Part shown: one piece after another, positions 1-63,210 of the stretch | Numbering within the stretch: position 1 is the first letter of the stretch | How the letters are laid out: the number at the start of each line of letters is the position of its first letter | NCBI GenBank assembly: GCA_044360285.1 | Contig: JBIKKP010000002.1 | Coordinates: forward strand, 1 to 63,210 | DNA length: 63,210 nucleotides | Direction: 5' to 3' | Source of the DNA: Rickettsiales bacterium | Lineage (GTDB): Bacteria; Pseudomonadota; Alphaproteobacteria; Rickettsiales; UBA1997 | Translations under genes and position numbers: made by a program | The notes under the pieces: generated by a model | What the model was told of the DNA's origin: nothing | The model's database searches: none | Seen by the model: the letters and a program-made list of their open reading frames with translations, nothing else

Positions 1-761
1 CGGTAAATATGAAGCTTCTTGCTCGCACGACGCGTGAAGTAAATTTAACAAATGAAGGTAGAGAGTTTTTTGAACGTTGTGAGGAGATAATGACAAAGGT
101 CGATCACCTAAATGACTTTCTTGATGAGTGCAAAGAAATCAGCGGAGTCCTGAAAATCGTGCTCCCGCCCTACTTCAGCAGATATCACATAATCCCATAT
201 TTCGAAGAATTTTTAGCACTTCATCCCAAGTTAAAACTCAACATCACCCTCACCGAAAATCCGGTTAACATCATAAAAGAAGGCTACGACCTACAAGTCA
301 GAATCCAAATTCCCTCAGAAGAAAATCTTGAGGTCGCACATCTTGCTTCCAATCACAAAATCGTCTGCGCTTCACCAAAATATCTCAAAAAACACGGCAC
401 ACCAAAAGAGCCGGAAGATCTGCTCAACCACAACTGCATAATCTTTGGCGAAAACAAAGCGTGGGAATTCCGTAACATAAAAACCAAAAAAATTACCAAA
501 CTCAACAAAATCGACGGCAACATAAAATGCGACAATGGCGAGATCATCAAAGAACTTACTTTGCTTGGTCTTGGCATCACCCTAAAATCTTCGCGCGATG
601 TTTCTGACGAACTTAAAAGTGGTAAGATTGTGCAACTTTTGCCCGACTACGAGATCCTTCACCAAACCAAATTCTACATCGTTTATCCATCAGGTCGCAG
701 CGACTCGCCGAAACTGAAAGCCTTCATCAAATTTTTTAAAGAAAAGTTGAGTGAAAAATAA
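1..761 (+). CDS. LysR-family transcriptional regulator, 5'-truncated by the window edge
   Basis: The reading frame is open from the left edge. '..LLARTTREVNLTNEGREFF' looks like the end of a LysR HTH/linker and is followed by a ~200-aa LysR substrate-binding-like domain. Confidence 0.75.
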   Translation, partial: VNMKLLARTTREVNLTNEGREFFERCEEIMTKVDHLNDFLDECKEISGVLKIVLPPYFSRYHIIPYFEEFLALHPKLKLNITLTENPVNIIKEGYDLQVRIQIPSEENLEVAHLASNHKIVCASPKYLKKHGTPKEPEDLLNHNCIIFGENKAWEFRNIKTKKITKLNKIDGNIKCDNGEIIKELTLLGLGITLKSSRDVSDELKSGKIVQLLPDYEILHQTKFYIVYPSGRSDSPKLKAFIKFFKEKLSEK

Positions 762-883
762 TTGGCTAAAAACCGATCTAATTATCACCAAGCAATTTTC
801 TGCAGCAAAACGATTCTAACAGCTTATAGAAAAGTCGCCTTCCAAAAACACCCGAAAGAACTTTTGCAAAAAAACGCCAAACC

Positions 884-1741
884 ATGCCAAGCAAACCAAA
901 AACCATCGAGATATTTTTGCCAGACGGTGATCCAAAAGGAATCAGAACCGCAAGCATCACAAGCAGAACAATCGAAGCTACTTACATACCTCGTAAAAGA
1001 ATCGATTACGCTCGCAGCAAAGACAGCCTCGCCTCACCTGGCGTTTATGTCTTGGCAGCAAATTCGCAAAACAGCTCTAAGCCCGAAGTTTACATTGGCG
1101 AAACCGAAAACTTCATCCAGCGCTTAAACACGCATCACGCCAGAATGGATTTCTGGGAATACGCAATTGCCTTCACTTCCAAAACCGGTTTCTTTACCAA
1201 AACACACGTCAAATATCTTGAATGGCTTTTTTACCAAATTGCTACCAAAGCCAATCGCTGTAAGCTTCACAACTCAGAGCAATCAAAACCAAAAAAGCCT
1301 CACTTAAGCGAATCCGTTGAGGCTGATTTGATGGATAATTTTGAAACCATTTCGGTTTTGATTTCAGTTTTAGGTTTAAACATTTTCCAAGAAATTGCGC
1401 GCAGCGAAAAAGATAATTTTATTTTTGAGTGCAAGAGTGGCAAAGGATGTTACGGAAAAGGAAGATACACCGAAGAAGGTTTGGTGGTTTTTAAAGGCGC
1501 TAAATGCTCAAAAGAAATTTCTAAAAGATTTCAAGAAACCCATCCTCCTTTGATTCGAAACACTTTGATTGAAGATAAAATCTTAGTTGAAAAAGGTGCT
1601 TTCTACGAACTGCAAGAAGACTATCCCTTCACCAGTCCATCAACAGCAGCACAAATAATTTTAGGCTCACCAGCAAATGGTTGGACGAGCTGGAAACTTT
1701 CTGACGGAAAAACTTTGGACGAAATTTATAGGAAAAATTAA
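884..1741 (+). CDS. GIY-YIG nuclease domain protein with DUF4357-type C-terminal domain (methylase-associated)
   Basis: ATG start. GIY-YIG-like core 'GVYVL..VYIGETENFIQRLNTHH'. The C-terminal tail 'FTSPSTAAQIILGSPANGWTSWK' is typical of DUF4357. The stop lies 11 nt before the methylase start. Confidence 0.7.
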   Translation: MPSKPKTIEIFLPDGDPKGIRTASITSRTIEATYIPRKRIDYARSKDSLASPGVYVLAANSQNSSKPEVYIGETENFIQRLNTHHARMDFWEYAIAFTSKTGFFTKTHVKYLEWLFYQIATKANRCKLHNSEQSKPKKPHLSESVEADLMDNFETISVLISVLGLNIFQEIARSEKDNFIFECKSGKGCYGKGRYTEEGLVVFKGAKCSKEISKRFQETHPPLIRNTLIEDKILVEKGAFYELQEDYPFTSPSTAAQIILGSPANGWTSWKLSDGKTLDEIYRKN

Positions 1742-1752
1742 TAAACTACCAA

Positions 1753-3744
1753 ATGACAAACTTAGCTACGATCTTAAAGGATTCTGATTACAAATTGACT
1801 CAATTTAGCGAGTCAAAAATCAAAGCTTTGGAAAACAAAATTTTTGCCAAAGAAGGTAAGACTGGTTTTTATACCAACTGCCTTGTGCGCGAGAAAGAAA
1901 TTAAGCTCACTCCCGAAGAAACCATGCGCCAACTCTTTGTGATGGTCTTGAGTGAAGATTTTGGTTATCCAACAAAACGCCTTCAACTTGAATATAGCGT
2001 TGTTTTTGGGCGCGAAACAAAACGTGCCGATATTTGCATTTTTGACAAAGATAATCCAACCGCTGCTTATATTTTAGTTGAGCTAAAAAAGCCAAAACTC
2101 AAAGACGGTAAAGAGCAATTAAAAAGCTACTGCAACGCTACTGGAGCACCAATCGGAGTTTGGACTAATGGCGAGCAAATTTCTTTTTATCACCGCAAAG
2201 ATCCAAATTACTTTGAAGACATCCCAAACATCCCAAATGCTACTGAAAAACTTTCCGATGTTTTAGCAGAACGTTGGACAATTGATGATCTGATTAAACA
2301 CGACAAATTAGTTAATCAAAAAAAGACCTTAAAAGGAATCATTCTGGAAATGGAGGATGAGGTTCTAGCTAATGCTGGCGTGGATGTATTCGAAGAACTA
2401 TTTAAACTTATCTTCACCAAACTTTATGACGAGATGGAATCAGGACGTGACAAAAAGCGTCATCTGGTTTTCAAAAATTATGGCGACACTGAAAGCGAGC
2501 TCAAAGCCAAAATCCAAGACCTCTTCGACAAAGCTAAAAGAAAATGGGAAGGCGTTTTTTCTGAGGATGCAAAAATCCAACTAACCCAAAGCCACCTGGC
2601 TGTGTGTATTGCCTCACTTGAAACCATTAAGCTTTTCAACTCAAACCTCGAGGTAGTTGATGAAGCATTTGAATACCTCATCAACAAATCTAGCAAAGGC
2701 GAAAAAGGACAATATTTCACGCCACGCTATGTCATCGACATGTGCGTTAAAATGCTAAACCCGAAAGAAGAGGAAACTCTAATAGACACTGCATCAGGAA
2801 GTTGCGGGTTTCCTGTACATGGTATTTTCCACGTTTGGGAAAAAATTATGAATGAAGAAGGCTTAAGCAAAAGCCACTTATTCACAGCCGAGAAAAAACC
2901 AGCGCGTTGCGAAAACTATGTTCAAGAAAAAGTCTTCGCTATCGACTTCGATGAAAAAGCGGTGCGAGTTGGAAGAACTTTGAACCTGATTGCAGGCGAC
3001 GGCCAAACCAATGTTCTGCATTTAAATACCCTAGATTTTGAACGCTGGGATGAAAACACTAAAGAGGAAAGATGGCTCGATATCTACCTAGAAGGCTGGA
3101 AAAAATTAAAAAAACTCAGAAGTAAAAAAGACGACAATCATGATTTTGGTTTCGATGTTTTGATGGCAAATCCTCCCTTTGCTGGAGAAGTTAAGGAAAG
3201 CCGAATCCTTGCTAAATATGAGCTGGGTAAAAAAGAAAATGGAAAATACCAAACCAAAGTTGATCGAGATATTCTCTTTATTGAAAGAAATTTGAATTTT
3301 CTAAAACCTGGTGGACGTATGGCAGTTGTGCTTCCGCAAGGCCGCTTCAACAATTCATCCGATAAACAAATCCGCGAATTTATTGCAGAAAGATGCCGAA
3401 TTTTAGCGGTTGTCGGTCTTCACGGGAATGTTTTTAAACCTCACACCGGAACTAAAACCAGCGTGTTATTTGTGCAGAAGTGGAATGAGGACAAGAAAGC
3501 TGGTGCGCTTTGTCCAAAAATTGACGACTACCCTATTTTCTTTGCTACTATGCAAGAACCAAGCAAAGACAATTCAGGTGATAAAATTTACATTAAAAAC
3601 GCTGATGGCACACCAAAGCTCGACACTCACGGGCATTTGATCGTCAAACATGATCTCTTCAATCACGATGGATTAACCAAAGACGGCATCACAGAAGCCT
3701 TCATCGAATTTGCTAAAAAGGAGCGACTAAGTTTTTTTCTCTAA
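1753..3744 (+). CDS. hsdM: N6-adenine DNA methyltransferase (HsdM-like) with an N-terminal HsdR_N-type PD-(D/E)xK-like module
   Basis: 663 aa. SAM-binding motif 'LIDTASGSCGFP' and catalytic 'LMANPPFAGE' (NPPF). The N-terminal ~170 aa contain 'RADICIFD...YILVELKKP', a D...ExK pattern. Confidence 0.85.
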   Translation: MTNLATILKDSDYKLTQFSESKIKALENKIFAKEGKTGFYTNCLVREKEIKLTPEETMRQLFVMVLSEDFGYPTKRLQLEYSVVFGRETKRADICIFDKDNPTAAYILVELKKPKLKDGKEQLKSYCNATGAPIGVWTNGEQISFYHRKDPNYFEDIPNIPNATEKLSDVLAERWTIDDLIKHDKLVNQKKTLKGIILEMEDEVLANAGVDVFEELFKLIFTKLYDEMESGRDKKRHLVFKNYGDTESELKAKIQDLFDKAKRKWEGVFSEDAKIQLTQSHLAVCIASLETIKLFNSNLEVVDEAFEYLINKSSKGEKGQYFTPRYVIDMCVKMLNPKEEETLIDTASGSCGFPVHGIFHVWEKIMNEEGLSKSHLFTAEKKPARCENYVQEKVFAIDFDEKAVRVGRTLNLIAGDGQTNVLHLNTLDFERWDENTKEERWLDIYLEGWKKLKKLRSKKDDNHDFGFDVLMANPPFAGEVKESRILAKYELGKKENGKYQTKVDRDILFIERNLNFLKPGGRMAVVLPQGRFNNSSDKQIREFIAERCRILAVVGLHGNVFKPHTGTKTSVLFVQKWNEDKKAGALCPKIDDYPIFFATMQEPSKDNSGDKIYIKNADGTPKLDTHGHLIVKHDLFNHDGLTKDGITEAFIEFAKKERLSFFL

Positions 3745-3773
3745 GCCCTTTTGATGAAGCCAAATACAGGGCT

Positions 3774-5219
3774 TTGTTGGAAGGGCTGGAGATAAGTGAG
3801 GTGATGTTGAGTAGCTTGGAGTATAGCGGCAGATTAGACTCTGAGTATTACCGCCCAATGTTCTTACAATACGAGAGCAAGCTGAAAAGTAAAAATAGCT
3901 CCACCTTATCAACGCTTGCTAATTTTTTGATTGGTCCGTTTGGATCTGCTTTTACAGTTGATAACTACACAAGTGACAAAACTTATCGCTACATTCGTGG
4001 TAAAGATGTGAAGCAAATGAAGTTAATGGATGACGATAACGTTTATGTTCCAAAGTCAGATTTTGAAAGGCTTTCCAAGTATGCTCTAAAGGAAAATGAC
4101 ATTCTTGTTTCCGTTGTTGGAACACTTGGAAACGCCGCACTCATTCGTAAAGAAAACACTCCTGCAATTTTTAGCTGCAAAAGCACTGTTTTGAGGGTGC
4201 GGAATATCAACGCATCCTATCTGCTTGTTTACATCAATTCGAAATATGGACGATCTTTGTTATTGAGAAAGGAGCGTGGAGCCATACAGAAAGGTCTGAA
4301 CCTTGACGATTTGAAAACACTCGATGTCTATGTTGCAAATAAGGCGCTTCAGGATTCGGTTGAAAACATTCTGAATTTATCCATTACGAAGGAAAATGAG
4401 TCAAAATCCCTCTACACCAAAGCCGAAGCCTTACTCCTCAAATCTCTTGGCTTAGAAAATTTTTCTCCAAGCAGCAAAAACACTAACATCAAATCTTTCA
4501 AAAGATCCTTCCAGGCCACCAGCCGACTTGATGCCGAATACTACCAGCCGAAATATGAGGAGATAATCGACCATATCAAAACCCAACCTCATGCAAAATT
4601 GTCTGAATTGGTTACGATCAAGAAATCCATCGAGCCCGGCTCTGATGAATATTCTGACAACGAAGATGGTTTGCCATTTTTGCGCGTTGCCGACTACAAC
4701 AAATTTGGCATTACCGAGCCACAAAAAAAACTTAAAACCTCTTTCGTCACTGAAAATCAAAGCAAGTTAGACTCTTTGATGCCAAATGCTGAAACGATTT
4801 TATTTTCTAAAGATGGCAGCGTTGGAGAAGCTCATTGCTTGAGCAAAGATTCAAACTTCATCACATCTGGCGCTGTTTTGCACCTTACGGTTCGCGATAA
4901 GAAAAAGGTTTTGCCTGATTATTTGACGCTTGTTCTCAATTCAAAATTAGTCAAAATGCAAGCCGAGCGTGACGCCGGCGGATCGATCATTTTACACTGG
5001 CGAGTTGGTGAGATTGAAGAGGTTTTAGTTCCCGTTATCGACCCAAAAACCCAATCTCAAATCTCCTCCCTAGTCCAAGAAAGCTTCGCTCTAAAATCCA
5101 AAAGCGAAAAACTCCTCGAAACCGCCAAACAGGCCGTCGAAATGGCAATTGAAGAGTCAGAAGAAAAGGCAACTGCTTTTATCGACAAAGAATCAAGAAA
5201 TCTTTCTGATGTTGCATAA
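3774..5219 (+). CDS. hsdS: Restriction-modification specificity subunit (HsdS-like, two target-recognition domains)
   Basis: Two internally similar halves are each preceded by 'RLD(S/A)EYY(R/Q)P'. TRD-like blocks include 'DILVSVVGTLG' and 'ILFSKDGSVG'. The track start 3774 is TTG, and an ATG preceded by GAGG lies at 3804, so the true start is ambiguous. Confidence 0.8.
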   Translation: MLEGLEISEVMLSSLEYSGRLDSEYYRPMFLQYESKLKSKNSSTLSTLANFLIGPFGSAFTVDNYTSDKTYRYIRGKDVKQMKLMDDDNVYVPKSDFERLSKYALKENDILVSVVGTLGNAALIRKENTPAIFSCKSTVLRVRNINASYLLVYINSKYGRSLLLRKERGAIQKGLNLDDLKTLDVYVANKALQDSVENILNLSITKENESKSLYTKAEALLLKSLGLENFSPSSKNTNIKSFKRSFQATSRLDAEYYQPKYEEIIDHIKTQPHAKLSELVTIKKSIEPGSDEYSDNEDGLPFLRVADYNKFGITEPQKKLKTSFVTENQSKLDSLMPNAETILFSKDGSVGEAHCLSKDSNFITSGAVLHLTVRDKKKVLPDYLTLVLNSKLVKMQAERDAGGSIILHWRVGEIEEVLVPVIDPKTQSQISSLVQESFALKSKSEKLLETAKQAVEMAIEESEEKATAFIDKESRNLSDVA

Positions 5220-5988
5220 GCCAATAAATTTAAGCCAAACCCTCAACCTGGATCCTGAAACAAATATCGCTTACGAAGAAACTTTTAGAAAATATTTAGA
5301 CTTTATCGGTGACAATCCCCTTGTCCTTGGTGAGCGAATAAAATTCTCAAACAAGCCGATTAACAAAGGAGATCTTTGCTTTTCTGGTTTAGGCGGAAGA
5401 GGAATAATAAAAAAATTCGATAGGGATGAATGGAGACCTGGAGTTTGGCAAAAAGTTGATTTGAGTAGCGGTGAAATTACTGAAAACTATCTGATCTGGG
5501 TTCTGCAACAAAAACCGATTCTTGACTATCTAGAGCTTTTTAGCCAAGGATCTTTCATTTCATTGATTCCGAAACGGAAAGTTATCGAGCTAAAAATACC
5601 AAAACCAAAACGTGGTGCGGTTTACGAGATCAATAAAACTAAGTATCGCGATGAATACGATATTCTTTTATCAGAGCTGTCGAAATGCGATAAGAACGAC
5701 ATGTTCCTTTCGGGATCTATTCTGATTGGTTCAATAGCCGAAGGATTGGCTGAGGGTATTTTGCTAGATAAGGAAATCAAAAATGTCGAAGGCAAACCTC
5801 TTGGTGTGAAAATTATGGAGCTTGAAAAAACCGATGTTTCTGGTGCTTACATTGAAGCACTTAAGGAGATTAATAGGCTAAGAAAGAAGATTCACATCAA
5901 TCGACTAAGAGAATCCAAAATTCTTAAGGAAGACTTTTTGCGAGCAAAAGACAAGTTAGCGTATTTGATCAAAGAATTTGGTATTTAG
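5209..5988 (+). CDS. Hypothetical protein: half-TRD (HsdS-like) N-domain fused to a helical, HEPN-like C-domain
   Basis: I moved the start to ATG 5209, where ATGTTGCATAA overlaps the hsdS stop. 'KGDLCFSGLGGRG' and 'ENYLIWVLQQKP..LIPKRKVIELKIPKP' parallel both TRDs of the adjacent HsdS. The C-terminal half is helical and contains 'NRLRKKIH' (R-x5-H). Confidence 0.6.
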   Translation: MLHKPINLSQTLNLDPETNIAYEETFRKYLDFIGDNPLVLGERIKFSNKPINKGDLCFSGLGGRGIIKKFDRDEWRPGVWQKVDLSSGEITENYLIWVLQQKPILDYLELFSQGSFISLIPKRKVIELKIPKPKRGAVYEINKTKYRDEYDILLSELSKCDKNDMFLSGSILIGSIAEGLAEGILLDKEIKNVEGKPLGVKIMELEKTDVSGAYIEALKEINRLRKKIHINRLRESKILKEDFLRAKDKLAYLIKEFGI

Positions 5989-6365
5989 AAAAAAAATTAG
6001 GGGTAAAAATGGGGGTAAATCTCTTTTCCCCAAAACCACCAAACCAACACCACCAAGGCTATAGCCCGCCAAATATGGCTGCCGTCACTCCTTCCACTAT
6101 CCAGCACAATAAAAAGATATCCATCTAGCCCTTAAAAAAACAAACGGCATACCGAAGTCAGCTCAGCAAAATCTTATCAAATTTTAATCAGGCTCGTTGG
6201 TGGCTTTTGGGTTAAAAAATTCTTTCGATAAATAAAGTGATTCACCCAATATCACTCACCCAAAAACCCCACATCAAATTTCCTTTGATTCCTTAAGACT
6301 CTACGTCAGAAGGCTTGTGACTTCGGCTTTTTGTTCCAATGAAAACTAACTAACTTCCATAAAAA

Positions 6366-7496
6366 ATGGTAAAACCTACATCCTCTGTTTTTACAACTTC
6401 TTCATCTCAATCTGGCGCTACCAGGGAAGATAAAGATTCACGATATGGCGGCACGGATATTGGTTTTTTACCTCCTATCGAAGAAGAAACTGAGCAACAA
6501 CTGGAAGAAGAGCTCGATCCAGCCGAGGAAAAAGCGCAAAAAGAAGGTCAAGTTGCAGAAGGTCCAAGGCAAGATTCTCACAAAAAAACCACTGCATCAG
6601 CAAAAGATGATGATGATGAAGAAAAAGAAAATAGCGCCGTCAGAAAAGTGACTGAAGCAGCTTTCACAGCAATAGCAATGATAGCTAACTTCGTTGCCAA
6701 TCTTCTTGGCTTCAGACAAAAATTACAGAAAAGCAAACAAGGCGAACGAGATCAAAGAGGGTTAGATGCAGAGGAAGGTCTTGATGGCCCATCGCCAGAA
6801 GAAATAGCTAAAAAACAGGTCTCTCAACTTTTTGCAGCTTTCAGAAAAGCTATTGGCATTAAAGATGGTGATGCGCCAGAGCTAGAGACTGAATTACCAA
6901 CCGCACTTGGTTCAATAGAAAGTCCAGACGCAACCAGAGAAGAGCAAGCAAAGGCCGGAATGGGAATTCTAGCTAGAGAAGCAAAAGCTCATGCCGAAGG
7001 CAGATCTGAAGAAGGCGCAATGACCAGAAGAAGTCCGGGACTTGCTATGCCTCAAGGTGCGTTTAATGCACTTCGTCACTCTCTTGGACTTGATCCAGAA
7101 GATATGGAAGGATTTGCTAATGCGATGGTGACATATTGCCGAGTGACTCATATCAAAAAACCCGATGGAACAACAATTGAGATAACAGAATGGCGTCTTG
7201 AATCACCAAGTGCTAGACAAGCAATGGGTGAACCAGAACAAGCGCCAAGAACTTCTCCAAGAGTTGAAGAGGTTTTTGAAGAAGAAGGTGACAAAGAAGC
7301 ACCGCCACTAGCAATTGAAGATATAAGTGTCGACGGAGATGCAAGAGCTCTAGCCGCAGAAGTTGCTCCAGAATTACGCGCTTCTCTTGGTGATATCGGT
7401 GAACTTTCTGAAGCCGCAGGAGGCGAAGCTGCACACGGCACAACTCAAACACTCAGAGCAGGTCCTGGTCTTGTTGACACAGGTCGTGGTGGCTAA
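6366..7496 (+). CDS. Hypothetical acidic, low-complexity (E/A/G-rich) protein with one central hydrophobic segment
   Basis: 376-aa ORF with an ATG start and clear GAA/GCA-rich codon periodicity. It appears locally more GC-rich than its neighbours. It has no signal peptide and one hydrophobic stretch, 'AAFTAIAMIANFVANLLGF'. I recognise no family. Confidence 0.55.
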   Translation: MVKPTSSVFTTSSSQSGATREDKDSRYGGTDIGFLPPIEEETEQQLEEELDPAEEKAQKEGQVAEGPRQDSHKKTTASAKDDDDEEKENSAVRKVTEAAFTAIAMIANFVANLLGFRQKLQKSKQGERDQRGLDAEEGLDGPSPEEIAKKQVSQLFAAFRKAIGIKDGDAPELETELPTALGSIESPDATREEQAKAGMGILAREAKAHAEGRSEEGAMTRRSPGLAMPQGAFNALRHSLGLDPEDMEGFANAMVTYCRVTHIKKPDGTTIEITEWRLESPSARQAMGEPEQAPRTSPRVEEVFEEEGDKEAPPLAIEDISVDGDARALAAEVAPELRASLGDIGELSEAAGGEAAHGTTQTLRAGPGLVDTGRGG

Positions 7497-7523
7497 TAAA
7501 TCAAAGCAACACAGCTTATTCAA

Positions 7524-8741
7524 ATGAAAAAAATTTCCGTAAAAAATCCAGTAGTTGAAATTGACGGCGATGAAATGACGCGCGTGATTTGGAAGATGAT
7601 CAAAGAAAAATTGATCACACCTTATCTCGATTTGAACATCCGCTATTTCGACCTTAGCGTAGAAAATCGTGATGCAACTTCTGACCAAGTGACCATCGAT
7701 GCAGCTAATGCCATCAAGGAATGCGGCGTTGGCATCAAATGCGCCACAATCACTCCCGACGAAGCGCGCAAAAAAGAATTTAACCTCAAGGAAATTTGGA
7801 AATCACCAAACGGCACCATTCGCAACATTTTGGATGGCACAGTTTTTCGTGAACCAATAGTTTGCCGCAACGTCCCTCGCCTCGTTTCCAACTGGACCTC
7901 ACCAATCATCGTCGGCCGTCACGCTTTTGGCGATCAATATAAAGCCACAGATTTCGTCGTGCCTGGCAAAGGCAAACTCACCATCAAATTCGAAGGCGAG
8001 GATGGAAAAATAATCGAGCACGAAGTCTATAAATTCAAAGGCAGCGGCGTTGCTTTGGCGATGTATAACACTGAAGAATCAATCCGCGGTTTTGCTTATT
8101 CTTGCTTCAACCTTGCGCTGCAAAAAGGCTGGCCGCTTTATCTGTCGACCAAAAATACGATTCTAAAAAAATATGACGGCCGCTTCAAAGATATTTTCGC
8201 CGAAATTTTTGAGAAAGAATTCAAAGAAAAATTCGCTGAGAAAAAAATAGTTTACGAACACCGCCTAATTGATGACATGGTCGCCAGCGCCCTAAAATGG
8301 AGCGGCAGTTTCATCTGGGCCTGCAAAAATTATGACGGCGACGTGCAGTCAGATTCGGTTGCGCAAGGTTTTGGATCTTTGGGCCTGATGACTTCAGTTT
8401 TAATCACCCCAGATGGAAAAACCATGGAAGCTGAAGCAGCGCACGGCACGGTGACTCGCCACTTCCGCGATCACCAGGCGGGCAAACCAACTTCCACAAA
8501 TCCAATGGCATCAATTTTTGCCTGGACAAGAGGCCTTGAATTCCGCGGCAAACTTGACGGCAATGATGAGCTCATCGCCTTCTGCCACAAGCTTGAACAA
8601 GTTTGCATCGAAACTGTTGAGTTGGGAAAAATGACGAAAGACCTCGCCGTTTGCATCCACGGCAATTCTGCGAAACACGGTGAACATTATCTCTACACCG
8701 AAGAATTTTTGGATGCGGTTGCTAAACGTTTAGCGTCGTAA
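7524..8741 (+). CDS. icd: NADP-dependent isocitrate dehydrogenase, eukaryote-like (IDH1/2-type) homodimeric form
   Basis: 405 aa. The N-terminus '[34 protein letters not shown]' and 'GTVTRHFR' are hallmarks of the IDH1/2-like subfamily. Confidence 0.9.
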
Positions 8742-8793
8742 AACCTCCACATCCGTAATTTACCTCCACCAACCCTCATCCACTTCCCCCCAG

Positions 8794-8888
8794 CCGTCAT
8801 CCTTGGAACGCGTTAGCGTTTCGAGGATCTCGTGCGTTTAGCGCAGAACATAACAAGATCCTCGAGGCCTTCGGCCTCAAGGATGACG
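8794..8888. repeat. Family-1 palindromic (cloverleaf) element, copy A
   Basis: CCGTCATCCTTG...CGAGGATCTCG...GATCCTCG...CAAGGATGACG, with self-complementary side arms AACGC/GCGTT and GAGGCC/GGCCTC. Confidence 0.9.
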
Positions 8889-8910
8889 AGTATGTTGAAA
8901 CGCGACTGTT

Positions 8911-9201
8911 TTACTTAGCCAAATCAAAATAAAGATCCCTCCAACTCGGATTAAAAGATTCAATCAGCCCTACTTTCGCACTTCTTGGAAAATGCTTTAG
9001 CTTCTTCTCCCTCGCTATCGCCTCTAGCACATCTTCAAAAACTTCGTAATAAACCAACTTGTCCAGATTGTACTTTGCAGAAAAACCCTTGAGCAGCTTG
9101 TGTTTATGCTGATAAATTCGACCAATCAAATCCGAAGTAACGCCGATATACAAGACGCCGTCTTTTTTGTTAGTGATGATGTAGACGAAGGAAAATTTCA
9201 T
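8911..9201 (-). CDS. Small GIY-YIG nuclease superfamily protein (UPF0213/URI-domain type)
   Basis: 96 aa. 'FVYIITNKKDGVLYIGVTSDLIGRIYQHK' is a GIY-YIG motif. The gene is bracketed by two nearly identical family-1 repeats. Confidence 0.8.
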   Translation of the reverse strand: MKFSFVYIITNKKDGVLYIGVTSDLIGRIYQHKHKLLKGFSAKYNLDKLVYYEVFEDVLEAIAREKKLKHFPRSAKVGLIESFNPSWRDLYFDLAK

Positions 9202-9228
9202 CGTGGTGAATTGCTTATACCCCCCCAG

Positions 9229-9324
9229 CCGTCATCCTTGGAACGCGTTAGCGTTTCGAGGATCTCGTGCGTCTTAGCGCAGAACATAACAAGATCCTCG
9301 AGGCCTTCGGCCTCAAGGATGACG
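9229..9324. repeat. Family-1 palindromic element, copy B (near-identical to copy A)
   Basis: Same sequence as copy A except for a 1-nt indel in the central loop. The preceding CCCCCAG is also shared with copy A. Confidence 0.9.
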
Positions 9325-9346
9325 TGATTTGGGTTTTGCTTTTCCC

Positions 9347-12238
9347 TCAAAACCGCTGCAACGCACCAACAAAAACCAGGTGCGAGTCAGCGGTTTTTTT
9401 ATGCTCGAAACCATAATTCACACTCAGCGTCGTATCGTCCTTATGCAGCAGCGACATCTCTAACCCAAGCTGCAGGCTGTTTGAATCCAGATTTGAAATT
9501 TTATTCTCAAAAGATTTTTGCTGATTTGTAAATCGTGCTGAAGTCACCGGCGCGTCATTTATCAAGGCTTGTCCGTAAGAAATTTTCACATTCGAAAAAA
9601 ACTTCCGAAATTCCGGCATCGTGGCAATGCGCGCGGCATAGCTCAAATCAAGGCCGGCGCGCGCTTCTAAAAAATTAGCCGAAACTCCTGAAACATTTAA
9701 ATTCAACTCATCAGCACCGTTTTCGCGGTAAGCTGAAATTTTATTTTGCACAAAATTCAGCGAAAATTGCGGCGCTAAATTGAAACCAAAACCAAGATTT
9801 TTTTGGTAAGAAATATCCGTTTTCAGCGCATAAGTTTGACCAGAATATCGCGCCAAAGCATTAGTGTTCAAAGCAGTGATTGCGCGGTTTGAATTGAAGT
9901 TGTTGAAAGCAAAACTTCCCAAAAAATCGACAAAAATTTTATCAAAATTTTTCGCCGCATAAAAATTCAACGCATAGCTGTCGATGATGTTTTCCTTCGA
10001 CTTGTCCAAGTGATTTATCTTTGAGCGCCCATAAGCAAAAGCCGCGCCAGCAGTGGTCTCATCAGCTATTTCTTTATCGATACCAAAAATAATTCCTACT
10101 GAATTTGTTTTAAAACCATCGTCATCTTTAATTGCATTTTGTAAGCTGGAAGCCCCAAAGCCGCGGCCCCAAAAGCCATGCGACAAATCTTGCGCAACAT
10201 CAAGATTATGAATTTTTTGCAAACGATTTTGTGAAATAGATTGGAAATTTCTGACAAAATTTGTTGTCGTAAGCAAACTTGCTTTGCTTGATTGAGGCGC
10301 CAATTGATTGATTGTGGCGGTAATTTCGTCGCTTGGTAAATTTGAAAAATCTAAAAATTTTTGAAATTCTAAAAGCTTGCCAGAGCTTGATCTTCCAAGT
10401 TGCACAAGGTTTTTATAAATGTTTTGTGCATTTTTATTTGGTGTCACTTCATTTGGTTGAAGATGGTTTGCAGCAAGAACTAGACTATTTCCAGAAGCAA
10501 TTGTTGTAAAACGCAGTAGGCCAAAAACATTCGACGATCCATTAACTGAAATGTTTTCTGCAGAAATTTCACTAAGCGACGAAGGCGCACTGGCATTGAC
10601 TAGATCGTAAGTTGTGCCATCGGCAATGTAATTTGAATCACCGACCAGAATTGCTAATTTTGTTCCTGAAGAAATTGTTGCAGCACCAGTAACATCAAGG
10701 CTTCCCACCCTATTTGCCGCAAGCGTTGTCACAAAAATATCGCCAGAATTTAGCGTAAAATTTCCAATAAAATTTTGATTTTTATCACCAACATCAAACC
10801 TTCCTGCGCCAGAACCAGCAAGGTTTCCAGTGATTGTTAAATTATCAGCTTCAGAAAAATTTAGCGCTCCATCAAGAAAAATGTTTGTTGCATAAATATC
10901 GTTCAAAGCAGTCAGTGCGCCGCTTGTAAGAATGTTTAGATTTTGCAATTGATGCAACGAATCGCCAATTGCACCAGAAGTTGAAAAAGAAATTCCATTT
11001 ACGTTGACCGTTCCAACCCCGCTTAAAACCCCATAAATAGGTGCTGCAGACGATGTCGCAAAATTCAAATTCAAAGTCGAATCCGCCGCAATATCAATTC
11101 GTGTTGCATCAATTTTTGCCGCCGAATTAAGCGTGCTGCCGCTTTGAATCGTAAGGTTGGACAGCTCGTCAAAATCTGCGCTTTGATTGAAAATTACTGA
11201 CGGATACAAACTTGATCCAACCACCACCGAACCCGCGCGTTCTGCGCCATTAACTGCTCCAGAGATTGTTCCGCCAAAAATGTTTAGCGTTCCCGCGCCA
11301 ACATAAACGCCGCCAGAAAGGTCGCCCAAGTTGTTAATTTGCGCACTGCTGCCCGCGTTATAGATGGCGTAATTTGTCGAATTTATCGCACCGCTGTTGT
11401 TGATTATAACATTATCGGCATCGTTTCGAATCCCGTAAATACTGGCTCCAGCGCCGCTGGTGATTGTGCCGGAATTTGTGATGAGGCTGTAATTGTCTCT
11501 GTTGTAAATGCCGTGCCCACTGCTTGAAATTGTTCCTGAATTTGTGATTGTTGAATAGCTCGTTGCGCTAGCTGTGGAAGCGCTTGCCGCACTTACATAA
11601 ATTCCGTGCGCAGCACTGCTTGTCGTTGTTGTAATCGTTCCAGAACTTGAAACTTGGTTCACATTTCCGCTTGCATAAATCCCGTAAACCCTTGTGGCAA
11701 TTGATCCAGCATTGTTTGCGCTGTTATTGTCGCCGTTCAAATAAATGCCGTAAGCAGTGGAGTTTATTGTACTGACGCTGCCGAAATTGCTTATCGAGTT
11801 ATTGTCGCCACCCACGTAAATTCCATATGCCGTTGTGCCCTGCGTGCTGATGGCGCCTTGGTTGATGACACTGGAATTATTGGTGATGCTAACGCCGCGC
11901 CCCGAAGCGCCGGTGGTTAAAATTGATGCGCCAAATGCGTTGGTGATGATGTTGTAATTGCCGCTTGTCCTGATGCCGTAAGAACCTGAAATGGTGCCGC
12001 TTGCACCGGTGGCGATGTTGTGTAAATTGGTGATGCGATTTGGCGAGCCACTAGTTCCAACAAGCGTGCTTGAAATTGCAATTCCGCTGGTGGTGATGTC
12101 AGAGCTGGTGAGATAATTTGTATCGCCCGCACCAAGCACAACCGCGCCGGCGCTGGTTGTGGAGACGATTTGGAAAAAAAGAAAAAACGAAAAAATTTCG
12201 ACGATTTTCTTCGTCGAAGCAGCAAGTGGTGTGGGCAT
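9347..12238 (-). CDS. Autotransporter outer-membrane protein (repeat-rich passenger plus C-terminal beta-barrel)
   Basis: 963 aa. The N-terminus is hydrophobic and signal-like. The G/S/N/T-rich passenger has recurring '(A/H)(Y/H)GIY' units. The C-terminal ~280 aa show alternating beta-strand character and end '...VFVGALQRF' with a terminal Phe. Confidence 0.85.
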   Translation of the reverse strand: MPTPLAASTKKIVEIFSFFLFFQIVSTTSAGAVVLGAGDTNYLTSSDITTSGIAISSTLVGTSGSPNRITNLHNIATGASGTISGSYGIRTSGNYNIITNAFGASILTTGASGRGVSITNNSSVINQGAISTQGTTAYGIYVGGDNNSISNFGSVSTINSTAYGIYLNGDNNSANNAGSIATRVYGIYASGNVNQVSSSGTITTTTSSAAHGIYVSAASASTASATSYSTITNSGTISSSGHGIYNRDNYSLITNSGTITSGAGASIYGIRNDADNVIINNSGAINSTNYAIYNAGSSAQINNLGDLSGGVYVGAGTLNIFGGTISGAVNGAERAGSVVVGSSLYPSVIFNQSADFDELSNLTIQSGSTLNSAAKIDATRIDIAADSTLNLNFATSSAAPIYGVLSGVGTVNVNGISFSTSGAIGDSLHQLQNLNILTSGALTALNDIYATNIFLDGALNFSEADNLTITGNLAGSGAGRFDVGDKNQNFIGNFTLNSGDIFVTTLAANRVGSLDVTGAATISSGTKLAILVGDSNYIADGTTYDLVNASAPSSLSEISAENISVNGSSNVFGLLRFTTIASGNSLVLAANHLQPNEVTPNKNAQNIYKNLVQLGRSSSGKLLEFQKFLDFSNLPSDEITATINQLAPQSSKASLLTTTNFVRNFQSISQNRLQKIHNLDVAQDLSHGFWGRGFGASSLQNAIKDDDGFKTNSVGIIFGIDKEIADETTAGAAFAYGRSKINHLDKSKENIIDSYALNFYAAKNFDKIFVDFLGSFAFNNFNSNRAITALNTNALARYSGQTYALKTDISYQKNLGFGFNLAPQFSLNFVQNKISAYRENGADELNLNVSGVSANFLEARAGLDLSYAARIATMPEFRKFFSNVKISYGQALINDAPVTSARFTNQQKSFENKISNLDSNSLQLGLEMSLLHKDDTTLSVNYGFEHKKTADSHLVFVGALQRF

Positions 12239-12287
12239 TTTGGGTTTGGTGTGTGGTGTTTTTTTGGGTTTTTACTTCTCTCAAACT

Positions 12288-12381
12288 CGTCATCCTTGAA
12301 TTGCGCAGCAATTCGAGGATCTCGTTTTGTTTAGCGTTGAACAAAACGAGATCCTCGAAGCCTTTGGCTTCAAGGATGACG
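12288..12381. repeat. Family-1 palindromic element, copy C
   Basis: Outer stem CGTCATCCTTG/CAAGGATGACG. Arms AATTGC/GCAATT and GAAGCC/GGCTTC. 17-bp central stem CGAGGATCTCGTTTTGT/ACAAAACGAGATCCTCG. Confidence 0.9.
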
Positions 12382-12442
12382 GGGAATAGAGTAAGTGGGT
12401 GTGGTGTGTTTTTGGGTTTTTTGTGGTGTGTGGTTTTTTATT

Positions 12443-15103
12443 TTATAGTGCTGCCCTCGCCGCTGCCAAGCGTGCGATTGGAACGCGATAAGGCGAGCAA
12501 GAAACGTAATTCAAACCAATGCGATGACAAAACTCAATTGAAGCTGGATTACCGCCATGCTCGCCGCAAATGCCAAGTTTAATGTCTTTGCGTGTTTCGC
12601 GGCCTTTTGCTGTGGCAATTTTGATGAGCTCGCCAACGCCTTCTTGGTCTAGCTCGGCGAATGGATCTTTTTCCAAAATTCCGGCTTTTTGGTAATGGCC
12701 AAGGAAGTTTGCAGAATCGTCGCGACTCAAGCCAAACGTGGTTTGCGTGAGGTCGTTAGTTCCAAAACTAAAGAATTCTGCTTCATGCGCAATCTTGTCG
12801 GCAACTAGAGCGGCGCGTGGCAGCTCGATCATTGTTCCAACCATGTATTTCAGCTCAACAGCCTGCTCTTTTTGAACTTGTTTTTCGGTTGCAACCACAA
12901 GTTCGCGCAAGATTTGCAGCTCTTTGCGCGTGGCAACTAGCGGGATCATGATCTCAAGCAAAACATCTTGGCCGCTTTCTTTTTTAACGATTGAAGCCGC
13001 TTCAAAAATTGCGCGCGCCTGCATTTCATAGATTTCTGGGTAAGAAATTCCAAGTCGGCAACCACGATGACCAAGCATTGGATTTTGTTCCTGCAGCTCA
13101 TGCGTGCGATGTTTAACGTAGCTCACATCAACACCAAGCGCTTTGGCAACTTCAACGATTTCGCTTTCTTTATGCGGCAAAAATTCGTGAAGTGGTGGAT
13201 CAAGCAAACGAATCGTCACCGGCAAACCAGCCATTATTTTGAAGATCTCGACAAAATCTTTGCGCTGCATTGGAAGCAATTTGGCGAGTGCTTTTTTTCT
13301 GCCTTTAAGATCTTCCGCCAAAATCATTTCGCGAACGGAAATGATACGATCTTCGTTGAAAAACATGTGTTCTGTGCGGCAAAGACCAATTCCTTCCGCG
13401 CCAAAATCGCGCGCCACTTGGCAATCAAGCGGAGTTTCGGCGTTAGTGCGAACGCGCAGCACGCGCACTTCGTCGGCCCATTTCATTACGGTTTGGAAAT
13501 CGTCGGAAAGATTTGGCTTCAAAGTTGGAACTTGACCAAGAATTACATCGCCCGTTGAGCCGTTGATGGTGATGACCTCACCTTCTTTTACCTTAACGCC
13601 ACCAGCAGTAAAAAACTGGCCAGCATTATCCACGTGAAGCCCCGCCGCACCAGACACGCAAGGCGTTCCCATGCCACGCGCAACTACGGCCGCGTGCGAA
13701 GTCATGCCGCCGCGAGCGGTTAGAATTCCTTGTGAAACGTGCATTCCCTTGATGTCTTCTGGGCTGGTTTCAACGCGAACTAGAATTACTTTATCGCCAT
13801 TTTCCGCGCGTCTTTCTGCTTCTGCAGAAGAAAATACAACAATGCCGGAAGCTGCGCCAGGCGATGCTGGAAGGCCTTTTGCAATTACCTGAACTTTCGC
13901 TTTTGGATCAAGAGTTGGGTGCAAAAGTTGATCTAAACTTGCTGGATCAATACGCTTCAAAGCCTCTTTTTTGCTGATGAGATTTTCCGAAACCATATCG
14001 ACAGCAATCTTCACCGCAGCATGCGCTGTTCGTTTACCGTTGCGGGTTTGCAGCATCCACAGCTTTTTATTTTGCACGGTAAATTCGATGTCTTGCATGT
14101 CGCGATAATGCATTTCGAGCTTGCGATAAGTTTTCACCAACTCAGCAAAAACATCAGGCATGGTTTCTTCCATTGAAGGAAGCTTAGAGCCAAGCTGCTC
14201 TTTACCCAAAATTGTAATTGATTGCGGAGTGCGAATTCCCGCAACAACGTCTTCGCCTTGCGCGTTGATGAGATATTCGCCGTAAAGTTCTCTCAAACCA
14301 GTTGATGGATTACGCGTAAAGGCAACGCCGGTTGCCGAAGTTTCGCCCATGTTGCCAAAGACCATTGACTGCACGTTTACCGCAGTTCCCCAGCTTTGTG
14401 GAATGTCGTGAAGTTGACGATAAGTGATGGCGCGATCATTCATCCACGAAGCAAAAACCGCTTCAACGGCGCCCCAAAGTTGCTCGTTCACATCTTGCGG
14501 AAATTCGCGGCCCAACTCTTGTTTTACTTCCGATTTGAAAAGCGCGACGATTTCTTCAAGCTGCTCTGCAGTAAGGTCGGTATCAGCTTTTGCGCCGAAT
14601 TCTTGCTTTTTTTCATCAAGAATTACTTCGAAATTGTGATGATCAAAACCAAGCACAACGTTGGAATACATCTGGATGAAGCGGCGGTATGAGTCGAAAG
14701 CGAAACGTTTATTGCCAGAATTTTTAGCAAGGCCTTCAACAGTTTGATCATTCAAACCCAAATTCAAAACCGTGTCCATCATGCCAGGCATTGAGGCTCT
14801 AGCGCCCGAACGAACTGAGAAAAGTAGTGGATTGCTGGCATCACCAAATTTTGCGCCAATTTTTTCTTCAATTTGTGCCACCGCTGCAGCCACTTCGCCC
14901 CTTAATTCAGCCGGAAATTTTTTGCCGTTTTTGTAATAAAAATCGCAAAATTCTGTGGTGATGGTGAATCCCGGCGGAACCGGCAGGCCCATCTTCGACA
15001 TCTCGGCCAAATTAGCACCTTTGCCGCCAAGCAAATTCTTCATCGAGGCATCGCCTTCTGATTTTCCATCGCCAAAAGAATATACAAATTTTTGCGCCGT
15101 CAT
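12443..15103 (-). CDS. ppdK: Pyruvate, phosphate dikinase
   Basis: 886 aa. N-terminus 'LLGGKGANLAEM', phosphohistidine motif 'GGMTSHAAVVARG', and a C-terminal PEP-utilising TIM barrel with 'GICGE'. Confidence 0.95.
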   Translation of the reverse strand: MTAQKFVYSFGDGKSEGDASMKNLLGGKGANLAEMSKMGLPVPPGFTITTEFCDFYYKNGKKFPAELRGEVAAAVAQIEEKIGAKFGDASNPLLFSVRSGARASMPGMMDTVLNLGLNDQTVEGLAKNSGNKRFAFDSYRRFIQMYSNVVLGFDHHNFEVILDEKKQEFGAKADTDLTAEQLEEIVALFKSEVKQELGREFPQDVNEQLWGAVEAVFASWMNDRAITYRQLHDIPQSWGTAVNVQSMVFGNMGETSATGVAFTRNPSTGLRELYGEYLINAQGEDVVAGIRTPQSITILGKEQLGSKLPSMEETMPDVFAELVKTYRKLEMHYRDMQDIEFTVQNKKLWMLQTRNGKRTAHAAVKIAVDMVSENLISKKEALKRIDPASLDQLLHPTLDPKAKVQVIAKGLPASPGAASGIVVFSSAEAERRAENGDKVILVRVETSPEDIKGMHVSQGILTARGGMTSHAAVVARGMGTPCVSGAAGLHVDNAGQFFTAGGVKVKEGEVITINGSTGDVILGQVPTLKPNLSDDFQTVMKWADEVRVLRVRTNAETPLDCQVARDFGAEGIGLCRTEHMFFNEDRIISVREMILAEDLKGRKKALAKLLPMQRKDFVEIFKIMAGLPVTIRLLDPPLHEFLPHKESEIVEVAKALGVDVSYVKHRTHELQEQNPMLGHRGCRLGISYPEIYEMQARAIFEAASIVKKESGQDVLLEIMIPLVATRKELQILRELVVATEKQVQKEQAVELKYMVGTMIELPRAALVADKIAHEAEFFSFGTNDLTQTTFGLSRDDSANFLGHYQKAGILEKDPFAELDQEGVGELIKIATAKGRETRKDIKLGICGEHGGNPASIEFCHRIGLNYVSCSPYRVPIARLAAARAAL

Positions 15104-15114
15104 TTTTTAAGTTT

Positions 15115-16194
15115 TTAAATTAGATGAAATTCTGTTTTTCCAAATTCGACCCCGTTTGCAACCAATGAAATCAAGTGTTTTCCCACGCAATGCTTTCTGG
15201 TTGATAGGTCGGCAAAAGAATGTTTCTTGGAAAAAGAAAACAATTTTTCGTCAAAAATTTTTGTCGTTATTTGGAAATTTTTTTTGCTGTAAGTGCCATT
15301 TTTTTTAAGAAAGTAAATGGCATATTCAAGCCTGATTTTGCTGCCTGCTTTGAGGTTTTTAAGCGAAAAATTAAAAACCAATTTCTGACCAATTTGCAGC
15401 TGATTTTGGCTCAATAAAAAATCCTGAATTTCGAATTTTTTTTCATCTGCGCCGATGATTTTTAACGCCGCTTGATCGCCTTTTTTCAGCAAAGTGCGCA
15501 AAGCGTGGCGAATTATGAATTCAGCGACACCCTCGCCTTGCCAACGCGCAAGCAAATCGAGCGCAATTTTTGGATTATCTTTGGAAATATCGTTGAGATT
15601 ATTGGCGATGCTTTTTTGCACATATTTCTTAGAATCGAACTTCAAAACTTCCAAAATCGGCAAAATTTTTTGCGGATCTTTTTTAAAGTTTGGCAAAGCC
15701 TCGCCCCAAGGCAGACGCGGCCTTATGCCTTCTGAAGCAAGGCGCCGCACGTGATAATTTTTTGAAACGGCGAATTTTTTTACGAACTTTAGCGCCGCAT
15801 CTTCGTCAGCTTTAATGAAGCGCCGAATGGCAAATTCTGAGGTGCTAAATTCGGTAAAAAATTCGAGCGCTTGCATCGAAAGTTCGAAATCTTTTTGACC
15901 AAAAATTTCAACAAAATCAGGGAAAATAATCAGCGCCAATCCAGAGTTTTTATCTTTGTTGAGCGCTAGAACCACCTGCTTTAACAGCGCAAGTTGCTGT
16001 GGATATTTTTTATGCAAAAGCGTTTCTCCAAGTGCCTTAGAAATAGCACGCATCCTGGTCTTAAGCGGCTTTTCTTGCCAATCTTTTTGGAGAATTTTTA
16101 GGAATCTTTTTGCATCAAAATCTGCATCAAGGCGCGATATTTCAGCAGCAAGGTCATTTAAGAACCGCTGATTGTAAACTTCCTTCAGCAGCAC
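15115..16194 (-). CDS. DNA alkylation repair protein (AlkC/AlkD-like HEAT-repeat glycosylase family)
   Basis: 359 aa. 'YHVRRLASEGIRPRLPWG' and 'YVQKSIANNLNDISKDNP' resemble the DNA_alkylation family. The extra C-terminal ~90 aa match AlkC-type proteins. The start codon is GTG. Confidence 0.65.
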   Translation of the reverse strand: MLLKEVYNQRFLNDLAAEISRLDADFDAKRFLKILQKDWQEKPLKTRMRAISKALGETLLHKKYPQQLALLKQVVLALNKDKNSGLALIIFPDFVEIFGQKDFELSMQALEFFTEFSTSEFAIRRFIKADEDAALKFVKKFAVSKNYHVRRLASEGIRPRLPWGEALPNFKKDPQKILPILEVLKFDSKKYVQKSIANNLNDISKDNPKIALDLLARWQGEGVAEFIIRHALRTLLKKGDQAALKIIGADEKKFEIQDFLLSQNQLQIGQKLVFNFSLKNLKAGSKIRLEYAIYFLKKNGTYSKKNFQITTKIFDEKLFSFSKKHSFADLSTRKHCVGKHLISLVANGVEFGKTEFHLI

Positions 16195-16199
16195 AAAAA

Positions 16200-18368
16200 T
16201 TAGACAATTTCAATTTTAGAAAGGTCGGCAACTTTGCCAAAAAGCGCACGAATTTTTGCCAAAAGCATCAAGCGATTCTCGCGCAAATTTTTGTCTTTTT
16301 CATTGACCATAACATTGTCAAAAAACTGCTGCAGCGGCGCTTCCAAAACGTGAAGAAGTTTGAAAGATTTTTCAAATTCTCCCTTGATCACCAGCTTGTT
16401 AAATTCCTTCGAAATTTGTTTGATGCGGCGATAAAGAACTTTTTCGTAAGAGACTTTGAAGCCAAGAATAGAAGGCTTTCCGAGATATTTTTTGCCGTCT
16501 TTTTTCTCTTCAATTGCCAAGATATTTGCCGATCTTTTATAGAGCGAAATCAGGTTGGCATTGGCTGCATCAAGCAAGAAACTGTCCAAAAATTTGATCT
16601 TTTTTGCCAAATATAAAATGTCGCAATAGCGGTGAGAGTCTAGGTCGCTGACATATTCTTCAATCACCGCATTAACGATGTCGGCACGCAAATTTTCATT
16701 TTCACGCAGATAAACTTTCAGGCGCTCAACGAAAAATCGCACCACCTCTTCAACCAACTCTTTCTTGGCTAAAACAAAATCTTTCTCGCTGTCTTTAAGT
16801 AAAATTTTTAGCAATTTTGGTGAAAAAGCATTGAAGGATTTTTCAACTAAAACACGAATCGGCACAGCGATATTGTAATGAAAAGCGATGCGGATGATAC
16901 CTAGAGCAGCGCGACGCAAGGCGTATGGGTCTTTTGAAGAAGTTGGTTTTTCATTTGCTGCAAAAAATCCAACAATTGCGTCGATTTTATCTGCAATTGA
17001 CAGCGCAATTCCAAGTGGGGTTTTAGGCAAATCTGATGAGGCGCCAAGCGGCAGATAATGTTCATAAATTGCCGCAATAATTTTTGCGTCTTCGTGCTGT
17101 TTGTAAGCGTAAAAACTGCCAATTTTTCCCTGCAGTTCAGGAAACTCATAGACGGCCTTGGTTGTAAGATCGACCTTGCACAAAGCAGATGCGCGTTCAA
17201 TCAAATTTAAATCGCAGTGCGGCACAAAAACTGATAAAAATTTCGCCAAATTTTCGAGTCGATAAATCTTGTCGCCAAGGGAACCAAGTTTTTGGTGGAA
17301 AGAAATTTTATCGAGCTCACCGCGCCTTGAAATCAAAGGATGCTTAAGGTCTTCGGCAATAAAAAATTCTGCATCACTTAAACGCGCTCTGACCAATTTT
17401 TCGTTGTCTTTGATGATTTTTTTGCGGCTTTCTTCCGACATCAAAGCGTTAGAAATAAAAATAAATTTTGGCGCCAAATTTCCGTCTAAATCGCGTAAAC
17501 AAAAATAGCGTTGATTCAGCTTCAGAGTAAGAACCAACACCTCTTCTGGTAGCTGCAAAAATTTCTCATCGATTGTTCCAACTAACGCCGTTGGAAACTG
17601 ACAAAGACCCGTCACTTCATCAAGTAGAGACGATTTTTCATCATCAACTAAATCAAGCCGCAATTCGTGAATAATTTCGCGAATTTGCTGCAAGATTTTT
17701 TGCTTTCTTTGCTCTTGTCTAAGGATAACAAAATTATCTTCCAAAACCTCTTCATAATGCGCGGCATTAGTGATTTCAAGGCTCTGAGCACAGCTTGCTG
17801 GATGACCAAAAGTTAAGTTATTTGAACGCAATCCAAAAAATTCGACATCAATTACTTCTGATCCAAACATGCAGGCAATGTTTCGCACAGGGCGAATCCA
17901 CGTAGCTTGCGCCGATTTTCCCTCAACATCAAAACGCATTAATTTTGGCCAAGTTGCAGTAATTTTTTGCACAATTTGTGGCAAAGAATTTTTAATAATT
18001 TCTGCACTAGAAATTTCGCGAGCAGCCTGAAAGTGCGCATAGCAAGTGTTTGCACCATTCTCAACTTTCTGTAATTCATCTTTCGAAGATACGCCAACCG
18101 ATTTTAAGAAACCTTCAATGGCCTTTGGATCTGCATCAATTCTTGGCCCAACCCTTTTTACTTCGGGAAGTTTTTGCGTTGCTTGTAAGTGATGAATGTA
18201 GAGCACTAAACGATTTGGAGTCACATAAGAAGCGATTTGCGCACTCTCAAACTTCAAATTATTTTTCGCTAAAATTTCACCAGCAATTTTAGTCAAATTT
18301 TCCGCCGCGTTTTTTTGCATCGCGGCTGGAATTTCTTCGCTAAAAATTTCAAATAAAAAGTCTGACAT
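16200..18368 (-). CDS. glyS: Glycyl-tRNA synthetase beta subunit
   Basis: 722 aa. The N-terminus 'LFEIFSEEIPA' is characteristic of GlyS. Confidence 0.93.
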   Translation of the reverse strand: MSDFLFEIFSEEIPAAMQKNAAENLTKIAGEILAKNNLKFESAQIASYVTPNRLVLYIHHLQATQKLPEVKRVGPRIDADPKAIEGFLKSVGVSSKDELQKVENGANTCYAHFQAAREISSAEIIKNSLPQIVQKITATWPKLMRFDVEGKSAQATWIRPVRNIACMFGSEVIDVEFFGLRSNNLTFGHPASCAQSLEITNAAHYEEVLEDNFVILRQEQRKQKILQQIREIIHELRLDLVDDEKSSLLDEVTGLCQFPTALVGTIDEKFLQLPEEVLVLTLKLNQRYFCLRDLDGNLAPKFIFISNALMSEESRKKIIKDNEKLVRARLSDAEFFIAEDLKHPLISRRGELDKISFHQKLGSLGDKIYRLENLAKFLSVFVPHCDLNLIERASALCKVDLTTKAVYEFPELQGKIGSFYAYKQHEDAKIIAAIYEHYLPLGASSDLPKTPLGIALSIADKIDAIVGFFAANEKPTSSKDPYALRRAALGIIRIAFHYNIAVPIRVLVEKSFNAFSPKLLKILLKDSEKDFVLAKKELVEEVVRFFVERLKVYLRENENLRADIVNAVIEEYVSDLDSHRYCDILYLAKKIKFLDSFLLDAANANLISLYKRSANILAIEEKKDGKKYLGKPSILGFKVSYEKVLYRRIKQISKEFNKLVIKGEFEKSFKLLHVLEAPLQQFFDNVMVNEKDKNLRENRLMLLAKIRALFGKVADLSKIEIV

Positions 18369-18371
18369 TTT

Positions 18372-19655
18372 TTAAAAATCTATTGTTTCAACGCGGATGA
18401 ATTTCTTGCTTAAAACCAAGCTTGGATCCACGTTTTTAAAGGCTTCAACTAAATCAGACTCTAAACATGATTTAGTCAGAAATCCGCAAAGAATTTCTTC
18501 ACCTAAATCAAAAAAAGCTGCTTTTTGCACATCGATTTTTTCACCAAAAATCTGCGTCGCTAAATCGCCGCCCTGGGATGATTTTTGGGCTAAATTTTTG
18601 TTAACTTTCAAACGCAAGAAATAGCCGCCAACCCTGTGGATAAGCGGTTCAAGTGCAAGATCAATTAAATCATCAACCTTTGCTCCAAAAAGAAAATTTT
18701 GGCGATTCATTGCAACATCAACCAAATCCGCAACCACCGCCGAGCCAGTGGTTAATCCGCCTGCTCCGCGCCCAATAAACATATTCCAGCTGGCGTTCGA
18801 CGCATTTAGAACCGCGGCGTTAAACGGTCCATCAACTTGTGCGATTTTCGAATCTTTGGCAACCAAAGCAGGATACATGCTGCATTGGTGAGTCTTGCCA
18901 AGGTTTTTGTAAATTCCCAAAAGTTTGATTTTATAGCCAAGCTCTGCAGCTAAATTTATGTCAGAAAGCGTAATTTCATCGATGCCTTCAATCTCCATTT
19001 TAGCGAATGCTGGAGCGGCGTTGCGAGCAATTGCCGCCAGCAAAGAAATTTTATGCGCCGCGTCAAAACCTTTAATATCAAGCGTTGGATCAGCTTCTGC
19101 ATAACCAAGTTTTTGCGCTTCTTTTAAAACTTCCGCAAAGTCGGCCTGCTCTTGCGCCATCTTGCTTAAAATAAAGTTGCACGTGCCGTTCAAAATTGCA
19201 TAAATATCAGAAACTTCATTCGCCGCCAAACCTTCTTTTAGCGCTTTAATTACTGGATTGGCGCCAGCAACTGAGGCCTCAAAACCAATTGAGGTTTGGT
19301 GTTTTTCGGCAAGCTTGGCAATTTCCACACCATGCTGCGCAAGCAACGCCTTATTGGCTGTGACAACTTTTTTACCATTTTTGATCGCTGCAATAACTAA
19401 GTCTTTGGCGATTTCTGTGCCGCCAATTAATTCAACAACAACTTCTACATCCGCGTCAGCAGCAAGATCCGCGGCATTTTCGTAAAATTTTATTTTCGAA
19501 TCGACGAAATCTTTTTTGCTGCGCGCAGAAACCGCAACCACTTCAAACTCTGCGCCGCAGCGCTTCGCAAGCATTTTTGAATCTTTGTGCAAAATTTCGT
19601 AAACGCCTTTGCCAACGGTTCCAAGACCGGCAATTCCAACTTTAATTTTTTTCAT
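18372..19655 (-). CDS. hom: Homoserine dehydrogenase
   Basis: 427 aa. NAD-binding 'KVGIAGLGTVGKGV', a central catalytic domain and a C-terminal ACT-like domain. Confidence 0.9.
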   Translation of the reverse strand: MKKIKVGIAGLGTVGKGVYEILHKDSKMLAKRCGAEFEVVAVSARSKKDFVDSKIKFYENAADLAADADVEVVVELIGGTEIAKDLVIAAIKNGKKVVTANKALLAQHGVEIAKLAEKHQTSIGFEASVAGANPVIKALKEGLAANEVSDIYAILNGTCNFILSKMAQEQADFAEVLKEAQKLGYAEADPTLDIKGFDAAHKISLLAAIARNAAPAFAKMEIEGIDEITLSDINLAAELGYKIKLLGIYKNLGKTHQCSMYPALVAKDSKIAQVDGPFNAAVLNASNASWNMFIGRGAGGLTTGSAVVADLVDVAMNRQNFLFGAKVDDLIDLALEPLIHRVGGYFLRLKVNKNLAQKSSQGGDLATQIFGEKIDVQKAAFFDLGEEILCGFLTKSCLESDLVEAFKNVDPSLVLSKKFIRVETIDF

Positions 19656-19771
19656 GAAGGGAATTCTAAACTAAGTAAATAAGGGCGCGGCGTTTTATTT
19701 GGGGGTTGACCTATTTTCAAGGCGTTTGTTAGCCTCGTGGCTTCGTTTCCATTTTTCTTTTTTCACAAAAA

Positions 19772-22700
19772 ATGACCAAAAAATCACACTATCCTGAGGT
19801 AAATCAAAATCTCGATTTCGCCAAAATGGAGGAAGAAATTTTACGCTTCTGGCAGCAAGAAAAAGTTTTTGAAAAGTCGGTTGCAATCAGGAATACCAGC
19901 ACTCTGGACGAAGATGAAGTTTCACCAATTATCGATCATTGCTCACTAAAAGATCACACCAGCTGCCGCCACCAAGCACCAAGCACTGAGCACCAAGCAC
20001 AAGATTTCGTCTTCTATGACGGCCCGCCTTTTGCCAATGGCCTACCGCATTACGGCCACTTACTGACTGGCTTCATCAAGGATTTGGTTGCGCGTTATCA
20101 AACGATGAAAGGCAAAAAAGTTGAGCGCCGTTTTGGTTGGGATACGCATGGTTTGCCGGTGGAAATGGAAACTGAGAAAGAATTAACCGCAAAAGAAGGT
20201 CGACAAATTTCCGGCCAAATTGCGATTCAGGAATATGGAATTGAGAAGTTCAACGCGGCATGCGAGGCGTCGGTGATGAAATATGAAAGCGAGTGGGAGC
20301 ACTACGTCACGCGCCAAGGCCGGTTTGTTGATTTTAAAGACAGCTACAAAACTAAGGATCTAAAGTTTATGGAGTCAGTGCTGTGGGCTTTCCAGCAGCT
20401 TTATGATAAGGGATTACTTTATGAGGATTTCCGCGTGGTTCCTTATTCCTGGGCTTGTCAGACGCCGCTTTCGAATTTTGAGACGCGGATGGATAATTCT
20501 TACAGGCAGAAGGCTAGTAAGGCGGTGACGGTGAAGTTTGAGTTGACGGAAGAAAGTGTAAAAAAATTGCATGAACGTGTGGGCGCGGTTGCAAACCACG
20601 CCCAGCAACTACGAGTTTCATTAGTTGCTTGGACGACCACGCCGTGGACTTTGCCGTCGAATTTGGCTCTGGCGGTGGGGAAGGAAATTGAATATGCGGT
20701 AATAAAAACCAAACCCGTCATCCTTGGCGGCAAAGCCGCCGAGGATCTCTTAAGTGAGACTGCTAAACTCACGAGATCCTCGGACGCTGGCGCGTCCAAG
20801 GATGACGGAGGGTTTTTGATTCTCGCCGCCGGATTAGTTGAAAAATTCGCGAAAGATTTAGGAGAGTTTGAAATTGTAGGAAGCTGCAAAGGTGCGGATT
20901 TAGTAGGCTTAAGCTACAAATCCCTCTTCCCTTACCTCGTCGAAAAAGCCAAAAATTCTCCAAAAGCATTTACCGTTTTGCACGGCGATTTCGTTTCAAC
21001 TGACGAAGGAACCGGCATCGTCCACATGGCGCCAGGCTTTGGTGAAGATGACCAACTTTTGTGTAAGGCTAACGGAATCCCAACTCTTTGCCCGGTTGAT
21101 GAAGGCGGGAAATTTGTTGATGCGATGTTTGATATCACCCTCACCCCAACCCTCTCCCCTCAAGGGAGAGGGCTTTCATCCGAGCTCGATTCAGCTCCCT
21201 CTCCCTTGAGGGGAGAGGGTTGGGGTGAGGGTGAAAAAGATTTAACCAATCTAGCCAAAAACCTCAGAAAAAACCAAACCGACGCTGAAGAAAAATTATG
21301 GAACATCCTTCGAAGCCGACAAATCGAGAATCTAAAATTTAGAAGGCAGCATCAAATCGGAAATTACATCGCTGATTTTATATGCCTTGAGAAGAGGCTA
21401 ATTATCGAGCTCGACGGCGGTCAGCATGGTGAGGAAAAAAACATTAAATCAGATCAGGAAAGGACTCAGTTCTTGGAAAAAGAAGGTTTCAGAGTTTTAA
21501 GATTTTGGAATAATGAGGTGCTGCAAAATGCCGAGGGAGTTTATGAAAGGGTTTTAGAGAGTGTTAATCACCCTCACCCCAACCCTCTCCCCTTAAGGGA
21601 GAGGGAGCAAATCGAGCGAGAGGTTGAACCGAGTTCTAATCTAACTCTTTCACTTAAAGGCCGCCAAGTTTTCGACACCAACGACGACATCATTCGCTAC
21701 TTAAAAGCTACAGGCGCCTGGCTCAAAACCGAACAATACCTCCACAACTACCCACACTGCTGGCGCACCGACACGCCGTTGATTTATCGCGCGGTGTCGT
21801 CTTGGTATGTCAAAGTGACAGATTTCAAAGACCGCATGGTCGAGTTAAACCAAGGAATCAACTGGATCCCAAACCACATCAAAGACGGACAATTTGGCAA
21901 ATGGTTGGAAGGTGCACGCGATTGGTCGATCACGCGCAACCGCTTCTGGGGCTGTCCGGTGCCGGTTTGGAAATCGAAATCAGGGAAGATCAAAGTCTTT
22001 GGATCAATCGCCGAACTTGAAAAAGTTTCCGGCAAAAAAATTGAAAATCTGCATCGCCCGTTCATTGACGAAATCACTTTTGTTGAAAATGGCGAAGAAT
22101 TTAAACGCGTCACCGACGTGCTAGATTGCTGGTTCGAATCGGGTTCGATGCCATACGCGCAAGTACATTATCCATTCGAAAACAAAGAATGGTTTGAGCA
22201 AAATTTCCCAGCTGATTTTATCACTGAATATGTCGCACAAACTCGCGGCTGGTTCTACACGTTGATGGTTTTATCAACCGCCCTGTTTGACCGCGCACCG
22301 TTTAAAAACGTGATTTGTCACGGAACAATTTTGGACGAAAATTCGCAGAAACTTTCTAAGCGCTTACGCAACTATGCCGATCCGCTGGAGATTTTTTCGA
22401 CGTTTGGCAGTGATGCCATGCGCTTCTACATGATTTCGCAACCTGTAATGCGTGGCCAAGAATTACGCATTGATAAAGAAGGAAAAGCAATTCGCGACAC
22501 GCTGCGTTTGTCGATCAAACCGTTGATGAATGCGTTTAATTTCTTCTGCCTTTACGCCAACGCTGACGGAATTATCGCCAAACGAATTGACGCCAAACGT
22601 GAATTTAAAAACACGCTTGATCTCTATATTTTATCCAAGCTGAAAGCTGCTGTGGAAAATATCGACAAAGCAATGAGCAGCTACGACACCGTAACGTCTT

Positions 22701-22921
22701 GCGAAGAATTTACCAAATTTTTCGAAGCGCTAAATAACTGGTATATCCGCCGCAATCGCGCACGTTTTTGGAAAGAGGAAATTGATGCAGATAAGCAAGA
22801 TGCTTACGACGTGCTCTACAGCTGCTTGCTTTCAATGTGTGAGGCGGCGGCACCGCTTTTACCTTTTACAACAGAGTTTGTGTGGAAATCACTAAAATTT
22901 GAACAACGCTTGCAATCTTAA
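19772..22921 (+). CDS. ileS: Isoleucyl-tRNA synthetase, type 2, carrying three in-frame insertions and lacking the usual C-terminal extension
   Basis: 'FYDGPPFANGLPHYGHLLTG' (HIGH region), 'WCISR-like WSITRNRFWG', and 'KLSKR' (KMSKS) at ~22349-22363. It is one uninterrupted 1049-codon ORF. Confidence 0.9.
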   Translation: MTKKSHYPEVNQNLDFAKMEEEILRFWQQEKVFEKSVAIRNTSTLDEDEVSPIIDHCSLKDHTSCRHQAPSTEHQAQDFVFYDGPPFANGLPHYGHLLTGFIKDLVARYQTMKGKKVERRFGWDTHGLPVEMETEKELTAKEGRQISGQIAIQEYGIEKFNAACEASVMKYESEWEHYVTRQGRFVDFKDSYKTKDLKFMESVLWAFQQLYDKGLLYEDFRVVPYSWACQTPLSNFETRMDNSYRQKASKAVTVKFELTEESVKKLHERVGAVANHAQQLRVSLVAWTTTPWTLPSNLALAVGKEIEYAVIKTKPVILGGKAAEDLLSETAKLTRSSDAGASKDDGGFLILAAGLVEKFAKDLGEFEIVGSCKGADLVGLSYKSLFPYLVEKAKNSPKAFTVLHGDFVSTDEGTGIVHMAPGFGEDDQLLCKANGIPTLCPVDEGGKFVDAMFDITLTPTLSPQGRGLSSELDSAPSPLRGEGWGEGEKDLTNLAKNLRKNQTDAEEKLWNILRSRQIENLKFRRQHQIGNYIADFICLEKRLIIELDGGQHGEEKNIKSDQERTQFLEKEGFRVLRFWNNEVLQNAEGVYERVLESVNHPHPNPLPLREREQIEREVEPSSNLTLSLKGRQVFDTNDDIIRYLKATGAWLKTEQYLHNYPHCWRTDTPLIYRAVSSWYVKVTDFKDRMVELNQGINWIPNHIKDGQFGKWLEGARDWSITRNRFWGCPVPVWKSKSGKIKVFGSIAELEKVSGKKIENLHRPFIDEITFVENGEEFKRVTDVLDCWFESGSMPYAQVHYPFENKEWFEQNFPADFITEYVAQTRGWFYTLMVLSTALFDRAPFKNVICHGTILDENSQKLSKRLRNYADPLEIFSTFGSDAMRFYMISQPVMRGQELRIDKEGKAIRDTLRLSIKPLMNAFNFFCLYANADGIIAKRIDAKREFKNTLDLYILSKLKAAVENIDKAMSSYDTVTSCEEFTKFFEALNNWYIRRNRARFWKEEIDADKQDAYDVLYSCLLSMCEAAAPLLPFTTEFVWKSLKFEQRLQS
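20715..20807. repeat. Family-1 palindromic element, copy D, in-frame inside ileS (93 nt = 31 codons)
   Basis: CCGTCATCCTTG GCGGCaaaGCCGCC GAGGATCTC...GAGATCCTCG GACGCtggcGCGTCC AAGGATGACG. It is translated as 'PVILGGKAAEDLLSETAKLTRSSDAGASKDD'. Confidence 0.9.
21135..21172 (+). repeat. 38-nt G/C-rich repeat 'a' (TCACCCTCACCCCAACCCTCTCCCCTCAAGGGAGAGGG), solo copy
   Basis: Exact reverse complement of 21197-21234. It differs by 1 nt from 21578-21615. Confidence 0.95.
21197..21234 (-). repeat. 38-nt repeat, inverted copy (left terminal inverted repeat of the DUF559 cassette)
   Basis: CCCTCTCCCTTGAGGGGAGAGGGTTGGGGTGAGGGTGA is the exact reverse complement of 21135-21172. Confidence 0.95.
21578..21615 (+). 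repeat. 38-nt repeat, right terminal inverted repeat of the DUF559 cassette
   Basis: TCACCCTCACCCCAACCCTCTCCCCTTAAGGGAGAGGG, with a single mismatch to copy 'a'. Confidence 0.95.
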
Positions 22922-22969
22922 ACAGCGCGGCTTGGCTGCGCTTTAATATCAACTCAATTTTTTAAATTT

Positions 22970-23230
22970 ATGGCCGAAAATAATTTTCGAAATTCAGGAA
23001 TGGCTACACCACAAGCTCTAACAAAACAGCAATCAAGTCACCGGTCAGCAGAAAGCACTTATGCCGGAGCTCTTGGTAGAGTAGCTTCAAATAGTATTTT
23101 GAAAGATATTCCAACGGGAGCATTATCAGCAACAAAAGTTGGTAAACTTGCCGGTAAATCTGTTGATCTTGACGCCCTGGGCGGAGACTCTCTTGATGCT
23201 TTAATGAACAGCGGAAAAAAAGGTAGATAA
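22970..23230 (+). CDS. Hypothetical small protein (86 aa); coding status doubtful
   Basis: ATG ORF in the same frame as ileS, 48 nt after its stop. No obvious SD. It is followed by a strong hairpin terminator, and I recognise no family. Confidence 0.3.
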   Translation: MAENNFRNSGMATPQALTKQQSSHRSAESTYAGALGRVASNSILKDIPTGALSATKVGKLAGKSVDLDALGGDSLDALMNSGKKGR

Positions 23231-23234
23231 AAAA

Positions 23235-23272
23235 AGCCGGACCCGAGTTTAAAACTCTGGTCCGGCTTTTTT
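23235..23272. terminator. Bidirectional rho-independent terminator between the small ORF/ileS (+) and asd (-)
   Basis: AGCCGGACC-loop-GGTCCGGCT stem, flanked by an A-run upstream and a T-run downstream. Confidence 0.7.
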
Positions 23273-23286
23273 ATGCGTTAAGCCAA

Positions 23287-24303
23287 CTATTTAAAGCCAA
23301 ACTTCTTCACCAAAACTTCCGCAATCTGCACGGCATTTAGCGCCGCACCTTTACGCAGATTGTCTGCAACAACCCACAGCGAAAGTCCGTTTGCAACTGA
23401 AGTATCTTTGCGCAAACGCGAAACATAAACCGCGTCAGTGGTTGAAACCTCGGCTGGCGTGATGAAATGCATATCTTGCGGTCGATCAATCACCAACACA
23501 CCTTCCGCTTTTTCCAGCGCCGCCCTAGCCTGCGCCACGCTGATTGGTCTTTCGAACTCAACATTAATCGCTTCCGAGTGGCAATTAAAAACCGGAACAC
23601 GCACGCAAGTTGCTTCCACTTCAATTTTTGAATCGAGAATTTTTTTGGTCTCAACTTTCATTTTCCATTCTTCTTTGGTGACGCCATCATCCATGAAAGA
23701 ATCAATTTGTGGAATGACGTTGAAGGCAATTCTTTTGCTGAATTTTTTTGGCTCAACCGAACCATTGGCGTAGATCTTTTTAGTTTGTTCGTAAAGTTCA
23801 TCCATCGCCTCTTTACCCGCGCCAGACGTGGCTTGGTAAGTTGCAACAACGATACGTTTAATTGTCGCCAAATCGTGCAAAGGTTTTAACGCAACCAGCA
23901 TTTGAATTGTTGAGCAATTTGGATTGGCAATGATGCCGCGTTTTTTGTAATCAGCGATTGCTTGCGGATTAACTTCTGGAACGACAAGCGGAACATCTTC
24001 ATCCATGCGAAAATGCGAAGTATTGTCGATCACCACGCAACCAGCTGCAGCAGCTCTTGGCGCGTGAATTGCCGAAACTTTTCCACCCGGTGAAAACAAA
24101 CCAATTTTTGTGCCAGCAAAATCAAAATCTTCTAAGGCTTGCACAGTTAATTGCTTGTCACCGTAAGAAACTTTGCTGCCAACTGAATTGCGTGAAGCAA
24201 GTGCAACAACTTCGGTTGCTGGAAATTTGCGCTCAACCAAGATGTTTAAAATTTCACGGCCAACATTACCAGTTGCGCCGGCGACGGCAATTTTAAGAGA
24301 CAT
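23287..24303 (-). CDS. asd: Aspartate-semialdehyde dehydrogenase
   Basis: 338 aa. 'IAVAGATGNVGRE' and the active-site motif 'NPNCSTI'. Confidence 0.93.
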   Translation of the reverse strand: MSLKIAVAGATGNVGREILNILVERKFPATEVVALASRNSVGSKVSYGDKQLTVQALEDFDFAGTKIGLFSPGGKVSAIHAPRAAAAGCVVIDNTSHFRMDEDVPLVVPEVNPQAIADYKKRGIIANPNCSTIQMLVALKPLHDLATIKRIVVATYQATSGAGKEAMDELYEQTKKIYANGSVEPKKFSKRIAFNVIPQIDSFMDDGVTKEEWKMKVETKKILDSKIEVEATCVRVPVFNCHSEAINVEFERPISVAQARAALEKAEGVLVIDRPQDMHFITPAEVSTTDAVYVSRLRKDTSVANGLSLWVVADNLRKGAALNAVQIAEVLVKKFGFK

Positions 24304-24345
24304 AAATTTGAAATTATTTTTAACATTTGCGATACTGCCCTTCCG

Positions 24346-24441
24346 CCGTCATCCTTGAAGCCGCAGGCTTCGAGGATCTTGTGAGTTTAACGACGAACAA
24401 AATGAGATCCTTGAATTTACTTCGTAAATTCAAGGATGACG
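24346..24441. repeat. Family-1 palindromic element, copy E (more diverged)
   Basis: CCGTCATCCTTG AAGCCgcaGGCTT CGAGGATCTTG...GAGATCCTTG AATTTACttcGTAAATT CAAGGATGACG. Confidence 0.85.
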
Positions 24442-24486
24442 ATTAAAAAATTGAGCAGAGCCACCTTCATAAAGTAAAAAATTAAA

Positions 24487-25656
24487 ATGAAAAAAATTTT
24501 TATTATCGCCGGCGAAGCTTCTGGCGACTTACTTGGCAGCAAATTGATCAATGAGCTGAAAAATGAACTAGCGCAGAAAAATGGTTCTGCGACCTTCATT
24601 GGCGTTGGCGGCAAGCTGATGTGTGAACAAGGTTTTTCGTCAATTTTTCCAATGGAAGAATTGTCAGTGATGGGATTTTTGGAAGTTGTTCCGCATTTAA
24701 AAAAACTGCTTTCGCTCATCAATCAAACTGCGCAAAAAATCATCGACGAACAGCCTGATTACGTGGTTACAATCGATTCACCAGATTTCTGTTTTCGCGT
24801 GGTAAAACGCATTCGAAAACTTGCGCCAAACCTCAAAACAAAATTCACTCACCTAATTGCGCCGTCAGTGTGGGCGTACCGCGAGGGCCGCGCTGAGAAA
24901 ATTTCTAAGTTGTATGATTTGCTTTTAGCGATTCTGCCTTTCGAGCCGCCATACTTTGAAAAATATGGGCTCAAGACAGTTTTTATCGGTCATCCAATTA
25001 CTGAAAACGCGCCGGATTTTTCGAAAAAAAGTGAAGAGAATTTGGCGCTTAGAAAAAAATTCGGCATCAAAAATGATGATATCGTAATCTGCCTGACACC
25101 AGGCAGCAGAAGCTCTGAGGTCAAAAAGATTTTTCCAGAATTTATCGGCGCAATCAACTTACTTCGCGAAAAAATTCCGAATTTAAAAGTGCTAATTCCT
25201 TTGGTTGAAAAAACCAAAGAGCTGGTTTTGGAAATGGCGCCTGAGTTAAAAGTTGAGTTTTTTTTCGTTGAAAATGGGCAGAAAAAATCAGCATTTTTTG
25301 CCAGCGATTTTGCGCTGGCGAAATCGGGCACAAACACCCTTGAGTTCTCGCTCTACAAGATTCCGCTCGTCATCGCTTATAAGATAAATTTCCTCACTCA
25401 TTTCATCGTCAAAAGGATGGTGAAAATCACTTTCGCCAGTTTGATAAATTTGATTTTGGACGCGGAAGTAATTCCAGAAATGCTGCAGAAAAATTGCACA
25501 GCACCAAAGCTTGCAGCAGCTTTAGAAAATCTAATTTCCAATAAAAACCTCGCCGAAAAACAAGTGGCACAAAGCCAACAAGCGCTTGTGATGATGGGCC
25601 TTAACAGCGCCGAAATTCCAAGCAAAAAAGCCGCAAAAGAAATTTTAAGTTTATGA
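24487..25656 (+). CDS. lpxB: Lipid-A-disaccharide synthase
   Basis: 389 aa. The N-terminus 'IFIIAGEASGDLLGSKLI' is typical of LpxB. Confidence 0.9.
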   Translation: MKKIFIIAGEASGDLLGSKLINELKNELAQKNGSATFIGVGGKLMCEQGFSSIFPMEELSVMGFLEVVPHLKKLLSLINQTAQKIIDEQPDYVVTIDSPDFCFRVVKRIRKLAPNLKTKFTHLIAPSVWAYREGRAEKISKLYDLLLAILPFEPPYFEKYGLKTVFIGHPITENAPDFSKKSEENLALRKKFGIKNDDIVICLTPGSRSSEVKKIFPEFIGAINLLREKIPNLKVLIPLVEKTKELVLEMAPELKVEFFFVENGQKKSAFFASDFALAKSGTNTLEFSLYKIPLVIAYKINFLTHFIVKRMVKITFASLINLILDAEVIPEMLQKNCTAPKLAAALENLISNKNLAEKQVAQSQQALVMMGLNSAEIPSKKAAKEILSL

Positions 25657-26090
25657 GAATAAATCTATCAACCTATACAAGAGGACCAAAATTAACGATT
25701 TACAAAAACCTACGGAATGTTGTTGAAACAGCAAATACAAAAGATCTTCTCGACTGTCTCATAAGCCTAAGAGGATTTGAAATTAAAGTTGATGGCTTTG
25801 ACGATGGCAAAAACCAAGAAATAACCCCAACCGCAATGCAATTAGCTTGTGAGCTCTATAAAAGAGAAGGCGAAGCAGAAAAAAAGAAGCGTCTTCATGA
25901 CGTGATAAGCGCTCTTTACGACTTCGGCGCCGACATAAATTTTACCGGAGGTAGCTTTGAAACTCCGGCGCAAGTTGCAGCATCGCGTCCAGAAATTGCT
26001 AAAATCTTTTCTAGACCTCGCAGCCTGATAACGGGGACAGGCCTAGAAATGGCAGCACCAAAAAAAGATCGAGGATGCACAATTTTATAA
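25653..26090 (+). CDS. Hypothetical protein with a degenerate ankyrin-like repeat and a C-terminal CaaX-type box (CTIL)
   Basis: 145 aa. The start ATGA overlaps the lpxB stop. 'ALYDFGADINFTGGSFETPAQVAA' is ankyrin-like. The protein ends '...PKKDRGCTIL*'. Confidence 0.55.
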   Translation: MRINLSTYTRGPKLTIYKNLRNVVETANTKDLLDCLISLRGFEIKVDGFDDGKNQEITPTAMQLACELYKREGEAEKKKRLHDVISALYDFGADINFTGGSFETPAQVAASRPEIAKIFSRPRSLITGTGLEMAAPKKDRGCTIL

Positions 26091-27022
26091 AAAAAATTTT
26101 ATTAATTACGCTATTTGCATTTTTCACGCAAAGCGCTGCAGCGCAGGATATTCAAGGCTGCAGCACGGTTTATTCTTACTTAGTTTTTTCTGGAAAAAAT
26201 TCTGATATTTTACTTGAAGAGCGCGCCGAAAAAATTTCTTACCCGGCGTCACTGGTAAAAATGATGACACTTTATCTTACTTTCGAAGCCCTTGAGCAAG
26301 GAAAAATCAGCCCTGAAACTGTTTTAAAATTTTCTGCACGCGGCGAAGAAATTTCGAAAGTTAACAAAATAAATCGTCTGCCAATTGTTGAAGGTGACGA
26401 GATTACTGTGCGTGAAGCTATTCGCGCTGTTATCGTAAAATCATTCAACGAAGCCGCGGTGGCTCTTGCTGAAGCAGTATCTGGAAATGAATGGGAATTT
26501 GCTCGTAAAATGAATAAAAAAGCGCGCGAGCTTGGCATGATTAACAGCTCATTTCGCAATTCCAGCGGACTTCACGAGGAAGGACAATACACCACGAGCT
26601 ATGATTTGGCGCGCCTTGCAGCGGCTCTGCAAAAAGATTTTCCAACTTATTATCATCTTTTTGCGCTCAAAGAATTTGAATATCGCGGCACGAAATATGA
26701 AACGCACAATCACGTGCTTGTTAATTACCAAGGCGCAGAGGGAATGAAGACGGGCTTTACCAACGCGGCTGGATATAATTTAGTGGCAGCAGCGAAAAAG
26801 AATGATGCGCGTGTGACGTCGATTTTACTTGGTTGCGAGAGTTATCGTAAGCGTGATGAGATGACTAAAAAATTGCTTGATGAAGCTTTTGCCAATATGG
26901 CAAAGAATCCAAATTCATCTTCGGCGCGACTCGATAAAAATTTTGATTACACCAAGCATCACCAACGCCGCGAGGAATATGAGGAAGAAATGCATTTTGG
27001 GATGGCGTTGTTTGACGAGTAG
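26075..27022 (+). CDS. D-alanyl-D-alanine carboxypeptidase (serine peptidase S11, PBP5/6-like)
   Basis: Signal peptide 'LLITLFAFFTQSAAAQ'. SxxK 'SLVK', SxN 'SFN' and KTG 'KTGFT' motifs are all present. Confidence 0.85.
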   Translation: MHNFIKKILLITLFAFFTQSAAAQDIQGCSTVYSYLVFSGKNSDILLEERAEKISYPASLVKMMTLYLTFEALEQGKISPETVLKFSARGEEISKVNKINRLPIVEGDEITVREAIRAVIVKSFNEAAVALAEAVSGNEWEFARKMNKKARELGMINSSFRNSSGLHEEGQYTTSYDLARLAAALQKDFPTYYHLFALKEFEYRGTKYETHNHVLVNYQGAEGMKTGFTNAAGYNLVAAAKKNDARVTSILLGCESYRKRDEMTKKLLDEAFANMAKNPNSSSARLDKNFDYTKHHQRREEYEEEMHFGMALFDE

Positions 27023-27038
27023 TCACGTAGAGTAGCTC

Positions 27039-27137
27039 GGGCGCGATTTGCAATCCCGCCCGCAGGTTCATGCAAAATTACCAAAGTTTTCGGTTTGTTT
27101 GGCATGAACGTTTCGGGCGGGATTGAAAATCCCGCCC
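27039..27137. repeat. Family-2 palindromic element, two copies in inverted orientation
   Basis: GGGCGCGATTTGCAATCCCGCCC (27039-27061) ... GTTCATGC / GCATGAAC ... GGGCGGGATTGAAAATCCCGCCC (27115-27137). Confidence 0.85.
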
Positions 27138-27215
27138 GAGCGCTGTTCAAAGACCCAGCACAGCTTTAGGTCTTTTTTCTCCAGGCGCGTAAATCCTCCG
27201 TCTTCAGCTACGCTG

Positions 27216-27253
27216 AAGCCACCTCCTTTTTCAAAGGAGGCTTTGATGAACAA
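27216..27253. repeat. Family-2b hairpin (CCTCCTTT..AAAGGAGG) abutting the stop codon of the TpsB gene
   Basis: AAGCCACCTCCTTTTTCAAAGGAGGCTTTGATGAACAA. A close relative lies at 53744-53780, abutting the secF stop. Confidence 0.8.
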
Positions 27254-29002
27254 TTAAAACCCCGCCCCGATTTCGAAATAAACTAACGCATTTTCTTTTT
27301 GGTTTGTCGTCACCAACTGCGAACTATTCACACCCCACGCACATGTAAATGAAGCATTAAAATTATTACTCTCAAACGCCGTCTTCACCCCCGCACCCGA
27401 CATTCTGCCAGCCTCGCCGGTTTTTATTTTGATGTGGCCGTAATCATAAAACGGCTCAAGTTTTATTCTGCTTTGATAAGAAAAAGTGTTAAAATTTCCT
27501 AAATCAAAAGTGAGTTTATTGCGTAAAAAATATCCCGAATCGCCGCTGATATAATTTTCGCGAAATCCTCGCACCGAGTAATAGCCACCTACTGCGAACT
27601 GTTCCGAGCCAAAAAGTGTATCTTTAGAAATTTGCGAATCGAACTCACTGCCGATGGAAAATTTAAAGTCAGAAATTGAAACTTTTTTCGTCACCGATGC
27701 ATAAAGTTTAAACAATTCGAACTGCGCCTTAGGAATTGAAGCATCGATATTTTTATGATCTTTTTTTGCGTCCAGAACCTTTAAACCTCTAGAGTATGAA
27801 GGGCTAAGATAAATTGAATAAGTCGGAAAAAAAGATGAAAAAGCCAAAGCAAAATTCCCCACACTTAATCTTCGCTGCGAAGTTTCGATTTTTTCTCCGT
27901 TTAAATAACTTGCCGATTCTTTGGTGGTAAGTGTTGCGGTGCTTGTTATTCGAAGCTTCGAGTCGTTTAACAAAATTCGCTGTGCACCAAACTTATTTTG
28001 TTTAGAAAAGCCAGTAAGCGTTGTGGTTGAAGCAACACCAACATTTTGCCCCTTAAATTCACTGTGCGAATAATCATAAGAAAATGTGTTTTGTTTGAAG
28101 GGAATTGAAATTCCGCCAGAAAAAGATTTTATGTCTTTGACCTGACTATCATCATGCGCGTTCGTTGAGTAAGTAAGGTTAAGCGCATCATCAAGCGACA
28201 AAAAATTGTCAAACGAAGTTGAAAAAACTGCGCGCTGCACGCCGGTGAATTTATTGCCCAAATTGTCTTTTCCAACAGTTGCGCGCAGTGGAAATTTTTT
28301 GTTATTTTCGATGACGATTTTACTCATCCCATCAACACTGCCCGGCTCAATTTTTATTACTGCTGAATTTGACGGCAGGCGATTAATTTGGTAAATTCCG
28401 TCGTTGATTTCGTTAAGGTCTAAAACCTTGCCCTGCTTGCTTCCAAAGGCCATAAACTTTTGCATTTTTTCGCGCCAAGTTTCTTTGCCAAAAATTATTT
28501 TTTCGATTTTTCCCTCAATAATTTTTAACTCAAAAATGCCGCTGCTGATATTTTGTTTGGGCACGATGATTTGTGTCGTGACATAGCCCTGCGCCTGATA
28601 GAATTCATTGAGCGTGGCGATAATTTCTTGCAGATTTTTTGCGTCAAAACAGCGACCTAAAAATTTTTGCAGCAGATTTTTTTGCTTACGCGCGGAAATT
28701 TTGGAAGCACCGGAAAGCTTTATTTCATTGATTTGCCAACATTCTTCACTTTTTTTGATTACTTTTAGCTGCTGATCTTTTTCTTCCTCTTCTTCTTTTT
28801 TCTTGCGCTCAAAATCTTTAGAAATTGCCTCCATTTCTTTGCTGCGCTTAGTTTCTTCCAAGATATTTTGCTGATTTCTGATGATCCAATCTTGCTGATT
28901 TATTGCATCTGAACTTTGCGTTTGTGCGAAAACTGCTGAGGAAATGTTTAAAAAAGCTATGGCAATAAAAATTGCGCCAAGCCTGTGTTTTTGTGGCTTC
29001 AT
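27254..29002 (-). CDS. Two-partner-secretion outer-membrane transporter (ShlB/FhaC/HecB family, TpsB)
   Basis: I moved the start to ATG 29002 ('MKPQKHRLGAIFIAIAFLNISSAVFAQ' signal peptide). A POTRA-like segment 'FELKIIEGKIEKIIFG' is present. The C-terminal beta-barrel ends '..YFEIGAGF'. Confidence 0.85.
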   Translation of the reverse strand: MKPQKHRLGAIFIAIAFLNISSAVFAQTQSSDAINQQDWIIRNQQNILEETKRSKEMEAISKDFERKKKEEEEEKDQQLKVIKKSEECWQINEIKLSGASKISARKQKNLLQKFLGRCFDAKNLQEIIATLNEFYQAQGYVTTQIIVPKQNISSGIFELKIIEGKIEKIIFGKETWREKMQKFMAFGSKQGKVLDLNEINDGIYQINRLPSNSAVIKIEPGSVDGMSKIVIENNKKFPLRATVGKDNLGNKFTGVQRAVFSTSFDNFLSLDDALNLTYSTNAHDDSQVKDIKSFSGGISIPFKQNTFSYDYSHSEFKGQNVGVASTTTLTGFSKQNKFGAQRILLNDSKLRITSTATLTTKESASYLNGEKIETSQRRLSVGNFALAFSSFFPTYSIYLSPSYSRGLKVLDAKKDHKNIDASIPKAQFELFKLYASVTKKVSISDFKFSIGSEFDSQISKDTLFGSEQFAVGGYYSVRGFRENYISGDSGYFLRNKLTFDLGNFNTFSYQSRIKLEPFYDYGHIKIKTGEAGRMSGAGVKTAFESNNFNASFTCAWGVNSSQLVTTNQKENALVYFEIGAGF

Positions 29003-29033
29003 GGGGTTTATGGTTTTTGGTGTTTTTAGTTTT

Positions 29034-31190
29034 TTAACTAATACGCGACACTTCAACAATTTTTTTAGACATACGAAGTGCCGAGATAATTTCCTCCAAA
29101 TGTTCGAGATTTTTTACTTCAAGATCGACAAGAAACTCAAAATAATCTGCAGAGCGATTGATGATGCGCAAATTGCTGATATTGACCTTTTTCTTAGCGA
29201 TGATGCTGCTGACTTCAGCCAAGCTTCCGCTTGAATTTTGAACCACGGCCGAAACCTTACTGGCATAAGTTTCATCACCAATTTCTTCATCGCTTTTCCA
29301 GCAAACATCAACAACGCGCTGTGGCAATAAAACCAAATTGCGCAAGTTTCGGCAATTCTGATTATGAATGGTCACGCCGGTTCCGGTGTTAATGATTCCA
29401 ACTATCGGATCACCTGGAATTGGATTGCAACAGCCTGCATAATGCATGGCCATTCCATTCACCAAACCTTCAATTGGCAGCGAATATCTTTTTGATTTTT
29501 CACTTGGTTTCGATGTTTTTACTTGCTTTGTCTCTTCTTTGAAATCTGGGTAAATAATCTTCAAAACATCTTGGCGCGAAATCCTTCCCTCAGCGACTTT
29601 AACGCATAATTCTGGAATCGATTTTTTATGCAAAAGCACCAGAGCTTTTTCTAAAATTTTATCGCTGATTTCTAGACCTTTTGATGCAAAAAATTTATTT
29701 AAAATTGCACGGCCCAAAAGGTGATATTCGTTGAATTTTTCGCTGCGAATAAAGGCCTTAATCGCCGATTTTGCTTTTGTGGTGATAGCAAATTGCAGCC
29801 AGTTAGGAGAAGGCTTGCCATTGTTTGATGTGACAATTTCAACCTGATCGCCATTTTCCAGCTTCTGACGCAGCGGCGCAATCGCGCCATTTACCTTCGC
29901 TGAGACACAGCTGTTGCCAACTTGCGAATGCACAGCATAAGCAAAATCAATGATTGTTGAGCCAAAAGGTAGATTAAAAATATCACCATTTGGCGTGAAA
30001 CAAAAGACCTCGTTTTTATGCAAAACGAGTTTGTGATTTTTTATTACCTCGCTGGAATTTTCTGAATTTTCAAAAAGCGTGATTAGCTCACGAATCCAGC
30101 GATATTGCTCGCTCTCTTCTTTTCCAGCACGATCAGTTTTTTTAGATTTTTCCTTGTAGCGCCAATGCGCTGCAACACCCAGTTCATTGACTTCGTGCAT
30201 TTTTTTATCACGAATCTGAATTTCGATTTTTTTGTTAAACGGCCCTAAAATTGCCAAGTGTAAAGACTGATAACCATTTTCCTTGGGCGTGCTGATATAG
30301 TCGCGGAAGGTTCCAGGAATCATGTTGAAGTTAGAATTAATCGTACCCAAAGCGCGATAACACTCACCAATATCATTAACGACAATACGAAAGGCCATGA
30401 TGTCGTGCAGATTGTGGAAGCCGATATTTTGCTCCTTCATCTTGTTGAAAATTGAATAGAGCTGCTTCTCACGGCCCATCACCTGGCACTTCAGGCCTTC
30501 TGCATCAAAAATGCGCGTCAGGTCGGCGATGATTTTTTCGATGAGATTTTTGTTTTTTTCGCGTAGTTCGCCAAGCTTCTCGCTGATGTAATTGCGCGAC
30601 TCAGGGTCGATTACTTCAAAAGCTAATTCCTGCAATTCATCTTTAATTTTTGTGAGACCAATCCTTGCAGCAAGCGGCGCGAAGATGTCTAAGCTTTCTT
30701 TCGCTTTGCGTAATTTCTTCTCGCGCGACGGCAAATAAGTCAGCGTGCGCATATTGTGCAGCCTGTCGGCAAGCTTCACCAGCAACACACGAATATCTTG
30801 CGACATGGCCATAGTCAGCTTGCGGAAATTTTCAATCACGCGCAGCTCAAAAGACGCAGCTTCAATTTTACCAAGCTTGGTGACGCCATCAACCAGCAGC
30901 GCAACTTCTTCACCAAATTCTTTTTCTATTTCTTCGATTGTCACTTCCGTATCTTCAACAACATCATGAAGCAGGCCGGCAATAATAGATTCGCAGTCAA
31001 GCTTAAGATCAGCTAGAATTTCTGCGACAGCAACGGGATGAGAAAAATAGGGATCGCCCGAATGGCGTTTTTGATTGCCATGGGCATTTTTGGCGAAGAT
31101 GTAGGCCTTTTGAAGCAAGGCCTCGTCTGGGTTTGGATGGTAGGTGCGAACCTTAGCAACTAAGTTGGCGGCACTTAGTATGTCTGGCAT
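29034..31190 (-). CDS. spoT: Bifunctional (p)ppGpp synthetase/hydrolase (RelA/SpoT homologue)
   Basis: 718 aa. HD hydrolase 'HSGDPYFSHPVAVA..LHDVVEDT', synthetase 'RDYISTPKENGYQSLH', and TGS and ACT-like C-terminal domains. Confidence 0.92.
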   Translation of the reverse strand: MPDILSAANLVAKVRTYHPNPDEALLQKAYIFAKNAHGNQKRHSGDPYFSHPVAVAEILADLKLDCESIIAGLLHDVVEDTEVTIEEIEKEFGEEVALLVDGVTKLGKIEAASFELRVIENFRKLTMAMSQDIRVLLVKLADRLHNMRTLTYLPSREKKLRKAKESLDIFAPLAARIGLTKIKDELQELAFEVIDPESRNYISEKLGELREKNKNLIEKIIADLTRIFDAEGLKCQVMGREKQLYSIFNKMKEQNIGFHNLHDIMAFRIVVNDIGECYRALGTINSNFNMIPGTFRDYISTPKENGYQSLHLAILGPFNKKIEIQIRDKKMHEVNELGVAAHWRYKEKSKKTDRAGKEESEQYRWIRELITLFENSENSSEVIKNHKLVLHKNEVFCFTPNGDIFNLPFGSTIIDFAYAVHSQVGNSCVSAKVNGAIAPLRQKLENGDQVEIVTSNNGKPSPNWLQFAITTKAKSAIKAFIRSEKFNEYHLLGRAILNKFFASKGLEISDKILEKALVLLHKKSIPELCVKVAEGRISRQDVLKIIYPDFKEETKQVKTSKPSEKSKRYSLPIEGLVNGMAMHYAGCCNPIPGDPIVGIINTGTGVTIHNQNCRNLRNLVLLPQRVVDVCWKSDEEIGDETYASKVSAVVQNSSGSLAEVSSIIAKKKVNISNLRIINRSADYFEFLVDLEVKNLEHLEEIISALRMSKKIVEVSRIS

Positions 31191-31532
31191 CTAGTCGTCT
31201 ACTTGGACGTTTTCATCAACAAAAGTATCGTCTTTAAGCACGATATTTGGTTCAGATTCCTCTGACATTAATTCTGTCACTTCTTCGCTTGCCGGGGCAA
31301 CTTCAACAGCGCCACGGTTTTTGATTGAACGAACGATATTTTTACGAATCGCATCAACATCAACTAAACCATCAGCGATTTCGCGCAGAGCAATTACCGA
31401 TGGTTTTTCTTTGCGATCCAGGCTGGTAGAGGCTCCAGAAAGAATGCTTTTTGCACGATTTCCAGCAATTAAGCACAATTCAAAATGATTTGGAACAACT
31501 GTCACGCAGTCTTCTACGGTGATTCTTGCCAT
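31191..31532 (-). CDS. rpoZ: DNA-directed RNA polymerase subunit omega
   Basis: 'MARITVEDCV..NHFELCLIAGNRAK'. Its stop codon abuts the spoT start, the conserved rpoZ-spoT pair. Confidence 0.9.
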   Translation of the reverse strand: MARITVEDCVTVVPNHFELCLIAGNRAKSILSGASTSLDRKEKPSVIALREIADGLVDVDAIRKNIVRSIKNRGAVEVAPASEEVTELMSEESEPNIVLKDDTFVDENVQVDD

Positions 31533-31647
31533 AGTTTTAAGATTTTTTTTGAAGTTCGAATGAGGGCGGCGCGTTGTAAATTCGTGGTTCTAGCAAGGCA
31601 ATAGAAAATTTAAACCCACTTCACAACCACTTATCATCCTCTCACAA

Positions 31648-31742
31648 CCGTCATCCTTGAATTGCGTAGCAATCCGAGGATCTCGTGCGTTTTAGCGCTG
31701 AACAAAACGAGATCCTCGAAGCCTTTGGCTTCAAGGATGACG
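31648..31742. repeat. Family-1 palindromic element, copy F (close to copy C)
   Basis: CCGTCATCCTTG AATTGCgtaGCAAT CCGAGGATCTCG...CGAGATCCTCG AAGCCtttGGCTT CAAGGATGACG. Confidence 0.9.
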
Positions 31743-31756
31743 GGTGTGGATATTTT

Positions 31757-32266
31757 TTACCTTCCCCTAGAATGCTGCCTTCCAGCCACACGCTCTTGCG
31801 CCTCAATCATACTAGCCCAGAAACCTTTATCGCCGCGTTTATTAAGAATTTGCGCCGATTGCACAAGGTAAGTCAATTTTTGTCCCAAAACCAGCGAGGT
31901 CCAAAAACCCACTGGCTTTACAAAATCAACGATTTGCGTTGAATTAATTTCCTGGTGATCGAATTCGCGCTGCGGCGATTCCATCAACTCATAAGTGCCG
32001 CTTTCATTAGAAATTTTTTTTGCCTGCAGCTCTGCCTTTACAGCCGAATGGGCACGCGGAATTTCCTGCTTAGAGCGCAGCAGCTCTTCATCTTCTTTGG
32101 GATATTTCTTCGGCGCACCAGGAAGAATTTTTTTGCCAAACTTTTTTAGCTTTAAATAGCGCTTATAGGCCCGATTTAAAAGGAACGACAGCAACAGGCG
32201 CAGCAGCAAAATCAGGCAAAAGACTGCTACAAAAATTATCAGTAAATTTAGTAAAATTTCAGTCAT
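31757..32266 (-). CDS. Hypothetical membrane-anchored protein
   Basis: 169 aa with an N-terminal TM helix 'LLNLLIIFVAVFCLILLLRLLL'. I recognise no family. Confidence 0.5.
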   Translation of the reverse strand: MTEILLNLLIIFVAVFCLILLLRLLLSFLLNRAYKRYLKLKKFGKKILPGAPKKYPKEDEELLRSKQEIPRAHSAVKAELQAKKISNESGTYELMESPQREFDHQEINSTQIVDFVKPVGFWTSLVLGQKLTYLVQSAQILNKRGDKGFWASMIEAQERVAGRQHSRGR

Positions 32267-32268
32267 TT

Positions 32269-32757
32269 CTATTCCTTACAAATCTCCCGTAGACTTTTAT
32301 AGGCCTGGCTAAAACCAATCAGCGAGTAGGTATCAACAGCAATTTTTCCATCACTTGCAACACCGCTTACCACCATATCTTCTTGTTTTTGCATTGCTTT
32401 GATGATGTCGATATCATCATTTTTGTCATTGGCCCAAGCCAGCGCTTCATAGGGGAAAAGATAGAATTTTTTTGAACCAAAAGAAATTTCTACGTCAGAT
32501 TTTTTACTATATTTAAAACCAGAGGAAATACTGACCTCATCGGCATCATTTTCGATATTGGTGACAATAAAAAATGGCTCGCCGCGTTTGTCATAAGTGC
32601 CGTCGCGCTTTATTGGAGTTGAGGCAACATAACATACAACACGATCGCCACGATGGGCGCGAAAAACGTTCCAATCCCTGAATTTTCCTTTCAATTCCTG
32701 GGCGCAAAGCTCGCTGCAAAAAAGCAAAAATAGCGTCAAAAATTGGATAAATTTCAT
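32269..32757 (-). CDS. Secreted hypothetical protein, possibly invasion-associated locus B (IalB)-like
   Basis: Signal peptide 'FLTLFLLFCSELCAQ'. 'FRDWNVFRAH..VVCYVAS' resembles the IalB-family N-terminal pattern. The family assignment is weak. Confidence 0.45.
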   Translation of the reverse strand: MKFIQFLTLFLLFCSELCAQELKGKFRDWNVFRAHRGDRVVCYVASTPIKRDGTYDKRGEPFFIVTNIENDADEVSISSGFKYSKKSDVEISFGSKKFYLFPYEALAWANDKNDDIDIIKAMQKQEDMVVSGVASDGKIAVDTYSLIGFSQAYKSLREICKE

Positions 32758-32917
32758 AACTTGACTTGGGCTTTTTGAAAAATAAGTTGCGCCGCCTTTC
32801 TAGAAGGGCCTGCCTGGCAGCTGATTTGTCTGGCAATTAAGTTTCAAAAATAACTTTTGAAAGCTCACATAAAGGATTTCCAAGAAATCTTTCAAAAAAA
32901 TCCAAACAATTTTTCAA

Positions 32918-33742
32918 ATGTCGACGCAAGCCGCGCAAAAAATCTCACAAGAAATTACTGCCTTGGAAAATTCTACTCACGCAACACAAGAAGCTGCACA
33001 CGCCGCCGGCGGCGGTCACAGCCCTTTGGCACAATTTGAGGTAAAAAAAATCTTCGATTTGAAGCTTGGAAATTATGACATCAGCTTCACCAACTCTGCA
33101 CTCTACATGCTGAGCGCAACATTACTGCTTATTTTCTTCATGCTCTTGGCAACCAGAAAAAAAGCATTGATTCCATCACGTCTGCAAACCACCGCCGAGT
33201 CACTTTATGACTTCATCCACAATATGGTAAAAAGCAGCATCGGTGACGAAGGAATGAAATTTTTTCCACTCGTTTTCTGCCTATTTTCCTTCATTTTTAC
33301 CTGCAACTTTTTGGGCATGACGCCTTACGCTTTCACCGCCACCAGCCAAGTTGCAGTCACGCTTTCTTTGGCGATGATTTCATTTCTTGCCGTCACAATT
33401 TTTGCAATTGCACGCAACGGCTTGTTCGGATTTTTGCACATGTTCTTGCCAAGCGGCGTGCCACTTTGGATGGCTCCGGCGATTTTCATCATCGAGTTTT
33501 TCTCTTTCCTAATTCGCCCAATCACTTTGTCAGTTCGTCTTTTCGCCAACATGGTTGCAGGTCACGTTTTGCTTAAAGTCATCGCCGGTTTCGTCATTTC
33601 ACTTGGCGCAATTCTTGGAACTCTACCCTTCGCCTTCAGCGTTGTAATGACTGGCTTCGAGCTTTTCGTTGCTGTGTTGCAAGCCTACATCTTCGCAATT
33701 TTGGTCTGCGCTTATTTAAGCGAAGCCACAAAAGCTCACTAG
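32918..33742 (+). CDS. atpB: F0F1 ATP synthase subunit a
   Basis: 274 aa. 'SPLAQFEV' N-region, the conserved 'LSVRLFANMVAGH' motif and multiple TM helices. Confidence 0.9.
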   Translation: MSTQAAQKISQEITALENSTHATQEAAHAAGGGHSPLAQFEVKKIFDLKLGNYDISFTNSALYMLSATLLLIFFMLLATRKKALIPSRLQTTAESLYDFIHNMVKSSIGDEGMKFFPLVFCLFSFIFTCNFLGMTPYAFTATSQVAVTLSLAMISFLAVTIFAIARNGLFGFLHMFLPSGVPLWMAPAIFIIEFFSFLIRPITLSVRLFANMVAGHVLLKVIAGFVISLGAILGTLPFAFSVVMTGFELFVAVLQAYIFAILVCAYLSEATKAH

Positions 33743-33820
33743 AATTTGGCCTTAGCTTCATTGGCCAAATCACGCCCAACCAATGGGGTAAATGAAGCAA
33801 AAACTTTTAACTAAAATACT

Positions 33821-34081
33821 ATGCAAGAAGTCGCTCAAGTAGCTACAGAAGTAGCTAACAACTACTCTTCCCTAAAATACATCGGCGTTGGCCTGTGCTC
33901 AATTGCTATGGCTGGCGCTGCAATTGCGATTGGAAATATCTTCGGATCTTTCTTCAACAGCATCGCACGCAACCCATCTGCTGCACCAAAAATCGAAAAA
34001 TACATTTACATCGCAGTTGGTCTAGCTGAAGCGATGGGTATCTTCGCGGTACTTCTCGCTTTCATCGTAATATTCTCATAA
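33821..34081 (+). CDS. atpE: F0F1 ATP synthase subunit c
   Basis: 86 aa, two TM helices, 'ARNPSA' loop and 'GLAEAMGIF' with the proton-carrying Glu. Confidence 0.9.
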   Translation: MQEVAQVATEVANNYSSLKYIGVGLCSIAMAGAAIAIGNIFGSFFNSIARNPSAAPKIEKYIYIAVGLAEAMGIFAVLLAFIVIFS

Positions 34082-34096
34082 ACGACCGAAATTAAT

Positions 34097-34127
34097 CCTA
34101 GGCGGAAGCAATTTCGCCTAGGTTTTT
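34097..34127 (+). terminator. Hairpin plus T-run after atpE (intra-operon attenuator/terminator candidate)
   Basis: CCTAGGCG-gaagcaattt-CGCCTAGG followed by TTTTT. Confidence 0.5.
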
Positions 34128-34140
34128 CATCTAAAAAACT

Positions 34141-34572
34141 ATGCCTCAATTCGATTTAACCACCTACAGCTCGCAGATTTTCTGGTTCATTTTGTGCTTC
34201 GCCATGCTTTACGCTGCGATGCATTTCATAATTTTGCCGCGCATTCAAAAAATTATCGCCGAAAGAAGAAATCTCATCGACACAGATGCCGCGCTTGCTG
34301 ATGCTTCGGAAAAAAAGTTCGATGACCTACAAGTCAGAACTAACGAACTACGTCGCGAGGCCAGCAAAAAATATCACGCTCAAGTTGAAGAAGGTGCCAA
34401 ATTCGCCGCAAAAGAACGCGAAAAATCTTTGGAAGAATTGAAAGCCAAAGTGGACGAAATCACCCAAAAATCGCGGCGCGAAATCAAAGAATTCCTAGAA
34501 AAATCAGAATCCAACGTCGCAAACGCCATCAAAAATTTGACCCAAAGCGTCAAAGCAAAAATTTTCAGCTAG
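34141..34572 (+). CDS. atpF2: F0F1 ATP synthase subunit b'
   Basis: 'MPQFDLTTYSSQIFWFILCF' is the typical alphaproteobacterial b' N-terminus. The rest is a long charged helix. Confidence 0.8.
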   Translation: MPQFDLTTYSSQIFWFILCFAMLYAAMHFIILPRIQKIIAERRNLIDTDAALADASEKKFDDLQVRTNELRREASKKYHAQVEEGAKFAAKEREKSLEELKAKVDEITQKSRREIKEFLEKSESNVANAIKNLTQSVKAKIFS

Positions 34573-34579
34573 GAGAAAA

Positions 34580-35059
34580 ATGTTTAACGAAAAATTTTGG
34601 CTTGCCCTCGCCTTTTTAACTTTCACTGCCCTTATCATCAAATTCGTTTGGCCTTTGATTGCCAAGGCTTTGGATGCTAAATCAAAAAAGATCGCGGAAG
34701 AAATTCTAGCGGCAAAAGAACTGCGCCAAAAAGCAGAAAAATTCTTAGCTGACGCAGAAAAATATCATACTGATTCAGTGCAATTTGCAGAAAAATTACT
34801 TAAAGATGCGGCGGCAGAAACGAAAAAATTTGCCGAAGAATCTAAACATCTTTTGGAAGTAGAACTTGCTAAAAAAACCACTGCTGCAATGGCTCGCATC
34901 AAGCTTGAAGAAGAAAGTGCAATTCGCGAATTAAAGACAAAAATCGTTGCCTCAACTTTCAAAAATCTTGAAGAAAATTTAAGCAAAGAAATCAGCGAAA
35001 CGCAGCACGAAAAAATTAACCAACAGGCCAGCGAAGATCTGTTAAAAGCTCTCAGCTAA
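34580..35059 (+). CDS. atpF: F0F1 ATP synthase subunit b
   Basis: AGGAG SD 5 nt upstream. One N-terminal TM helix followed by a long amphipathic helix. Confidence 0.8.
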   Translation: MFNEKFWLALAFLTFTALIIKFVWPLIAKALDAKSKKIAEEILAAKELRQKAEKFLADAEKYHTDSVQFAEKLLKDAAAETKKFAEESKHLLEVELAKKTTAAMARIKLEEESAIRELKTKIVASTFKNLEENLSKEISETQHEKINQQASEDLLKALS

Positions 35060-35063
35060 TTGC

Positions 35064-37427
35064 ATGAAACTTACTCTATCTTGGCTCAAAGAGTATCTTC
35101 ACACCGACGCATCTCTTGAAAAAATTTGCAAAACCCTAACCAGAATCGGTTTAGAAGTTGAGTCAGTTGAAGATAAGGCACAGAGCCTGGCGCCTTTTTA
35201 TGTTGCACAAATCATTGAAGCAAAGCCGCACGAAAATTCTACCAAGCTGCAAATCTGCAGCGTTCAAACTACAGAACCAAATCCAATTCAAGTAATTTGT
35301 GGCGCAGCAAATGCGCGAAGTGGACTAAAAGTTGCCTTCGCACCAATTGGTTCAACAATTCCTGCAAATGGGCTAGTAATCAAAAAAGCAAAAATCGCCG
35401 GCGTTGAAAGCAGTGGAATGCTTTGCTCAGCTCGTGAACTTGGCCTTGGCAATGAAGATGCGGGCATCATCGAAATTGATGAAAAATGGCAAATTGGTGC
35501 AAAAATCAGCGAGGTTTTTTCACAAAATGACGCAATAATTGAAATCAATGTCACCCCAAATCGCGGCGATTGCTTGGGAATTTACAACATTGCCCGCGAC
35601 CTTGCTGCAGCTGGCCTTGGAACACTGAACCATCCACAAATTGCTAAAACAAAATCGCAATTTGCGCTGCCAATTTCGCTAAAAAACGAAGCACCAGAAA
35701 TCTGCAGCCGCGCCGCTTTTCGCTACATCAAAAATGTTAAAAATTGTGAATCACCAAAATGGCTGAAAGACCAGCTAAGCGCACTTGGCATGAATTCAAT
35801 TTCAGCAATTGTTGACGTCACAAATTATGTCATGCTTGCTTTCAATCGCCCGATGCATGCTTACGACGCCAGCAAAATCAACGGTGCACTGACAATTCGT
35901 TTGGCAAAAAATGATGAAAAATTCATCTCACTAAAAAATGACGAGTTCACTTTAGATGAAAAAGTTTTGGTAATTGCTGACGACAAAAAGGCGCTAGGAA
36001 TTGCCGGAATCATTGGCTCAAACAATTCTGGTTGCGATGCACAAACTTCAGAAATTTTACTCGAAGCAGCCTTTTTTGATGCAGAAAATATCGCTAGGAC
36101 CGGCCGTAAATTATCAATTTTATCTGACGCCAGACATCGCTTTGAGCGCGGCGTTGACGCAAATAGCTGCGAACTTGGCATTGATCTGGCAACTAAACTA
36201 ATTATTGAGATTTGCGGCGGCGAAGTAAGTGAAGTCGATGTTCTTGGTAAAGCAGAAACGGCAAAAAAAATTAAATTCAATCTCGATAAAATTAAAAAAC
36301 TAACTGGCGTTGAAGTTGCGCCAACACAAGCTGCAGAGATTTTAGAAAAACTTGGATTTTTGCTGCAAAAACAAATTGATGGAAAATTAATTGTCGAAGT
36401 TCCGTCGCATCGCCACGATATTTTTGCCAGTGAAGATTTGGTTGAAGAAGTAGTTAGAATTTTTGGTTACGACAAAATTGGTAAAACGCCGCTGCCAATT
36501 TTTGCGGAAAAAAAAGAAACCAACATTTTGCACAAAGTCAGAACCAACCTGGCTTCTCAAGGTTTTATTGAAACAATTTCTTGGTCTTTTGTTGATGAAA
36601 ATTTGGTCGAAATTTTTGACGAAAAAAATCCAAAACTCACTTTAGCTAATCCCATTTCATCTGAACTAAACCATATGCGCCCTAGTCTGGCAATTGGTTT
36701 GCTTGAGTCTTACAAAAAGAATGTTGCCCGAAATTTCAGCAATTTATCGCTTTTTGAAATTGGTAACGTGTTTGTGCAAGATGCGCAAAAGCTAGTAATT
36801 TCAGGCCTTCGCGCTGGAAAAAACAAAGAAGAAAATCATTATGGCGATGCCAGAAATTTTGATATTTTTGACGTCAAAAAAGATTTTTCTGAAGTAATTG
36901 AAACTTTCGGCCTGCGTTTTGAAAGCCTGCAGCTTAGCACTGCAAACGCGCCAAGATATTACCATCCACACCGTTTTGCTGAGCTGAGACTTGGAAAAAA
37001 CTTGGTTGGATTTTTTGGCGAAGTTCACCCAGCAATTGCCAAAAAATTTGATCTAAAAAATCGCGTAAATCTTTTTGAAATTTTTGTTGATGCCCTGCCA
37101 AACCAACAGAAATCTGGCGCTAGAAAGGCTTACATCCAAAATGATTTGCAGCTTGTTGAACGCGATTTCGCTTTTGTTGTTGATAAAACTCAAGCTGTTG
37201 GTGACATCATAAAAACCATCGCAAACACTGACAAACAACTGATCAAAGAGGTTTCAATTTTTGATATTTTCAACGGAAAAAATCTTGAAGAAGGCAAAAA
37301 ATCTATCGCTTTCAAAGTGCTGATTCAGCCAATTGAGAAGACTCTAACTTCTGATGAAATTGAAGCGATTTCTAAAAAAATTATCGATGCTGTAAGCAAC
37401 GTCCACAAAGCTTCGCTGCGTTCTTAG
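35064..37427 (+). CDS. pheT: Phenylalanyl-tRNA synthetase beta subunit
   Basis: 787 aa. 'MKLTLSWLKEYL' N-terminus, tRNA-binding domain, and B3/4, B5 and FDX-ACB-like C-terminal regions. Confidence 0.93.
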   Translation: MKLTLSWLKEYLHTDASLEKICKTLTRIGLEVESVEDKAQSLAPFYVAQIIEAKPHENSTKLQICSVQTTEPNPIQVICGAANARSGLKVAFAPIGSTIPANGLVIKKAKIAGVESSGMLCSARELGLGNEDAGIIEIDEKWQIGAKISEVFSQNDAIIEINVTPNRGDCLGIYNIARDLAAAGLGTLNHPQIAKTKSQFALPISLKNEAPEICSRAAFRYIKNVKNCESPKWLKDQLSALGMNSISAIVDVTNYVMLAFNRPMHAYDASKINGALTIRLAKNDEKFISLKNDEFTLDEKVLVIADDKKALGIAGIIGSNNSGCDAQTSEILLEAAFFDAENIARTGRKLSILSDARHRFERGVDANSCELGIDLATKLIIEICGGEVSEVDVLGKAETAKKIKFNLDKIKKLTGVEVAPTQAAEILEKLGFLLQKQIDGKLIVEVPSHRHDIFASEDLVEEVVRIFGYDKIGKTPLPIFAEKKETNILHKVRTNLASQGFIETISWSFVDENLVEIFDEKNPKLTLANPISSELNHMRPSLAIGLLESYKKNVARNFSNLSLFEIGNVFVQDAQKLVISGLRAGKNKEENHYGDARNFDIFDVKKDFSEVIETFGLRFESLQLSTANAPRYYHPHRFAELRLGKNLVGFFGEVHPAIAKKFDLKNRVNLFEIFVDALPNQQKSGARKAYIQNDLQLVERDFAFVVDKTQAVGDIIKTIANTDKQLIKEVSIFDIFNGKNLEEGKKSIAFKVLIQPIEKTLTSDEIEAISKKIIDAVSNVHKASLRS

Positions 37428-37430
37428 TAA

Positions 37431-38363
37431 CTATTTACGCACTTTGCGTGGCAAGGCAAAAAAGGTGTTTTCGTCAACGCCGTTCATATCAACGACTTGC
37501 AAGGTTGGGCCAGAAATTTTACGGATTTTTTCAATCACTTCCTGCACCAAAACTTCCGGAGCAGATGCGCCAGCGGTCAAGCCGATGTTTTCCACACCAT
37601 TAAACCAATTTTCGTTTAAATCTTGCGCCCCGTTGATGAGATAAGATGGCAAGCCTGACTCTTCGCCAAGGTCGCGCAAGCGATTGGAATTCGAGCTATT
37701 TTGCGCACCAATCACCAATAACATATCAACCATTTTTGACAAGGCGCGCACTGCATCTTGGCGGTTTTGCGTTGCATAACAAATGTCCTTAGTTGCCAGC
37801 CCCTGCTGCATTTGCGGGAATCTTTTTTCAAGAATTTCGGCAATTTTTTTTGTGTCATCAACGCTTAAAGTTGTCTGCGTCACGTAAGCAATTTTTTCTG
37901 GATTTTGCACTTCAACATTTCGTGCATCTTCTTCGCTGGTCACTAAAATTACCTGCTTCTTCACGCGACCGCTGGTGCCTTCAACTTCTGGATGGCCGCG
38001 GTGGCCAATGAGGATGATTTCGTAATCTTCCTCCTCATATTTTTTTGCTTCGCGATGAACTTTGCTAACCAGCGGACAAGTGGCGTCAATTACGTCTAAT
38101 CCACGCACTGCAGCATCTTCTTCTACTTTATCGGAAACGCCGTGAGCAGAAAAAATTGTGATCGCACCTGGCGGAATTTGATCAACTTCACTCACGAAAA
38201 CCGCGCCTTTTTTACGCAGGGATTCAACAACGAACTTATTATGCACGATCTCGTGGCGCACGTAAACTGGCGGCCCAAACTTGGTTAAAGCTCTTTCAAC
38301 TGTTTCAATTGCTCTGGTGACCCCAGCGCAAAATCCACGCGGCTTAGCAAGGATAATTTTCAT
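37431..38363 (-). CDS. ispH: 4-hydroxy-3-methylbut-2-enyl diphosphate reductase
   Basis: 310 aa. 'PRGFCAGVTRAI' N-terminus and conserved Cys ligands. Confidence 0.93.
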   Translation of the reverse strand: MKIILAKPRGFCAGVTRAIETVERALTKFGPPVYVRHEIVHNKFVVESLRKKGAVFVSEVDQIPPGAITIFSAHGVSDKVEEDAAVRGLDVIDATCPLVSKVHREAKKYEEEDYEIILIGHRGHPEVEGTSGRVKKQVILVTSEEDARNVEVQNPEKIAYVTQTTLSVDDTKKIAEILEKRFPQMQQGLATKDICYATQNRQDAVRALSKMVDMLLVIGAQNSSNSNRLRDLGEESGLPSYLINGAQDLNENWFNGVENIGLTAGASAPEVLVQEVIEKIRKISGPTLQVVDMNGVDENTFFALPRKVRK

Positions 38364-38381
38364 TTTACCGTCAAAAAATTA

Positions 38382-38419
38382 CGAAAAAAAACTGCGCCAA
38401 ATGTCTATTGGCGCAGTTT
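38382..38419 (-). terminator. Rho-independent terminator of the Hpt-containing operon
   Basis: AAACTGCGCCA / TGGCGCAGTTT stem. On the minus strand it is followed by a run of T (the plus-strand A-run at 38383-38390). Confidence 0.65.
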
Positions 38420-38449
38420 GAAACTGAAATTAAAAATGGCTTACGGATT

Positions 38450-38794
38450 TTACTTATCCAGCAGGTCTTCGTTGAAAAATTCTAAAACCAGGCGGAATTC
38501 TTCTTTAACTTTCGTTAGCATTTCTTGCTTTTTTGGGGCGGTTTCTTCTGGGTTTTTTTGTGCATGCTCTAGAGCCTCGGCCAATTTGAAGGCGCCAATT
38601 GAAGCTGAAGCACCTTTAAATGCGTGTGCCGCCATATACCAAGAGTTGTTGTCGCCGCTTTTTACCGCTTCTTCCATTTTAACCATATTGCGGTAAGCAT
38701 TTTCAGAAAAAATTCCGAATAACTCTTTTTCAAATCCGATATCATTCTCGATAATGCTTCTCAGAAATTCGGTATCTACTGCTTTATTACTCAT
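38450..38794 (-). CDS. Histidine phosphotransfer (Hpt) domain protein
   Basis: 114 aa. 'AAHAFKGASASIGAFKLAE' is the HxxKG Hpt signature. Confidence 0.75.
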   Translation of the reverse strand: MSNKAVDTEFLRSIIENDIGFEKELFGIFSENAYRNMVKMEEAVKSGDNNSWYMAAHAFKGASASIGAFKLAEALEHAQKNPEETAPKKQEMLTKVKEEFRLVLEFFNEDLLDK

Positions 38795-38807
38795 GTTAAA
38801 TTTATGT

Positions 38808-39326
38808 TTAGTTAACGACTAGACTTGTAGCTAGAGGGCTGAGCCTCACGCCTGATTCTTTGAACATTTTTTGGTTCAAAGTCAATTCAAAATTTCTTCT
38901 TCCCATCTGAATTTGAACAATTCCACCAGATTCTGCGAAGCCTTCAAAGATGCCAATGGTAAGGACTTTCGCCTTATTAAATTTTAATACATCTACCCAA
39001 ACAGTTTTTTTGTTTCCAACGGCAACGTAAATCGCACTACAGATTTTATATTGGTCAGGAGAGGTATTTAGATCGATATAGTTTTTTTCACGCGAAAGAA
39101 TTTTCGAAATTTCATCTTTACCGATAGCGCAAACAGCAGTATGGCCAGAGGGAAATTGTGAACCGCGGATCATTTCTTTTATGAAAGAACCAAAGGCCAT
39201 TGCCTCCTCTGCCTCAATTACATCAGCTTTTGACGCAAAAGAGAAAAAGAGCAAGGCGAGGACTGCGTAATTGGCAGTAAAGCGGGCTAGGTCGCGTGCG
39301 ATTTGTGGTATCATCAGTTTTAACAT
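38808..39326 (-). CDS. YfiR-family (DUF4154) periplasmic protein
   Basis: It has a signal peptide. 'AMAFGSFIKEMI' and the tail 'VLTIGIFEGFAESGGIVQIQMGRRNFELTLNQKMFKESGVRLSPL' follow the DUF4154 pattern. Confidence 0.65.
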   Translation of the reverse strand: MLKLMIPQIARDLARFTANYAVLALLFFSFASKADVIEAEEAMAFGSFIKEMIRGSQFPSGHTAVCAIGKDEISKILSREKNYIDLNTSPDQYKICSAIYVAVGNKKTVWVDVLKFNKAKVLTIGIFEGFAESGGIVQIQMGRRNFELTLNQKMFKESGVRLSPLATSLVVN

Positions 39327-39347
39327 TCTTCTTCGAAAGACTGCTTA

Positions 39348-41321
39348 CTAATATTGCCAAACCATCTTCACGTAGAATGTACGGCCGATCATGGTTTGGT
39401 TATTATAGAGAGCCCTTTTGAATTCAGTGTGAACCTGGTTGAAAAGGTTTTGTACACCAACACTGAGATCAAGGTTTTTAGTAGCGAGATAGCCAAGTCT
39501 TGTATCAAATCTGACATAAGATGGAATACCTTTGCCTTGGTTGGTGATGCCTTTGTTTAAGCCACTTACGTAATAAAGGATGTTGTCAAACTCGAGTTTT
39601 GGCGTGATATTATAGAATGATTTCAACTTAAACTGATCATGCGGAGATTGACCTTCTGCATTCTCTAGGTTGTCACTTGCAGAAAGAACAGAGCGATTAT
39701 CAAGCGATTGGTCGCCAACACGAAGATCAATTTGCAAATGATCATAGTTTGCTTCCAATTTCCAATTATCTGCTGCTTGCCATTTTCCAGTAATTTCAAA
39801 TCCATAAGATTCGCCATGACCTTGGTTAGAGGCAACTGGAGGATTTATGCCGGTTGCTTCGAAGGTGCGTAGCTTGGAATAATCATTATAGAAAGCGGTT
39901 GCATCAATCAAAGTTTTTGTCGTTGGTTTAATTTTATAACCAACTTCGTAAGCAATTAGCTGCTCAATTCCATAATTTGGGCTGCCTTGATTAATCACTA
40001 ATGCACTATTTTCGTTACGAATTGTCACGTCGCTTTCGCCTCTGGTTGGCGTTCTAACCGCTCTAGAAACTGAAGCCCAAAGTGTTTGGTTGCGTGCTGG
40101 ATAAAAAGCTAAACGAGCATTTGGCTGATATTCAAAGCCAGTAAATTCGTTTTTCTCGAATTTTGAACCAACAGTGAGATAAAGTTTATCAGCAACTAAA
40201 CCGATTTTATCTTGAATGAAAGCGGTAAAAAGTTGGTCATTACGTTTTTCATTTGAGTAATGCAGAGGGATAATTCCATTAACGTCACTTTCAGTCATTT
40301 TATCTTGAATCTGCCTATAACCCAAACCCCAAATAAATTGGTTTTCGCGAGAGAAGTTGTAAAAATGCTGGAAGTCTAAATCCAAAGTGCGCGCACTTCT
40401 TCCTAAAACCGGAATTTTGAACTGATCATAATCAAGATAGCTGTTCAAAATGAAGTTAGATTTATTGGAAAGTTTTTTATTCCAATTGACCATGAAATTA
40501 CCGCCGCGCGATTCTTTGTCATTCTTGCTTGGGTTGTTGAGATTGGCGAAATAATTTTCTGCAGTGCCACTAAAAACATCACCATGAACCGAAATTGTGT
40601 TGTCGGTAATTGAGCTCACATCATATCTGAAGCCCGCTCTATCTTGCCTGATGCCATCATCATTTCCCGCCCTTGTTGTGACGCGATCTAAACCATCACG
40701 CACTGCTTTTTTGGCATAAAATCTGTAAGAATCGTGATCTTTGGTTTCACCACCATATCGAACTTCAGTGATTGATTTATCTTGATCGCCCAAAATTTGT
40801 GAAGCGTAAAAACCTTGGGTTTGCGCTGCACTTTTAGTAATGATGTTGATCACACCATTTACCGCATTAGCACCCCATATTGTTCCACCTGGTCCACGCA
40901 CAACTTCAATACGATCAATATCTTCAATTACATAGTCTTGAACATCCCAGACCACACCAGAAAACAAGTTGGTGTAAACCGTTCTACCATCAATCATCAC
41001 CAATAATTTATTGGCAAATTGGCGATTAAAACCACGCGAAGTAATTGCCCATTTATTACCATCCATTCGAGCAACTTGAATTCCTGGAACAAGTCTTAAA
41101 GCTTCTGGAATAGAGGTTGCACCAGATCTTCTGATGTCTTCTGAAGAAAGAACATAAGTTGCAGAAGGAGCGTCAAAGGCGTTCTCTTTCTTTTTTGATA
41201 ATGAAAAAACTTCGGGATTAAAAAATGTTCCGCCTGACGACTTTTTATCCTCTTCGGCTTTAGCTATGTTACTAAAGCAAAGAAGCGAAGCCAGTGCAAT
41301 TGCGGTCCCGAGTTTTTTCAT
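39348..41321 (-). CDS. TonB-dependent outer-membrane receptor
   Basis: Signal peptide. Plug domain 'ATYVLSSEDIRRSGATSIPEALRLVPGIQV'. The C-terminal barrel ends 'GRTFYVKMVWQY'. Confidence 0.88.
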   Translation of the reverse strand: MKKLGTAIALASLLCFSNIAKAEEDKKSSGGTFFNPEVFSLSKKKENAFDAPSATYVLSSEDIRRSGATSIPEALRLVPGIQVARMDGNKWAITSRGFNRQFANKLLVMIDGRTVYTNLFSGVVWDVQDYVIEDIDRIEVVRGPGGTIWGANAVNGVINIITKSAAQTQGFYASQILGDQDKSITEVRYGGETKDHDSYRFYAKKAVRDGLDRVTTRAGNDDGIRQDRAGFRYDVSSITDNTISVHGDVFSGTAENYFANLNNPSKNDKESRGGNFMVNWNKKLSNKSNFILNSYLDYDQFKIPVLGRSARTLDLDFQHFYNFSRENQFIWGLGYRQIQDKMTESDVNGIIPLHYSNEKRNDQLFTAFIQDKIGLVADKLYLTVGSKFEKNEFTGFEYQPNARLAFYPARNQTLWASVSRAVRTPTRGESDVTIRNENSALVINQGSPNYGIEQLIAYEVGYKIKPTTKTLIDATAFYNDYSKLRTFEATGINPPVASNQGHGESYGFEITGKWQAADNWKLEANYDHLQIDLRVGDQSLDNRSVLSASDNLENAEGQSPHDQFKLKSFYNITPKLEFDNILYYVSGLNKGITNQGKGIPSYVRFDTRLGYLATKNLDLSVGVQNLFNQVHTEFKRALYNNQTMIGRTFYVKMVWQY

Positions 41322-41336
41322 AGGATTTTTCTATTA

Positions 41337-42098
41337 TTAATTAACCAATTTCATATACATCGGAAACATCTTAGCAAAATTGTAAGTCGACTTCTTACAC
41401 CAAAGTCGATTCATCACAATTTCGATTTGATATCCGAAACTATTGAAAATTCTTCTGTAATCTCTACAGGTGACAACCATTGCTACGCCGCATAAATAAT
41501 CACACGAAAGCACTTTAGCTTTTCTTAAAGCATGCCAAAAAAGCTCACCAGAAACTTTGCCGTTTCTTTCACCTTTCGCAACAACGACTGCTGAAATTTC
41601 AAAAAAAGTTAGGTTCTCTCTGCTGTCATATTTCGCGATGATTGGAGCATAAACATATTCGCTTCCAGGAATTTCATTTGAGAGATGATCGCATTCGTTT
41701 GAAATCATCGCTCTTACGCCACCAACAACTTTTCCGTTTTTTACAGCAACAATGATGCGACCTTGTTTATCATATTCGCATTCAGCGCCATCATATTCCG
41801 CCCAGCCATTCTCGTTGCGATAGGCATCATGGCGAAGCTCGTAATATTGACGAAGAAGTTCAGGATCTTTTGTTTCAAAAACCTCTAATGCTACTTCAGC
41901 TGATTCTTGTAAATGTTTTACATTTGCAACAATGCCATCGGCGACATTTTTGATTTGTTGCGCCGCTGTAGAAATGGCGACCAATTTTGCTGATTCGCTA
42001 AACTTGTCGATTATTTTATTTTTTTGTGACCCGTGCTGAGTTGTCGTTTCAACTGTTGCAAAGGCGTCTACAGACCTTAGTGGTATCGCTCTGTCCAT
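41337..42098 (-). CDS. GNAT-fold acyltransferase, LuxI/FeeM-like (putative N-acyl amino acid or autoinducer synthase) with a ~70-aa N-terminal extension
   Basis: AGGAG SD upstream. 'YYELRHDAYRNENGWAEYDGAECEYDKQGRIIVAVKNGKVVGGVR' follows the R..vF...gW....E.D.yD....v..G..R pattern of autoinducer and N-acyl amino acid synthases. The assignment is tentative. Confidence 0.4.
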   Translation of the reverse strand: MDRAIPLRSVDAFATVETTTQHGSQKNKIIDKFSESAKLVAISTAAQQIKNVADGIVANVKHLQESAEVALEVFETKDPELLRQYYELRHDAYRNENGWAEYDGAECEYDKQGRIIVAVKNGKVVGGVRAMISNECDHLSNEIPGSEYVYAPIIAKYDSRENLTFFEISAVVVAKGERNGKVSGELFWHALRKAKVLSCDYLCGVAMVVTCRDYRRIFNSFGYQIEIVMNRLWCKKSTYNFAKMFPMYMKLVN

Positions 42099-42180
42099 CT
42101 TATGGCTCCTAAAAAATTATTAAAAAAAATCCCAACTTCAGATCATTTTTGGTTAATCACTGAAATTTTGAGAGAAAACT

Positions 42181-42210
42181 TTGACAGGGCATTTAACGAT
42201 TTGAGATAAA
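42181..42210 (+). promoter_or_regulatory. Candidate sigma70-type promoter for the hybrid kinase gene
   Basis: TTGACA (42181-42186), an 18-nt spacer, then GATAAA. Sequence resemblance only. Confidence 0.3.
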
Positions 42211-42359
42211 GCAAAAATCTACTTGCGATTCCGCACAACCAAAAAAATTTAAGTCGTGCGCCGGCCAAAATTCAGCGCGAACCTTTGCAGCGAACCAACA
42301 AAAACAAGTTCGGCGATAGGCTTAAATAGACCAACCAGGGACTTTGTTTCAAAAAGAGA

Positions 42360-45206
42360 ATGAGCGCAAAAGCAGAAAACAGCAAAAAAAGAAGACATTC
42401 AAGACGTGGTCTCCCTGACCTTATCGACAGGATTTTTTATCGACTGTCTTTGATACTTCCAAGTCGAAACGCAATCTATCACGAAAAAATAAAAGAACGC
42501 AGCAAGCTAGATCCCACCTACCCTAGGCGCTTTTACCGTATCAAAAAAAGATACGAAAAAATTCGCGACAAACGCAGCAAAAGAAAACGCGCGATGGATC
42601 TTGGCAAAGCCTATTCCATCTTCTCGCTTGTCCTTGTTTTTCTCATCTTAAGTTGGGTGACGATAAACGCCTTTATGATCTATCGCAATTTCTGGATCGA
42701 TCTCAATAAACAGGTAAAATTCCAAACAAAAGTAATCGAAAAAGCTGCTGTAGCCCTGATGAGTGGCGTTGATAACTACATAAACTATGTTGGTGACAAG
42801 CTGATGACTTTTGGCGGCGAGAAAAATAAAAAGGTCATCGCTCAGATGATCAGAAAGACCTTAAATAAAGACGTTTCACAACAAAACGTTTCATCATGGA
42901 TTGGCATCGACTTCGTCAGCCCACAGCAAAAAATTATCGTCACCAGTAAAAAAATTCTAGAAACACCTCTTGATCCACCAAGCTATTTTCCCTTGGAAGA
43001 AGCTCGTAGCAAAGCCGCTTGGCGCATTAGAATTGGTCAAAGAACCCATATCGAAAACGACCTTTTTTCTTACGACATGTTGCCGGTTGCCATGCGAATT
43101 GACTATGACAATCTTGAGTCAATTGGCACCTTCATCGCTCAAGTTCCGCTCGAGGCAATTCAGCGCCAAATTGATTGGGTATTTGGCGATGAAAATATCT
43201 GCTTCTTCGTCGTTGATAAAAATTTCGACATCTTAGCCAACTCAAAAAACTTCACAAAAGAAGCTTATGTCAAAAACAAGGTCGAGAAAGATTACTTCAT
43301 TGCACAACAAAAACTAATCGACGCTTCAGCAACTTACGACACCGCGCCAGACTTTTTTATGAAAATCAGCGGCTGCAACTTCAATTACTTCCAAAAGACG
43401 TCACAATATAATATGACGGTTTTCACCGGCTATCAAGAACGGCTCGCTTTCAAAAACTTACTTTTTCAACTCATTGTCTCAGTTGGTCAATCAATTGGTG
43501 TGGCCTTCTTTTTCATGGGCACAATTTACATTTTCCGCCGCGTACAAATTGGTCCATTCGTTCGCGAACTTGTTAACGCCAAAACTGCCGCCGAAGCAGC
43601 CAGCGTAGCAAAAAGCCAATTCCTTTCCAACATGAGTCACGAGCTGCGCACACCAATGAACGGTATCATTGGTATGAGCCAAGCTCTGCGCGACTCTGGC
43701 ACAATTGTTGGTGAAGAGCTTGATCAAGTTTCAACAATCAATCGTTCCGCTGACGCACTTCTCGTTATCCTCAATGACATTCTTAACTTCTCTAAAATCG
43801 AGGCGCGCAAAATCAGCCTCGAAATCATCAATTTTGAATTACGCGATTTACTTGAAGACGTCGCCAATCTTCTTTCCAGCACCGCCAGCAACAAAGGTTT
43901 AGAGATCATCACTAATATCAACAACGGAATCCCATTTTCGCTTGAATCTGATCCAGGACGTATTCGCCAAATCCTCAATAACCTTATCAACAACGCGATC
44001 AAATTCACTTATTACGGACAAATTTTTATCGAAGTCACGCTTGAGAAAAAGGAAAAAGACATGCTCCACCTCAAGTTCAACGTCAAAGATAGCGGCATTG
44101 GAATTCCGCAGGAGAAAATTAACACAATGTTCACCGCCTTTAACCAAGCTGACATGTCAACGACCAGAAAATATGGCGGCACCGGCCTTGGATTATCAAT
44201 TTGCCGCGAGCTCGTTGAAATCATGGGCGGAAAAATTGGCGTCACCAGCGAGATGGGTAAGGGCTCTAACTTCTATTTCATTTTGCCGGTACGCGAATCG
44301 CAAACAGAAGAACTTGATATTTATGCTAAACAAAAAACCGAAATCGTCGGTAAAAAAGTTATTTTAGTTGAAAATAACGCAACCGGCCGTGATGCATACA
44401 AATACTATCTCGACAGCCTTGGGTTGAATAACGTAAACATCGTATTTCCAAACGATCTCACTGACAAAAAATTAAAAACTGAATTCGCTGTTGCTGAGCT
44501 TATGCAACAAAAAGATGCCGACGTCTTCATCCTCAGCCATAACTCGCACACCGCAACTAACGCAATTGAGATTGCTGAAAAAATTAAGGAAAATGAAGCG
44601 CTGAAAAACATTCCGCTGATTCTTTTAATCTCGACGCAAGATAAGATAAAAATCAGCGCCGATTCGCTGAAGATTTTTGATCGCATTGTGCTCAAACCAA
44701 TAAAACGCAACCGCTTGCTGTTGGCTTTGTTCTTTGTGCTGAAAGTTTCTTATTACGAAGAAGAAGGAACTCTCATTGAAGCTGGAAAAACCGTCGAAAA
44801 GAAAGAGACTTTCAAAAGACTAAGTGTGCTGATTTGCGAAGATAATGAGGTAAATATGAAGGTTGCTATTGCCCTTCTCAAGCGCTTCAACATCGAGTTA
44901 GATTTTGCCGAAAATGGCCAAGAAGCGATCAATAAATTCATCCATAAAAAATATGATCTAATTTTTATGGATTGCATGATGCCAATCATGGACGGCTTCC
45001 AAGCCACTGCCGAAATCAGAAAAATTGAAAAAGAACGTCAGGTTAAAGAACCAATTTACATCTGTGCTTTGACTGCAAATGCCAGCGAAGAAGATAAGAA
45101 AAAATGCGCAGAAGCCGGAATGAATGACTTTGTTTCAAAACCGCTGAAGAAAGAATCGATTGCCGAAGCGCTTAAAAAAGCAACGAAAGAAGTTAGTGCG
45201 GTATAA
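42360..45206 (+). CDS. Hybrid sensor histidine kinase with a periplasmic sensor domain, a degenerate receiver and a canonical C-terminal receiver
   Basis: 948 aa. Two TM helices flank a ~250-aa sensor region. HisKA '[11 protein letters not shown]'. HATPase '[19 protein letters not shown]'. A pseudo-receiver has '[15 protein letters not shown]', with the acidic pocket and acceptor Asp replaced. The true receiver has '[24 protein letters not shown]'. Confidence 0.9.
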
Positions 45207-45210
45207 CTTG

Positions 45211-45256
45211 CTTGATGCTGGGCGGGATTTGAAATCCCGCCCTCAATGTTCATGCC
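45211..45256. repeat. Family-2 palindromic element downstream of the kinase gene
   Basis: CTTGATGCT GGGCGGGATTTGAAATCCCGCCC TCAATGTTCATGCC. Confidence 0.85.
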
Positions 45257-45271
45257 AAATTAAAACCTAAT

Positions 45272-46816
45272 TTACTTCTTTTTCCACGCACTAAAAACCA
45301 AAACCAAGCTCAGCAGCAAAACCAAAATTAATAAAGGCTTAAACCCATAAAGTTGATAAAGCGTTGGCGAAGAATTTACTTTTACTTCCACGTCAATCAC
45401 CGCCTCTTCATGCAACTCAGTTTTAGCAACAATATCACCAACCGAATCAAATAAAGCGCTCACACCACTTCCCGCAACGCGAATCAAAGGAATTCCATAT
45501 TCTACCGCACGCATTCTGGCCATATCGAAATGTTGATATGGGCCGGTGCTTTTGCCAAACCAAGCATCGTTGGTAAGATTTACAAAAAAATCTGGTGCAG
45601 CTTTCGCATCCAAAACTTCGCTCGAAAAAATCGCCTCATAACAAATTAGTGGACCAGCAGAAAATCGGCCAAAATCCACTGTTTTAGCACCATCACCGAC
45701 AGCAAATCCCTCGCCACCACCAGTAATTTTATCAATAAAAGGAAAGAATTTTTGCAGCGGAACATATTCACCAAAAGGCACAAGATGTTGCTTATCATAG
45801 CTTTTCACCACGCCTTTTTCATCAAAAACAAAAACGCTGTTCCAAAATTTTTGCGAAAGATCTTCTGATTCCATACGCAAAGCGCCGGTGATTAAAAAAC
45901 CTTGTGGCGGGACTGCCAAAGTCAATTTAGAGAGAAGTTCTGGATTATCGTCAACGATATAAGGCACAGAGGTTTCTGACCAAACCACCAAATCAACCTC
46001 TTCCAAACTTTTTGAATTAGTCAGAGCGATATGCTTTAAAAAATTTTCATAACGCGTTTTTGGATCCCATTTTAACTCTTGCTTAACATTGGCTTGAACA
46101 AGGCGGGCCGTGGCTTTTGGCCGTGCTTCGTTTTTTTTGTCAGCGATATTTTTAGCACCAAAAGCAAAAGCAAAAATTAACACCAGCAACAAACAACTGG
46201 CAAAAATCTTATCATCAAAAGCCGGTTTTTTGAGTTGAAACTTGTTAAGAAATAAAGCTGGAGAAAGCGAAACAAAAAGCGCTAGAAGGCTCAGGCCGTA
46301 AACCCCGAAGACCGAAGCTGTTTGCAGAAATTCCTGGTTAAACATCCAAGCATAGCCAAGTAAGTTCCACGGAAATCCGCTGAAAAGCGTGGCGCGCAAA
46401 GCTTCAAAAAAAATCCACAGCAACGAAAAAAGCAGAATTTTTTGGTAAGTTTTTTGCAGAAAAAACTTTGTGCAAAAGAAATGATAACTGAGCGCAAACA
46501 GCGCCAAATAAAGTGCCAGAGCTGCTGGAATTAAAGTCAGAGCAAAAGGAATAAGCCAGGCAAACTGCTTTGCATCAACCAGAAGAGCAATTGAGATCCA
46601 ATAAATTCCACACAAAAAATGTCCAAAGCCAAAATAAAATCCGCGCCAAAAAGCCGCTTTTTTCTGCTTTGCTTCAGCAAGTAAGAAGAAGAAAAATGTC
46701 AGCGAAAAAATTATTGCTAAGAAAAAGTGAAACGGCGCAAAAGCAAGAGCTCCAAGACTTCCAGCCAGGAAAGCAAAAAGGTTATTTTTCTTTTCTGACG
46801 TAAAATTCAAAATCAT
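45272..46816 (-). CDS. lnt: Apolipoprotein N-acyltransferase
   Basis: I moved the start to ATG 46816 ('MILNFTSEKKNNLFAFLAGSLGALAFAP'). The N-half is multi-TM. The CN-hydrolase domain has 'VVWSETSVP' and 'LICYEAIF'. Confidence 0.88.
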   Translation of the reverse strand: MILNFTSEKKNNLFAFLAGSLGALAFAPFHFFLAIIFSLTFFFFLLAEAKQKKAAFWRGFYFGFGHFLCGIYWISIALLVDAKQFAWLIPFALTLIPAALALYLALFALSYHFFCTKFFLQKTYQKILLFSLLWIFFEALRATLFSGFPWNLLGYAWMFNQEFLQTASVFGVYGLSLLALFVSLSPALFLNKFQLKKPAFDDKIFASCLLLVLIFAFAFGAKNIADKKNEARPKATARLVQANVKQELKWDPKTRYENFLKHIALTNSKSLEEVDLVVWSETSVPYIVDDNPELLSKLTLAVPPQGFLITGALRMESEDLSQKFWNSVFVFDEKGVVKSYDKQHLVPFGEYVPLQKFFPFIDKITGGGEGFAVGDGAKTVDFGRFSAGPLICYEAIFSSEVLDAKAAPDFFVNLTNDAWFGKSTGPYQHFDMARMRAVEYGIPLIRVAGSGVSALFDSVGDIVAKTELHEEAVIDVEVKVNSSPTLYQLYGFKPLLILVLLLSLVLVFSAWKKK

Positions 46817-48818
46817 ATAAAATGGTTTTTGTTGAAGGTGGCAGAGAATCAAAAATGTCTTTTTTCTCGTTGTTAAAGAGTTCGTTTTTCACCGGATTTT
46901 TTCTTTCCTGATAAATTTTTACCTCATTTTCAAAGCGGAAATTCTGCAAAAAATAATCGCGAAAATCTCGGTCACGAAGGTAATACTCAAGATGACTAAC
47001 CAGGCAAGAATTTCCAGTATCTAGCGCAGATTTTATTTTGTTGAAAATCACAATTTTTACCCGCGGATTTTTTATCTGAAGACGAAGGTCTTCAAACAAA
47101 TAATCATTCACAAAAAAAGCACCGCGATCGCTGCTTGGAAAAAGCCATTGTTGTGAAATGGCTGCAGCTGAGGCATTGATTGTGGTTAGATGAGGTTTCT
47201 GGTAATTGGTTTTTTCCAAATAATTTAACATTGGAAATTGGTCTGCAATCAGTGTTGAAACCATCAAAATGCCGTCATCTTTCTTTGGCGCATAGTTTTT
47301 TGCGTAGTAAATATAGGCATCAGAAAACTTATTAGGATGAGTCCAGGTTTGACTGCGAGTCACCGCATCAACAACGCTGCCCACATAGGCATAAAGCAAA
47401 GTAGAAACCGAGGTAAAAATTACAAAAACGAAGAAAGGTGAAAAAACTTGCGAAACACGACTAAAGATTCTTAGTTCAAAGAAGAATAGCGCAATAAAAA
47501 GCAGAAAAAGATCGTAGGCAATCAACGGCCATCCGCCTAGATATTTCAATACTGCAACAGCAATTGCAGCAAGTAAAAAATAGCAAAGAAAAAACAGAAA
47601 AATTCTTTTTTTGGAAAAGAATTTTTTTCTCTCAAATTCATCCAATTTTTTGGCAAAAATGAATGGATAAGTCAGCGCTAAAATCCAAAACATATTGATA
47701 AAACCACCCAGGCCAAAAATCATCACCGGCAAAACATCAAGATCAAAAGGCGGCAAAAAAAGCAGCGCACAAATTATAAATTTATTCTCACTAAAAATTA
47801 TTTTTTTTGAGCAAAACAAATCGAAACCAATTTTAAAAAAGCACAAAGTTGAAATGGCATAAAAAACAGCAACTTGGTCAATGCTGCCAATGCTTTCCAA
47901 AATACAAACGAGAGCTGATGCCAAGAAAAACGCGAGCAGAACCTGATCATCGCGACCAAATTTCAATCGCGAAAAAACTAAGAAAATAAAAGAATAAGGC
48001 AAAATTCTTGCCGCAAGATGTGTAAAAAGATTATCGAAGAAGACCTTGATGTTGTCGTAAGGGCCATAGGTTTTTGGCCACATCACTACAATAAATTCAA
48101 AAAATTCTGGCGTGAATTTGATCATCAAATTCAGATAAATTCCGCCAATAAAAAGCATCAGCAGCTTATCGATTTGCAGAAAAAATTTCGGTGATTTTTT
48201 TTGCCAAAAAAATTGCAAAATTTCGGCAAAGATAATGAAGATAAGGTAATGAGGCTTAAGGCACGGAATCAATCCCATCAGACTTCCGCGCGCTATAAAA
48301 TCTTTTTTAGTGAGGACAATTTTTCGCTCAAAAGAATAAGCGATATAGGGATAAAGCAGAATCAGAAGAAGGCTGGTTTTTGTGCCAAATTCACCATTTT
48401 GAATTGCATTTGGACGCAGAAAAAATCCAACAAAAAAGCTGAGTAAAACTAGATTAAAATGCGCCGGATTTTTAGAAATCTCACTAACCTGCAAAATTTT
48501 TCCTGACCAAAAAATCGACAGCAACGCAAGAAGATTTATGATAATTTCTGCAAGAATTATCGAATTGACGTAAAACAGGCTAGATGCTTTGTATTCAAAG
48601 GCGTAGAGCCAAAATGAAAGGGGGAAATTACTCTCAAAAAAATCACGATAATATCTACCGCCATCGGCAACTTTTTTTCCCAAATCAAGATAGGCTCCGC
48701 TATCAGAACCAATATCAATTGTTGAACGAAGAAAAATACTGAGCGCAAAAACTAGAGTACAAAAAACAAGTAAAAAACTTTGGCTTTCAAGGAATTTTTT
48801 TACTTTATTTTCGAACAT
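46782..48818 (-). CDS. Polytopic membrane protein, GT-C-fold (ArnT/PMT-like) glycosyltransferase candidate, paralogue 2
   Basis: I moved the start to ATG 48818, which has GGAGG upstream. More than 10 TM helices. The first loop 'DIGSDSGAYLDLGKKVADGGRYYRDFFESNFPLSF' parallels the upstream paralogue. A soluble C-terminal ~200 aa follows. Confidence 0.45.
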   Translation of the reverse strand: MFENKVKKFLESQSFLLVFCTLVFALSIFLRSTIDIGSDSGAYLDLGKKVADGGRYYRDFFESNFPLSFWLYAFEYKASSLFYVNSIILAEIIINLLALLSIFWSGKILQVSEISKNPAHFNLVLLSFFVGFFLRPNAIQNGEFGTKTSLLLILLYPYIAYSFERKIVLTKKDFIARGSLMGLIPCLKPHYLIFIIFAEILQFFWQKKSPKFFLQIDKLLMLFIGGIYLNLMIKFTPEFFEFIVVMWPKTYGPYDNIKVFFDNLFTHLAARILPYSFIFLVFSRLKFGRDDQVLLAFFLASALVCILESIGSIDQVAVFYAISTLCFFKIGFDLFCSKKIIFSENKFIICALLFLPPFDLDVLPVMIFGLGGFINMFWILALTYPFIFAKKLDEFERKKFFSKKRIFLFFLCYFLLAAIAVAVLKYLGGWPLIAYDLFLLFIALFFFELRIFSRVSQVFSPFFVFVIFTSVSTLLYAYVGSVVDAVTRSQTWTHPNKFSDAYIYYAKNYAPKKDDGILMVSTLIADQFPMLNYLEKTNYQKPHLTTINASAAAISQQWLFPSSDRGAFFVNDYLFEDLRLQIKNPRVKIVIFNKIKSALDTGNSCLVSHLEYYLRDRDFRDYFLQNFRFENEVKIYQERKNPVKNELFNNEKKDIFDSLPPSTKTILYDFEFYVRKEK

Positions 48819-50790
48819 AAACCTCCACGTCGCGCTCAATGATTTCAGACTTTCCGCCTGATTCGTATTTTTCGTCTTCACCAAAAAACTTTATCTGCTT
48901 TTCTGCTACCCTCACCTGCAAAATGCGCGTAAGAAATTTGTAATTTTGCAGAAAATTTTGCCGAAATTCTTCATTAGAAAAATTATTTTCTAGCACGCCA
49001 ACATGACAATTTGCATCTTCAAAAGCGTAAGTTTTTTCGACAAAAACTAACTTTGTTTTATCGCTGGAAAGCTGCAAATTTAAGGACCGCAGCGCATATT
49101 CTTTAATTTTAAAATCTTGGCTTTTGTCGCTAGAAAATAACCAAGAAAATTCTGCAAAAGCGTTGTCATTTTTTTTGCCTGCGTAAGTTCTAAAAGGATA
49201 AGAACCAGGAATTGCATAAGAAATTATCGCCACATTCTCGTCATTTTTTACGTAATTTTTTGATAGTTGCATCATCGCCTCATTAGCAAAATTTGGCGAT
49301 TTGTAAAAACTATCGCCATCCAAAATCGCTGAGATTTGTAAAAATAAAAACCGCGCCAAGATAATAAAGACGCAGCATGCACTTAGATTGTTTAATTCTT
49401 TTTTTCCGCTTTTTTTCTGATAAAAAATCACCAAAGCGGCAAAAATTATTAGCGACAAAATCAGCGCAAAATCACTTAGACCGGGAATAAAAAAGGCCCA
49501 GATATTTAATGCCAAAAGCAATATAAACGCCGCCCATTTTAACGAATTTTTTTGTAGAAAATCTTGTCGCAAAAATAAAATAAAAACTGGCCAGAAAGCA
49601 GTAATATCAAGAGATAAGTTAAATAAACTTTCACCATCAAACTGAAAAATAAAAAAGATTGGCAACGCAAAAAACCAAACTTTTTTCCAAACAAAAAATT
49701 GATTTTTTTGTGCAAAAAAAATCAGCAAAAAAACCAACGGCAAAGCCAGAGAATAAAGAACAAAAATCTGATCTAGAGCATAAATTATTTCTAAAATAAT
49801 CATCAGCGTGGCAGCAAAAAAACTAACCAAAAGTTTCTGCAAAATTTCTTCTTTTTTGACTAAATCGAAAAGCAAAAAAATTAAAAAAAACGGGCAAAAA
49901 AGATTATCTATAATCAAATATCTAACCACGCTTTTAGCTTTGTGGTAGTAGGACCCATACACTTCTATTAAGTGCAAAACATATTCATTAAAACAGCAAA
50001 AAAGCAGCAAAAAATATCCAAGCAAAAAGAACAGCGCGACAAAATTTCTTAGACAAAAAATCGCTAAAAAATTCCGTTTTTTTATCAGATTAAAAATCTC
50101 GAAACAGATTACAAAAATTCCATATTGCGGCTTCAGGCAAAAAAGTGCCGCGGCCAAAATTCCAATCAGAATTTGATCAATTTTTTGCAGAGATTTTTCG
50201 TCACGAATCTGGTAAGAGATATAAGGAAAAAGCAGCAACAAAAGCAGGCTAGACTTGGTGCCAAACTCGTTAAAAGGAAGTGTAAAAAAGCGTAAGAAAA
50301 ATCCGCAGGCAAAAGAAAAAATGAGCAGATTTAAAATTCTGCGATCAACAACAAGACGAGCTTTGACAAGAATTTTGTAAGAAAAATAAAGCGAAAAAAT
50401 TCCTAAAAAATTGAGTAAAATTTCGTAAGAAATTATTGTATTTAGCGAAAAAAACTTTGCCAAAATTTGCGCCACAACCGCAATAATAAAGGCGAAAGGA
50501 AGATTTGGTTCGTAGAAATTTTCATAATATCTTCCACCCAAAAGCATCTTGTCTGCGATCTCTAAATAAAGCGCAGAATCATGGCCAAAATCACGATTTG
50601 AGCGCAAGAAAAGGCTAAGCGAAACAACAAAAGCAACCGAAAAAAACGTAAAAGACTTCGCTGCAATAACGCGCTCAAAAAACGCAAAAAAATTGCCAGT
50701 TTTTTGCAACAAAAATTTTTCCAATTTTTGTCCAAGAATCAGCCTTGTTTCTTCAATATTTTTTTGGATTTCTAAAAAATCTAATTTCAT
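48805..50790 (-). CDS. Polytopic membrane protein, GT-C-fold (ArnT/PMT-like) glycosyltransferase candidate, paralogue 1
   Basis: 661 aa. 'DFGHDSALYLEIADKMLLGGRYYENFYEPNLPFAF' in the first loop. The architecture matches 46782-48818. Confidence 0.45.
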   Translation of the reverse strand: MKLDFLEIQKNIEETRLILGQKLEKFLLQKTGNFFAFFERVIAAKSFTFFSVAFVVSLSLFLRSNRDFGHDSALYLEIADKMLLGGRYYENFYEPNLPFAFIIAVVAQILAKFFSLNTIISYEILLNFLGIFSLYFSYKILVKARLVVDRRILNLLIFSFACGFFLRFFTLPFNEFGTKSSLLLLLLFPYISYQIRDEKSLQKIDQILIGILAAALFCLKPQYGIFVICFEIFNLIKKRNFLAIFCLRNFVALFFLLGYFLLLFCCFNEYVLHLIEVYGSYYHKAKSVVRYLIIDNLFCPFFLIFLLFDLVKKEEILQKLLVSFFAATLMIILEIIYALDQIFVLYSLALPLVFLLIFFAQKNQFFVWKKVWFFALPIFFIFQFDGESLFNLSLDITAFWPVFILFLRQDFLQKNSLKWAAFILLLALNIWAFFIPGLSDFALILSLIIFAALVIFYQKKSGKKELNNLSACCVFIILARFLFLQISAILDGDSFYKSPNFANEAMMQLSKNYVKNDENVAIISYAIPGSYPFRTYAGKKNDNAFAEFSWLFSSDKSQDFKIKEYALRSLNLQLSSDKTKLVFVEKTYAFEDANCHVGVLENNFSNEEFRQNFLQNYKFLTRILQVRVAEKQIKFFGEDEKYESGGKSEIIERDVEVYVRK

Positions 50791-50863
50791 CTGAGTGCTT
50801 GAAATTTAAGGCATACACAGGCATAAGCTTTAGAAACAATTTCATAAAAAAATTTTTATAAAA

Positions 50864-52354
50864 ATGACTAAATCAATAACAGTTGCCTATGGTGATGGCA
50901 TCGGTCCTGAAATCATGGAAAGCACTTTGGAAATCCTGCGCGAAGCCAAAGCCGACATAAAAATAAACATCATCGAAGTTGGAAAGAAAATTTACGAAAA
51001 AGGCTTTAACTCAGGGCTAATGCCTTCGGCTTGGGACGAGATAAACTCAAGTCGTGTGCTGCTTAAGGCTCCAATCACAACTCCACAAGGCGGCGGCTAT
51101 AAAAGCCTTAACGTCACCATGCGAAAAAAGCTTGGACTGTTTGCAAACCTACGCCCCGTTGCTTCTTTCCACCCTTTTGTTGCCACAAATTTTCCAAAAA
51201 TGGATGTTGTGATTGTGCGCGAAAATGAGGAAGATCTATATGCCGGCATTGAATATCGCCAGACCGATCAGACTTACGAATGTTTGAAACTAGTGACTCG
51301 AGAAGGTTGCGAAAAAATCGTTCGTTTTGCGTTTGAATATGCAATCAACAATAATCGCAAAAAAGTCACCTGCTTTTCGAAAGACAATATCATGAAAATG
51401 ACCGACGGGATTTTTCACAAAACTTTCGATGAAATCGCCAAAGAATATCCACAAATTACCACCGATCACTACATCGTAGACATAGGCGCAGCAAGGCTTG
51501 CGGCTAAGCCAGAAATTTTTGATGTCATCGTCACCATGAATCTTTACGGCGATATAATTTCTGACATTGCCGCAGAAATTTCTGGCTCAGTTGGCCTTGC
51601 TGGTTCAGCAAATATCGGGGCAAATCACGCAATGTTTGAAGCAATTCACGGATCAGCTCCCGACATTGCCGAAAAAGACATGGCCAATCCAAGCGGCTTA
51701 ATTCAAGCTGCGGTGATGATGTTGATTCACTTAGGGCAAACCGAAACCGCTGCTAAAATTCGCAACGCACTTTACAAAACTTTGGAAGATGGAATTCACA
51801 CCGCCGACATTTTTAACGAAAAAAACAGTAAAGAAAAAGTTGGAACGAAACAGTTCACCAAAGCAGTAATTGCAAGGCTTGGACAAAAACCGCAGCAGCT
51901 TCCTGAGTTGTCTTCTGTTGTGCAAAAACAACAAACTCCGCAAACAAAACCAGCAGCAAGCAGCAAAAAACCAGAAACAAAATCTTTGATTGGTTTCGAT
52001 TTATTCATTGATTGGCCACAAGAATTTGAGCAGCTTTTGAACTTACTTGAAACGGCCGAAAGTGAAAAATTCGAGATTAAAATGATCAGCGCCAAAGGCC
52101 TTTTGCTGTGGCCGCTACTCGACTTACACATGATGCCAAACTACAACAAAGGCCTTACTGTTTTGCGTTTTATTGGCAAAGGAATTACTGGAAAAAATAG
52201 TCACGACATAATCGATGCCAACAAAACCATCCAACATCAAGACATTGTGGCAATGCTTTCAACTCTGGCGCAAAAACAGCTCGACTTCGTGAAATATGAA
52301 GGACTCTATCTGTTTGACGGCAAGCCGCAATATACCTCGGGCCAAGGAGAATAA
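50864..52354 (+). CDS. icd: Isocitrate dehydrogenase, Rickettsia-type (IPMDH/IDH3-like core plus ~150-aa C-terminal extension)
   Basis: 496 aa. 'ITVAYGDGIGPEIM', 'LFANLRPV', 'VIVRENEEDLYAG' and 'NLYGDIISD' are beta-decarboxylating dehydrogenase motifs. The core is followed by a Q/P/K-rich linker and an extra domain. Confidence 0.85.
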   Translation: MTKSITVAYGDGIGPEIMESTLEILREAKADIKINIIEVGKKIYEKGFNSGLMPSAWDEINSSRVLLKAPITTPQGGGYKSLNVTMRKKLGLFANLRPVASFHPFVATNFPKMDVVIVRENEEDLYAGIEYRQTDQTYECLKLVTREGCEKIVRFAFEYAINNNRKKVTCFSKDNIMKMTDGIFHKTFDEIAKEYPQITTDHYIVDIGAARLAAKPEIFDVIVTMNLYGDIISDIAAEISGSVGLAGSANIGANHAMFEAIHGSAPDIAEKDMANPSGLIQAAVMMLIHLGQTETAAKIRNALYKTLEDGIHTADIFNEKNSKEKVGTKQFTKAVIARLGQKPQQLPELSSVVQKQQTPQTKPAASSKKPETKSLIGFDLFIDWPQEFEQLLNLLETAESEKFEIKMISAKGLLLWPLLDLHMMPNYNKGLTVLRFIGKGITGKNSHDIIDANKTIQHQDIVAMLSTLAQKQLDFVKYEGLYLFDGKPQYTSGQGE

Positions 52355-52398
52355 GTCCAAAGAAAAAGGTCGGGAAAATAAACTAAAATTCAGCGCAA

Positions 52399-53655
52399 AT
52401 GACTGGAATAAATTACGATAAAATTTTTAGTGTAATTGAGAAAACCTTGGCCAGTCCAAGCCTTTATTTTCAGTCACTTTCGCTGATTTTATGCTTTGTA
52501 ATTTCTTACTATCTTTACCAAATAATCCGCAAATTTTTTTCGCTAAAAGAGTCGAAGAAAAACGCTGATTTCAATAAACTCGCCACACGCTACATTTTTC
52601 CACTGCTTTATCCAGCCCTGACTTTGTCCCTACTCTCGCTTGGCTTAGTGGTCTATCTACAATTTTTCAAAGAAGCGATTTTGATTTCGACAACAATCAA
52701 ATTTTTGACGTTATTTTTGTTTTTGCGCTTCATGCGAATTTCGTCAAAAAGCACCTTCATTGCTAACGCTATTGGCTTTGTTTTAATGCCGGCTTTGATC
52801 TTGCATATCTTCGACATGCTGCCGATGGCAATTGAATATCTTGACTCTCTATCTTTCGTTATTGGTTCAATAAAAATCTCGCTCTACCTTGTAATTAAAG
52901 CCTTCATCGTTGCCCTAACCGTTTTTTGGTTGGCCAGTTTAATCAGCAAAAAAAGCCGCAACTACATCGAAAAAAATCGCGAAATTCAGTCGAACACCAA
53001 AGGCATCATCATTAAATTCGTCGACATTCTCATCTATACCGGCGTCATCATAATTTTGTTAAAAACTTTTGGTGTAGACATGACAGCCTTTGCAGTTGTA
53101 GGCGGCGCAATTGGTGTTGGAATTGGATTTGGTCTGCAAAAAATTGCCTCAAACTTCATCAGCGGCATCATTTTGCTTTTTGAAAAATCAGTTGAGATCG
53201 GCGATTTGATCGAACTTGAAAATGGCAACATGGGCAAAATCAAACGCTTCAGCGGTCGATACACCTTGCTTGAAATGCTCGACGGCAAAGAAATTTTTAT
53301 GCCAAATGAAGATCTAATCACTGGCAAGGTAATCAATTGGACCCACACCAACAGCCAAGGCCGTGTCGAAATTAACCTTGGCGTTGCTTACGGTTCAGAC
53401 CTTGAGTTTGTAAAGCAAACCATGATTAGCTGCGCAAAGTCACATCCAAAATGTTTACTTGAGCCAGAAATTGAATGCTTCGTCACCGAATTTTCTGATT
53501 TTGATATAAAATTCACCCTATACTTCTGGATCGCCGATATGGTTGAAGGAAGAGCCGCCCCAAAAAGCGATGTATTGATAAAAATCTGGCAAGAATTCGA
53601 GAAACACGAAATCAAAATTCCGCTACCGCAACGTGAAGTGAGGATCAGGGACTAG
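52399..53655 (+). CDS. Mechanosensitive ion channel (MscS family) protein
   Basis: 418 aa and multi-TM. The pore helix and beta-domain segment is 'GGAIGVGIGFGLQKIASNFISGIILLFEKSVEIGDLIEL'. Confidence 0.85.
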   Translation: MTGINYDKIFSVIEKTLASPSLYFQSLSLILCFVISYYLYQIIRKFFSLKESKKNADFNKLATRYIFPLLYPALTLSLLSLGLVVYLQFFKEAILISTTIKFLTLFLFLRFMRISSKSTFIANAIGFVLMPALILHIFDMLPMAIEYLDSLSFVIGSIKISLYLVIKAFIVALTVFWLASLISKKSRNYIEKNREIQSNTKGIIIKFVDILIYTGVIIILLKTFGVDMTAFAVVGGAIGVGIGFGLQKIASNFISGIILLFEKSVEIGDLIELENGNMGKIKRFSGRYTLLEMLDGKEIFMPNEDLITGKVINWTHTNSQGRVEINLGVAYGSDLEFVKQTMISCAKSHPKCLLEPEIECFVTEFSDFDIKFTLYFWIADMVEGRAAPKSDVLIKIWQEFEKHEIKIPLPQREVRIRD

Positions 53656-53691
53656 GCTAGAGAGCGGCTAGAGAGCGATCTGCAAACTTAT

Positions 53692-53780
53692 TTGCTCGAT
53701 GCTGGGCGTGGTTTGCAACCGCGCCCACTCGGAAAAACAATGTTCATCAAAGCCTCCTTTGAAAAAGGAGGCTTTGATGA
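53692..53780. repeat. Family-2 element plus family-2b hairpin between mscS-like and secF 3' ends
   Basis: TTGCTCGATGCT GGGCGTGGTTTGCAACCGCGCCC ... AATGTTCATC AAAGCCTCCTTTgaaAAAGGAGGCTTT GATGA. Confidence 0.85.
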
Positions 53781-53784
53781 GCAA

Positions 53785-54696
53785 CTACTTCTCCTTCTTC
53801 CGAGGATCAAAATAAAGCAGGATCGGCGCTGAAATATAGATCGAAGAATAAGTTCCAACCGCAATTCCAAAGAAGGTCGCAGCAGAAAAGCTAAACAAAG
53901 CTTCGCCGCCATAAATCATCAAAGCCAAAACCGACACCAAGGTCACGCTCGAAATCAACACAGTTCTGCTTAGAGTTGAATTGATGCTTGAATTAATCAG
54001 CTGCGACAAATTCATCTTTTTGTGACGATGCAAATTCTCGCGGATGCGGTCATAAATCACCACCGAGTCATTGATTGAATAGCCAATAATCGTCAGCACC
54101 GCCGCAATTGAAGTGACGTTAAATTCGATGCCGCTGAATGAATAAAATCCAAGCGTCAACACTGCATCATGCAGCAAAGCAAAAATGCCACCAAGGCCGA
54201 ACTGCCAATCGAAACGCACCCACAAATAAATCATCAAAAAAGCAAAGGACAAAACCAGTGCCATCACCCCTTTCATGATCAGTTCGGCGCCAATTTGCGG
54301 TCCAACATAGTCAACTTTGCGATATTCAACTTCGCCAAAATTTGTCGCTAAAATTTCCTGAATTTTTTTAACCAAAACGCTTTGTTCTTCATCACTTTTG
54401 GCAACGCGAATTAGAAAATCACTGCCATCAACATTTTGAATTTGTACGTCTTTAATGTCGGCAGAAACAAGTTCGCGAACCTTAGAAACATCTGGGTTGG
54501 AAGCGATGCGCGCTTCCACCAAAATTCCACCGGCGAAATCAATTCCGAAATTTAATCCGCGCACGCCAACTAAAATAATTGATCCCAAAATGCAGACAAC
54601 CGACATGAAAAGCGCCAACTTATGAACCTTCATGAAGTCAATATGGGCGTGGCTTAAGCCATTACGAAGCGAAGATAAAATTTTCATTTTAAACAA
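53785..54696 (-). CDS. secF: Protein translocase subunit SecF
   Basis: 303 aa. 'LNFGIDFAGG' and six TM helices typical of SecF. No secD is adjacent. Confidence 0.9.
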   Translation of the reverse strand: MFKMKILSSLRNGLSHAHIDFMKVHKLALFMSVVCILGSIILVGVRGLNFGIDFAGGILVEARIASNPDVSKVRELVSADIKDVQIQNVDGSDFLIRVAKSDEEQSVLVKKIQEILATNFGEVEYRKVDYVGPQIGAELIMKGVMALVLSFAFLMIYLWVRFDWQFGLGGIFALLHDAVLTLGFYSFSGIEFNVTSIAAVLTIIGYSINDSVVIYDRIRENLHRHKKMNLSQLINSSINSTLSRTVLISSVTLVSVLALMIYGGEALFSFSAATFFGIAVGTYSSIYISAPILLYFDPRKKEK

Positions 54697-54710
54697 ATTT
54701 TGGTCACAAA

Positions 54711-54749
54711 AAAACCTCGCAAAACTGCGAAGTTTTTTGCGAGGTTTTT
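54711..54749 (-). terminator. Rho-independent terminator downstream of rpsT
   Basis: AAAACCTCGCAAAA / TTTTGCGAGGTTTT stem. On the minus strand it is followed by a T-run. Confidence 0.65.
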
Positions 54750-54799
54750 AGTTTCTAATTTAGCGCCAAGCCAGCATTGATGCGGCTTTGCAAGCATAA

Positions 54800-55066
54800 T
54801 TATTTTTTAATTTTTTTGATTGCCGCTGAAAGTCTGCTCAATTTTCTTGATGCAGTATTGAGCTTAATAACGTTCTTAGAAACGCCACTCATGATTTCTG
54901 GCTGTAGAGCTTTCAAAGCTTCATTAGCTTTTGCTGCATCATTTGCTTTGATCGCATCATCAACTTTTCTTGCGAATGTTCTGATACGATTCTTTCTTGA
55001 ATTGTTAATTTCTTTTTTAGCAGCACTAGAGCGAAGGGCCTTCTGAGCCGATTTTGTATTAGCCAT
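54800..55066 (-). CDS. rpsT: 30S ribosomal protein S20
   Basis: I moved the start to ATG 55066 ('MANTKSAQKALRSSAAK'). It is a basic 88-aa protein. Confidence 0.9.
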   Translation of the reverse strand: MANTKSAQKALRSSAAKKEINNSRKNRIRTFARKVDDAIKANDAAKANEALKALQPEIMSGVSKNVIKLNTASRKLSRLSAAIKKIKK

Positions 55067-55176
55067 TTTTGACTGAAATTTTATTGGAAAGTTCAAAAAC
55101 CCGCTTGAAACCTTGATTCAATTGATCCCACAGGCGAGTAAAGAGGCGGCGCAACCTATGAATCGAAATCAAATTA

Positions 55177-56439
55177 TCAAGCAGAAATCTTGGCAACTCC
55201 ATTCATGTAGGAAACTAGAGCCGCGGGCACCGAAATTGACCCATCTTCATTTTGATAATTTTCTAAAATCGCCACCAAAGTTCGACCAACCGCAAGCGAA
55301 GAGCCATTTAGCGTATGCACAAAAACGCTTTTCCCTTCTTTGTTTTTATATTTGATTGCAGCCCTGCGCGACTGGAAATCGCCGCAATTTGAGCAGCTGG
55401 AAATCTCGCGATATTTTTCTTGGCTGGGCAACCAAACTTCCAAATCGTAAGTTTTTTGCGCGCAAAATCCCATGTCGCCACTGCACAGCAAAATCTTGCG
55501 GAAAGGCAATTCAAGCCTTCGCAAAACTTCGCAAGAAACGTTGGTCATGCGTTCATGTTCTGCCGCAGAATCTTCCGCGGTTGTAATTGAAACCAACTCA
55601 ACTTTCTTGAATTGATGTTGGCGAATCATGCCGCGCGTATCTTTTCCGGCCGATCCCGCTTCACGGCGAAAACACGGCGTGTAAGCGGTGAAGCGAATTG
55701 GAAGTTGCGTTTCGTTTAAAGTTTTTTTCGCAACCAAATTAACCAGAGAAACTTCCGCAGTTGGAATCAACCAATATCCATCGGAAGTTGAAAATGCTTC
55801 TTCGGAAAATTTCGGCAGCTGGCCAGAAAATTGCATCGCTTGCGACTTCACCAAATTTGGTGGAGAAATTTCTTCGTAACCAGATTCCAACGCAACATCG
55901 AGCATAAAGTTAGAAAGTGCACGCTCCAGACGCGCCAAGCCTCCCAACAAAGTTGAAAATCGCGCCCCCGACATCAAAGCCGATTGCTCAAAATCGAGCA
56001 TTTTTAATTTTTCACCAAGCTCGTCATGCGATTTTGGCGGGAAGGAAAATTTTTTCGGTGATCCAAATTTTTCGACTTCAACATTTTCTTCCTCACTTTT
56101 TCCATGCGGAACCGAAACGTCGGGAATGTTTGGGATTGCAAGCAGGAGCGCCTCAAGTTTTTCATCAAGCGAGGAATCACTTTCTGCAGCAGCGAGCTCT
56201 AAATTAATTTTTTTCGATTCTTCCAGCAACGCGCTTGCATCAGCGCCAGATCGCTTCAAAACCGAAATTTCTTGCGCAATTTTATTTCGCTTCGCTTGTA
56301 ATTCTTGAATCAAAAAAGTTTTTTTCCTTTTCTCTTCATCAAGCGCCAAAATCTCTGCAGCTTTGAAATTAGCAGAACGCGCAGCCATTGCTGCATCAAA
56401 TTTTTGTGGATTTTCACGAATCCATTTGATGTCTAACAT
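55177..56439 (-). CDS. serS: Seryl-tRNA synthetase
   Basis: I moved the start to ATG 56439 ('MLDIKWIRENPQ'). It has a coiled-coil arm and class II motifs 'FRREAGSAGKDTRGMIRQHQF' and 'TLNGSSLAVGRTLVAILE'. Confidence 0.93.
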   Translation of the reverse strand: MLDIKWIRENPQKFDAAMAARSANFKAAEILALDEEKRKKTFLIQELQAKRNKIAQEISVLKRSGADASALLEESKKINLELAAAESDSSLDEKLEALLLAIPNIPDVSVPHGKSEEENVEVEKFGSPKKFSFPPKSHDELGEKLKMLDFEQSALMSGARFSTLLGGLARLERALSNFMLDVALESGYEEISPPNLVKSQAMQFSGQLPKFSEEAFSTSDGYWLIPTAEVSLVNLVAKKTLNETQLPIRFTAYTPCFRREAGSAGKDTRGMIRQHQFKKVELVSITTAEDSAAEHERMTNVSCEVLRRLELPFRKILLCSGDMGFCAQKTYDLEVWLPSQEKYREISSCSNCGDFQSRRAAIKYKNKEGKSVFVHTLNGSSLAVGRTLVAILENYQNEDGSISVPAALVSYMNGVAKISA

Positions 56440-56523
56440 TTTATTTTTTTCTGAATTGAATTTGGAAAAAGAGCGCCAGAAAAGCGCACCACTACTCTTT
56501 TCTCTAAGCAAAAAATTTCAACG

Positions 56524-57684
56524 ATGAAACTTGACGTAATCAAACTTTCGCAAGAACTAATCCGCATTCCATCTTACAGCGGCAATAATCCGCAGGTGAT
56601 TAATTTTTTATCAAATCAGTTAAAAGAACTGGGTTTTGCTTGCGATATTTTGGAATATGACGGCGATGGATCTTACAGCGTCAATAATTTGCACGCAATT
56701 TTTAATCCAAAAAATTCTGATAAAGTCATTTATTTCGCCGGCCATACCGACGTTGTTAACGAAGGCAACAAAGCCTCGTGGAAGCACGATCCATTTAGCG
56801 CCACAATTGAAGATGGAAAACTTTTTGGCCGCGGCACTGCCGACATGAAATGCGCAATTGCTTGCTTTGTTTCAGCTGTTGCTGAGTTCCTTGAAAAAAA
56901 TCCAAATCCCGATTTTGGCATTGGTTTCCTCATCACTAACGACGAGGAAAATGACAGCATCAACGGCACCAAAAAAGTGCTGAATTGGATGGAAAAAAAC
57001 GGCAAAAAAATTTCGCATTGTTTGGTTGGTGAACCAACAAATCCGCAAAAATTTGGTGAAATGATAAAGGTTGGAAGACGCGGTTCTATTGGCTTTACGC
57101 TGAAAGTGACCGGCAAACAAGGTCACGTTGCTTATCCAGATATTGCGCTAAATCCAATCACGATTTTGATTAATTTGCTGAAAGTTTTGAAAGATCACAA
57201 ATTCGACGAAGGCACGCCATTCTTTGATCGAAGCAACTTAGAAATCACTTCAATTTCTTCGCAAAATCTGGGAGCCAACGTAATTCCAAATGAAGCTTCT
57301 TGCGCTTTCAACGTGCGCTTCAACGACTGCCACAAGGCTTCCGACATCATTAGTTTGGTGACTTATGCTTGCGAAAAAACTGTTGGCTTCGGCGCAAAAT
57401 ATGAACTGACAAATCGCGTAAGCGGCGAAGCTTTTTTGAGCGATCCAAAATTTCTAGCACCAATTGTGATTGCTGCTGTTGAAAAAATTTGTGAAAAAAA
57501 ACCAGTGATGAGCACAAGTGGCGGAACGTCGGACGCTAGATTTATCAAGGACTTCGCCGAAGTTGTGGAAATTGGTTTAGTCAATCAAACCGCTCACAAA
57601 ATCGACGAATTTGCGGAAGTCTCTGAGATCATCGAATTGCAAAAAACTTACCTCGAAATTCTACAAAATTATGAAAAGAATTAA
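56524..57684 (+). CDS. dapE: Succinyl-diaminopimelate desuccinylase
   Basis: 386 aa. M20 peptidase motifs 'AGHTDVV', 'GRGTADMK' and 'ITNDEE'. Confidence 0.9.
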   Translation: MKLDVIKLSQELIRIPSYSGNNPQVINFLSNQLKELGFACDILEYDGDGSYSVNNLHAIFNPKNSDKVIYFAGHTDVVNEGNKASWKHDPFSATIEDGKLFGRGTADMKCAIACFVSAVAEFLEKNPNPDFGIGFLITNDEENDSINGTKKVLNWMEKNGKKISHCLVGEPTNPQKFGEMIKVGRRGSIGFTLKVTGKQGHVAYPDIALNPITILINLLKVLKDHKFDEGTPFFDRSNLEITSISSQNLGANVIPNEASCAFNVRFNDCHKASDIISLVTYACEKTVGFGAKYELTNRVSGEAFLSDPKFLAPIVIAAVEKICEKKPVMSTSGGTSDARFIKDFAEVVEIGLVNQTAHKIDEFAEVSEIIELQKTYLEILQNYEKN

Positions 57685-58192
57685 CGAAATTATTTTAACA
57701 TTTTTCTTTCTTGGTAAAGCAAAAAAAGCGCCCGGAACCTTTGGCAGTATTGGCGCTCTAGCTTTTTGGTTTTTTCTTTCGCAGCTTTTTTTCAATCAGC
57801 AATTCTCAATAAAAAGTCAGACAATTTTTTGGGGATTTTTTTTGTTGACGATTCTGCTTTACGGAATTTTTGCCATTCCATTTTACGCAAAAAAAGTTGG
57901 CGAAATTGACCACAAATCAATCGTACTTGACGAAGTTTTCGGGCAGATTCTTGCTCTGCAAATGACTTTCGTTTTTATCAGCGAAAATTATTTCCAAAAC
58001 CCGCGTCTAATTCTGGCGCACCTACTTTTTTGCTTCGTTCTTTTTAGATTTTTCGACATAAGAAAACCGCTGCTAATTGGCTATCTTGACCGCAATTTAA
58101 AAAACAGTTTTGGCGTCATGTTAGATGACGTATTATGCGGCTTGGTTGTAGGGCTCATCGGAATTGCAACTATACATTTTTTTCATGCCTAA
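57671..58192 (+). CDS. pgpA: Phosphatidylglycerophosphatase A
   Basis: I moved the start to ATG 57671, a 14-nt overlap with dapE. 'APGTFGSIGAL' and 'FRFFDIRKP' are PgpA motifs. Confidence 0.85.
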   Translation: MKRINEIILTFFFLGKAKKAPGTFGSIGALAFWFFLSQLFFNQQFSIKSQTIFWGFFLLTILLYGIFAIPFYAKKVGEIDHKSIVLDEVFGQILALQMTFVFISENYFQNPRLILAHLLFCFVLFRFFDIRKPLLIGYLDRNLKNSFGVMLDDVLCGLVVGLIGIATIHFFHA

Positions 58193-59210
58193 AAACTTAA
58201 AAGCCTTCAGTTTAATTGAGCTTTCCATCGTGATTTTGATCGTCTCGATTTTGCTCACCGGCGCACTTTCAGCGACAATGTTTTCGGTGAATAAATCTAA
58301 GGTCAGGCTTAGCCAAGAACGCATGCAAACCATCTACAAAGCGATGGGAATTTTCTTGAGCAAAAACGGTTATCTTCCTTGTCCAGCAGCAATCACTTTG
58401 GCTAAATCAAACAGCTCATATGGCACCGCGGCGGGCAGTTGCTCTTCCGCTCCAGGCACTGCTTCTGGCTATTGGAAATCAACTGACTCTGACAGCCCAA
58501 ATCTTTTTTTTGGCATGGTTCCAACCAAGACACTTGGGCTTTCATCAGATTTTTCAGAAGATGGATTTGGTGGAAAAATTGGCTATTTTGTGCATAGCGG
58601 CTTCGCCTCGGCAACCACTTTTGGCAAGGGCCCAGCCTCAGTTAGCAGTTCAAAAAATTATGCCGATGACAGCAACTTGCTTCGCATCATCATTAAAGAA
58701 AAGCCGACCTCAGAATTACAAATCACCAACGATGCCGCTTTTGCACTTATAAGCTATGGAACCAATAAACTCGCTGGTTGGAACATAAATGCCAGCACAC
58801 AAAATGCCGCATCAACTGACGCAGAAGAAATAGAAAATAGCTTAGGAAGCCTTGATGCAACCACTGGCACAGCAACTTTCGACAACGTGCTTTTCATTTC
58901 TTCAGCAAATAGCGACTCTTTCGACGACATAGTTTTTTACAAAACGCGCGACGAAATGACTCTCGATTTCAACTTACTTGGCCTGGTTTCTTGCGACGAA
59001 GCAAGTCCAACACAAACCATAAATTATGGCGGCACAGATTACGGCTATACCTGGGCAGCAAGCAGCAGCACAAAATATGGAGCAAACGCTGCAGCCAGCC
59101 AAGTTTGTCCAACTGGATATACAGCTGGCGTGGCTCGACCAACAAAAAAGTGTGGCGCTTTTGGCAAGTGGGAAAGCGATGTAATTGAAAACTGCTTACA
59201 AAATCCGTAA
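58185..59210 (+). CDS. Large pilin-like protein 1 (prepilin-type N-terminal motif, Cys-rich C-terminal module)
   Basis: I moved the start to ATG 58185, an 8-nt overlap with pgpA. The leader is 'MPKNLKA|FSLIELSIVILIVSILL', with F+1 and E+5. It is paralogous to the next two genes. Confidence 0.65.
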   Translation: MPKNLKAFSLIELSIVILIVSILLTGALSATMFSVNKSKVRLSQERMQTIYKAMGIFLSKNGYLPCPAAITLAKSNSSYGTAAGSCSSAPGTASGYWKSTDSDSPNLFFGMVPTKTLGLSSDFSEDGFGGKIGYFVHSGFASATTFGKGPASVSSSKNYADDSNLLRIIIKEKPTSELQITNDAAFALISYGTNKLAGWNINASTQNAASTDAEEIENSLGSLDATTGTATFDNVLFISSANSDSFDDIVFYKTRDEMTLDFNLLGLVSCDEASPTQTINYGGTDYGYTWAASSSTKYGANAAASQVCPTGYTAGVARPTKKCGAFGKWESDVIENCLQNP

Positions 59211-60307
59211 TGAAAACAGCAGCAAGTCGTTCCAAATCTAGCTTCACACTCATCGAGCTTTCGGTGCTGATCTTGATAATCTCAGTTTTTTTAGCTGGAA
59301 CCTTCACGCTTCTAAACAGCAGAAACGCCGGTCGCAAAGTCACCGCCACCAACGAAAAAATTCAAATAATCTACAAATCGCTAGGAATTTTTTTGAGCAA
59401 AAACGGCCATTTACCATGCCCCGCCGCAATTAATCTTCCAATCACTGACGCCAATTACGGTATCGCCGCAGAAACTTGCGCCAATCCGCCAGCAAGCGGC
59501 TCGGGATATTGGAAAAGCTCGTTTCACGATTTCATTTATTACGGCATGATTCCAACCACAACTTTGGGTCTGCCCAGCGATTTTTCGGTTGATGGCTTTG
59601 GCAGCAAATTTTCTTACGCCATCATTAATGGGTTCACCAAGGCAGAATTTTTTCCACTTGACATCGCTTCAACTGATGATGGCAGCGGCAACCTCTATTC
59701 TACTTACACCAAAGATGTTGCACTTGGTTCGGGCTATCGATTTTTTCTTAATGATCGCAAAAAAGATTCGGCCGGAACTGTGGTAAATACTGCCTTAACC
59801 AGCGATGCAATGTTTGTTTTAATCAGCCACGGCGCCAATAAATCTGGCGCTTGGGGACAGAATTCTACTACACAAAACTCTCTTTCTTCCAGCAACGAAG
59901 AAATTTGGAATTCGGTCACTGGAAATATCGATTCTCCAGCTGATGGCAAAGCAGATTTCTACAACAGCAACTCTAACGTCAGCACGCCATTTCCTTTTGT
60001 TTTTTCCTCAACTGTTGACGGCGTTTTCGACGATATAATTTTCTACAAAACCAGAAACGAAATGATTAGCGACTTCAAGCTTTTTGGCTTGATACCTTGT
60101 GCAAGCAACGTCACGCAAAGCATAACCTACGGCGCGCCTTCAAACTTTAGTTGGACCGGTGATTTAAGCATAAAATATGGCGAGATCGTTCCCTCAGGCA
60201 ACGCCTGCCCCGGCGGCTTCGAAGGTGGACCAAAATATCCTGGCAAAAAATGCGGCGCTTTTGGCAATTGGGAAAGCACTGTGGCGCGGCCGTGCTTAGC
60301 AGGGTAA
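59210..60307 (+). CDS. Large pilin-like protein 2
   Basis: The start overlaps the previous stop (TAATG). The leader is 'MKTAASRSKSS|FTLIELSVLILIISVFL'. It shares the blocks 'LPCPAA', 'FDDIIFYKTR' and 'KKCGAFGNWES'. Confidence 0.65.
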   Translation: MKTAASRSKSSFTLIELSVLILIISVFLAGTFTLLNSRNAGRKVTATNEKIQIIYKSLGIFLSKNGHLPCPAAINLPITDANYGIAAETCANPPASGSGYWKSSFHDFIYYGMIPTTTLGLPSDFSVDGFGSKFSYAIINGFTKAEFFPLDIASTDDGSGNLYSTYTKDVALGSGYRFFLNDRKKDSAGTVVNTALTSDAMFVLISHGANKSGAWGQNSTTQNSLSSSNEEIWNSVTGNIDSPADGKADFYNSNSNVSTPFPFVFSSTVDGVFDDIIFYKTRNEMISDFKLFGLIPCASNVTQSITYGAPSNFSWTGDLSIKYGEIVPSGNACPGGFEGGPKYPGKKCGAFGNWESTVARPCLAG

Positions 60308-60318
60308 AAAATTAGAAA

Positions 60319-61371
60319 ATGAAAAAACCTCTCAAAGCTTTCACACTGCTAGAACTATCAATGGTCCTGGTTGTTGTTGCCATCATAATTTCCACTTCAT
60401 TTTCCGCCTTTAATAAAAGCAGCGCACAAAAGACAAAAATCAGCAAAGATAAAATTGAAGAGCTCTATAAAGCCTTCAGCGCCTATGTCAAAAGCTATGG
60501 ACGCCTGCCTTGCCCATCATCAATTCTGCTGACAAAAGGTAATGCCAATTATGGCAAAGAAGTCACCTGCAACTATAACCTGGGCTCGCCAACACTTTCC
60601 AGCCCGGTTGGAATTTGGCAATCAAGCAACAACAGTAATTTGATTTACGGCGGCGTTCCAATCAAAGAACTTGGGCTTTCGCCGGATATGGCTGAAGATG
60701 AATTCGGCAATAAAATTGCTTATTTCGTTTTGAAAGATCTGACCACCAAAAACACTTTCGATTCTTTAGTGAACGTTGGCAACGGCCAAGGCAACAGCTA
60801 CAACGCTGGCGATGCTGCTGACGATAATCGCATTCGCATTCACGAAAGAAATAACAGCAACGTAAAACGCGCAACCGCAAGTGCGGTTTTGGTGTTGATG
60901 AGCTATGGCGCCAACGGCTTTTGCGCCTATCCAAAAAATTCTGCGACCAGAAATGCTTCTGCAACTGACGCCGACGAAGCCTTTAACTGCGCGCCTTACT
61001 CAACTTCCGGCACTTCCAACTTTTACAATTACAACTATTCAAGCAGCCTCTTTCCATTCATGGCGCAATCAAATAGCGACGCTTTTGACGACATCGTTCT
61101 TTTCAAAAGCAGGCAGCAACTTGTTAACGATTCTAAATACTTTCCAACCCCCGCCTGCAGCGAAGATTTTTTTGAAATCATCACTTACGGCGCCACAACA
61201 AAAACTTATTACTGGCGCGGCGATTCAACTTTAGGTGAAGAAGACCTTGGCGTTTCAGCCACCGCCTGCCCTTCTGGTTATAATTCTGGTGCTTACGCCG
61301 GCCCAACAAAAAAATGCGGCGAACTACGTAGATGGCGCAGCGGCGTGGATAGCGGGTGCGTGGAGAATTAA
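60319..61371 (+). CDS. Large pilin-like protein 3
   Basis: The leader is 'MKKPLKA|FTLLELSMVLVVVAIII'. It shares the blocks 'LPCPSS', 'FDDIVLFKSR' and 'KKCGELRRWRS'. Confidence 0.65.
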   Translation: MKKPLKAFTLLELSMVLVVVAIIISTSFSAFNKSSAQKTKISKDKIEELYKAFSAYVKSYGRLPCPSSILLTKGNANYGKEVTCNYNLGSPTLSSPVGIWQSSNNSNLIYGGVPIKELGLSPDMAEDEFGNKIAYFVLKDLTTKNTFDSLVNVGNGQGNSYNAGDAADDNRIRIHERNNSNVKRATASAVLVLMSYGANGFCAYPKNSATRNASATDADEAFNCAPYSTSGTSNFYNYNYSSSLFPFMAQSNSDAFDDIVLFKSRQQLVNDSKYFPTPACSEDFFEIITYGATTKTYYWRGDSTLGEEDLGVSATACPSGYNSGAYAGPTKKCGELRRWRSGVDSGCVEN

Positions 61372-61399
61372 GCTTTGTTAGATCATCTCTCGCCGCTCA

Positions 61400-61421
61400 G
61401 GCGGGGTTGTAAAACCCGCCC
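61400..61421. repeat. Family-2 hairpin (opposite orientation) downstream of the pilin-like genes
   Basis: GGCGGGGTTGTAAAACCCGCCC. The reverse complement of the surrounding sequence (TTCAATGCTTGGGCGGG...) resembles 45211-45242. Confidence 0.7.
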
Positions 61422-61535
61422 AAGCATTGAACTGACATTAGCAAGTAAGTACTAATCGAAAATTGACTTTGCTAAAAACACTTTCGATAAAGAGCTCATA
61501 AATTCCCTCTCAAATTTCATAAAGAATCGACTTCA

Positions 61536-62546
61536 ATGGAGCAGCTTTTCTCGCAATATCTTGAGCTTTTTTTGACTCAAATTTTGCCGCTACTTGGAAA
61601 AATTTTACTGATCGTTTTGCCGCTGCTTGGCGCCGTTGCTTACCTCACCTTGATGGAACGCAAAGTCATCGCCGCCATGCAATTACGCAAAGGGCCAAAC
61701 GTGGTTGGCCCTTTTGGACTTTTGCAGCCGCTTGCTGATGGGCTTAAACTTATGCTTAAAGAAGTCATCCTTCCTGCTCAGGCCAATAAAGCTCTCTTTT
61801 TACTTGCCCCAATTATCACCTTTGTCCTTGCTATGATTGGCTGGGCAGTGATTCCGTTTTCTGAAACTTTCGTTGTTGCCGATCTTAACGTTGGTGTCAC
61901 TTACTTGCTTGCCAGCTCATCGCTTGGAATTTATGGCATCATCATTGCCGGCTGGGCAAGTAATTCAAAATATGCATTCCTTGGCGCAATCCGCTCTTCG
62001 GCGCAAATGATTTCCTACGAAGTTTCTATTGGCCTCATCATTATTTCTGTAGTGCTTCTTGCGGGCTCGCTGAACCTTTCCGATATTGTTTTAGCGCAAA
62101 AAGAATTATGGTTCGTTTTGCCATGTTTCCCAATGTTTGTGCTGTTTTTCATTTCCGCACTCGCCGAAACAAATCGCCACCCCTTTGACCTTCCAGAAGC
62201 AGAATCCGAGCTTGTTGCGGGCTATAACGTTGAATATAGCTCAATGCCATTTTCGATGTTTTTTCTTGGCGAATATGCCAACATGATTTTGATTTCTGCC
62301 TTCGCTTCAATCCTTTTCCTTGGCGGCTGGCTGCCAATTTACGACAATGCATTTTGCAACGCGATTCCTGGATTTATCTGGCTTTCGGCAAAAATTTTCT
62401 TCTTACTTTTTTGCTTCATTTGGGTTCGCGCAACTTTGCCAAGATATCGTTATGATCAATTGATGCGTCTGGGTTGGAAAGTCTTCTTGCCTACATCGCT
62501 TCTTTTTGTCGTCATCACTGCCACTTATGTAGTTTACTTCAAATAA
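61536..62546 (+). CDS. nuoH: NADH-quinone oxidoreductase subunit H
   Basis: 336 aa. '[15 protein letters not shown]' and '[26 protein letters not shown]'. Confidence 0.95.
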
Positions 62547-62547
62547 C

Positions 62548-63033
62548 ATGAAATTTTTACGCATCGCCAAAGCTTTTTTGCTTAAAGAAATTTTCTACGG
62601 CCACTTGATGACCCTGCGTTATTTCTTTAAAAAGCCGATCACCATCAACTATCCATACGAAAAAGGGCCAGTAAGCCCGCGCTTCCGCGGCGAACACGCT
62701 TTGCGCCGCTATCCAAATGGTGAAGAACGCTGCATCGCTTGTAAACTTTGTGAAGCAATTTGCCCAGCACAAGCAATCACCATCGAAGCCGAAGAGCGTG
62801 AAGATGGCAGTCGTCGCACCACAAAATATGACATCGATATGATGAAATGCATTTATTGCGGATTGTGCCAAGAGGCCTGCCCGGTTGATGCCATCGTTGA
62901 ATCACCAAATTTTGAGTTTGCCACCGAAACACGCGGCGAGCTTTACTACAATAAAGAAAAACTTTTGGCCAATGGCGATCGCTACGAATACGCGCTTCGC
63001 CAATCAATTGAAGCAGACGTAAAACATCGTTAA
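62548..63033 (+). CDS. nuoI: NADH-quinone oxidoreductase subunit I
   Basis: 161 aa with two 4Fe-4S motifs, '[12 protein letters not shown]' and '[12 protein letters not shown]'. Confidence 0.95.
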
Positions 63034-63034
63034 T

Positions 63035-63210
63035 ATGACTTTCAGCATTTTCCTTTTTTATCTTTTCTCTTTTGTTTTGATCTCTTCAGCCCTTGTGGTT
63101 GTAAGTGCCAGAAACATGGTGCATTCGGTAATGTTTTTGGTTCTAGCCTTCCTAAACGCCGCCGCACTTTTTGTTTTGCTTGGTGCAGAATTTTTGGCGA
63201 TGCTCTTAAT
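63035..63210 (+). CDS. nuoJ: NADH-quinone oxidoreductase subunit J, 3'-truncated by the window edge
   Basis: ATG lies 1 nt after the nuoI stop. '[56 protein letters not shown]' matches the NuoJ N-terminus. This ORF is not in the ORF track because it runs off the window. Confidence 0.85.

Follow-up and report, generated by a model that had tools for sequence, protein, structure and literature searches.

Which function is served by a gene whose start codon overlaps the end of an hsdS specificity gene, and how is its product connected to the restriction enzyme encoded beside it? This question is raised by an operon near the start of contig JBIKKP010000002.1 of a Rickettsiales bacterium (assembly GCA_044360285.1), within the 63,210-nucleotide stretch of DNA that was analyzed (the window). 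The preliminary description of this DNA had read the product of the gene (gene X; Table 1) as half a TRD fused to a HEPN-like helical domain, and as a possible toxin tethered to the adjacent R-M complex. Much of that reading stands, namely the TRD remnant, the HEPN-like fold, the coupling to hsdS and the recurrence of the fusion, but the nuclease-less partner pair and the Rx4-6H spacing had to be given up, and the expected kinship to HEPN sequence profiles was not found.

Table 1. Features of the gene X operon, in window coordinates.
Feature	Position	Strand	Basis
GIY-YIG/DUF4357 protein, PADLOC candidate PDC-S14	884..1741	+	Pfam DUF4357 1.9e-22; PDC-S14 325.6 bits
Restriction-methylase fusion, 663 aa, PD..ExK (HSDR_N_2) then N6-adenine methyltransferase	1753..3744	+	Pfam, PADLOC
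hsdS-type specificity subunit, 481 aa, two TRDs	3774..5219	+	Pfam Methylase_S E 1.5e-13
Gene X, 259 aa, HsdS-derived N-terminal and HEPN-like C-terminal domain	5209..5988	+	ORF, homologs, AF2 model
Overlap of X start and hsdS stop, 11 nt, ATGTTGCATAA	5209..5219	+	Read directly from the sequence
X residues 1-49, diverged counterpart of the HsdS 'RLDxEYY' region	5209..5355	+	Greedy hhalign, tentative
X residues 50-142, distal TRD part, motifs KGDL, TxxYLLW, DYLxLF..G, LxIPxPK	5356..5634	+	hhalign, Foldseek, BFVD
X residues 143-259, HEPN-like helical bundle	5635..5985	+	AF2 model, Foldseek
E178 codon, near-invariant acidic residue in helix 2	5740..5742	+	Family alignments
R225-H229 motif, Rx3H	5881..5895	+	Near-invariant R and H; N replaced by K here

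The host operon encodes a type IIB-like R-M pair

The protein encoded upstream of hsdS combines an HSDR_N_2 domain (Pfam, 1.8e-28) with an N6_Mtase domain (6.6e-30) and reaches 1175 bits against the PADLOC MTase_I model PDLC03034. Its D...ExK motif is kept in relatives, and its best relative in the PDB is RM.BsaXI (6.8e-21). The M and S genes had been taken for an HsdR-less pair; this is contradicted by the conserved PD..ExK domain that the 'M' protein itself bears and by the identity of its nearest solved relative. With nuclease and N6A methyltransferase in one polypeptide and a separate, adjacent S subunit, the pair is type IIB-like in composition. The hsdS product is recognized by the PADLOC models Specificity_I and mad5, and by the NCBIfam MADS5-like model under its cut-off.

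This host module is widespread, the methylase being 70-84% identical over the best 80 species-representative loci, which span several phyla. Gene X was absent from these 80 closest methylase-homolog loci (tblastn), which indicates that the R-M module can do without it. At its other end, the operon is preceded by the DUF4357 gene, which ends 11 nt ahead of the methylase gene and possibly belongs to the same island; a 36%-identical DUF4357 homolog directly follows the X homolog in another locus (L095).

Gene X is closely coupled to hsdS and belongs to a small family under selection

The proposed overlap of the X start with the hsdS stop is read directly at 5209-5219, where the ATG of X (5209-5211) lies 8 nt ahead of the hsdS TAA (5217-5219). 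An alternative in-frame TTG is available at 5149, but the 5209 start is favored both by the gene calls in three metagenome assemblies, across which the X gene is identical, and by the N-termini of homologs ('MLKKIINF' in P0002 vs 'MLHKPINL' here). Close coupling recurs in relatives, with ATGA overlaps (L093, L094), a TAAATG junction (L090) and 4-nt gaps (L097, L099), and in six loci altogether the start of X either overlaps the hsdS stop or lies right next to it. A promoter and terminator scan of the window found no terminator between hsdS and X; the same scan returned fewer promoter-like sites than shuffled sequences did and was uninformative in this respect. An Rfam search of the window gave no match.

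Homology searches recovered a small family. An exhaustive phmmer search of 1.84 billion proteins yielded 19 representatives of 269-290 aa, and scanning with a sub-clade alignment added further relatives in metagenomes; about 25 homologs are full-length, at 22-42% identity and free of frameshifts. Scans of viral contigs contained no relatives, and a word-indexed search returned only the self-match with the single X sequence and few members with alignments. The family is in none of Pfam, NCBIfam, PADLOC and PHROGs, and a Pfam scan found no family shared consistently by all 23 members examined. Since the literature search likewise retrieved no description of a TRD-HEPN-like fusion, the earlier statement that the fusion is not a described system holds across the libraries and papers searched.

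Between X and its 85%-identical relative in L087, dN/dS over codons 124-259 is 0.08; L087 holds a truncated X remnant. A 99%-identical variant differs from X by four synonymous and two non-synonymous codons. The low dN/dS and the intact full-length homologs establish that X is not a decayed duplicate, which is how the preliminary description had worded its own possible refutation: gene X is a real gene under selection and a member of a small, rare but conserved family.

The N-terminal part of X descends from an HsdS half-subunit

The parallel that had been drawn between the N-terminal half of X and the distal part of HsdS TRDs was recovered in exactly the proposed register. Profile alignment (hhalign) of the 23-sequence X family against 61 HsdS sequences gave a probability of 92.5%, an E-value of 5e-7 and a score of 58.2, as compared with at most 19.7 for all 30 column-shuffled controls and 13.7 for the reversed profile. 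The alignment places KGDLCFSGL-GGRG against ENDILVSVV-GTLG, ENYLIWVLQQKP against ASYLLVYINSKY and ELKIPKP against LKTLDVYV. In a direct BLASTP comparison of X with the adjacent HsdS the similarity is invisible (best E = 12). The notion of X as a recent duplicate of the neighboring TRD was ruled out, pairwise similarity being absent. The PADLOC Specificity_I model lends weak independent support (E 0.009, residues 42-133), and X itself misses the Pfam Methylase_S threshold; a distant relative with the same C-terminal domain (L102) passes it, scoring 34.4 bits (cut-off 22).

Structural comparison points in the same direction. The top Foldseek matches of the X model include the S subunits of PacII (7vru_C), BsaXI (8w0p_C), M. 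genitalium and M. jannaschii (1ydx, 1yf2), the half-S subunit Esub1 and the TRDs of CamA, TaqI and BseCI, and its BFVD matches are methyltransferase specificity domains. Upstream of the distal TRD part, greedy hhalign tentatively aligned the X consensus 'nLdaeFnI..kkY' with the HsdS 'RLDsEYf' motif, a pairing that falls outside the confident local alignment. After this motif some 55 TRD residues are absent from X, positions ~40-95 of S remaining unmatched in the greedy alignment.

Together, these results show that the N-terminal part of X descends from an HsdS half-subunit whose recognition domain has been cut down. A functional S subunit has two full TRDs set apart by two conserved coiled coils or, in a half-S, a single TRD with the conserved helix; X presents one TRD remnant and, with about 55 TRD residues gone, probably does not confer DNA sequence specificity.

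The C-terminal domain is predicted to adopt a HEPN-like fold

As had been anticipated, the C-terminal half is all-helical. Given the family alignment, AF2 modeled X with a pLDDT of 83.4, mostly 87-94 over residues 150-240, whereas prediction from X alone was unusable (pLDDT 34). The model places helices at residues 143-162, 166-187, 198-206, 212-227, 230-233 and 239-257, which can be laid out as helix 1 (143-162), helix 2 (166-187), an insert (198-206), helix 3 (212-227) and helix 4 (239-257); the predicted model is thereby an up-down four-helix bundle in which an insert separates helices 2 and 3, as in HEPN domains, which span about 100-120 residues. Foldseek matched it to the HEPN structures 2hsb (probability 1.00, TMt 0.61), 1o3u (TMt 0.60) and 1wol (TMt 0.62), with probabilities of 0.82-1.00 across the three, and to the HEPN toxin 7bxo_F (TMt 0.55); the Foldseek E-values are weak (0.09-1.0), and promiscuous matching is common among helical bundles. 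No Pfam HEPN model matched any of the 23 family members at E ≤ 1, and searching PDB chains by sequence or by profile gave no significant HEPN or S match, the best HEPN chain in the profile search being the non-significant 'Dandelion-hepn' 9wx2 (E 1.5). A derivation of the domain from the HsdS coiled coils was rejected, its hhalign score of 14 against the conserved HsdS helices being at noise level. In one distant relative (L101) the same C-terminal domain is joined to an unrelated N-terminal domain and there is no TRD, as expected of a portable effector.

HEPN RNase sites consist of a conserved acidic residue in helix 2 and an Rx4-6H motif at the end of helix 3 (PMC3710099). The only near-invariant residues in the C-terminal domain of the X family are E178, R225 and H229. 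E178 lies in helix 2 and supplies the second conserved acidic position of HEPN domains, without the Ex3[KR] context often seen there; R225 sits at the end of the helix spanning 212-227, and H229 in the loop. The stretch 'NRLRKKIH', which had been put forward as an R-x4-6-H motif, is indeed present (residues 222-229), but its leading arginine, R223 (R223-x5-H229 in the window), is not conserved in the family. The conserved arginine is R225, so the family motif is R-[N]-x-[IV]-H, that is Rx3H, outside the range; it extends to the distant relatives L101 and L102. A canonical RNxA[IV]H, with Rx4H spacing, is confined to five members (P0011-P0014 and P0017). HEPN sites further carry a polar residue (N, D or H) directly after the conserved arginine, a position held by N in 20 of the 22 members covering the motif and by K in the window copy and the 85%-identical P0003.

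A HEPN-like fold with E, R and H at the positions of the HEPN active site is thus supported by the predicted model, through fold matches with TM scores of about 0.6 and the layout of the three residues, although it has no counterpart among HEPN sequence profiles. Judged from the family alignment, strict retention of E...R-N-x-x-H at these positions across 22-42% identity appears to be most simply explained by catalysis.

The fusion recurs beside one kind of R-M operon

Outside the window, the TRD-HEPN-like fusion was found in 11 independent contexts. In nine of them it sits next to or within an operon like that of the window, composed of a BsaXI/type IIB-like methylase that carries a PD-ExK nuclease of its own, and an S subunit. 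The fusion had been suspected to recur next to HsdR-less M/S pairs; it does recur beside one kind of M/S pair, but these pairs carry a nuclease. The order DUF4357-M-S-X of the window has counterparts in M-S-X (L091, L093, L099), S-X (L090, L094, L097) and M-S-orf-X-DUF4357 (L095). In L084-L086, X is inserted between M and S together with SoFic, Mrr_cat and an OLD/AriA-like ATPase, making up four unrelated defense genes (M-SoFic-Mrr-X-OLD-S in L084), and in L088 an intact X is followed by an S remnant, the R-M system being destroyed. The methylases linked to X (HSDR_N_2 + N6_Mtase) are only 26-74% identical. In relatives of the host module (L031, L051, L081), the slot after hsdS is taken by half-hsdS genes.

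Proposed role of X

We give about an even chance to the reading in which X is a HEPN-like accessory effector of a type IIB-like R-M system, fitted with an S-derived docking or sensing module and following PrrC-like logic. The N-terminal domain would have originated from a half-hsdS gene contributing the S N-terminal motif, a shortened TRD and the start of a conserved helix; no longer specifying DNA, it would be the handle by which X is brought to the RM/S complex, or to the DNA site where that complex sits. In the C-terminal domain, taken as a divergent HEPN-type bundle, E178, R225 and H229 would form a metal-independent RNase site. X would be co-transcribed and translationally coupled with hsdS, so that its synthesis keeps pace with that of its partner, and it would be held inactive until a phage disables or overwhelms the R-M complex, whereupon the HEPN-like domain would cut RNA and growth of the infected cell would stop, as in abortive infection. 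Against an RNase effector stand the Rx3H spacing, outside the Rx4-6H that defines the family, and the K in place of the polar N after the arginine of the window copy, and the intact X beside a destroyed R-M system in L088 argues against strict dependence on the complex for silencing. No antitoxin or other neutralizer is evident for X.

HEPN proteins usually dimerize. A more specific version of the effector reading, which we regard as improbable, would have X dimerize through its HEPN-like domain, so that two TRD remnants on a helical body mimic a whole S subunit; the dimer would take the position of S on RM or pair with S, and the composite RNase site at the interface would be masked in the intact complex and exposed when a phage anti-restriction factor pries the complex apart. 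Were this so, an abortive-infection RNase would be coupled to a restriction enzyme by subunit mimicry, a mode of coupling not described before.

The same mimicry could also operate without toxicity. X might be a structural or regulatory half-S mimic that dimerizes by its helical domain and assembles with RM, either to supply another specificity or a scaffold, or to act as a decoy that shifts the balance between restriction and methylation, with the E, R and H binding a ligand, nucleotide or protein instead of cleaving RNA. The homology of the N-terminal domain to HsdS, S N-terminal motif included, would fit such a role, as would the presence among the fold matches of Esub1, a homodimeric half-S that resembles a whole S, and the spare half-hsdS genes in the same slot of relatives. 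Both departures of the motif, Rx3H and N to K, are atypical of active HEPN RNases, L088 tolerates X without an R-M system, and HEPN domains that lack catalysis serve as binding domains (PMC3710099). The missing TRD residues nevertheless make DNA specificity unlikely, the C-terminal domain does not resemble the M-binding conserved helices of S, the strictly kept active-site pattern is simplest as catalysis, and in L101 the C-terminal domain occurs without any TRD; on balance we consider this reading unlikely.

It is likewise doubtful that X is an autonomous HEPN effector of the abortive-infection or toxin type that is merely lodged in R-M operons, its TRD-like domain sensing DNA or a phage product and having no physical link to RM/S. 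Its place as one of four unrelated defense genes between M and S in L084-L086 and its sole retention in L088 would suit such independence, most systems of this type lack X, and independent defense genes embedded in multi-gene systems are documented (bioRxiv 10.1101/2024.01.29.577857). Against it, where X is linked to an R-M operon the partner is always one kind of methylase with its S subunit, although these methylases are diverse; six loci show the start of X overlapping or adjoining the end of hsdS; and the N-terminal domain of X derives from that very subunit type. The last alternative, that X is a functionless, decaying hsdS duplicate or a mis-called ORF, could draw on the self-match in the word-indexed search, the lack of a Pfam, NCBIfam or PHROG family and the truncated remnant in L087, but is effectively refuted by the frameshift-free, full-length homologs, the dN/dS of 0.08, the confident fold prediction once an alignment is given and the conserved motifs.

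Comparison with known systems

X can be compared with the Streptococcus pyogenes half-S Esub1 (PDB 8vsq/8vsr), one of its best fold matches (Foldseek, 186-187 aligned columns, TMt 0.40-0.45), with which it shares one TRD-like head followed by helices, and with the half-hsdS genes that occupy the same slot after hsdS. The TRD of X, however, is short of ~55 proximal residues, and in place of the coiled-coil dimerization helices of a half-S it has a predicted HEPN-like bundle with an E/R/H site. The host 663-aa protein is like the type IIB enzymes BsaXI and BcgI in joining PD..ExK to a gamma-type N6A methyltransferase and in needing a two-TRD S, but its similarity to BsaXI is limited to the methyltransferase part (residues 210-580), and PADLOC and NCBIfam place the host pair nearest to type I and MADS components, under curated cut-offs. 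With the X family, an accessory gene is added to a BsaXI-like RM+S module that is both very widespread and strongly conserved.

HEPN domains are themselves known companions of R-M systems, at least 16 HEPN clades being linked to R-M operons (PMC3710099). Like AbiU2, AbiJ, ApeA, EC042_2821/DUF3644, pEK499_p136 and other R-M-embedded HEPN families, X is small, resides in an R-M operon and has an acidic residue in helix 2 and an R...H pair at the end of helix 3. It differs from the catalogued families in that their Pfam models match none of the 23 members and in a motif spacing one residue shorter; X stands as a small unannotated family with an atypical Rx3H HEPN motif, and if this version is active, the accepted range of the HEPN motif needs widening. 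In the survey of Anantharaman et al. (2013), R-M-linked HEPN domains are fused to endonuclease, helicase and ATPase modules, whereas no fusion to a specificity-subunit TRD is described (PMC3710099).

The closest parallel to the proposed role is offered by PrrC, which is held by the type Ic enzyme EcoprrI, and by RloC. In the prr locus prrC follows hsdS, and X likewise lies directly after hsdS inside an R-M operon. The C-terminal domain of X is either a member of the HEPN RNase class or similar to it. The predicted role of X parallels that of PrrC (PMC3710099): a second line of defense that stays latent depending on the state of the R-M complex. In contrast to PrrC, which is regulated by an N-terminal ABC-type NTPase and has a canonical HEPN motif, X carries an HsdS-derived TRD remnant and Rx3H, and no NTPase domain was found in it by Pfam, PADLOC or fold search. 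The two proteins have no detectable sequence similarity, and their partners differ, a BsaXI-like RM fusion with S for X and a type I HsdMSR complex for EcoprrI.

To our knowledge, PrrC, which uses its ATPase domain, is the only well-worked case of an R-M-embedded HEPN protein coupled to a restriction complex. The gene at the tail of the R-M operon described here points to a novel means by which a restriction enzyme could be equipped with a back-up weapon against phage, and offers a testable hypothesis of docking or sensing through subunit mimicry. HEPN RNases in R-M operons are a known theme; what is new here is that the putative regulatory module is recognizably a shortened version of the specificity subunit of the enzyme itself.

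A conserved gene overlapping the end of hsdS

The lower G+C content of the R-M block (38-41%, against 45-50% in the downstream housekeeping genes) is consistent with an acquired island. The ATG of X at 5209 falls within the final codons of hsdS, whose TAA stop codon occupies 5217-5219; this 11-nt overlap (ATGTTGCATAA) had been read correctly in the preliminary description, and a promoter and terminator scan revealed neither a terminator-like site nor a convincing promoter between the two genes. Further downstream, the acidic ORF, which every assembly calls as a gene, has no Pfam match and a G+C content above that of the R-M island. The stand-alone GIY-YIG protein and the adjoining autotransporter, with its highly repetitive passenger domain, are unrelated to X.

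Features of the window and of the compared loci
Feature	Position	Strand	Description
LysR regulator	9-761	+	
GIY-YIG/DUF4357 protein	884-1741	+	PADLOC candidate PDC-S14 (325.6 bits); 11 nt upstream of methylase gene
M	1753-3744	+	663 aa; N-terminal HSDR_N_2 PD..ExK domain, N6-adenine methyltransferase
S (hsdS)	3774-5219	+	specificity subunit, 481 aa, two TRDs
X	5209-5988	+	ORF, 259 aa
Acidic ORF	6366-7496	+	unannotated; 376 aa, low-complexity, rich in E, A, G, D
Isocitrate dehydrogenase	7524-8741	+	
GIY-YIG protein	8911-9201	-	small, stand-alone, 96 aa
Autotransporter	9347-12238	-	963 aa
L031	11373-12149		half-hsdS ORF, TRD2 and conserved helix
L051	11466-12182		half-hsdS ORF, TRD2 and conserved helix
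L081	11502-12251		half-hsdS ORF, TRD2 and conserved helix
L084-L086	L084 122-8614		M-SoFic-Mrr_cat-X-OLD/AriA-like ATPase-S
L087	2397-2807		5'-truncated X remnant
L088	2131-3060		intact X, then 33-aa remnant of S of L084-L086 type
L090, L094, L097			S-X (short contigs)
L091			M-S-X
L093			HTH-M-S-X-serine recombinase
L095	8874-9701 (DUF4357)		HTH-M-S-orf207-X-DUF4357, between integrases
L099			longer HSDR_N_2/N6_Mtase protein (902 aa)-S-X
L101	925-3287		322-aa protein; C-terminal domain shared with X (here E...RNLIHP), unrelated N-terminal domain

Neither Pfam, NCBIfam nor the PDB sequences yield a match to X; a single PHROG and the type I specificity models of PADLOC (E 0.009) match it marginally, and X itself was all that emerged from a word-indexed comparison with 5.8 billion proteins. 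Three metagenome assemblies carry the identical gene in unchanged surroundings. When 1.84 billion cluster representatives were searched exhaustively with phmmer, 19 relatives were recovered, mostly full length (269-290 aa, 22-42% identity), to which later searches added more; the family alignment is conserved along its full length and free of frameshifts. A 99%-identical variant differs by four synonymous and two conservative non-synonymous codons, and comparison with the L087 remnant over codons 124-259 yields dS 1.04 and dN 0.083 (dN/dS 0.08). On these grounds we reject the reading of X as a decayed hsdS duplicate, the alternative named in the preliminary description, and comparative sequence evidence shows X to be a gene under selection. 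The L087 remnant, which starts at residue 124 and is 85% identical, adjoins a tyrosine integrase and a DUF8370 gene in otherwise housekeeping surroundings, the upstream R-M genes being gone.

Predicted domain architecture of X

BLASTP detects no similarity between X and the adjacent HsdS. Profile-profile comparison of the X family with 61 HsdS from related loci, however, aligned X residues 50-157 with HsdS residues 104-225 (probability 92.5%, E 5e-7, score 58.2; thirty column-shuffled controls, 11-20; reversed alignment, 13.7), in exactly the register previously proposed by eye. A tentative, permissive alignment further pairs the N-terminal consensus nLdaeFnI..kkY of X with the HsdS N-terminal RLDsEYY motif and leaves about 55 HsdS residues of the proximal TRD (roughly 40-95) unmatched. 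The Esub1 paper (PMC11754733) names R26 and K31 of 5YBB among the DNA contacts of solved S-DNA complexes; their numbering puts them close to the N-terminal end of that subunit. An AlphaFold2 model built on a 23-sequence alignment is confident (mean pLDDT 83.4), and its top PDB Foldseek matches are S subunits (PacII, BsaXI, M. genitalium, M. jannaschii and the half-S Esub1) and the TRDs of CamA, M.TaqI and M.BseCI; the best matches in a viral structure library are likewise methyltransferase specificity domains. L102, a distant 342-aa metagenomic relative bearing the same C-terminal domain, matches Methylase_S at 34.4 bits, above Pfam's own threshold. Profile homology, predicted fold and L102 together show that the N-terminal domain derives from S, and the earlier label "half-TRD" is therefore a fair one for what appears to be an HsdS half-subunit minus its proximal segment.

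Residues 143-259 are helical in the model and show no similarity to the conserved coiled-coil regions of HsdS (profile score 14). [quoted passage not shown] Foldseek matched solved HEPN proteins, namely AF_0298 (2hsb; probability 1.00, TMt 0.61), TM0613 (1o3u; 0.60), ST0689 (1wol; 0.62) and the HEPN toxin 7bxo_F (0.55), with AbiV as a weaker match. The HEPN assignment of the preliminary description thus stands as regards fold and conserved E/R/H residues, but not as regards motif spacing: its Rx5H reading used R223, which is not conserved, whereas the family shares R-N-x-[IV]-H (Rx3H, R225-H229). The canonical RNxA[IV]H occurs in only five members, the window copy carries K in place of N, and the family has no significant match to HEPN sequence profiles or PDB sequences, for which reasons we call the domain HEPN-like. 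A HEPN-like fold is probable on the model, and the odds that the domain is a catalytic RNase are even. The rival reading, in which X serves as a non-catalytic S-mimic subunit or decoy, accords with its S-derived half, sits uneasily with the near-invariant E/R/H residues and seems unlikely.

The host restriction system and its linkage to X

The operon had been regarded as an M/S pair lacking HsdR, a view that fails on the D...ExK nuclease motif (ADICIF...VELKKP) of the M protein, kept in all M relatives examined. Among solved structures, M is closest to the RM subunit of BsaXI, a type IIB enzyme (E 6.8e-21) whose S subunit is among the best fold matches of X. On sequence grounds, the host module fits best as a type IIB-like RM+S system; its similarity to MADS2/MADS5 is distant and falls under their cut-offs. 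Among the best 80 methylase loci listed, identity is 70-84% (best, 84%) across many phyla, and the RM module is therefore horizontally mobile. X is absent from these 80 loci, which makes it a rare, optional accessory.

The linkage of X to RM+S operons is tight and recurrent. The fusion recurs beside M/S pairs, a point that the preliminary description had suggested surveying, and all relatives with enough flanking DNA are associated with an operon of this type; in six loci the S/X junction is an overlap or close to one. In L084-L086, four defence-type genes, including the X homologue, split M from S. The methylases linked to X homologues are only 26-74% identical to that of the window, and the linkage is therefore not simple co-inheritance. 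That X is an autonomous Abi gene merely lodged in the operon has this recurrent linkage against it and appears improbable. L088 is a decayed version of an L084-type locus, with X intact. In L095, the DUF4357 homologue directly after X is 36% identical to the window protein; the GIY-YIG/DUF4357 protein is possibly another member of the X island.

Origin of X

In three of the best 80 methylase loci listed, a spare half-hsdS, which shares about 48% identity with the second half of the window S, fills the slot of X directly after a full hsdS. These ORFs may be spare specificity cassettes and are a plausible ancestral state; their position suggests that X arose from a downstream half-hsdS that gained a HEPN-like domain. 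The L101 protein joins the C-terminal domain of X to an unrelated N-terminal domain, as expected of a portable effector domain; the beginning of its gene overlaps the stop codon of a DUF4062/HATPase_c_4/HTH gene, and it has no R-M context.

Proposed function and relation to known systems

The architecture and operon linkage first proposed for X hold in profiles, model and loci, while the HsdR-less pair and the Rx5H motif do not. We propose that X would be produced together with S and that its TRD remnant would anchor X at the RM/S complex or at the DNA site which that complex occupies; once that complex is compromised, the E/R/H site would cleave RNA as a second, abortive line of defence. A more novel but doubtful reading is of an X dimer mimicking an entire S subunit and plugging the RNase straight into the restriction complex. 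An abortive second line is the general proposal for HEPN proteins linked to R-M systems and has been demonstrated for PrrC (PMC3710099). Strict PrrC-like dependence of X on R-M is disfavoured, since L088 retains X without functional R-M and no neutraliser is evident for X. HEPN proteins in R-M operons comprise at least 16 clades and are reported to be fused to nucleases, helicases and ATPases (PMC3710099). Full-text literature searches turned up no account of a HEPN-type domain joined to the TRD of a specificity subunit, a fusion that the preliminary description had not recognised as a described system, and Pfam, NCBIfam, PADLOC and PHROGs lack the X family; the R-M-embedded HEPN theme is therefore familiar, whereas the X family, its architecture and its motif spacing are new.

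What the first reader, a model, noticed from the sequence alone, without database searches (positions are those of the whole stretch)
8794..31742. Family-1 repeat: a ~95-nt cloverleaf-forming element whose arms co-vary to preserve pairing
Six copies are present at 8794-8888, 9229-9324, 12288-12381, 20715-20807, 24346-24441 and 31648-31742. All share the outer stem CGTCATCCTTG/CAAGGATGACG and the central stem CGAGGATC(TCG)/(CGA)GATCCTCG. The two side arms differ in sequence between copies but are always self-complementary. The left arm reads AACGC/GCGTT (A,B), AATTGC/GCAATT (C), GGCGGC/GCCGCC (D) and GAAGCC/GGCTTC (E). The right arm reads GAGGCC/GGCCTC (A,B), GAAGCC/GGCTTC (C,F), GGACGC/GCGTCC (D) and TTGAATTTAC/GTAAATTCAA (E). 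This covariation argues for selection on a four-way-junction structure in DNA or RNA. Judged by the asymmetric central loop (TTTAGCG..GAACA), at least five copies point the same way on the + strand regardless of neighbouring gene orientation. The behaviour resembles Rickettsia palindromic elements, but the sequence is not one I recognise.
Basis: seen in the sequence. Interest (0 to 1): 0.62.

Follow-up and report, generated by a model that had tools for sequence, protein, structure and literature searches.

The report
Paired CGTC hairpin repeats with Ssn nuclease
The "cloverleaf" repeat is real, but it is an inverted pair of already-known CGTC-tagged hairpin repeats (relatives of Rickettsia RPE-4/6 and Neisseria dRS3/NTS) that go with a small single-strand DNA nuclease gene next to two of the copies, so it is a new family of a described system.

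Summary
All six copies sit at the stated coordinates. The draft genome (1.46 Mb, an uncultured freshwater alphaproteobacterium) holds about 74 copies.

Each ~94-nt element is an inverted dimer of two ~35-nt units: CGTC | ATCCTTG + variable arm | 3-nt loop | arm' + CGAGGAT | CTC. The CGTC tags face outward and the spacer is 27–28 nt.

- **Arm covariation:** it is very strong, but it belongs to a 12–13-bp hairpin inside each unit.
- **Cloverleaf stems:** the outer and central stems show no covariation. They are what two inverted copies of one conserved motif give automatically.
- **Unit type:** the unit has the grammar of CGTC-tagged REPs (Di Nocera 2013) and of Ssn-related motifs (Chenal 2025).
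- **Nuclease gene:** the single 96-aa GIY-YIG gene at 8911-9201, bracketed by copies A and B, belongs to the SsnA ssDNA-nuclease family.
- **Copy number:** across the genus it tracks the presence of the cognate nuclease.
- **Location:** copies avoid promoter regions and favour gene 3' ends. Three copies lie in frame in IleRS, LeuRS and a MiaB-like enzyme.
- **Other features:** there are no target-site duplications, no homodimers and almost no recent copies.

This is a new, longer-stemmed family of a known repeat/nuclease system.

The parts
8795..8888. Copy A. An inverted dimer, with its + unit at 8795-8829 and its - unit at 8857-8888. It ends 22 nt before the stop end (8911) of the GIY-YIG ORF; the tblastn match puts the gap at 26 nt.
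8911..9201 (-). A 96-aa single-domain GIY-YIG nuclease gene, an SsnA-family homologue and the only copy in the genome. It is bracketed by copies A and B.
   Evidence: Pfam GIY-YIG E 4e-15. Single copy in the genome. 44-54% identical to GIY-YIG genes lying 26-31 nt from exact canonical NTS repeats. The same bracketing is seen in L053, L012 and L096.
9230..9324 (.). Copy B. An inverted dimer, with its + unit at 9230-9264 and its - unit at 9293-9324. It starts 29 nt from the start codon of the GIY-YIG gene. It is 98.9% identical to A and shares 9 nt of 5' flank with it (CCCCCCAGC).
12288..12381 (.). Copy C. An inverted dimer (units 12288-12321 + and 12350-12381 -) between the autotransporter and PPDK genes, which run in tandem.
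20716..20807 (.). Copy D. An inverted dimer (units 20716-20747 + and 20775-20807 -) translated in frame as residues ~315-345 of IleRS (ORF 19772-22921 +).
   Evidence: The PDB IleRS alignment skips query residues 313-345. Congeners with an empty site are shown. One contig spans the copy in two lake metagenomes.
24347..24441 (.). Copy E. An inverted dimer (+ unit 24347-24378, - unit about 24404-24441, which has a longer 7-8-bp arm and a CAAGGATC tail box). It lies in the divergent asd/lpxB gap. It is the only window copy whose two-hairpin fold beats the cloverleaf in energy.
31649..31742 (.). Copy F. An inverted dimer (units 31649-31682 + and 31711-31742 -) downstream of the ORF at 31757-32266 and upstream of rpoZ, which run in tandem.

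Best explanation
The 'family-1 repeat' is an inverted dimer, with tags facing outward, of a CGTC-tagged repetitive extragenic palindrome. This is the repeat class that Chenal et al. 2025 call Ssn-related motifs (SRM). Each ~35-nt unit reads CGTC (unpaired tag), then ATCCTTG plus a 5-6-nt variable arm, a 3-nt loop, the arm complement plus CGAGGAT, and then C-T-C. As single-stranded DNA each unit forms a 12-13-bp hairpin. The tag, the proximal 7 bp and the C just after the stem are conserved, and the distal 5-6 bp only has to pair. The 96-aa GIY-YIG protein encoded at 8911-9201, between copies A and B, is the cognate SsnA-type nuclease. By analogy with the characterised Neisseria and Wolbachia enzymes, it should bind the hairpin only when the DNA is single-stranded and nick a few nucleotides 5' of the CGTC tag. 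That region here is a G-poor ...AAAC(C/T) flank. Because a dimer puts one unit on each strand, either strand is cleavable when exposed during DNA uptake, replication or repair. The two units always carry different arms, which prevents a ~94-nt perfect palindrome. The cloverleaf is a thermodynamically available by-product of the two conserved boxes being inverted copies of each other, and it is not a selected structure. The family is old and now nearly static. It sits mostly downstream of genes and survives inside three genes as in-frame 24-33-codon inserts. Shown here: the anatomy, the covariation pattern, the gene-repeat linkage, the co-occurrence across the genus and the homology to NTS-flanked nucleases. 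Inferred: the ssDNA cleavage and any role in limiting recombination or transformation.
For: - Unit and dimer anatomy: 164 half-units against 4 in a shuffled genome; 75 tags-out dimers and 1 other arrangement; the spacer mode is 27-28 nt.
- Hairpin covariation lies within units, not between them.
- The grammar matches the published NTS (CGTC | ATTCCCGCG | MAV | GCGGGAAT | CYRG). It has the CGTC tag, a stem starting A-T then T-A (91/92 and 89/92), and an invariant C after the stem.
- The single GIY-YIG gene is flanked at 26 and 29 nt by copies A and B. The same bracketing is seen in two other genomes with this element (L053, L012) and in L096.
- Homologues in Thalassotalea, Desulfurobacterium and other lineages are flanked by their own CGTC/TGTC hairpins.
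- The protein is 44-54% identical (E 1e-23 to 2e-30) to GIY-YIG genes lying 26-31 nt from exact canonical NTS repeats, one of them bracketed on both sides.
- Within the genus, exact half-unit counts are 92, 68 and 33 in the three genomes whose nuclease is 100%, 72% and 71-78% identical. Counts are 0-3 in the genomes whose best Ssn homologue is intact but only ~50-56% identical; the sampled ones are flanked by TGTCACCCCG-type hairpins instead.
- The distribution is REP-like: 24 convergent, 36 tandem and 3 divergent gaps, against a background of 155/820/149.
- There is no TSD in 69 of 74 copies.
- 0 of 73 dimers are homodimers; my estimate from the arm frequencies is about 5.7 expected.
- Published biochemistry: SsnA homologues of Neisseria and Wolbachia cut only ssDNA, just upstream of their motif (PMC11893778).
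Against: - No biochemistry exists for this protein or this unit.
- The published degenerate SRM search pattern does not match these units (2 hits against about 4.5 in shuffles). It also misses an obviously NTS-like Thalassotalea repeat.
- The stems are 12-13 bp with 3-nt loops, outside the 8-9 bp and 4-5 nt of the four published CGTC families.
- For N. meningitidis SsnA, changing the stem sequence while keeping the pairing abolished activity. A freely varying distal stem therefore implies a different recognition mode, or that many copies are not substrates.
- Four congeners hold 6-16 exact half-units and a fifth holds 2 without any Ssn match; another holds 13 with only a weak (33% identical) GIY-YIG match, and one holds 18 with a 53%-identical homologue carrying a stop codon. 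These could be relics, or assembly losses at the repeat-flanked gene.
- As free ssDNA the cloverleaf is 5-10 kcal/mol more stable than two separate hairpins in five of the six window copies. That fold would bury the tags.
- CDD family cd10448 could not be tested.
Confidence: 0.75

Rival explanations
1. The four-way junction (cloverleaf) is itself the selected, functional structure in DNA or RNA. It might act as a cruciform-like recognition site, or as a way to hide the CGTC tags from the nuclease.
For: All six copies fold to the cloverleaf, with z-scores from -7 to -11. Under DNA parameters it is the minimum-energy fold in five of six copies, by 5-10 kcal/mol. The spacer length is tightly constrained at 27-28 nt. 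Strict heterodimery (0 of 73 homodimers) is what makes a cloverleaf form rather than one long hairpin.
Against: Outer and central stems show no covariation beyond shuffled partners. 0 of 30 box substitutions, and only 2 of 32 substitutions at the cloverleaf-only positions, are matched in the partner unit. Compensation is seen for the competing intra-unit pairing. The complementarity follows automatically from inverting a conserved motif. Copy E prefers the two-hairpin fold. Single units and dimers with 131-194-nt spacers also exist.
Confidence: 0.12
2. The elements act mainly at the RNA level, like classical REPs. They would be transcribed as 3'-UTR hairpins that stabilise upstream mRNA or help termination, and the nuclease link would be incidental to their maintenance.
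For: Copies are enriched between convergent genes and depleted from divergent gaps. The folds are very stable. [quoted passage not shown]
Against: Both strands fold equally well and orientation is random, which is unlike strand-specific RNA elements. Conservation is concentrated in the unpaired CGTC tag and the post-stem C, the positions that matter for SsnA cleavage and binding respectively, rather than in terminator features. No RNA data exist for this organism; only lake DNA metagenomes hold the sequence. Rfam gives only sub-threshold hairpin noise. This role is not exclusive of the main explanation.
Confidence: 0.2
3. The element is a conventional MITE, a non-autonomous transposon with 11-bp terminal inverted repeats mobilised by a DDE or other transposase encoded elsewhere.
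For: It has perfect 11-bp terminal inverted repeats, a ~94-nt size, dozens of dispersed copies and occasional in-gene insertions.
Against: There is no target-site duplication in 69 of 74 copies. No longer element with the same ends was found; the only gene bracketed by copies is the 96-aa GIY-YIG gene. The 'TIRs' are the heads of two independent hairpin units that also occur singly. Only 2 of 2701 pairs are at least 95% identical, so there has been no recent burst. The one marginal Y1-transposase-like hit in the genome (23.2 bits, contig C18) lies on a contig with no copy of the element.
Confidence: 0.04

Closest known systems
Ssn-related motifs (SRM/NTS) with SsnA GIY-YIG ssDNA nucleases (Chenal et al. 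2025, Nat Commun, PMC11893778)
   Same: It has the CGTC(AT) tag, then a hairpin, then a conserved C. A ~95-aa single-domain GIY-YIG gene is bracketed by the repeats about 26-31 nt from its ends. There are tens to hundreds of mostly intergenic copies. Nuclease/motif pairs are lineage-specific. The host is a Rickettsiales-like alphaproteobacterium.
   Different: The stem is 12-13 bp (against about 8-9 bp), and only its proximal 7 bp are conserved in sequence. Loops are 3 nt. Units occur almost only as tags-out heterodimers with a 27-28-nt spacer. The published degenerate SRM pattern does not detect them. No activity data exist.
CGTC-tagged REP superfamily, families CGTC-1 to -4, including Rickettsia conorii RPE-4/RPE-6 and Neisseria dRS3 (Di Nocera et al. 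2013, PMC3733652)
   Same: It has an unpaired CGTC tag and a stem beginning A-T/T-A. Units are mostly arranged as inverted dimers, often heterodimers. Copies lie downstream of genes. Intragenic dimers encode 20-30 residues, including in tRNA synthetases. The class is predominantly alphaproteobacterial.
   Different: Stem and loop lengths fall outside the four described families. The tail is CTC/CTT rather than the CCA consensus. Heterodimery appears absolute here (0 of 73 homodimers).
REPIN/RAYT systems (GTAG-tagged REP doublets with a single-copy Y1 transposase)
   Same: A single-copy nuclease gene is flanked by its own repeats. Inverted doublets of hairpin units are scattered through the genome. 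The population is old and largely vertically inherited.
   Different: The tag is different (CGTC, not GTAG). The enzyme fold is unrelated (GIY-YIG, not HUH/Y1). No transposition chemistry is known for Ssn.

Membership tests
CGTC-tagged REPs (Di Nocera 2013) | Unpaired CGTC (or TGTC/CCTC) tetranucleotide at one end of a short palindrome | tested here: met
   C1, G2 and C4 are at least 90% conserved and T3 is invariant across 92 distinct half-units. The tag lies outside the covarying hairpin.
CGTC-tagged REPs (Di Nocera 2013) | Stem starts with complementary A and T residues at positions 1 and 2 | tested here: met
   Pair 5-31 is A-U in 91 of 92 units and pair 6-30 is U-A in 89 of 92.
CGTC-tagged REPs (Di Nocera 2013) | Stem of 8-9 bp and loop of 4-5 nt (families CGTC-1 to -4) | tested here: not met
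   The stem is 12-13 bp (10-12 bp in relatives) and the loop is mostly 3 nt. It would need a fifth family.
CGTC-tagged REPs (Di Nocera 2013) | High copy number, mainly intergenic and downstream of genes, frequently as inverted dimers | tested here: met
   74 dimers were found. 71 of them lie outside long ORFs. Convergent gaps are enriched and divergent gaps depleted. 75 of 76 paired arrangements are inverted and tags-out.
Ssn/SRM system (Chenal 2025) | Single-domain ~94-aa GIY-YIG gene flanked on both sides by the motif | tested here: met
   The protein is 96 aa with a GIY-YIG domain only. Copies lie 26 and 29 nt from its ends. The arrangement is repeated in L053, L012 and L096.
Ssn/SRM system (Chenal 2025) | Protein homologous to SsnA of N. 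meningitidis (the paper's criterion: tblastn E < 1e-10) | tested here: inconclusive
   The Nm sequence was not at hand. As a proxy, the protein is 44-54% identical (E 1e-23 to 2e-30) to three GIY-YIG genes that lie 26-31 nt from exact matches to the published NTS. Y7, Y18 and E65 sit one residue off the Nm catalytic Y6, Y17 and E64 (read from the sequence). This gives strong but indirect support.
Ssn/SRM system (Chenal 2025) | [quoted passage not shown] | not testable with these tools
   No CDD library is available. NCBIfam gives only a sub-threshold group I intron endonuclease hit.
Ssn/SRM system (Chenal 2025) | Match to the published degenerate SRM pattern HGTCWYN(0-2)YYVSBRHN(0-5)WNVSBRGN(0-2)RNCYNB | tested here: not met
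   There are 2 hits in the genome against 0-8 in ten shuffles, and none falls on the elements. The pattern also misses the NTS-like Thalassotalea repeat, so this test is narrow.
Ssn/SRM system (Chenal 2025) | Conserved C immediately 3' of the palindrome (the key binding base in Nm) | tested here: met
   Column 32 is an invariant C in all 92 half-units.
Ssn/SRM system (Chenal 2025) | Motif abundance goes with presence of the cognate nuclease | tested here: met
   Across the 25 genomes of the genus, counts of 92, 68 and 33 go with orthologues of 100%, 72% and 71-78% identity. Counts of 0-3 go with intact homologues of only ~50-56% identity; the sampled ones carry another hairpin type. A few genomes with 6-18 units have no hit, only a weak hit, or a homologue carrying a stop codon.
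Ssn/SRM system (Chenal 2025) | Cleavage of ssDNA only, a few nt 5' of the motif | not testable with these tools
   This needs purified protein and oligonucleotides.
Rickettsia palindromic elements (RPE) | Palindromic repeats inserted in frame in protein-coding genes | tested here: met
   The inserts are in IleRS (residues ~313-345), LeuRS (residues ~715-747) and a MiaB-like radical-SAM enzyme (residues ~107-131).
Rickettsia palindromic elements (RPE) | Sequence similarity to a named RPE family | not tested
   No RPE consensus was at hand. The link is through Di Nocera's assignment of RPE-4 and RPE-6 to CGTC REPs.
MITE | Target-site duplication and an autonomous partner with the same terminal repeats | tested here: not met
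   69 of 74 copies have no direct flank repeat of 2 nt or more. No longer element with these ends was found apart from the GIY-YIG unit.
REPIN/RAYT | GTAG tag and a flanked Y1 (HUH) transposase | tested here: not met
   The tag is CGTC. The only Y1_Tnp-like hit is marginal (23.2 bits, contig C18), and that contig has no copy of the element.

The most novel reading that the evidence does not exclude
The obligate heterodimer could be a conformational switch. In a complete dimer the single strand prefers the cloverleaf, which buries both CGTC tags and the cut sites in duplex, so the host's own intact copies would be poor substrates. Isolated or partly exposed units (for example on incoming fragments or at replication forks) would form the simple hairpin and be cut. 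Together with a nuclease that reads only the tag, the proximal 7 bp and the post-stem C, and ignores the distal stem sequence, this would be a new structure-gated mode of Ssn targeting.
Probability: 0.12. Interest if true: 0.6.

Novelty: new member of a known kind. Interest (0 to 1): 0.3.

Why it matters
- **Annotation:** it files a conspicuous repeat of an uncultured freshwater Rickettsiales-like lineage under a system that was given a biochemical meaning only in 2025. It also shows that the published SRM search pattern misses at least one abundant family, so surveys based on that pattern undercount Ssn-motif pairs.
- **Ssn specificity:** the family is a natural experiment. A conserved tag and proximal stem combine with a freely covarying distal stem, heterodimery is strict, and two nuclease/motif pairs occur within one genus. 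This could guide the choice of enzymes and substrates for the ssDNA tools that the Ssn paper proposes.
- **Method:** a cloverleaf drawn on an inverted dimer of a conserved hairpin is not evidence for a four-way junction.

Tried and rejected
- **Rfam:** nothing at gathering thresholds in the whole window. At the E-value threshold there are only sub-threshold hairpin matches to eukaryotic miRNA precursors.
- **A new discovery?** I first read the GIY-YIG bracket as a possibly new RAYT analogue. I dropped that once the literature search found Chenal 2025 and Di Nocera 2013. Searches for GIY-YIG with 'repetitive extragenic palindromic', REPIN, RAYT and MITE found nothing relevant.
- **Solved structures:** only a weak UPF0213 match, 1zg2, E 0.014. 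The paper's supplements are not held.
- **Flanks:** complementarity between the two flanks of a dimer is only slightly above partner-shuffled expectation (mean identity over 10 nt 3.66 against 3.24, p about 0.007). It is mostly explained by each head's own G-poor AAAC(C/T) flank, so I did not count it as an extra helix.
- **Metagenome contigs:** laying Logan contigs from four lake metagenomes over 18 kb showed contig breaks at the intergenic copies but no variant lacking an element. There is therefore no evidence for current mobility. Contigs cannot show absence of rare variants.
- **RNA:** no RNA runs were found.
- **Malformed calls:** searches returned errors and gave no data.

Full report
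**Observation.**
- The six copies align over about 94 nt. The ends CGTCATCCTTG / CAAGGATGACG are invariant, the central stem CGAGGATCTC / GAGATCCTCG is nearly invariant, and the two side arms and the central loop vary.
- The terminal 11-mer occurs 12 times in the window against 0.72 expected.
- Every copy folds as a single strand into the described cloverleaf, with z-scores from -7.4 to -11.2.
- The window is contig C57 of a 1.457-Mb, 72-contig, 41.6% GC genome.
- Record titles of related MAGs, and the runs that hold the sequence, point to an uncultured freshwater alphaproteobacterium of the Rickettsiales/Holosporales kind.
- A genome-wide scan finds 74 copies. The element is therefore neither a chance pattern nor confined to six sites.

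**Anatomy.**
- Parsing the copies shows a smaller unit. It consists of an 11-nt head (CGTCATCCTTG), an arm hairpin, and a tail box (CGAGGATCTC).
- There are 164 such half-units against 4 in a shuffled genome. They form 75 inverted pairs with the CGTC ends outward and a spacer that is 27-28 nt in most pairs.
- A few pairs have 131-194 nt between the units, and a few units are alone.
- Within a unit, ATCCTTG can pair with CGAGGAT, with one T-G pair. This continues the arm into a 12-13-bp hairpin that leaves CGTC unpaired at the 5' end and CTC unpaired at the 3' end.

**Which structure is selected?** I counted pairs on gap-free alignments.
- For the whole unit hairpin (92 distinct 34-nt units from this genome and related MAGs), 97.0% of cells pair against 83.2% in shuffles. 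141 cells carry changes on both sides against 35, and the five arm positions each show three to six pair types.
- For the cloverleaf, I used the four conserved boxes of 51 distinct dimers joined head-L, tail-L, tail-R, head-R. This is a counting device, not a natural sequence. The outer and central stems pair at 92.0% against 92.2% in shuffles, and 470 of 500 shuffles have at least the observed covariation.
- For the competing intra-unit pairing on the same alignment, there are 10 double-change cells against 1.6 expected, with 0 of 500 shuffles as high. Most are the recurrent C-G to T-A change, ATTCTTG...CGAGAAT.
- A direct count agrees. None of 30 box substitutions is mirrored in the partner unit, while 21 remain paired inside their own unit. 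At the positions that pair only in the cloverleaf, 30 of 32 substitutions are unmatched.
- Under DNA energy parameters the cloverleaf is nevertheless the minimum-energy fold in five of six window copies, by 5-10 kcal/mol. Copy E prefers two hairpins.
- My reading: the cloverleaf is available, but its stems exist because the two units are inverted copies of one conserved motif.

**The gene.**
- Copies A and B bracket a 96-aa ORF (8911-9201, minus strand) whose only domain is GIY-YIG. It is the only such gene in the genome, and the repeats lie 26 and 29 nt from it.
- The same bracketing appears in two other genomes that carry this element or a variant of it (L053, L012) and in a JGI contig (L096).
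- The protein family is very large, with about 60% identity across phyla. Many of its contigs are only 520-600 bp, as expected if assemblies break at flanking repeats.
- Homologues in Thalassotalea, Desulfurobacterium and other lineages are each flanked by their own hairpins ending in CGTCAT or TGTCA.

**Literature.**
- Di Nocera et al. 2013 (PMC3733652) defined CGTC-tagged REPs. These are mostly alphaproteobacterial. Their stems start with A-T pairs, they are mostly arranged as inverted dimers and often as heterodimers, and some lie in genes, including tRNA synthetase genes.
- The same paper assigns R. conorii RPE-4 and RPE-6 and Neisseria dRS3 to this class. It noted that the class had no known enzyme.
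- Chenal et al. 2025 (PMC11893778) showed that the 94-aa GIY-YIG protein SsnA binds the Neisseria motif CGTCATTCCCGCGMAVGCGGGAATCYRG only as ssDNA and cuts a few nucleotides upstream.
- They also showed that ssnA genes are typically flanked by such motifs, that homologues from other Neisseria and from Wolbachia do the same on their own motifs, and that in N. meningitidis the system lowers transformation by motif-bearing DNA.
- They pointed out the analogy with RAYT/REP.

**Membership.**
- The unit here has the same grammar as the NTS: the tag, an A-T/T-A start to the stem, and an invariant C after the stem.
- It differs in stem length (12-13 bp against 8-9 bp), in loop length (3 nt), and in having a distal stem that is free in sequence.
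- The published degenerate SRM pattern does not find it. That pattern also misses an NTS-like repeat beside the Thalassotalea homologue.
- For the protein, I fetched metagenome contigs carrying exact canonical NTS copies. Three of them have GIY-YIG genes 44-54% identical to the window's protein, 26-31 nt from the NTS, and one is bracketed on both sides.
- CDD cd10448 could not be tested, and no Ssn structure is in the PDB.

**Co-occurrence in the genus (own genome plus 24 congeners).**
- Exact half-unit counts are 92 (own genome), 68 (G024) and 33 (G012). These are the genomes whose nuclease is 100%, 72% and 71-78% identical.
- Genomes whose best Ssn homologue is intact but only ~50-56% identical have 0-3 units. 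The sampled homologues are mostly bracketed by a different, canonical short hairpin, TGTCACCCCG-loop-CGGGGTC. The genus therefore holds at least two nuclease/motif pairs.
- Four genomes with 6-16 units (G004, G021, G016 and one other) and one with 2 show no Ssn match. G008 (13 units) shows only a weak 33%-identical hit. G010 (18 units) has a 53%-identical homologue with a stop codon. These could be relic units, or gene loss in assembly.

**Distribution and age.**
- Copies favour convergent gaps (24 of 63 classified, against 14% of all gaps) and avoid divergent gaps (3 of 63, against 13%).
- There are no target-site duplications.
- The 12 nt upstream of every head are G-poor and end in AAAC(C/T). 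In the Neisseria system the cut falls in the equivalent region.
- Only 2 of 2701 copy pairs are at least 95% identical, and the median identity is 77%.
- Contigs from four lake metagenomes break at the intergenic copies, but none lacks a copy.
- None of 73 dimers has the same arm in both units. My estimate from the arm frequencies is about 5.7 expected. This avoidance of a ~94-nt perfect palindrome explains why the two arms of a copy always differ. Di Nocera et al. noted the same preference and suggested protection from hairpin-cleaving enzymes.

**Copies in genes.**
- Copy D lies in ileS. The alignment to solved IleRS structures skips query residues 313-345, which is the element, and residues 455-628, which is a DUF559 cassette.
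- Two other genomes of the genus (G004, G022) carry a dimer of a shorter subtype (TGTCATCCTGA...GAAGGATCT) at the same loop. G012 has a short unrelated insert there. The other nine genomes in the alignment show an empty site, mostly reading ...LKKGD|EYLILA....
- I cannot tell one old insertion that diverged from repeated hits at a tolerant loop.
- Two further in-frame copies lie in LeuRS and in a MiaB-like radical-SAM enzyme.

**Mechanism.**
- Shown: the anatomy, the covariation, the linkage to the gene, the co-occurrence and the homology.
- Inferred from the published enzymes: the protein binds a unit when the DNA is single-stranded and nicks 5' of the tag, and a dimer offers one substrate on each strand.
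- The genome encodes ComEC and DprA homologues, so uptake of single-stranded DNA is plausible. These genes are common and prove nothing.
- A role as RNA hairpins at the 3' ends of genes is not excluded.

**Verdict.**
- The element is a new, longer-stemmed, strictly heterodimeric family of CGTC REPs/SRMs with its cognate Ssn-type nuclease.

Noticed in passing
window 21134-21655 (IleRS residues ~455-628): A second in-frame insert in ileS carries a complete DUF559/Vsr-like endonuclease domain (Pfam E 7e-40; PDB 3hrl 'endonuclease-like protein' E 1.4e-23). IleRS homology resumes cleanly on both sides.
   Followed up: partly
G000 contig C15:2763-2857 and contig C3:1834-1905: Two more in-frame copies of the element. 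One is in LeuRS just before the anticodon-binding domain (about residue 715). The other is a short 72-nt dimer in a MiaB-like radical-SAM methylthiotransferase (about residue 107). All three in-gene hosts act on tRNA.
   Followed up: partly
loci L103, L106, L108, L110 (congeners G023, G014, G007, G011): A second Ssn lineage in the same genus, 50-56% identical, is bracketed by canonical short TGTCACCCCG-loop-CGGGGTC hairpins. G000 has 3 such units but no matching nuclease.
   Followed up: partly
locus L105 (G010:C128): The Ssn homologue of G010 carries an internal TAA stop. That genome still holds 18 exact half-units of the window's type. This may be a decaying nuclease with relic repeats.
   Followed up: no
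locus L096 (JGI contig Ga0502761_0000025) compared with window 8795-15103: In a relative, the Ssn gene lies directly downstream of the PPDK gene in the same orientation, with 3-4 element copies between them. In the window an autotransporter gene sits between PPDK and the Ssn gene. The nuclease locus therefore looks syntenic and vertically inherited rather than mobile.
   Followed up: no
G000 contigs C1:12689-12945 and C26:9796-9992: Two dimers have spacers of 194 and 131 nt instead of 27-28 nt, which suggests something was inserted between the two units.
   Followed up: no
G000 contig C18:4131-4331: A marginal Y1-transposase (PF01797) match, at 23.2 bits right on the cut-off, lies in a 200-aa open frame. 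No copy of the element is on that contig.
   Followed up: no
loci L012, L016, L079 (assembly labelled 'Patescibacteria group bacterium Gw_Eff_bin_533'): This assembly carries a variant of the element (central box GAGGATCCATCC) and a bracketed Ssn gene. That is unexpected for the taxonomic label and may indicate mis-binning or transfer.
   Followed up: no

What the first reader, a model, noticed from the sequence alone, without database searches (positions are those of the whole stretch)
21135..21615. DUF559 (Vsr-like endonuclease) cassette with 38-nt terminal inverted repeats embedded in-frame in an essential aminoacyl-tRNA synthetase gene
IleRS sequence resumes normally on both sides, with '...GGKFVDAMFDI' before and 'LKGRQVFDTNDDIIRYL...HNYPHCWRTDTPLIY' after. 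Between them lies ~175 codons of foreign sequence. First comes a solo 38-mer (21135-21172). Its exact reverse complement follows (21197-21234). Then comes a complete DUF559 domain ('LRKNQTDAEEKLWNILRSRQ...IELDGGQH...LRFWNNEVLQN'). A third 38-mer closes the insert (21578-21615, 1 mismatch). The inverted 38-mers thus bracket the endonuclease domain like the terminal repeats of a miniature transposon. Each 38-mer also contains its own hairpin (CCCTCTCCCC..GGGAGAGGG). The domain has no in-frame start codon of its own, so it can only be made as part of IleRS, with translated repeats reading 'TLTPTLSPQGRG', 'PSPLRGEGWGEGE' and 'HPHPNPLPLRERE'. No intein splicing motifs are visible. An essential synthetase that either tolerates or exploits an embedded nuclease domain is highly unusual.
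Basis: partly seen in the sequence, partly recalled or inferred. Interest (0 to 1): 0.82.

Follow-up and report, generated by a model that had tools for sequence, protein, structure and literature searches.

The report
Nuclease cassette inside isoleucyl-tRNA synthetase gene
A small nuclease gene, bracketed by inverted copies of the old and unexplained bacterial "BoxC" triplex repeat, sits in frame inside an essential tRNA synthetase gene and is kept intact by selection, which for the first time suggests an enzyme partner for that repeat family.

Summary
The ileS ORF (19772-22921) carries a 510-nt in-frame insert (21137-21646). The insert holds a full-length DUF559 (Vsr-fold) nuclease domain between inverted 38-mers, with an extra 38-mer that forms a 100-nt palindrome. 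The third repeat is at 21568-21605, not 21578-21615.

It is neither an artefact nor a pseudogene. Eighteen other IleRS proteins from independent assemblies carry DUF559 at the same site. Both the IleRS parts and the insert are under purifying selection, and all DUF559 signature residues are retained. No intein features are present.

The closest relative, which is syntenic, has an empty site. The embedded DUF559s form one clade, but carriers are scattered in the host tree. One pair shows lateral movement of the insert between ileS alleles.

The 38-mer is the known BoxC / PIT / "TM" intrastrand-triplex motif, nearly identical to E. coli copies. Free-standing DUF559 genes across phyla, including E. 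coli ycjD, are flanked by these motifs in the same inverted orientation. I found no paper that makes this link.

Best reading: a selfish DUF559-BoxC cassette translated as an internal IleRS domain. Nuclease action on the repeat, and homing, are inferred.

The parts
19772..22921 (+). ileS ORF (type-2, eukaryote-like IleRS), 1049 aa including the insert. It is C-terminally short, like the whole clade.
   Evidence: ORF listing. Pfam tRNA-synt_1 at 426 bits, Anticodon_1 positions 1-93 of 148. PDB IleRS hits at E = 3.6e-195. dN/dS 0.05-0.13 against relatives.
21137..21646 (+). The whole in-frame insert (510 nt, aa 456-625) relative to the empty allele. It replaces 6 nt (GATGAG) and has no target-site duplication.
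   Evidence: DNA comparison with the empty site in syntenic locus L112 and with filled sites in L094, L066 and L114. WIN is 1049 aa and L112 is 881 aa, a difference of 168 codons.
21135..21184 (+). Repeat unit R1: BoxC/TM motif with the C-rich strand on the coding strand (38-mer 21135-21172), plus tail CTTTCATCCGAG. This extra copy is absent from most other carriers. It translates as TLTPTLSPQGRG.
21185..21234 (-). Repeat unit R2: inverted BoxC/TM motif (38-mer 21197-21234, G-rich strand on the coding strand) plus tail. It is the left terminal inverted repeat of the DUF559 cassette and translates as PSPLRGEGWGEGE.
   Evidence: Exact reverse complement of R1. It differs from E. coli TMECO #2 by one extra G and one A/G change over 35 nt.
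21135..21234 (.). 100-nt palindrome (R1 + R2), a REPIN-like inverted doublet like the BoxC doublets of E. coli.
   Evidence: Fold -52.7 kcal/mol, z = -13.8. The E. coli wcaA-wzc doublet has the same architecture. Five such doublets are reported in K-12 (PMC4666352).
21239..21565 (+). DUF559 (PF04480) Vsr-fold PD-(D/E)xK nuclease domain, aa 490-598, with all family signature residues.
   Evidence: Pfam E = 7e-40. PDB 3HRL at E = 1.4e-23. Signature residues are kept in all 19 embedded copies. AF2 pLDDT is 85-92 for this domain. pN 0.14-0.20 against pS 0.69-0.86.
21568..21617 (+). Repeat unit R3: BoxC/TM motif (38-mer 21568-21605, 1 mismatch to R1) plus tail AGCAAATCGAGC. It is the right terminal inverted repeat and translates as HPHPNPLPLRERE.
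   Evidence: 41-nt inverted repeat with 21194-21234, 98% complementary.
21618..21646 (+). Trailing linker of the insert, with a second tail-like piece GTTGAACCGAG. Its length varies among carriers.

Best explanation
The insert is a selfish gene cassette. It consists of a YcjD-type DUF559 nuclease gene bounded by inverted copies of the BoxC/PIT/TM motif, which is a C-rich box followed by a pyrimidine/purine hairpin that can form an intrastrand triplex.

One such cassette entered a surface loop near the C-terminal end of the CP1 editing domain of the compact IleRS of an uncultured Rickettsiales-like alphaproteobacterial clade. It has no splicing device and no start of its own, so it is translated through as an internal domain of IleRS. 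The repeat-encoded Pro/Gly/Ser/Glu-rich peptides act as flexible linkers, and the nuclease folds as an independent module, so the synthetase still works. Because the host gene is essential, any frameshift or stop in the cassette is lethal, which shelters it from decay.

Shown here:
- the in-frame architecture;
- recurrence at one site in 19 IleRS genes;
- purifying selection on host and insert;
- retention of all nuclease signature residues;
- a single origin of the embedded DUF559 clade;
- a patchy host distribution;
- one case of lateral transfer of the insert together with its flanks;
- identity of the repeats with BoxC/TM;
- a general, orientation-specific association of free-standing DUF559 genes with these motifs.

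Inferred, not shown:
- that the nuclease acts on the repeat or on empty ileS alleles, giving homing-like spread in a way comparable to the RAYT/REPIN partnership;
- that the fusion protein is made and is active.
For: Architecture.

Recurrence: 18 other IleRS proteins carry PF04480 at the same site, between 'FDI' and 'LSLKGRQVF'. Locus L094 shows the same synteny.

Selection: IleRS parts have dN/dS of 0.05-0.13. In DUF559, pS is 0.69-0.86 and pN is 0.14-0.20, while the 38-mers stay nearly identical. Every residue that is at least 93% conserved in 120 free-standing DUF559s is kept in the 19 embedded copies.

Structure: AF2 gives pLDDT 85-92 for the DUF559 domain and below 50 for the linkers at 461-488 and 602-619.

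Origin and spread:
- The embedded DUF559s form a single clade against 120 free-standing ones.
- WIN, P0003 and P0007 are each significantly closer to non-carriers than to any carrier (bootstrap 1.0).
- The closest relative, L112, is syntenic and has an empty site.
- P0003 compared with P0002/P0004: DUF559 is 92-95% identical but the IleRS core only 85%. Synonymous divergence falls to 0.13-0.47 across the insert and its flanks, against 0.5-0.84 elsewhere in the gene.

Identity of the repeat: BoxC/TM, from PMC4666352 and E. coli matches.

Association of DUF559 with TM:
- 66 of 80 free-standing loci have a perfect hairpin at the domain end, against 6 of 74 controls.
- Exact flanking inverted repeats of at least 14 nt occur in 32 of 73 loci, against 0 of 66 controls.
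- Under a strict TM definition, the downstream flank has 34 of 76 in C-strand orientation and 2 of 76 in G-strand orientation. The upstream flank has 30 of 77 in G-strand orientation and 9 of 77 in C-strand orientation. Controls give 3 of 147.
- E. coli K-12 ycjD runs into a degenerate TM with the same CAGACCGAG tail and is followed by TMECO #9.
Against: No expression or protein data exist for these uncultured organisms.

The overall AF2 model is poor (pTM 0.43), so the position of the domain relative to the IleRS core is not established.

There is no target-site duplication and no known transposase. The mechanism of entry is unknown.

Only 9 of 111 loci holding the exact 37-mer have a DUF559 gene within the fetched 8 kb. 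This fits one gene with many repeats, but it equally fits repeats that are mobilised by something else and merely accumulate at DUF559 gene ends.

DUF559 and host distances correlate (r = 0.69). Much of the pattern could therefore be vertical descent with losses, and the one clear transfer could be ordinary homologous recombination rather than nuclease-driven homing.

Conservation of catalytic residues could partly reflect folding constraints.

The trees are neighbour-joining only.
Confidence: 0.6

Rival explanations
1. Exaptation. The DUF559 domain has been recruited for a host function of IleRS or of the cell, for example DNA repair or defence coupled to translation, or a nucleic-acid-binding module. 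It would then be kept by host-level selection rather than as a selfish element.
For: The domain is under strong purifying selection and keeps all signature residues. It has been retained across deeply diverged carriers, with synonymous sites saturated. IleRS in this clade also hosts another inserted domain, a GNAT acetyltransferase, in some members.
Against: Most of the clade, including the closest relative, lacks the insert and has a clean two-residue loop at the site. The insert is therefore dispensable for IleRS. The flanking BoxC repeats and the local repeat expansions in P0011, P0012 and WIN R1 are typical of selfish DNA. Free-standing homologues have the same repeat architecture.
Confidence: 0.15
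2. Inert passenger. The cassette inserted once by accident and is simply tolerated. Selection acts only to keep a compact, soluble fold so that IleRS is not poisoned. The nuclease is inactive or irrelevant, and the patchiness reflects repeated loss or allelic recombination.
For: Insert and host distances correlate (r = 0.69). No cleavage target has been demonstrated. P0023 carries a repeat-only remnant at the same site, which shows that losses occur.
Against: All predicted catalytic and signature residues (D51, E62, D64, H68 and others, in domain numbering) are invariant in 19 copies that are only 64-100% identical overall. The 38-mers are held nearly invariant at the DNA level while neighbouring synonymous sites are saturated. 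A folding constraint on the protein does not explain that.
Confidence: 0.2
3. The insert is removed before or during protein synthesis, by an intein-like splice, an RNA-level excision using the 41-nt inverted repeats, or ribosomal bypassing. Mature IleRS would then lack it.
For: Long inverted repeats bracket the domain and could bring the junctions together in RNA. Hairpin-dependent bypassing exists in phage T4 gene 60 (own knowledge).
Against: Pfam finds no Hint/intein domain. There is no conserved Cys/Ser/Thr or His-Asn at the junctions, whose sequences and lengths vary among carriers. The insert stays in frame with ileS in all 19 carriers and evolves as translated protein without a start of its own. 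Rfam finds no ribozyme or intron.
Confidence: 0.03
4. The feature is an assembly chimera, or this ileS is a decaying pseudogene.
For: The window comes from an uncultured organism. The ORF lacks the usual C-terminal 250 residues or so of IleRS.
Against: The same insert at the same site appears in 18 other proteins from independent samples and assemblers. The short C-terminus is shared by more than 100 relatives of 808-930 aa. dN/dS is 0.05-0.13. The ORF is intact.
Confidence: 0.01

Closest known systems
BoxC / PIT element / TM (TMECO) intrastrand-triplex repeats of E. coli and more than 260 other bacterial genomes (Holder et al. 2015, PMC4666352; earlier work by Bergler, by Bachellier and by Hoyne/Maher is cited there)
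   Same: The 38-mer has the same three-block design: CCCTCTCCC, loop, GGGAGAGGG, TTR, GGGTGAGGG. It differs from E. coli TMECO #2 by one indel and one substitution. Inverted doublets like 21135-21234 also occur in E. coli.
   Different: In E. coli the motif was reported as always intergenic and never next to mobility genes. Here three copies lie inside an essential ORF, are translated, and bracket a nuclease gene.
REP/REPIN repeats with their single-copy RAYT gene (PMC3116915, PMC3337134)
   Same: A single-copy nuclease-type gene is flanked by inverted hairpin repeats. The same repeat is dispersed in the genome as singlets and as hairpin-forming inverted doublets. The repeat variant next to the gene matches the dispersed variant.
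   Different: The enzyme is a Vsr-fold PD-(D/E)xK DUF559 protein, not an HUH Y1 transposase. The repeat is a triplex-type motif without a GTAG tag. No activity on the repeat has been shown.
[quoted passage not shown]
   Same: Palindromic selfish DNA is inserted in frame into conserved housekeeping genes of a Rickettsiales-like lineage. It is translated as an extra surface peptide that is compatible with function. A solo TM motif lies in frame in leuS of a relative (L102).
   Different: RPEs are about 100-150 bp and carry no enzyme. This insert carries a complete, selected nuclease domain. Sequence relatedness to RPE families was not tested.
Vsr-like (EDxHD) homing endonucleases such as I-Bth0305I, and the 'fractured gene' endonucleases (PMC3239194, PMC2677866); inteins with homing endonuclease domains
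   Same: A Vsr-fold nuclease resides inside a conserved essential gene. Its distribution among close relatives is patchy. There is evidence that the insert moved between alleles together with flanking sequence.
   Different: There is no intron, intein or split intein, so the nuclease remains in the mature host protein. DUF559 is a different branch of the Vsr-like group. Cleavage of the empty allele has not been tested.

Membership tests
DUF559 (PF04480), Vsr-like PD-(D/E)xK nucleases | Match to the Pfam model above the gathering score over the full domain | tested here: met
   135.7 bits against a cut-off of 20.6, profile positions 2-108 of 109. PDB 3HRL at E = 1.4e-23.
DUF559 (PF04480), Vsr-like PD-(D/E)xK nucleases | Conserved signature and catalytic residues (D-F, E-x-D-G-x-x-H, R-F-W and others) | tested here: met
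   All columns that are at least 93% conserved in 120 free-standing members are retained in WIN and in the other 18 embedded copies.
DUF559 (PF04480), Vsr-like PD-(D/E)xK nucleases | Endonuclease activity | not testable with these tools
   This needs biochemistry.
BoxC / PIT / TM intrastrand-triplex motif | Three consecutive blocks (C-block, G-block, G-block) with short loops, close to the TMECO consensus | tested here: met
   Window 21197-21234 is CCCTCTCCCTTGAGGGGAGAGGGTTGGGGTGAGGGTGA. TMECO #2 is CCCTCTCCCTTGAGGGAGAGGGTTAGGGTGAGGGT. 4261 of 5426 E. coli genomes match the 100-nt palindrome.
BoxC / PIT / TM intrastrand-triplex motif | Intergenic location, as reported for all 23 E. coli K-12 copies | tested here: not met
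   All three copies lie inside the ileS ORF and are translated. This is a descriptive feature from one species rather than a defining one.
BoxC / PIT / TM intrastrand-triplex motif | Formation of an intrastrand triplex | not testable with these tools
   Only hairpin folding was computed. Triplex formation was shown in vitro for the E. coli motifs (PMC4666352).
Intein | Hint domain; Cys/Ser/Thr at the N-terminal junction; His-Asn followed by Cys/Ser/Thr at the C-terminal junction | tested here: not met
   No Hint domain in Pfam. Junctions read FDI|TLTP... and ...NLT|LSLKG, and they vary among carriers.
Transposon / MITE with terminal inverted repeats | Terminal inverted repeats | tested here: met
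   41-nt arms, 98% complementary, 333 nt apart.
Transposon / MITE with terminal inverted repeats | Target-site duplication and a recognised transposase | tested here: not met
   There is no duplication at the filled site compared with the empty site; 6 nt are replaced. The only encoded domain is DUF559.
REP/RAYT (REPIN) system | Gene flanked by inverted hairpin repeats that are also dispersed as singlets and doublets | tested here: met
   E. coli ycjD with 23 TMECO copies.
REP/RAYT (REPIN) system | The gene encodes an HUH Y1 (IS200/IS605-like) transposase, and the REP carries a GTAG/CGTC tag | tested here: not met
   The domain is PF04480, not Y1_Tnp. The repeat has no GTAG tag.
Homing endonuclease gene | Presence/absence polymorphism at one site of a conserved gene, with lateral transfer between alleles | tested here: inconclusive
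   The distribution is patchy. One clear transfer with reduced flanking synonymous divergence was found. However, host and insert distances correlate overall (r = 0.69).
Homing endonuclease gene | The nuclease cleaves the empty allele | not testable with these tools
   This needs an in vitro assay on the L112-type site ATGTTCGACATCGATGAGCTTTCAATC.
Rickettsia palindromic element-like in-frame insertion | Palindromic repeat inserted in frame in a conserved gene that stays under purifying selection | tested here: met
   A solo TM motif in frame in leuS of L102.
Rickettsia palindromic element-like in-frame insertion | Sequence homology to the described RPE families | not tested

The most novel reading that the evidence does not exclude
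YcjD-type DUF559 nucleases are the long-missing enzymatic partners of the BoxC/PIT/TM triplex repeats. This would be a pan-bacterial repeat-nuclease system analogous to RAYT/REPIN, in which the nuclease recognises the hairpin or triplex motif and drives its copying and the associated genome rearrangements. The ileS copy would be a new kind of homing element. It needs neither intron nor intein, because its own repeat-encoded linkers let it live as a permanent internal domain of an essential enzyme.
Probability: 0.3. Interest if true: 0.85.

Novelty: new variant of a known kind. Interest (0 to 1): 0.72.

Why it matters
First, this is a natural case of a complete, selected nuclease domain living permanently inside an essential aminoacyl-tRNA synthetase without any splicing. 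It recurs in a clade. This bears on how selfish elements colonise essential genes, and on where IleRS tolerates large insertions.

Second, BoxC/PIT/TM repeats have been known since the early 1990s and occur in hundreds of genomes. They form triplexes in vitro and mark unstable loci. The 2015 survey found no mobility gene near them. The orientation-specific association with DUF559 genes found here includes E. coli K-12 ycjD, which lies next to TMECO #9. This yields a directly testable hypothesis in a model organism: purified YcjD assayed on TM DNA, and a ycjD deletion scored for instability at TM loci.

Tried and rejected
Rfam on the region and on the whole window gave only sub-threshold hits of long-hairpin miRNA models and no real family.

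My first tblastn of DUF559 against the repeat loci used the wrong reading frame. I repeated it correctly.

A MAFFT alignment of the downstream motifs could not handle the variable loop lengths. I therefore scored hairpins and orientation with my own scripts rather than a covariance model.

Alternatives rejected:
- Intein, intron or bypass.
- Pseudogene or truncation: the short C-terminus is clade-wide.
- Integron attC site: rejected by inspection, because the repeat has no R'/R'' core sites.
- Intrinsic terminator: rejected by inspection, because no T-run follows the hairpin.
- Second ileS in the window: none. The other large ORFs are a hybrid histidine kinase, PheT, a TonB-dependent receptor and a restriction-modification enzyme.

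The phage and plasmid collections hold few relatives of the cassette: 3 phage records at under 50% identity, and only repeat matches in 'plasmids'. No vehicle for its spread was identified.

The AF2 model of the whole protein was too poor (pTM 0.43) to place the domain relative to the IleRS core, so I ran no fold search on it.

Literature searches for DUF559, COG2852, PF04480, ycjD, BoxC and IleRS with endonuclease found no paper that links DUF559 to BoxC or describes the IleRS insert. The nearest hint is that 'DUF559 domain-containing protein' is 14-fold enriched among predicted inversion targets flanked by inverted repeats (PMC9881135).
Full report
**1. The observation**

The window encodes one uninterrupted ileS ORF, 19772..22921 on the + strand, 1049 aa. 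Repeat finding and pattern search place the 38-mer at three positions:
- 21135-21172 (+);
- 21197-21234, an exact reverse complement;
- 21568-21605 (+), with one mismatch.

No match is expected by chance. Each copy holds a 9-bp hairpin, CCCTCTCCC/GGGAGAGGG. The first two copies plus a 24-nt linker form a 100-nt palindrome, -52.7 kcal/mol as DNA, z = -13.8.

Pfam finds a full-length DUF559 domain at aa 490-598 (135.7 bits, profile positions 2-108 of 109), sitting between the tRNA-synt_1 halves. Alignment to solved IleRS structures stops at aa 454 and resumes at 628/629. The last aligned stretch before the insert lies in the CP1 editing-domain fragments 1UE0, 1WK8 and 1WNY, about 25 residues before their C-terminal end. 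These three are the only copies of the repeat in the 63-kb window.

**2. Delimiting the insert**

The closest relative found is P0015, encoded on locus L112. It is syntenic with the window (autotransporter, PPDK, glyS, hom, ileS, asd, lpxB) and has an empty site...ATGTTCGACATC GATGAG CTTTCAATC....

Against it the insert is 21137-21646, which is 510 nt or aa 456-625. It replaces six bases and has no target-site duplication.

In this alphaproteobacterial group the repeat unit is about 50 nt: the 38-mer plus a tail of the form AGnnnAnCGAG. The window holds R1(+) at 21135-21184, R2(-) at 21185-21234, DUF559, R3(+) at 21568-21617, and a trailing linker. Other carriers (L094, L066, L114) have only R2 and R3, so R1 is a local addition.

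**3. Not an artefact, pseudogene or intein**

- A database search found 18 further IleRS proteins with PF04480 at the same site. They come from NCBI, JGI, ENA and Logan assemblies, and JGI names them 'isoleucyl-tRNA synthetase/very-short-patch-repair endonuclease'.
- More than 100 relatives without the insert are 808-930 aa long and end at the same C-terminal point. The short C-terminus (Anticodon_1 positions 1-93 of 148) is therefore a clade feature, not decay.
- Nei-Gojobori estimates give dN/dS of 0.05-0.13 for the IleRS parts. In DUF559, pS is 0.69-0.86 (saturated) and pN is 0.14-0.20.
- Every column that is at least 93% conserved in 120 free-standing DUF559 proteins is retained in the 19 embedded copies, including D51, E62, D64 and H68 in domain numbering.
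- There is no Hint domain, and junction residues are not conserved.
- The only in-frame start-type codon before the domain is a TTG inside the hairpin, with no Shine-Dalgarno sequence, so independent initiation is unlikely.
- An AF2 model is poor overall (mean pLDDT 61.8, pTM 0.43). It does predict DUF559 as a confident independent domain (pLDDT 85-92), flanked by low-confidence linkers at 461-488 and 602-619, which are the repeat-encoded peptides.

**4. Evolutionary pattern**

In a neighbour-joining tree all 19 embedded DUF559 domains form one clade against the 120 best free-standing homologues. This points to a single capture.

In the IleRS core (812 columns, 77-97% identity) carriers are scattered:
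- WIN is 89.9% identical to the non-carrier P0015 and 85.1% to the nearest carrier;
- P0003 is 91.4% identical to its nearest non-carrier and 84.9% to its nearest carrier;
- P0007 is 93.1% and 83.0% respectively.

Each of these has bootstrap support of 1.0.

Insert and host distances correlate (r = 0.69), so much of the history may be vertical. One pair is a clear outlier. P0003 compared with P0002/P0004 has 92-95% DUF559 identity but only 85% core identity. At the DNA level, synonymous divergence drops to 0.13-0.47 across the insert and its immediate flanks, against 0.5-0.84 elsewhere in the gene. This is what transfer of the insert between ileS alleles with co-conversion of flanks would leave. 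It does not show that the nuclease caused the transfer.

P0023 carries a repeat-only remnant at the site. P0011, P0012 and WIN show local repeat expansions.

**5. What the 38-mer is**

An exact search for the 37-mer found 111 loci in very diverse phyla: Dehalococcoidia, Syntrophaceae, Nitrospinota, Omnitrophota, Marinobacter, Thiobacillus, Rickettsiales and one archaeal MAG. The flanks are unrelated between phyla, and inverted partners are frequent.

BLAST against E. coli genomes matched 4261 of 5426 genomes. The wcaA-wzc intergenic doublet has the same architecture as the window's palindrome.

The literature identifies this repeat as BoxC, also called the PIT element or 'TM/TMECO' intrastrand-triplex motif (Holder et al. 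2015, PMC4666352). TMECO #2 is CCCTCTCCCTTGAGGGAGAGGGTTAGGGTGAGGGT. It differs from window 21197-21231 by one extra G and one A/G change. That paper reports:
- the motif occurs in more than 260 genomes;
- all 23 E. coli K-12 copies are intergenic;
- five inverted doublets occur in K-12;
- the motif forms a triplex in vitro;
- its loci are associated with rearrangement among strains;
- explicitly, no transposase or integrase lies nearby.

**6. A general link between DUF559 and BoxC/TM**

Most free-standing homologues of the insert (107-198 aa, many phyla) end in repeat-encoded tails such as HPHPNPLPxRERE, SPSPxPSP or HPPLNPLPSREGK. Several begin with PSPLRGEGWGEG.

I analysed 80 independent genomic DUF559 loci:
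- 66 have a perfect hairpin of at least 7 bp, with a pyrimidine-rich 5' arm, within -40 to +120 nt of the domain end. Controls give 6 of 74.
- Different stems keep pairing through double changes: CCCTCTCCC/GGGAGAGGG, CCCCTCCC/GGGAGGGG and CCTTCCCCC/GGGGGAAGG.
- Exact inverted repeats of at least 14 nt link the two flanks in 32 of 73 loci, against 0 of 66 controls.
- Under a strict definition (C-rich box plus hairpin), the downstream copy is in C-strand orientation in 34 of 76 loci and in G-strand orientation in 2 of 76. The upstream copy is in G-strand orientation in 30 of 77 and in C-strand orientation in 9 of 77. Controls give 3 of 147.

This is the arrangement seen in the window.

In E. coli K-12, the ycjD gene (b1289, DUF559) runs into a degenerate motif, CACCCTCTCCCTGAAAGAGCGAGGGGG-CAGACCGAG. 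Its tail is the same as in the alphaproteobacterial unit. A partial duplicate of the gene's 3' end follows, and then TMECO #9. ycjD occupies the fabI-sapF locus where other phylogroups carry eefRABCD (PMC12817139).

Conversely, only 9 of 111 loci with the exact 37-mer have DUF559 within 8 kb. This is expected for one gene with many repeats, but it also fits repeats that merely accumulate at DUF559 ends.

I found no paper that makes this link. The nearest hint is that DUF559 proteins are 14-fold enriched among predicted programmed-inversion targets flanked by inverted repeats (PMC9881135).

**7. Mechanism**

Shown:
- the cassette is in frame;
- it is conserved as protein;
- it is bounded by BoxC/TM motifs that are held nearly invariant at the DNA level while neighbouring synonymous sites are saturated;
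- it is dispensable for the clade's IleRS;
- it has a single origin but a patchy distribution;
- it was exchanged between alleles at least once.

Inferred:
- it is translated as an internal IleRS domain, with the repeat peptides as flexible linkers;
- residence in an essential gene shelters it from frameshift decay;
- its nuclease acts on the TM structure or on empty alleles to promote copying, in a manner like RAYT/REPIN or like homing.

The rivals are host exaptation, an inert tolerated passenger, removal from the product, and artefact. They are weighed in the Rival explanations section of this report. The last two are essentially excluded.

**8. Comparison with known systems**

The feature works like an RPE-type in-frame palindromic insertion (PMC10969869) that carries a gene. 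It also works like a homing endonuclease gene without an intron or intein. The Vsr-like homing endonucleases are a precedent for the fold (PMC3239194, PMC2677866). Its gene-plus-repeat architecture parallels RAYT/REPIN (PMC3116915). It fails the defining tests for intein, canonical transposon and RAYT. It is a true member of DUF559, and its repeats are true BoxC/TM motifs.

**9. Verdict**

The case is recurrent rather than unique, and its repeats belong to a known family. The new element is the connection between that family and DUF559 nucleases, together with the intein-less residence of such a cassette in an essential synthetase. I rate it a new variant of known kinds, with interest 0.72.

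Noticed in passing
window 22880-22921 (3' end of ileS); relatives P0015-P0120: The whole IleRS clade is C-terminally short. It ends at about residue 790 of human IARS1 and matches Pfam Anticodon_1 only at positions 1-93 of 148, so it lacks the usual 250 or so C-terminal residues. More than 100 relatives of 808-930 aa share this end under strong purifying selection. How the anticodon is recognised is unclear.
   Followed up: partly
relatives P0005, P0012, P0063, P0087, P0049, P0096; equivalent to about window 21854 (after aa 694): Some IleRS of the clade carry a second in-frame insert, a GNAT acetyltransferase domain of about 190-280 aa (PF13420, PF13302, PF00583). It occurs with or without the DUF559 insert and has no obvious BoxC-encoded linkers.
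   Followed up: partly
L102:125-2677 (-), motif at L102:1501-1537: The leuS gene of Alphaproteobacteria bacterium RIFCSPLOWO2_01_FULL_40_26 has a solo BoxC/TM motif inserted in frame ('GQTPSPLRGEGWGEGDLPY'). The repeat therefore behaves like a Rickettsia palindromic element in this lineage.
   Followed up: partly
L199 (E. coli K-12 NC_000913.3 1351040-1351840): The DUF559 gene ycjD ends in a degenerate BoxC motif with the same CAGACCGAG tail as the alphaproteobacterial unit. A partial duplicate of its own 3' end follows, and then TMECO #9. According to PMC12817139 the gene sits where other E. coli phylogroups carry eefRABCD.
   Followed up: partly
L005, L009, L013, L019, L026, L049, L053-L056 and other Syntrophaceae / delta-proteobacterial loci: In these MAGs the exact 37-mer is the core of a longer repeat of about 150 nt (...GATTGCCACGCCTCGGAAAATC-37mer-AGATTATGGAAGGGGTTTGCTAGAGGCTCGGCTCGCAATGAC...), present in many copies per genome.
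   Followed up: no
P0011, P0014, P0018 (IleRS carriers), C-terminal side of the insert: These proteins show tandem expansions of repeat-derived peptides (for example LSPQGRGLERENLSPQGRGLEREN...) of up to about 100 extra residues. The hairpin units multiply locally inside the ORF while keeping the reading frame.
   Followed up: no
window 19880-19990 (IleRS aa ~36-72): The clade has its own N-terminal segment with a conserved Cys/His pattern (SP..(D/E)xC(S/A)LKDH..CRH). It is absent from solved IleRS structures and was predicted with low confidence. It may bind metal.
   Followed up: no
window 1753-3741 (+): This ORF fuses HSDR_N_2, N6_Mtase and Eco57I methylase domains, which suggests a single-chain restriction-modification enzyme.
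   Followed up: no
window 22970-23230 (+): An 86-aa ORF with no Pfam match lies downstream of ileS. At this position relatives (L112, L115, L117) have an unannotated ORF of 343-360 aa on the opposite strand, so the locus is variable.
   Followed up: no
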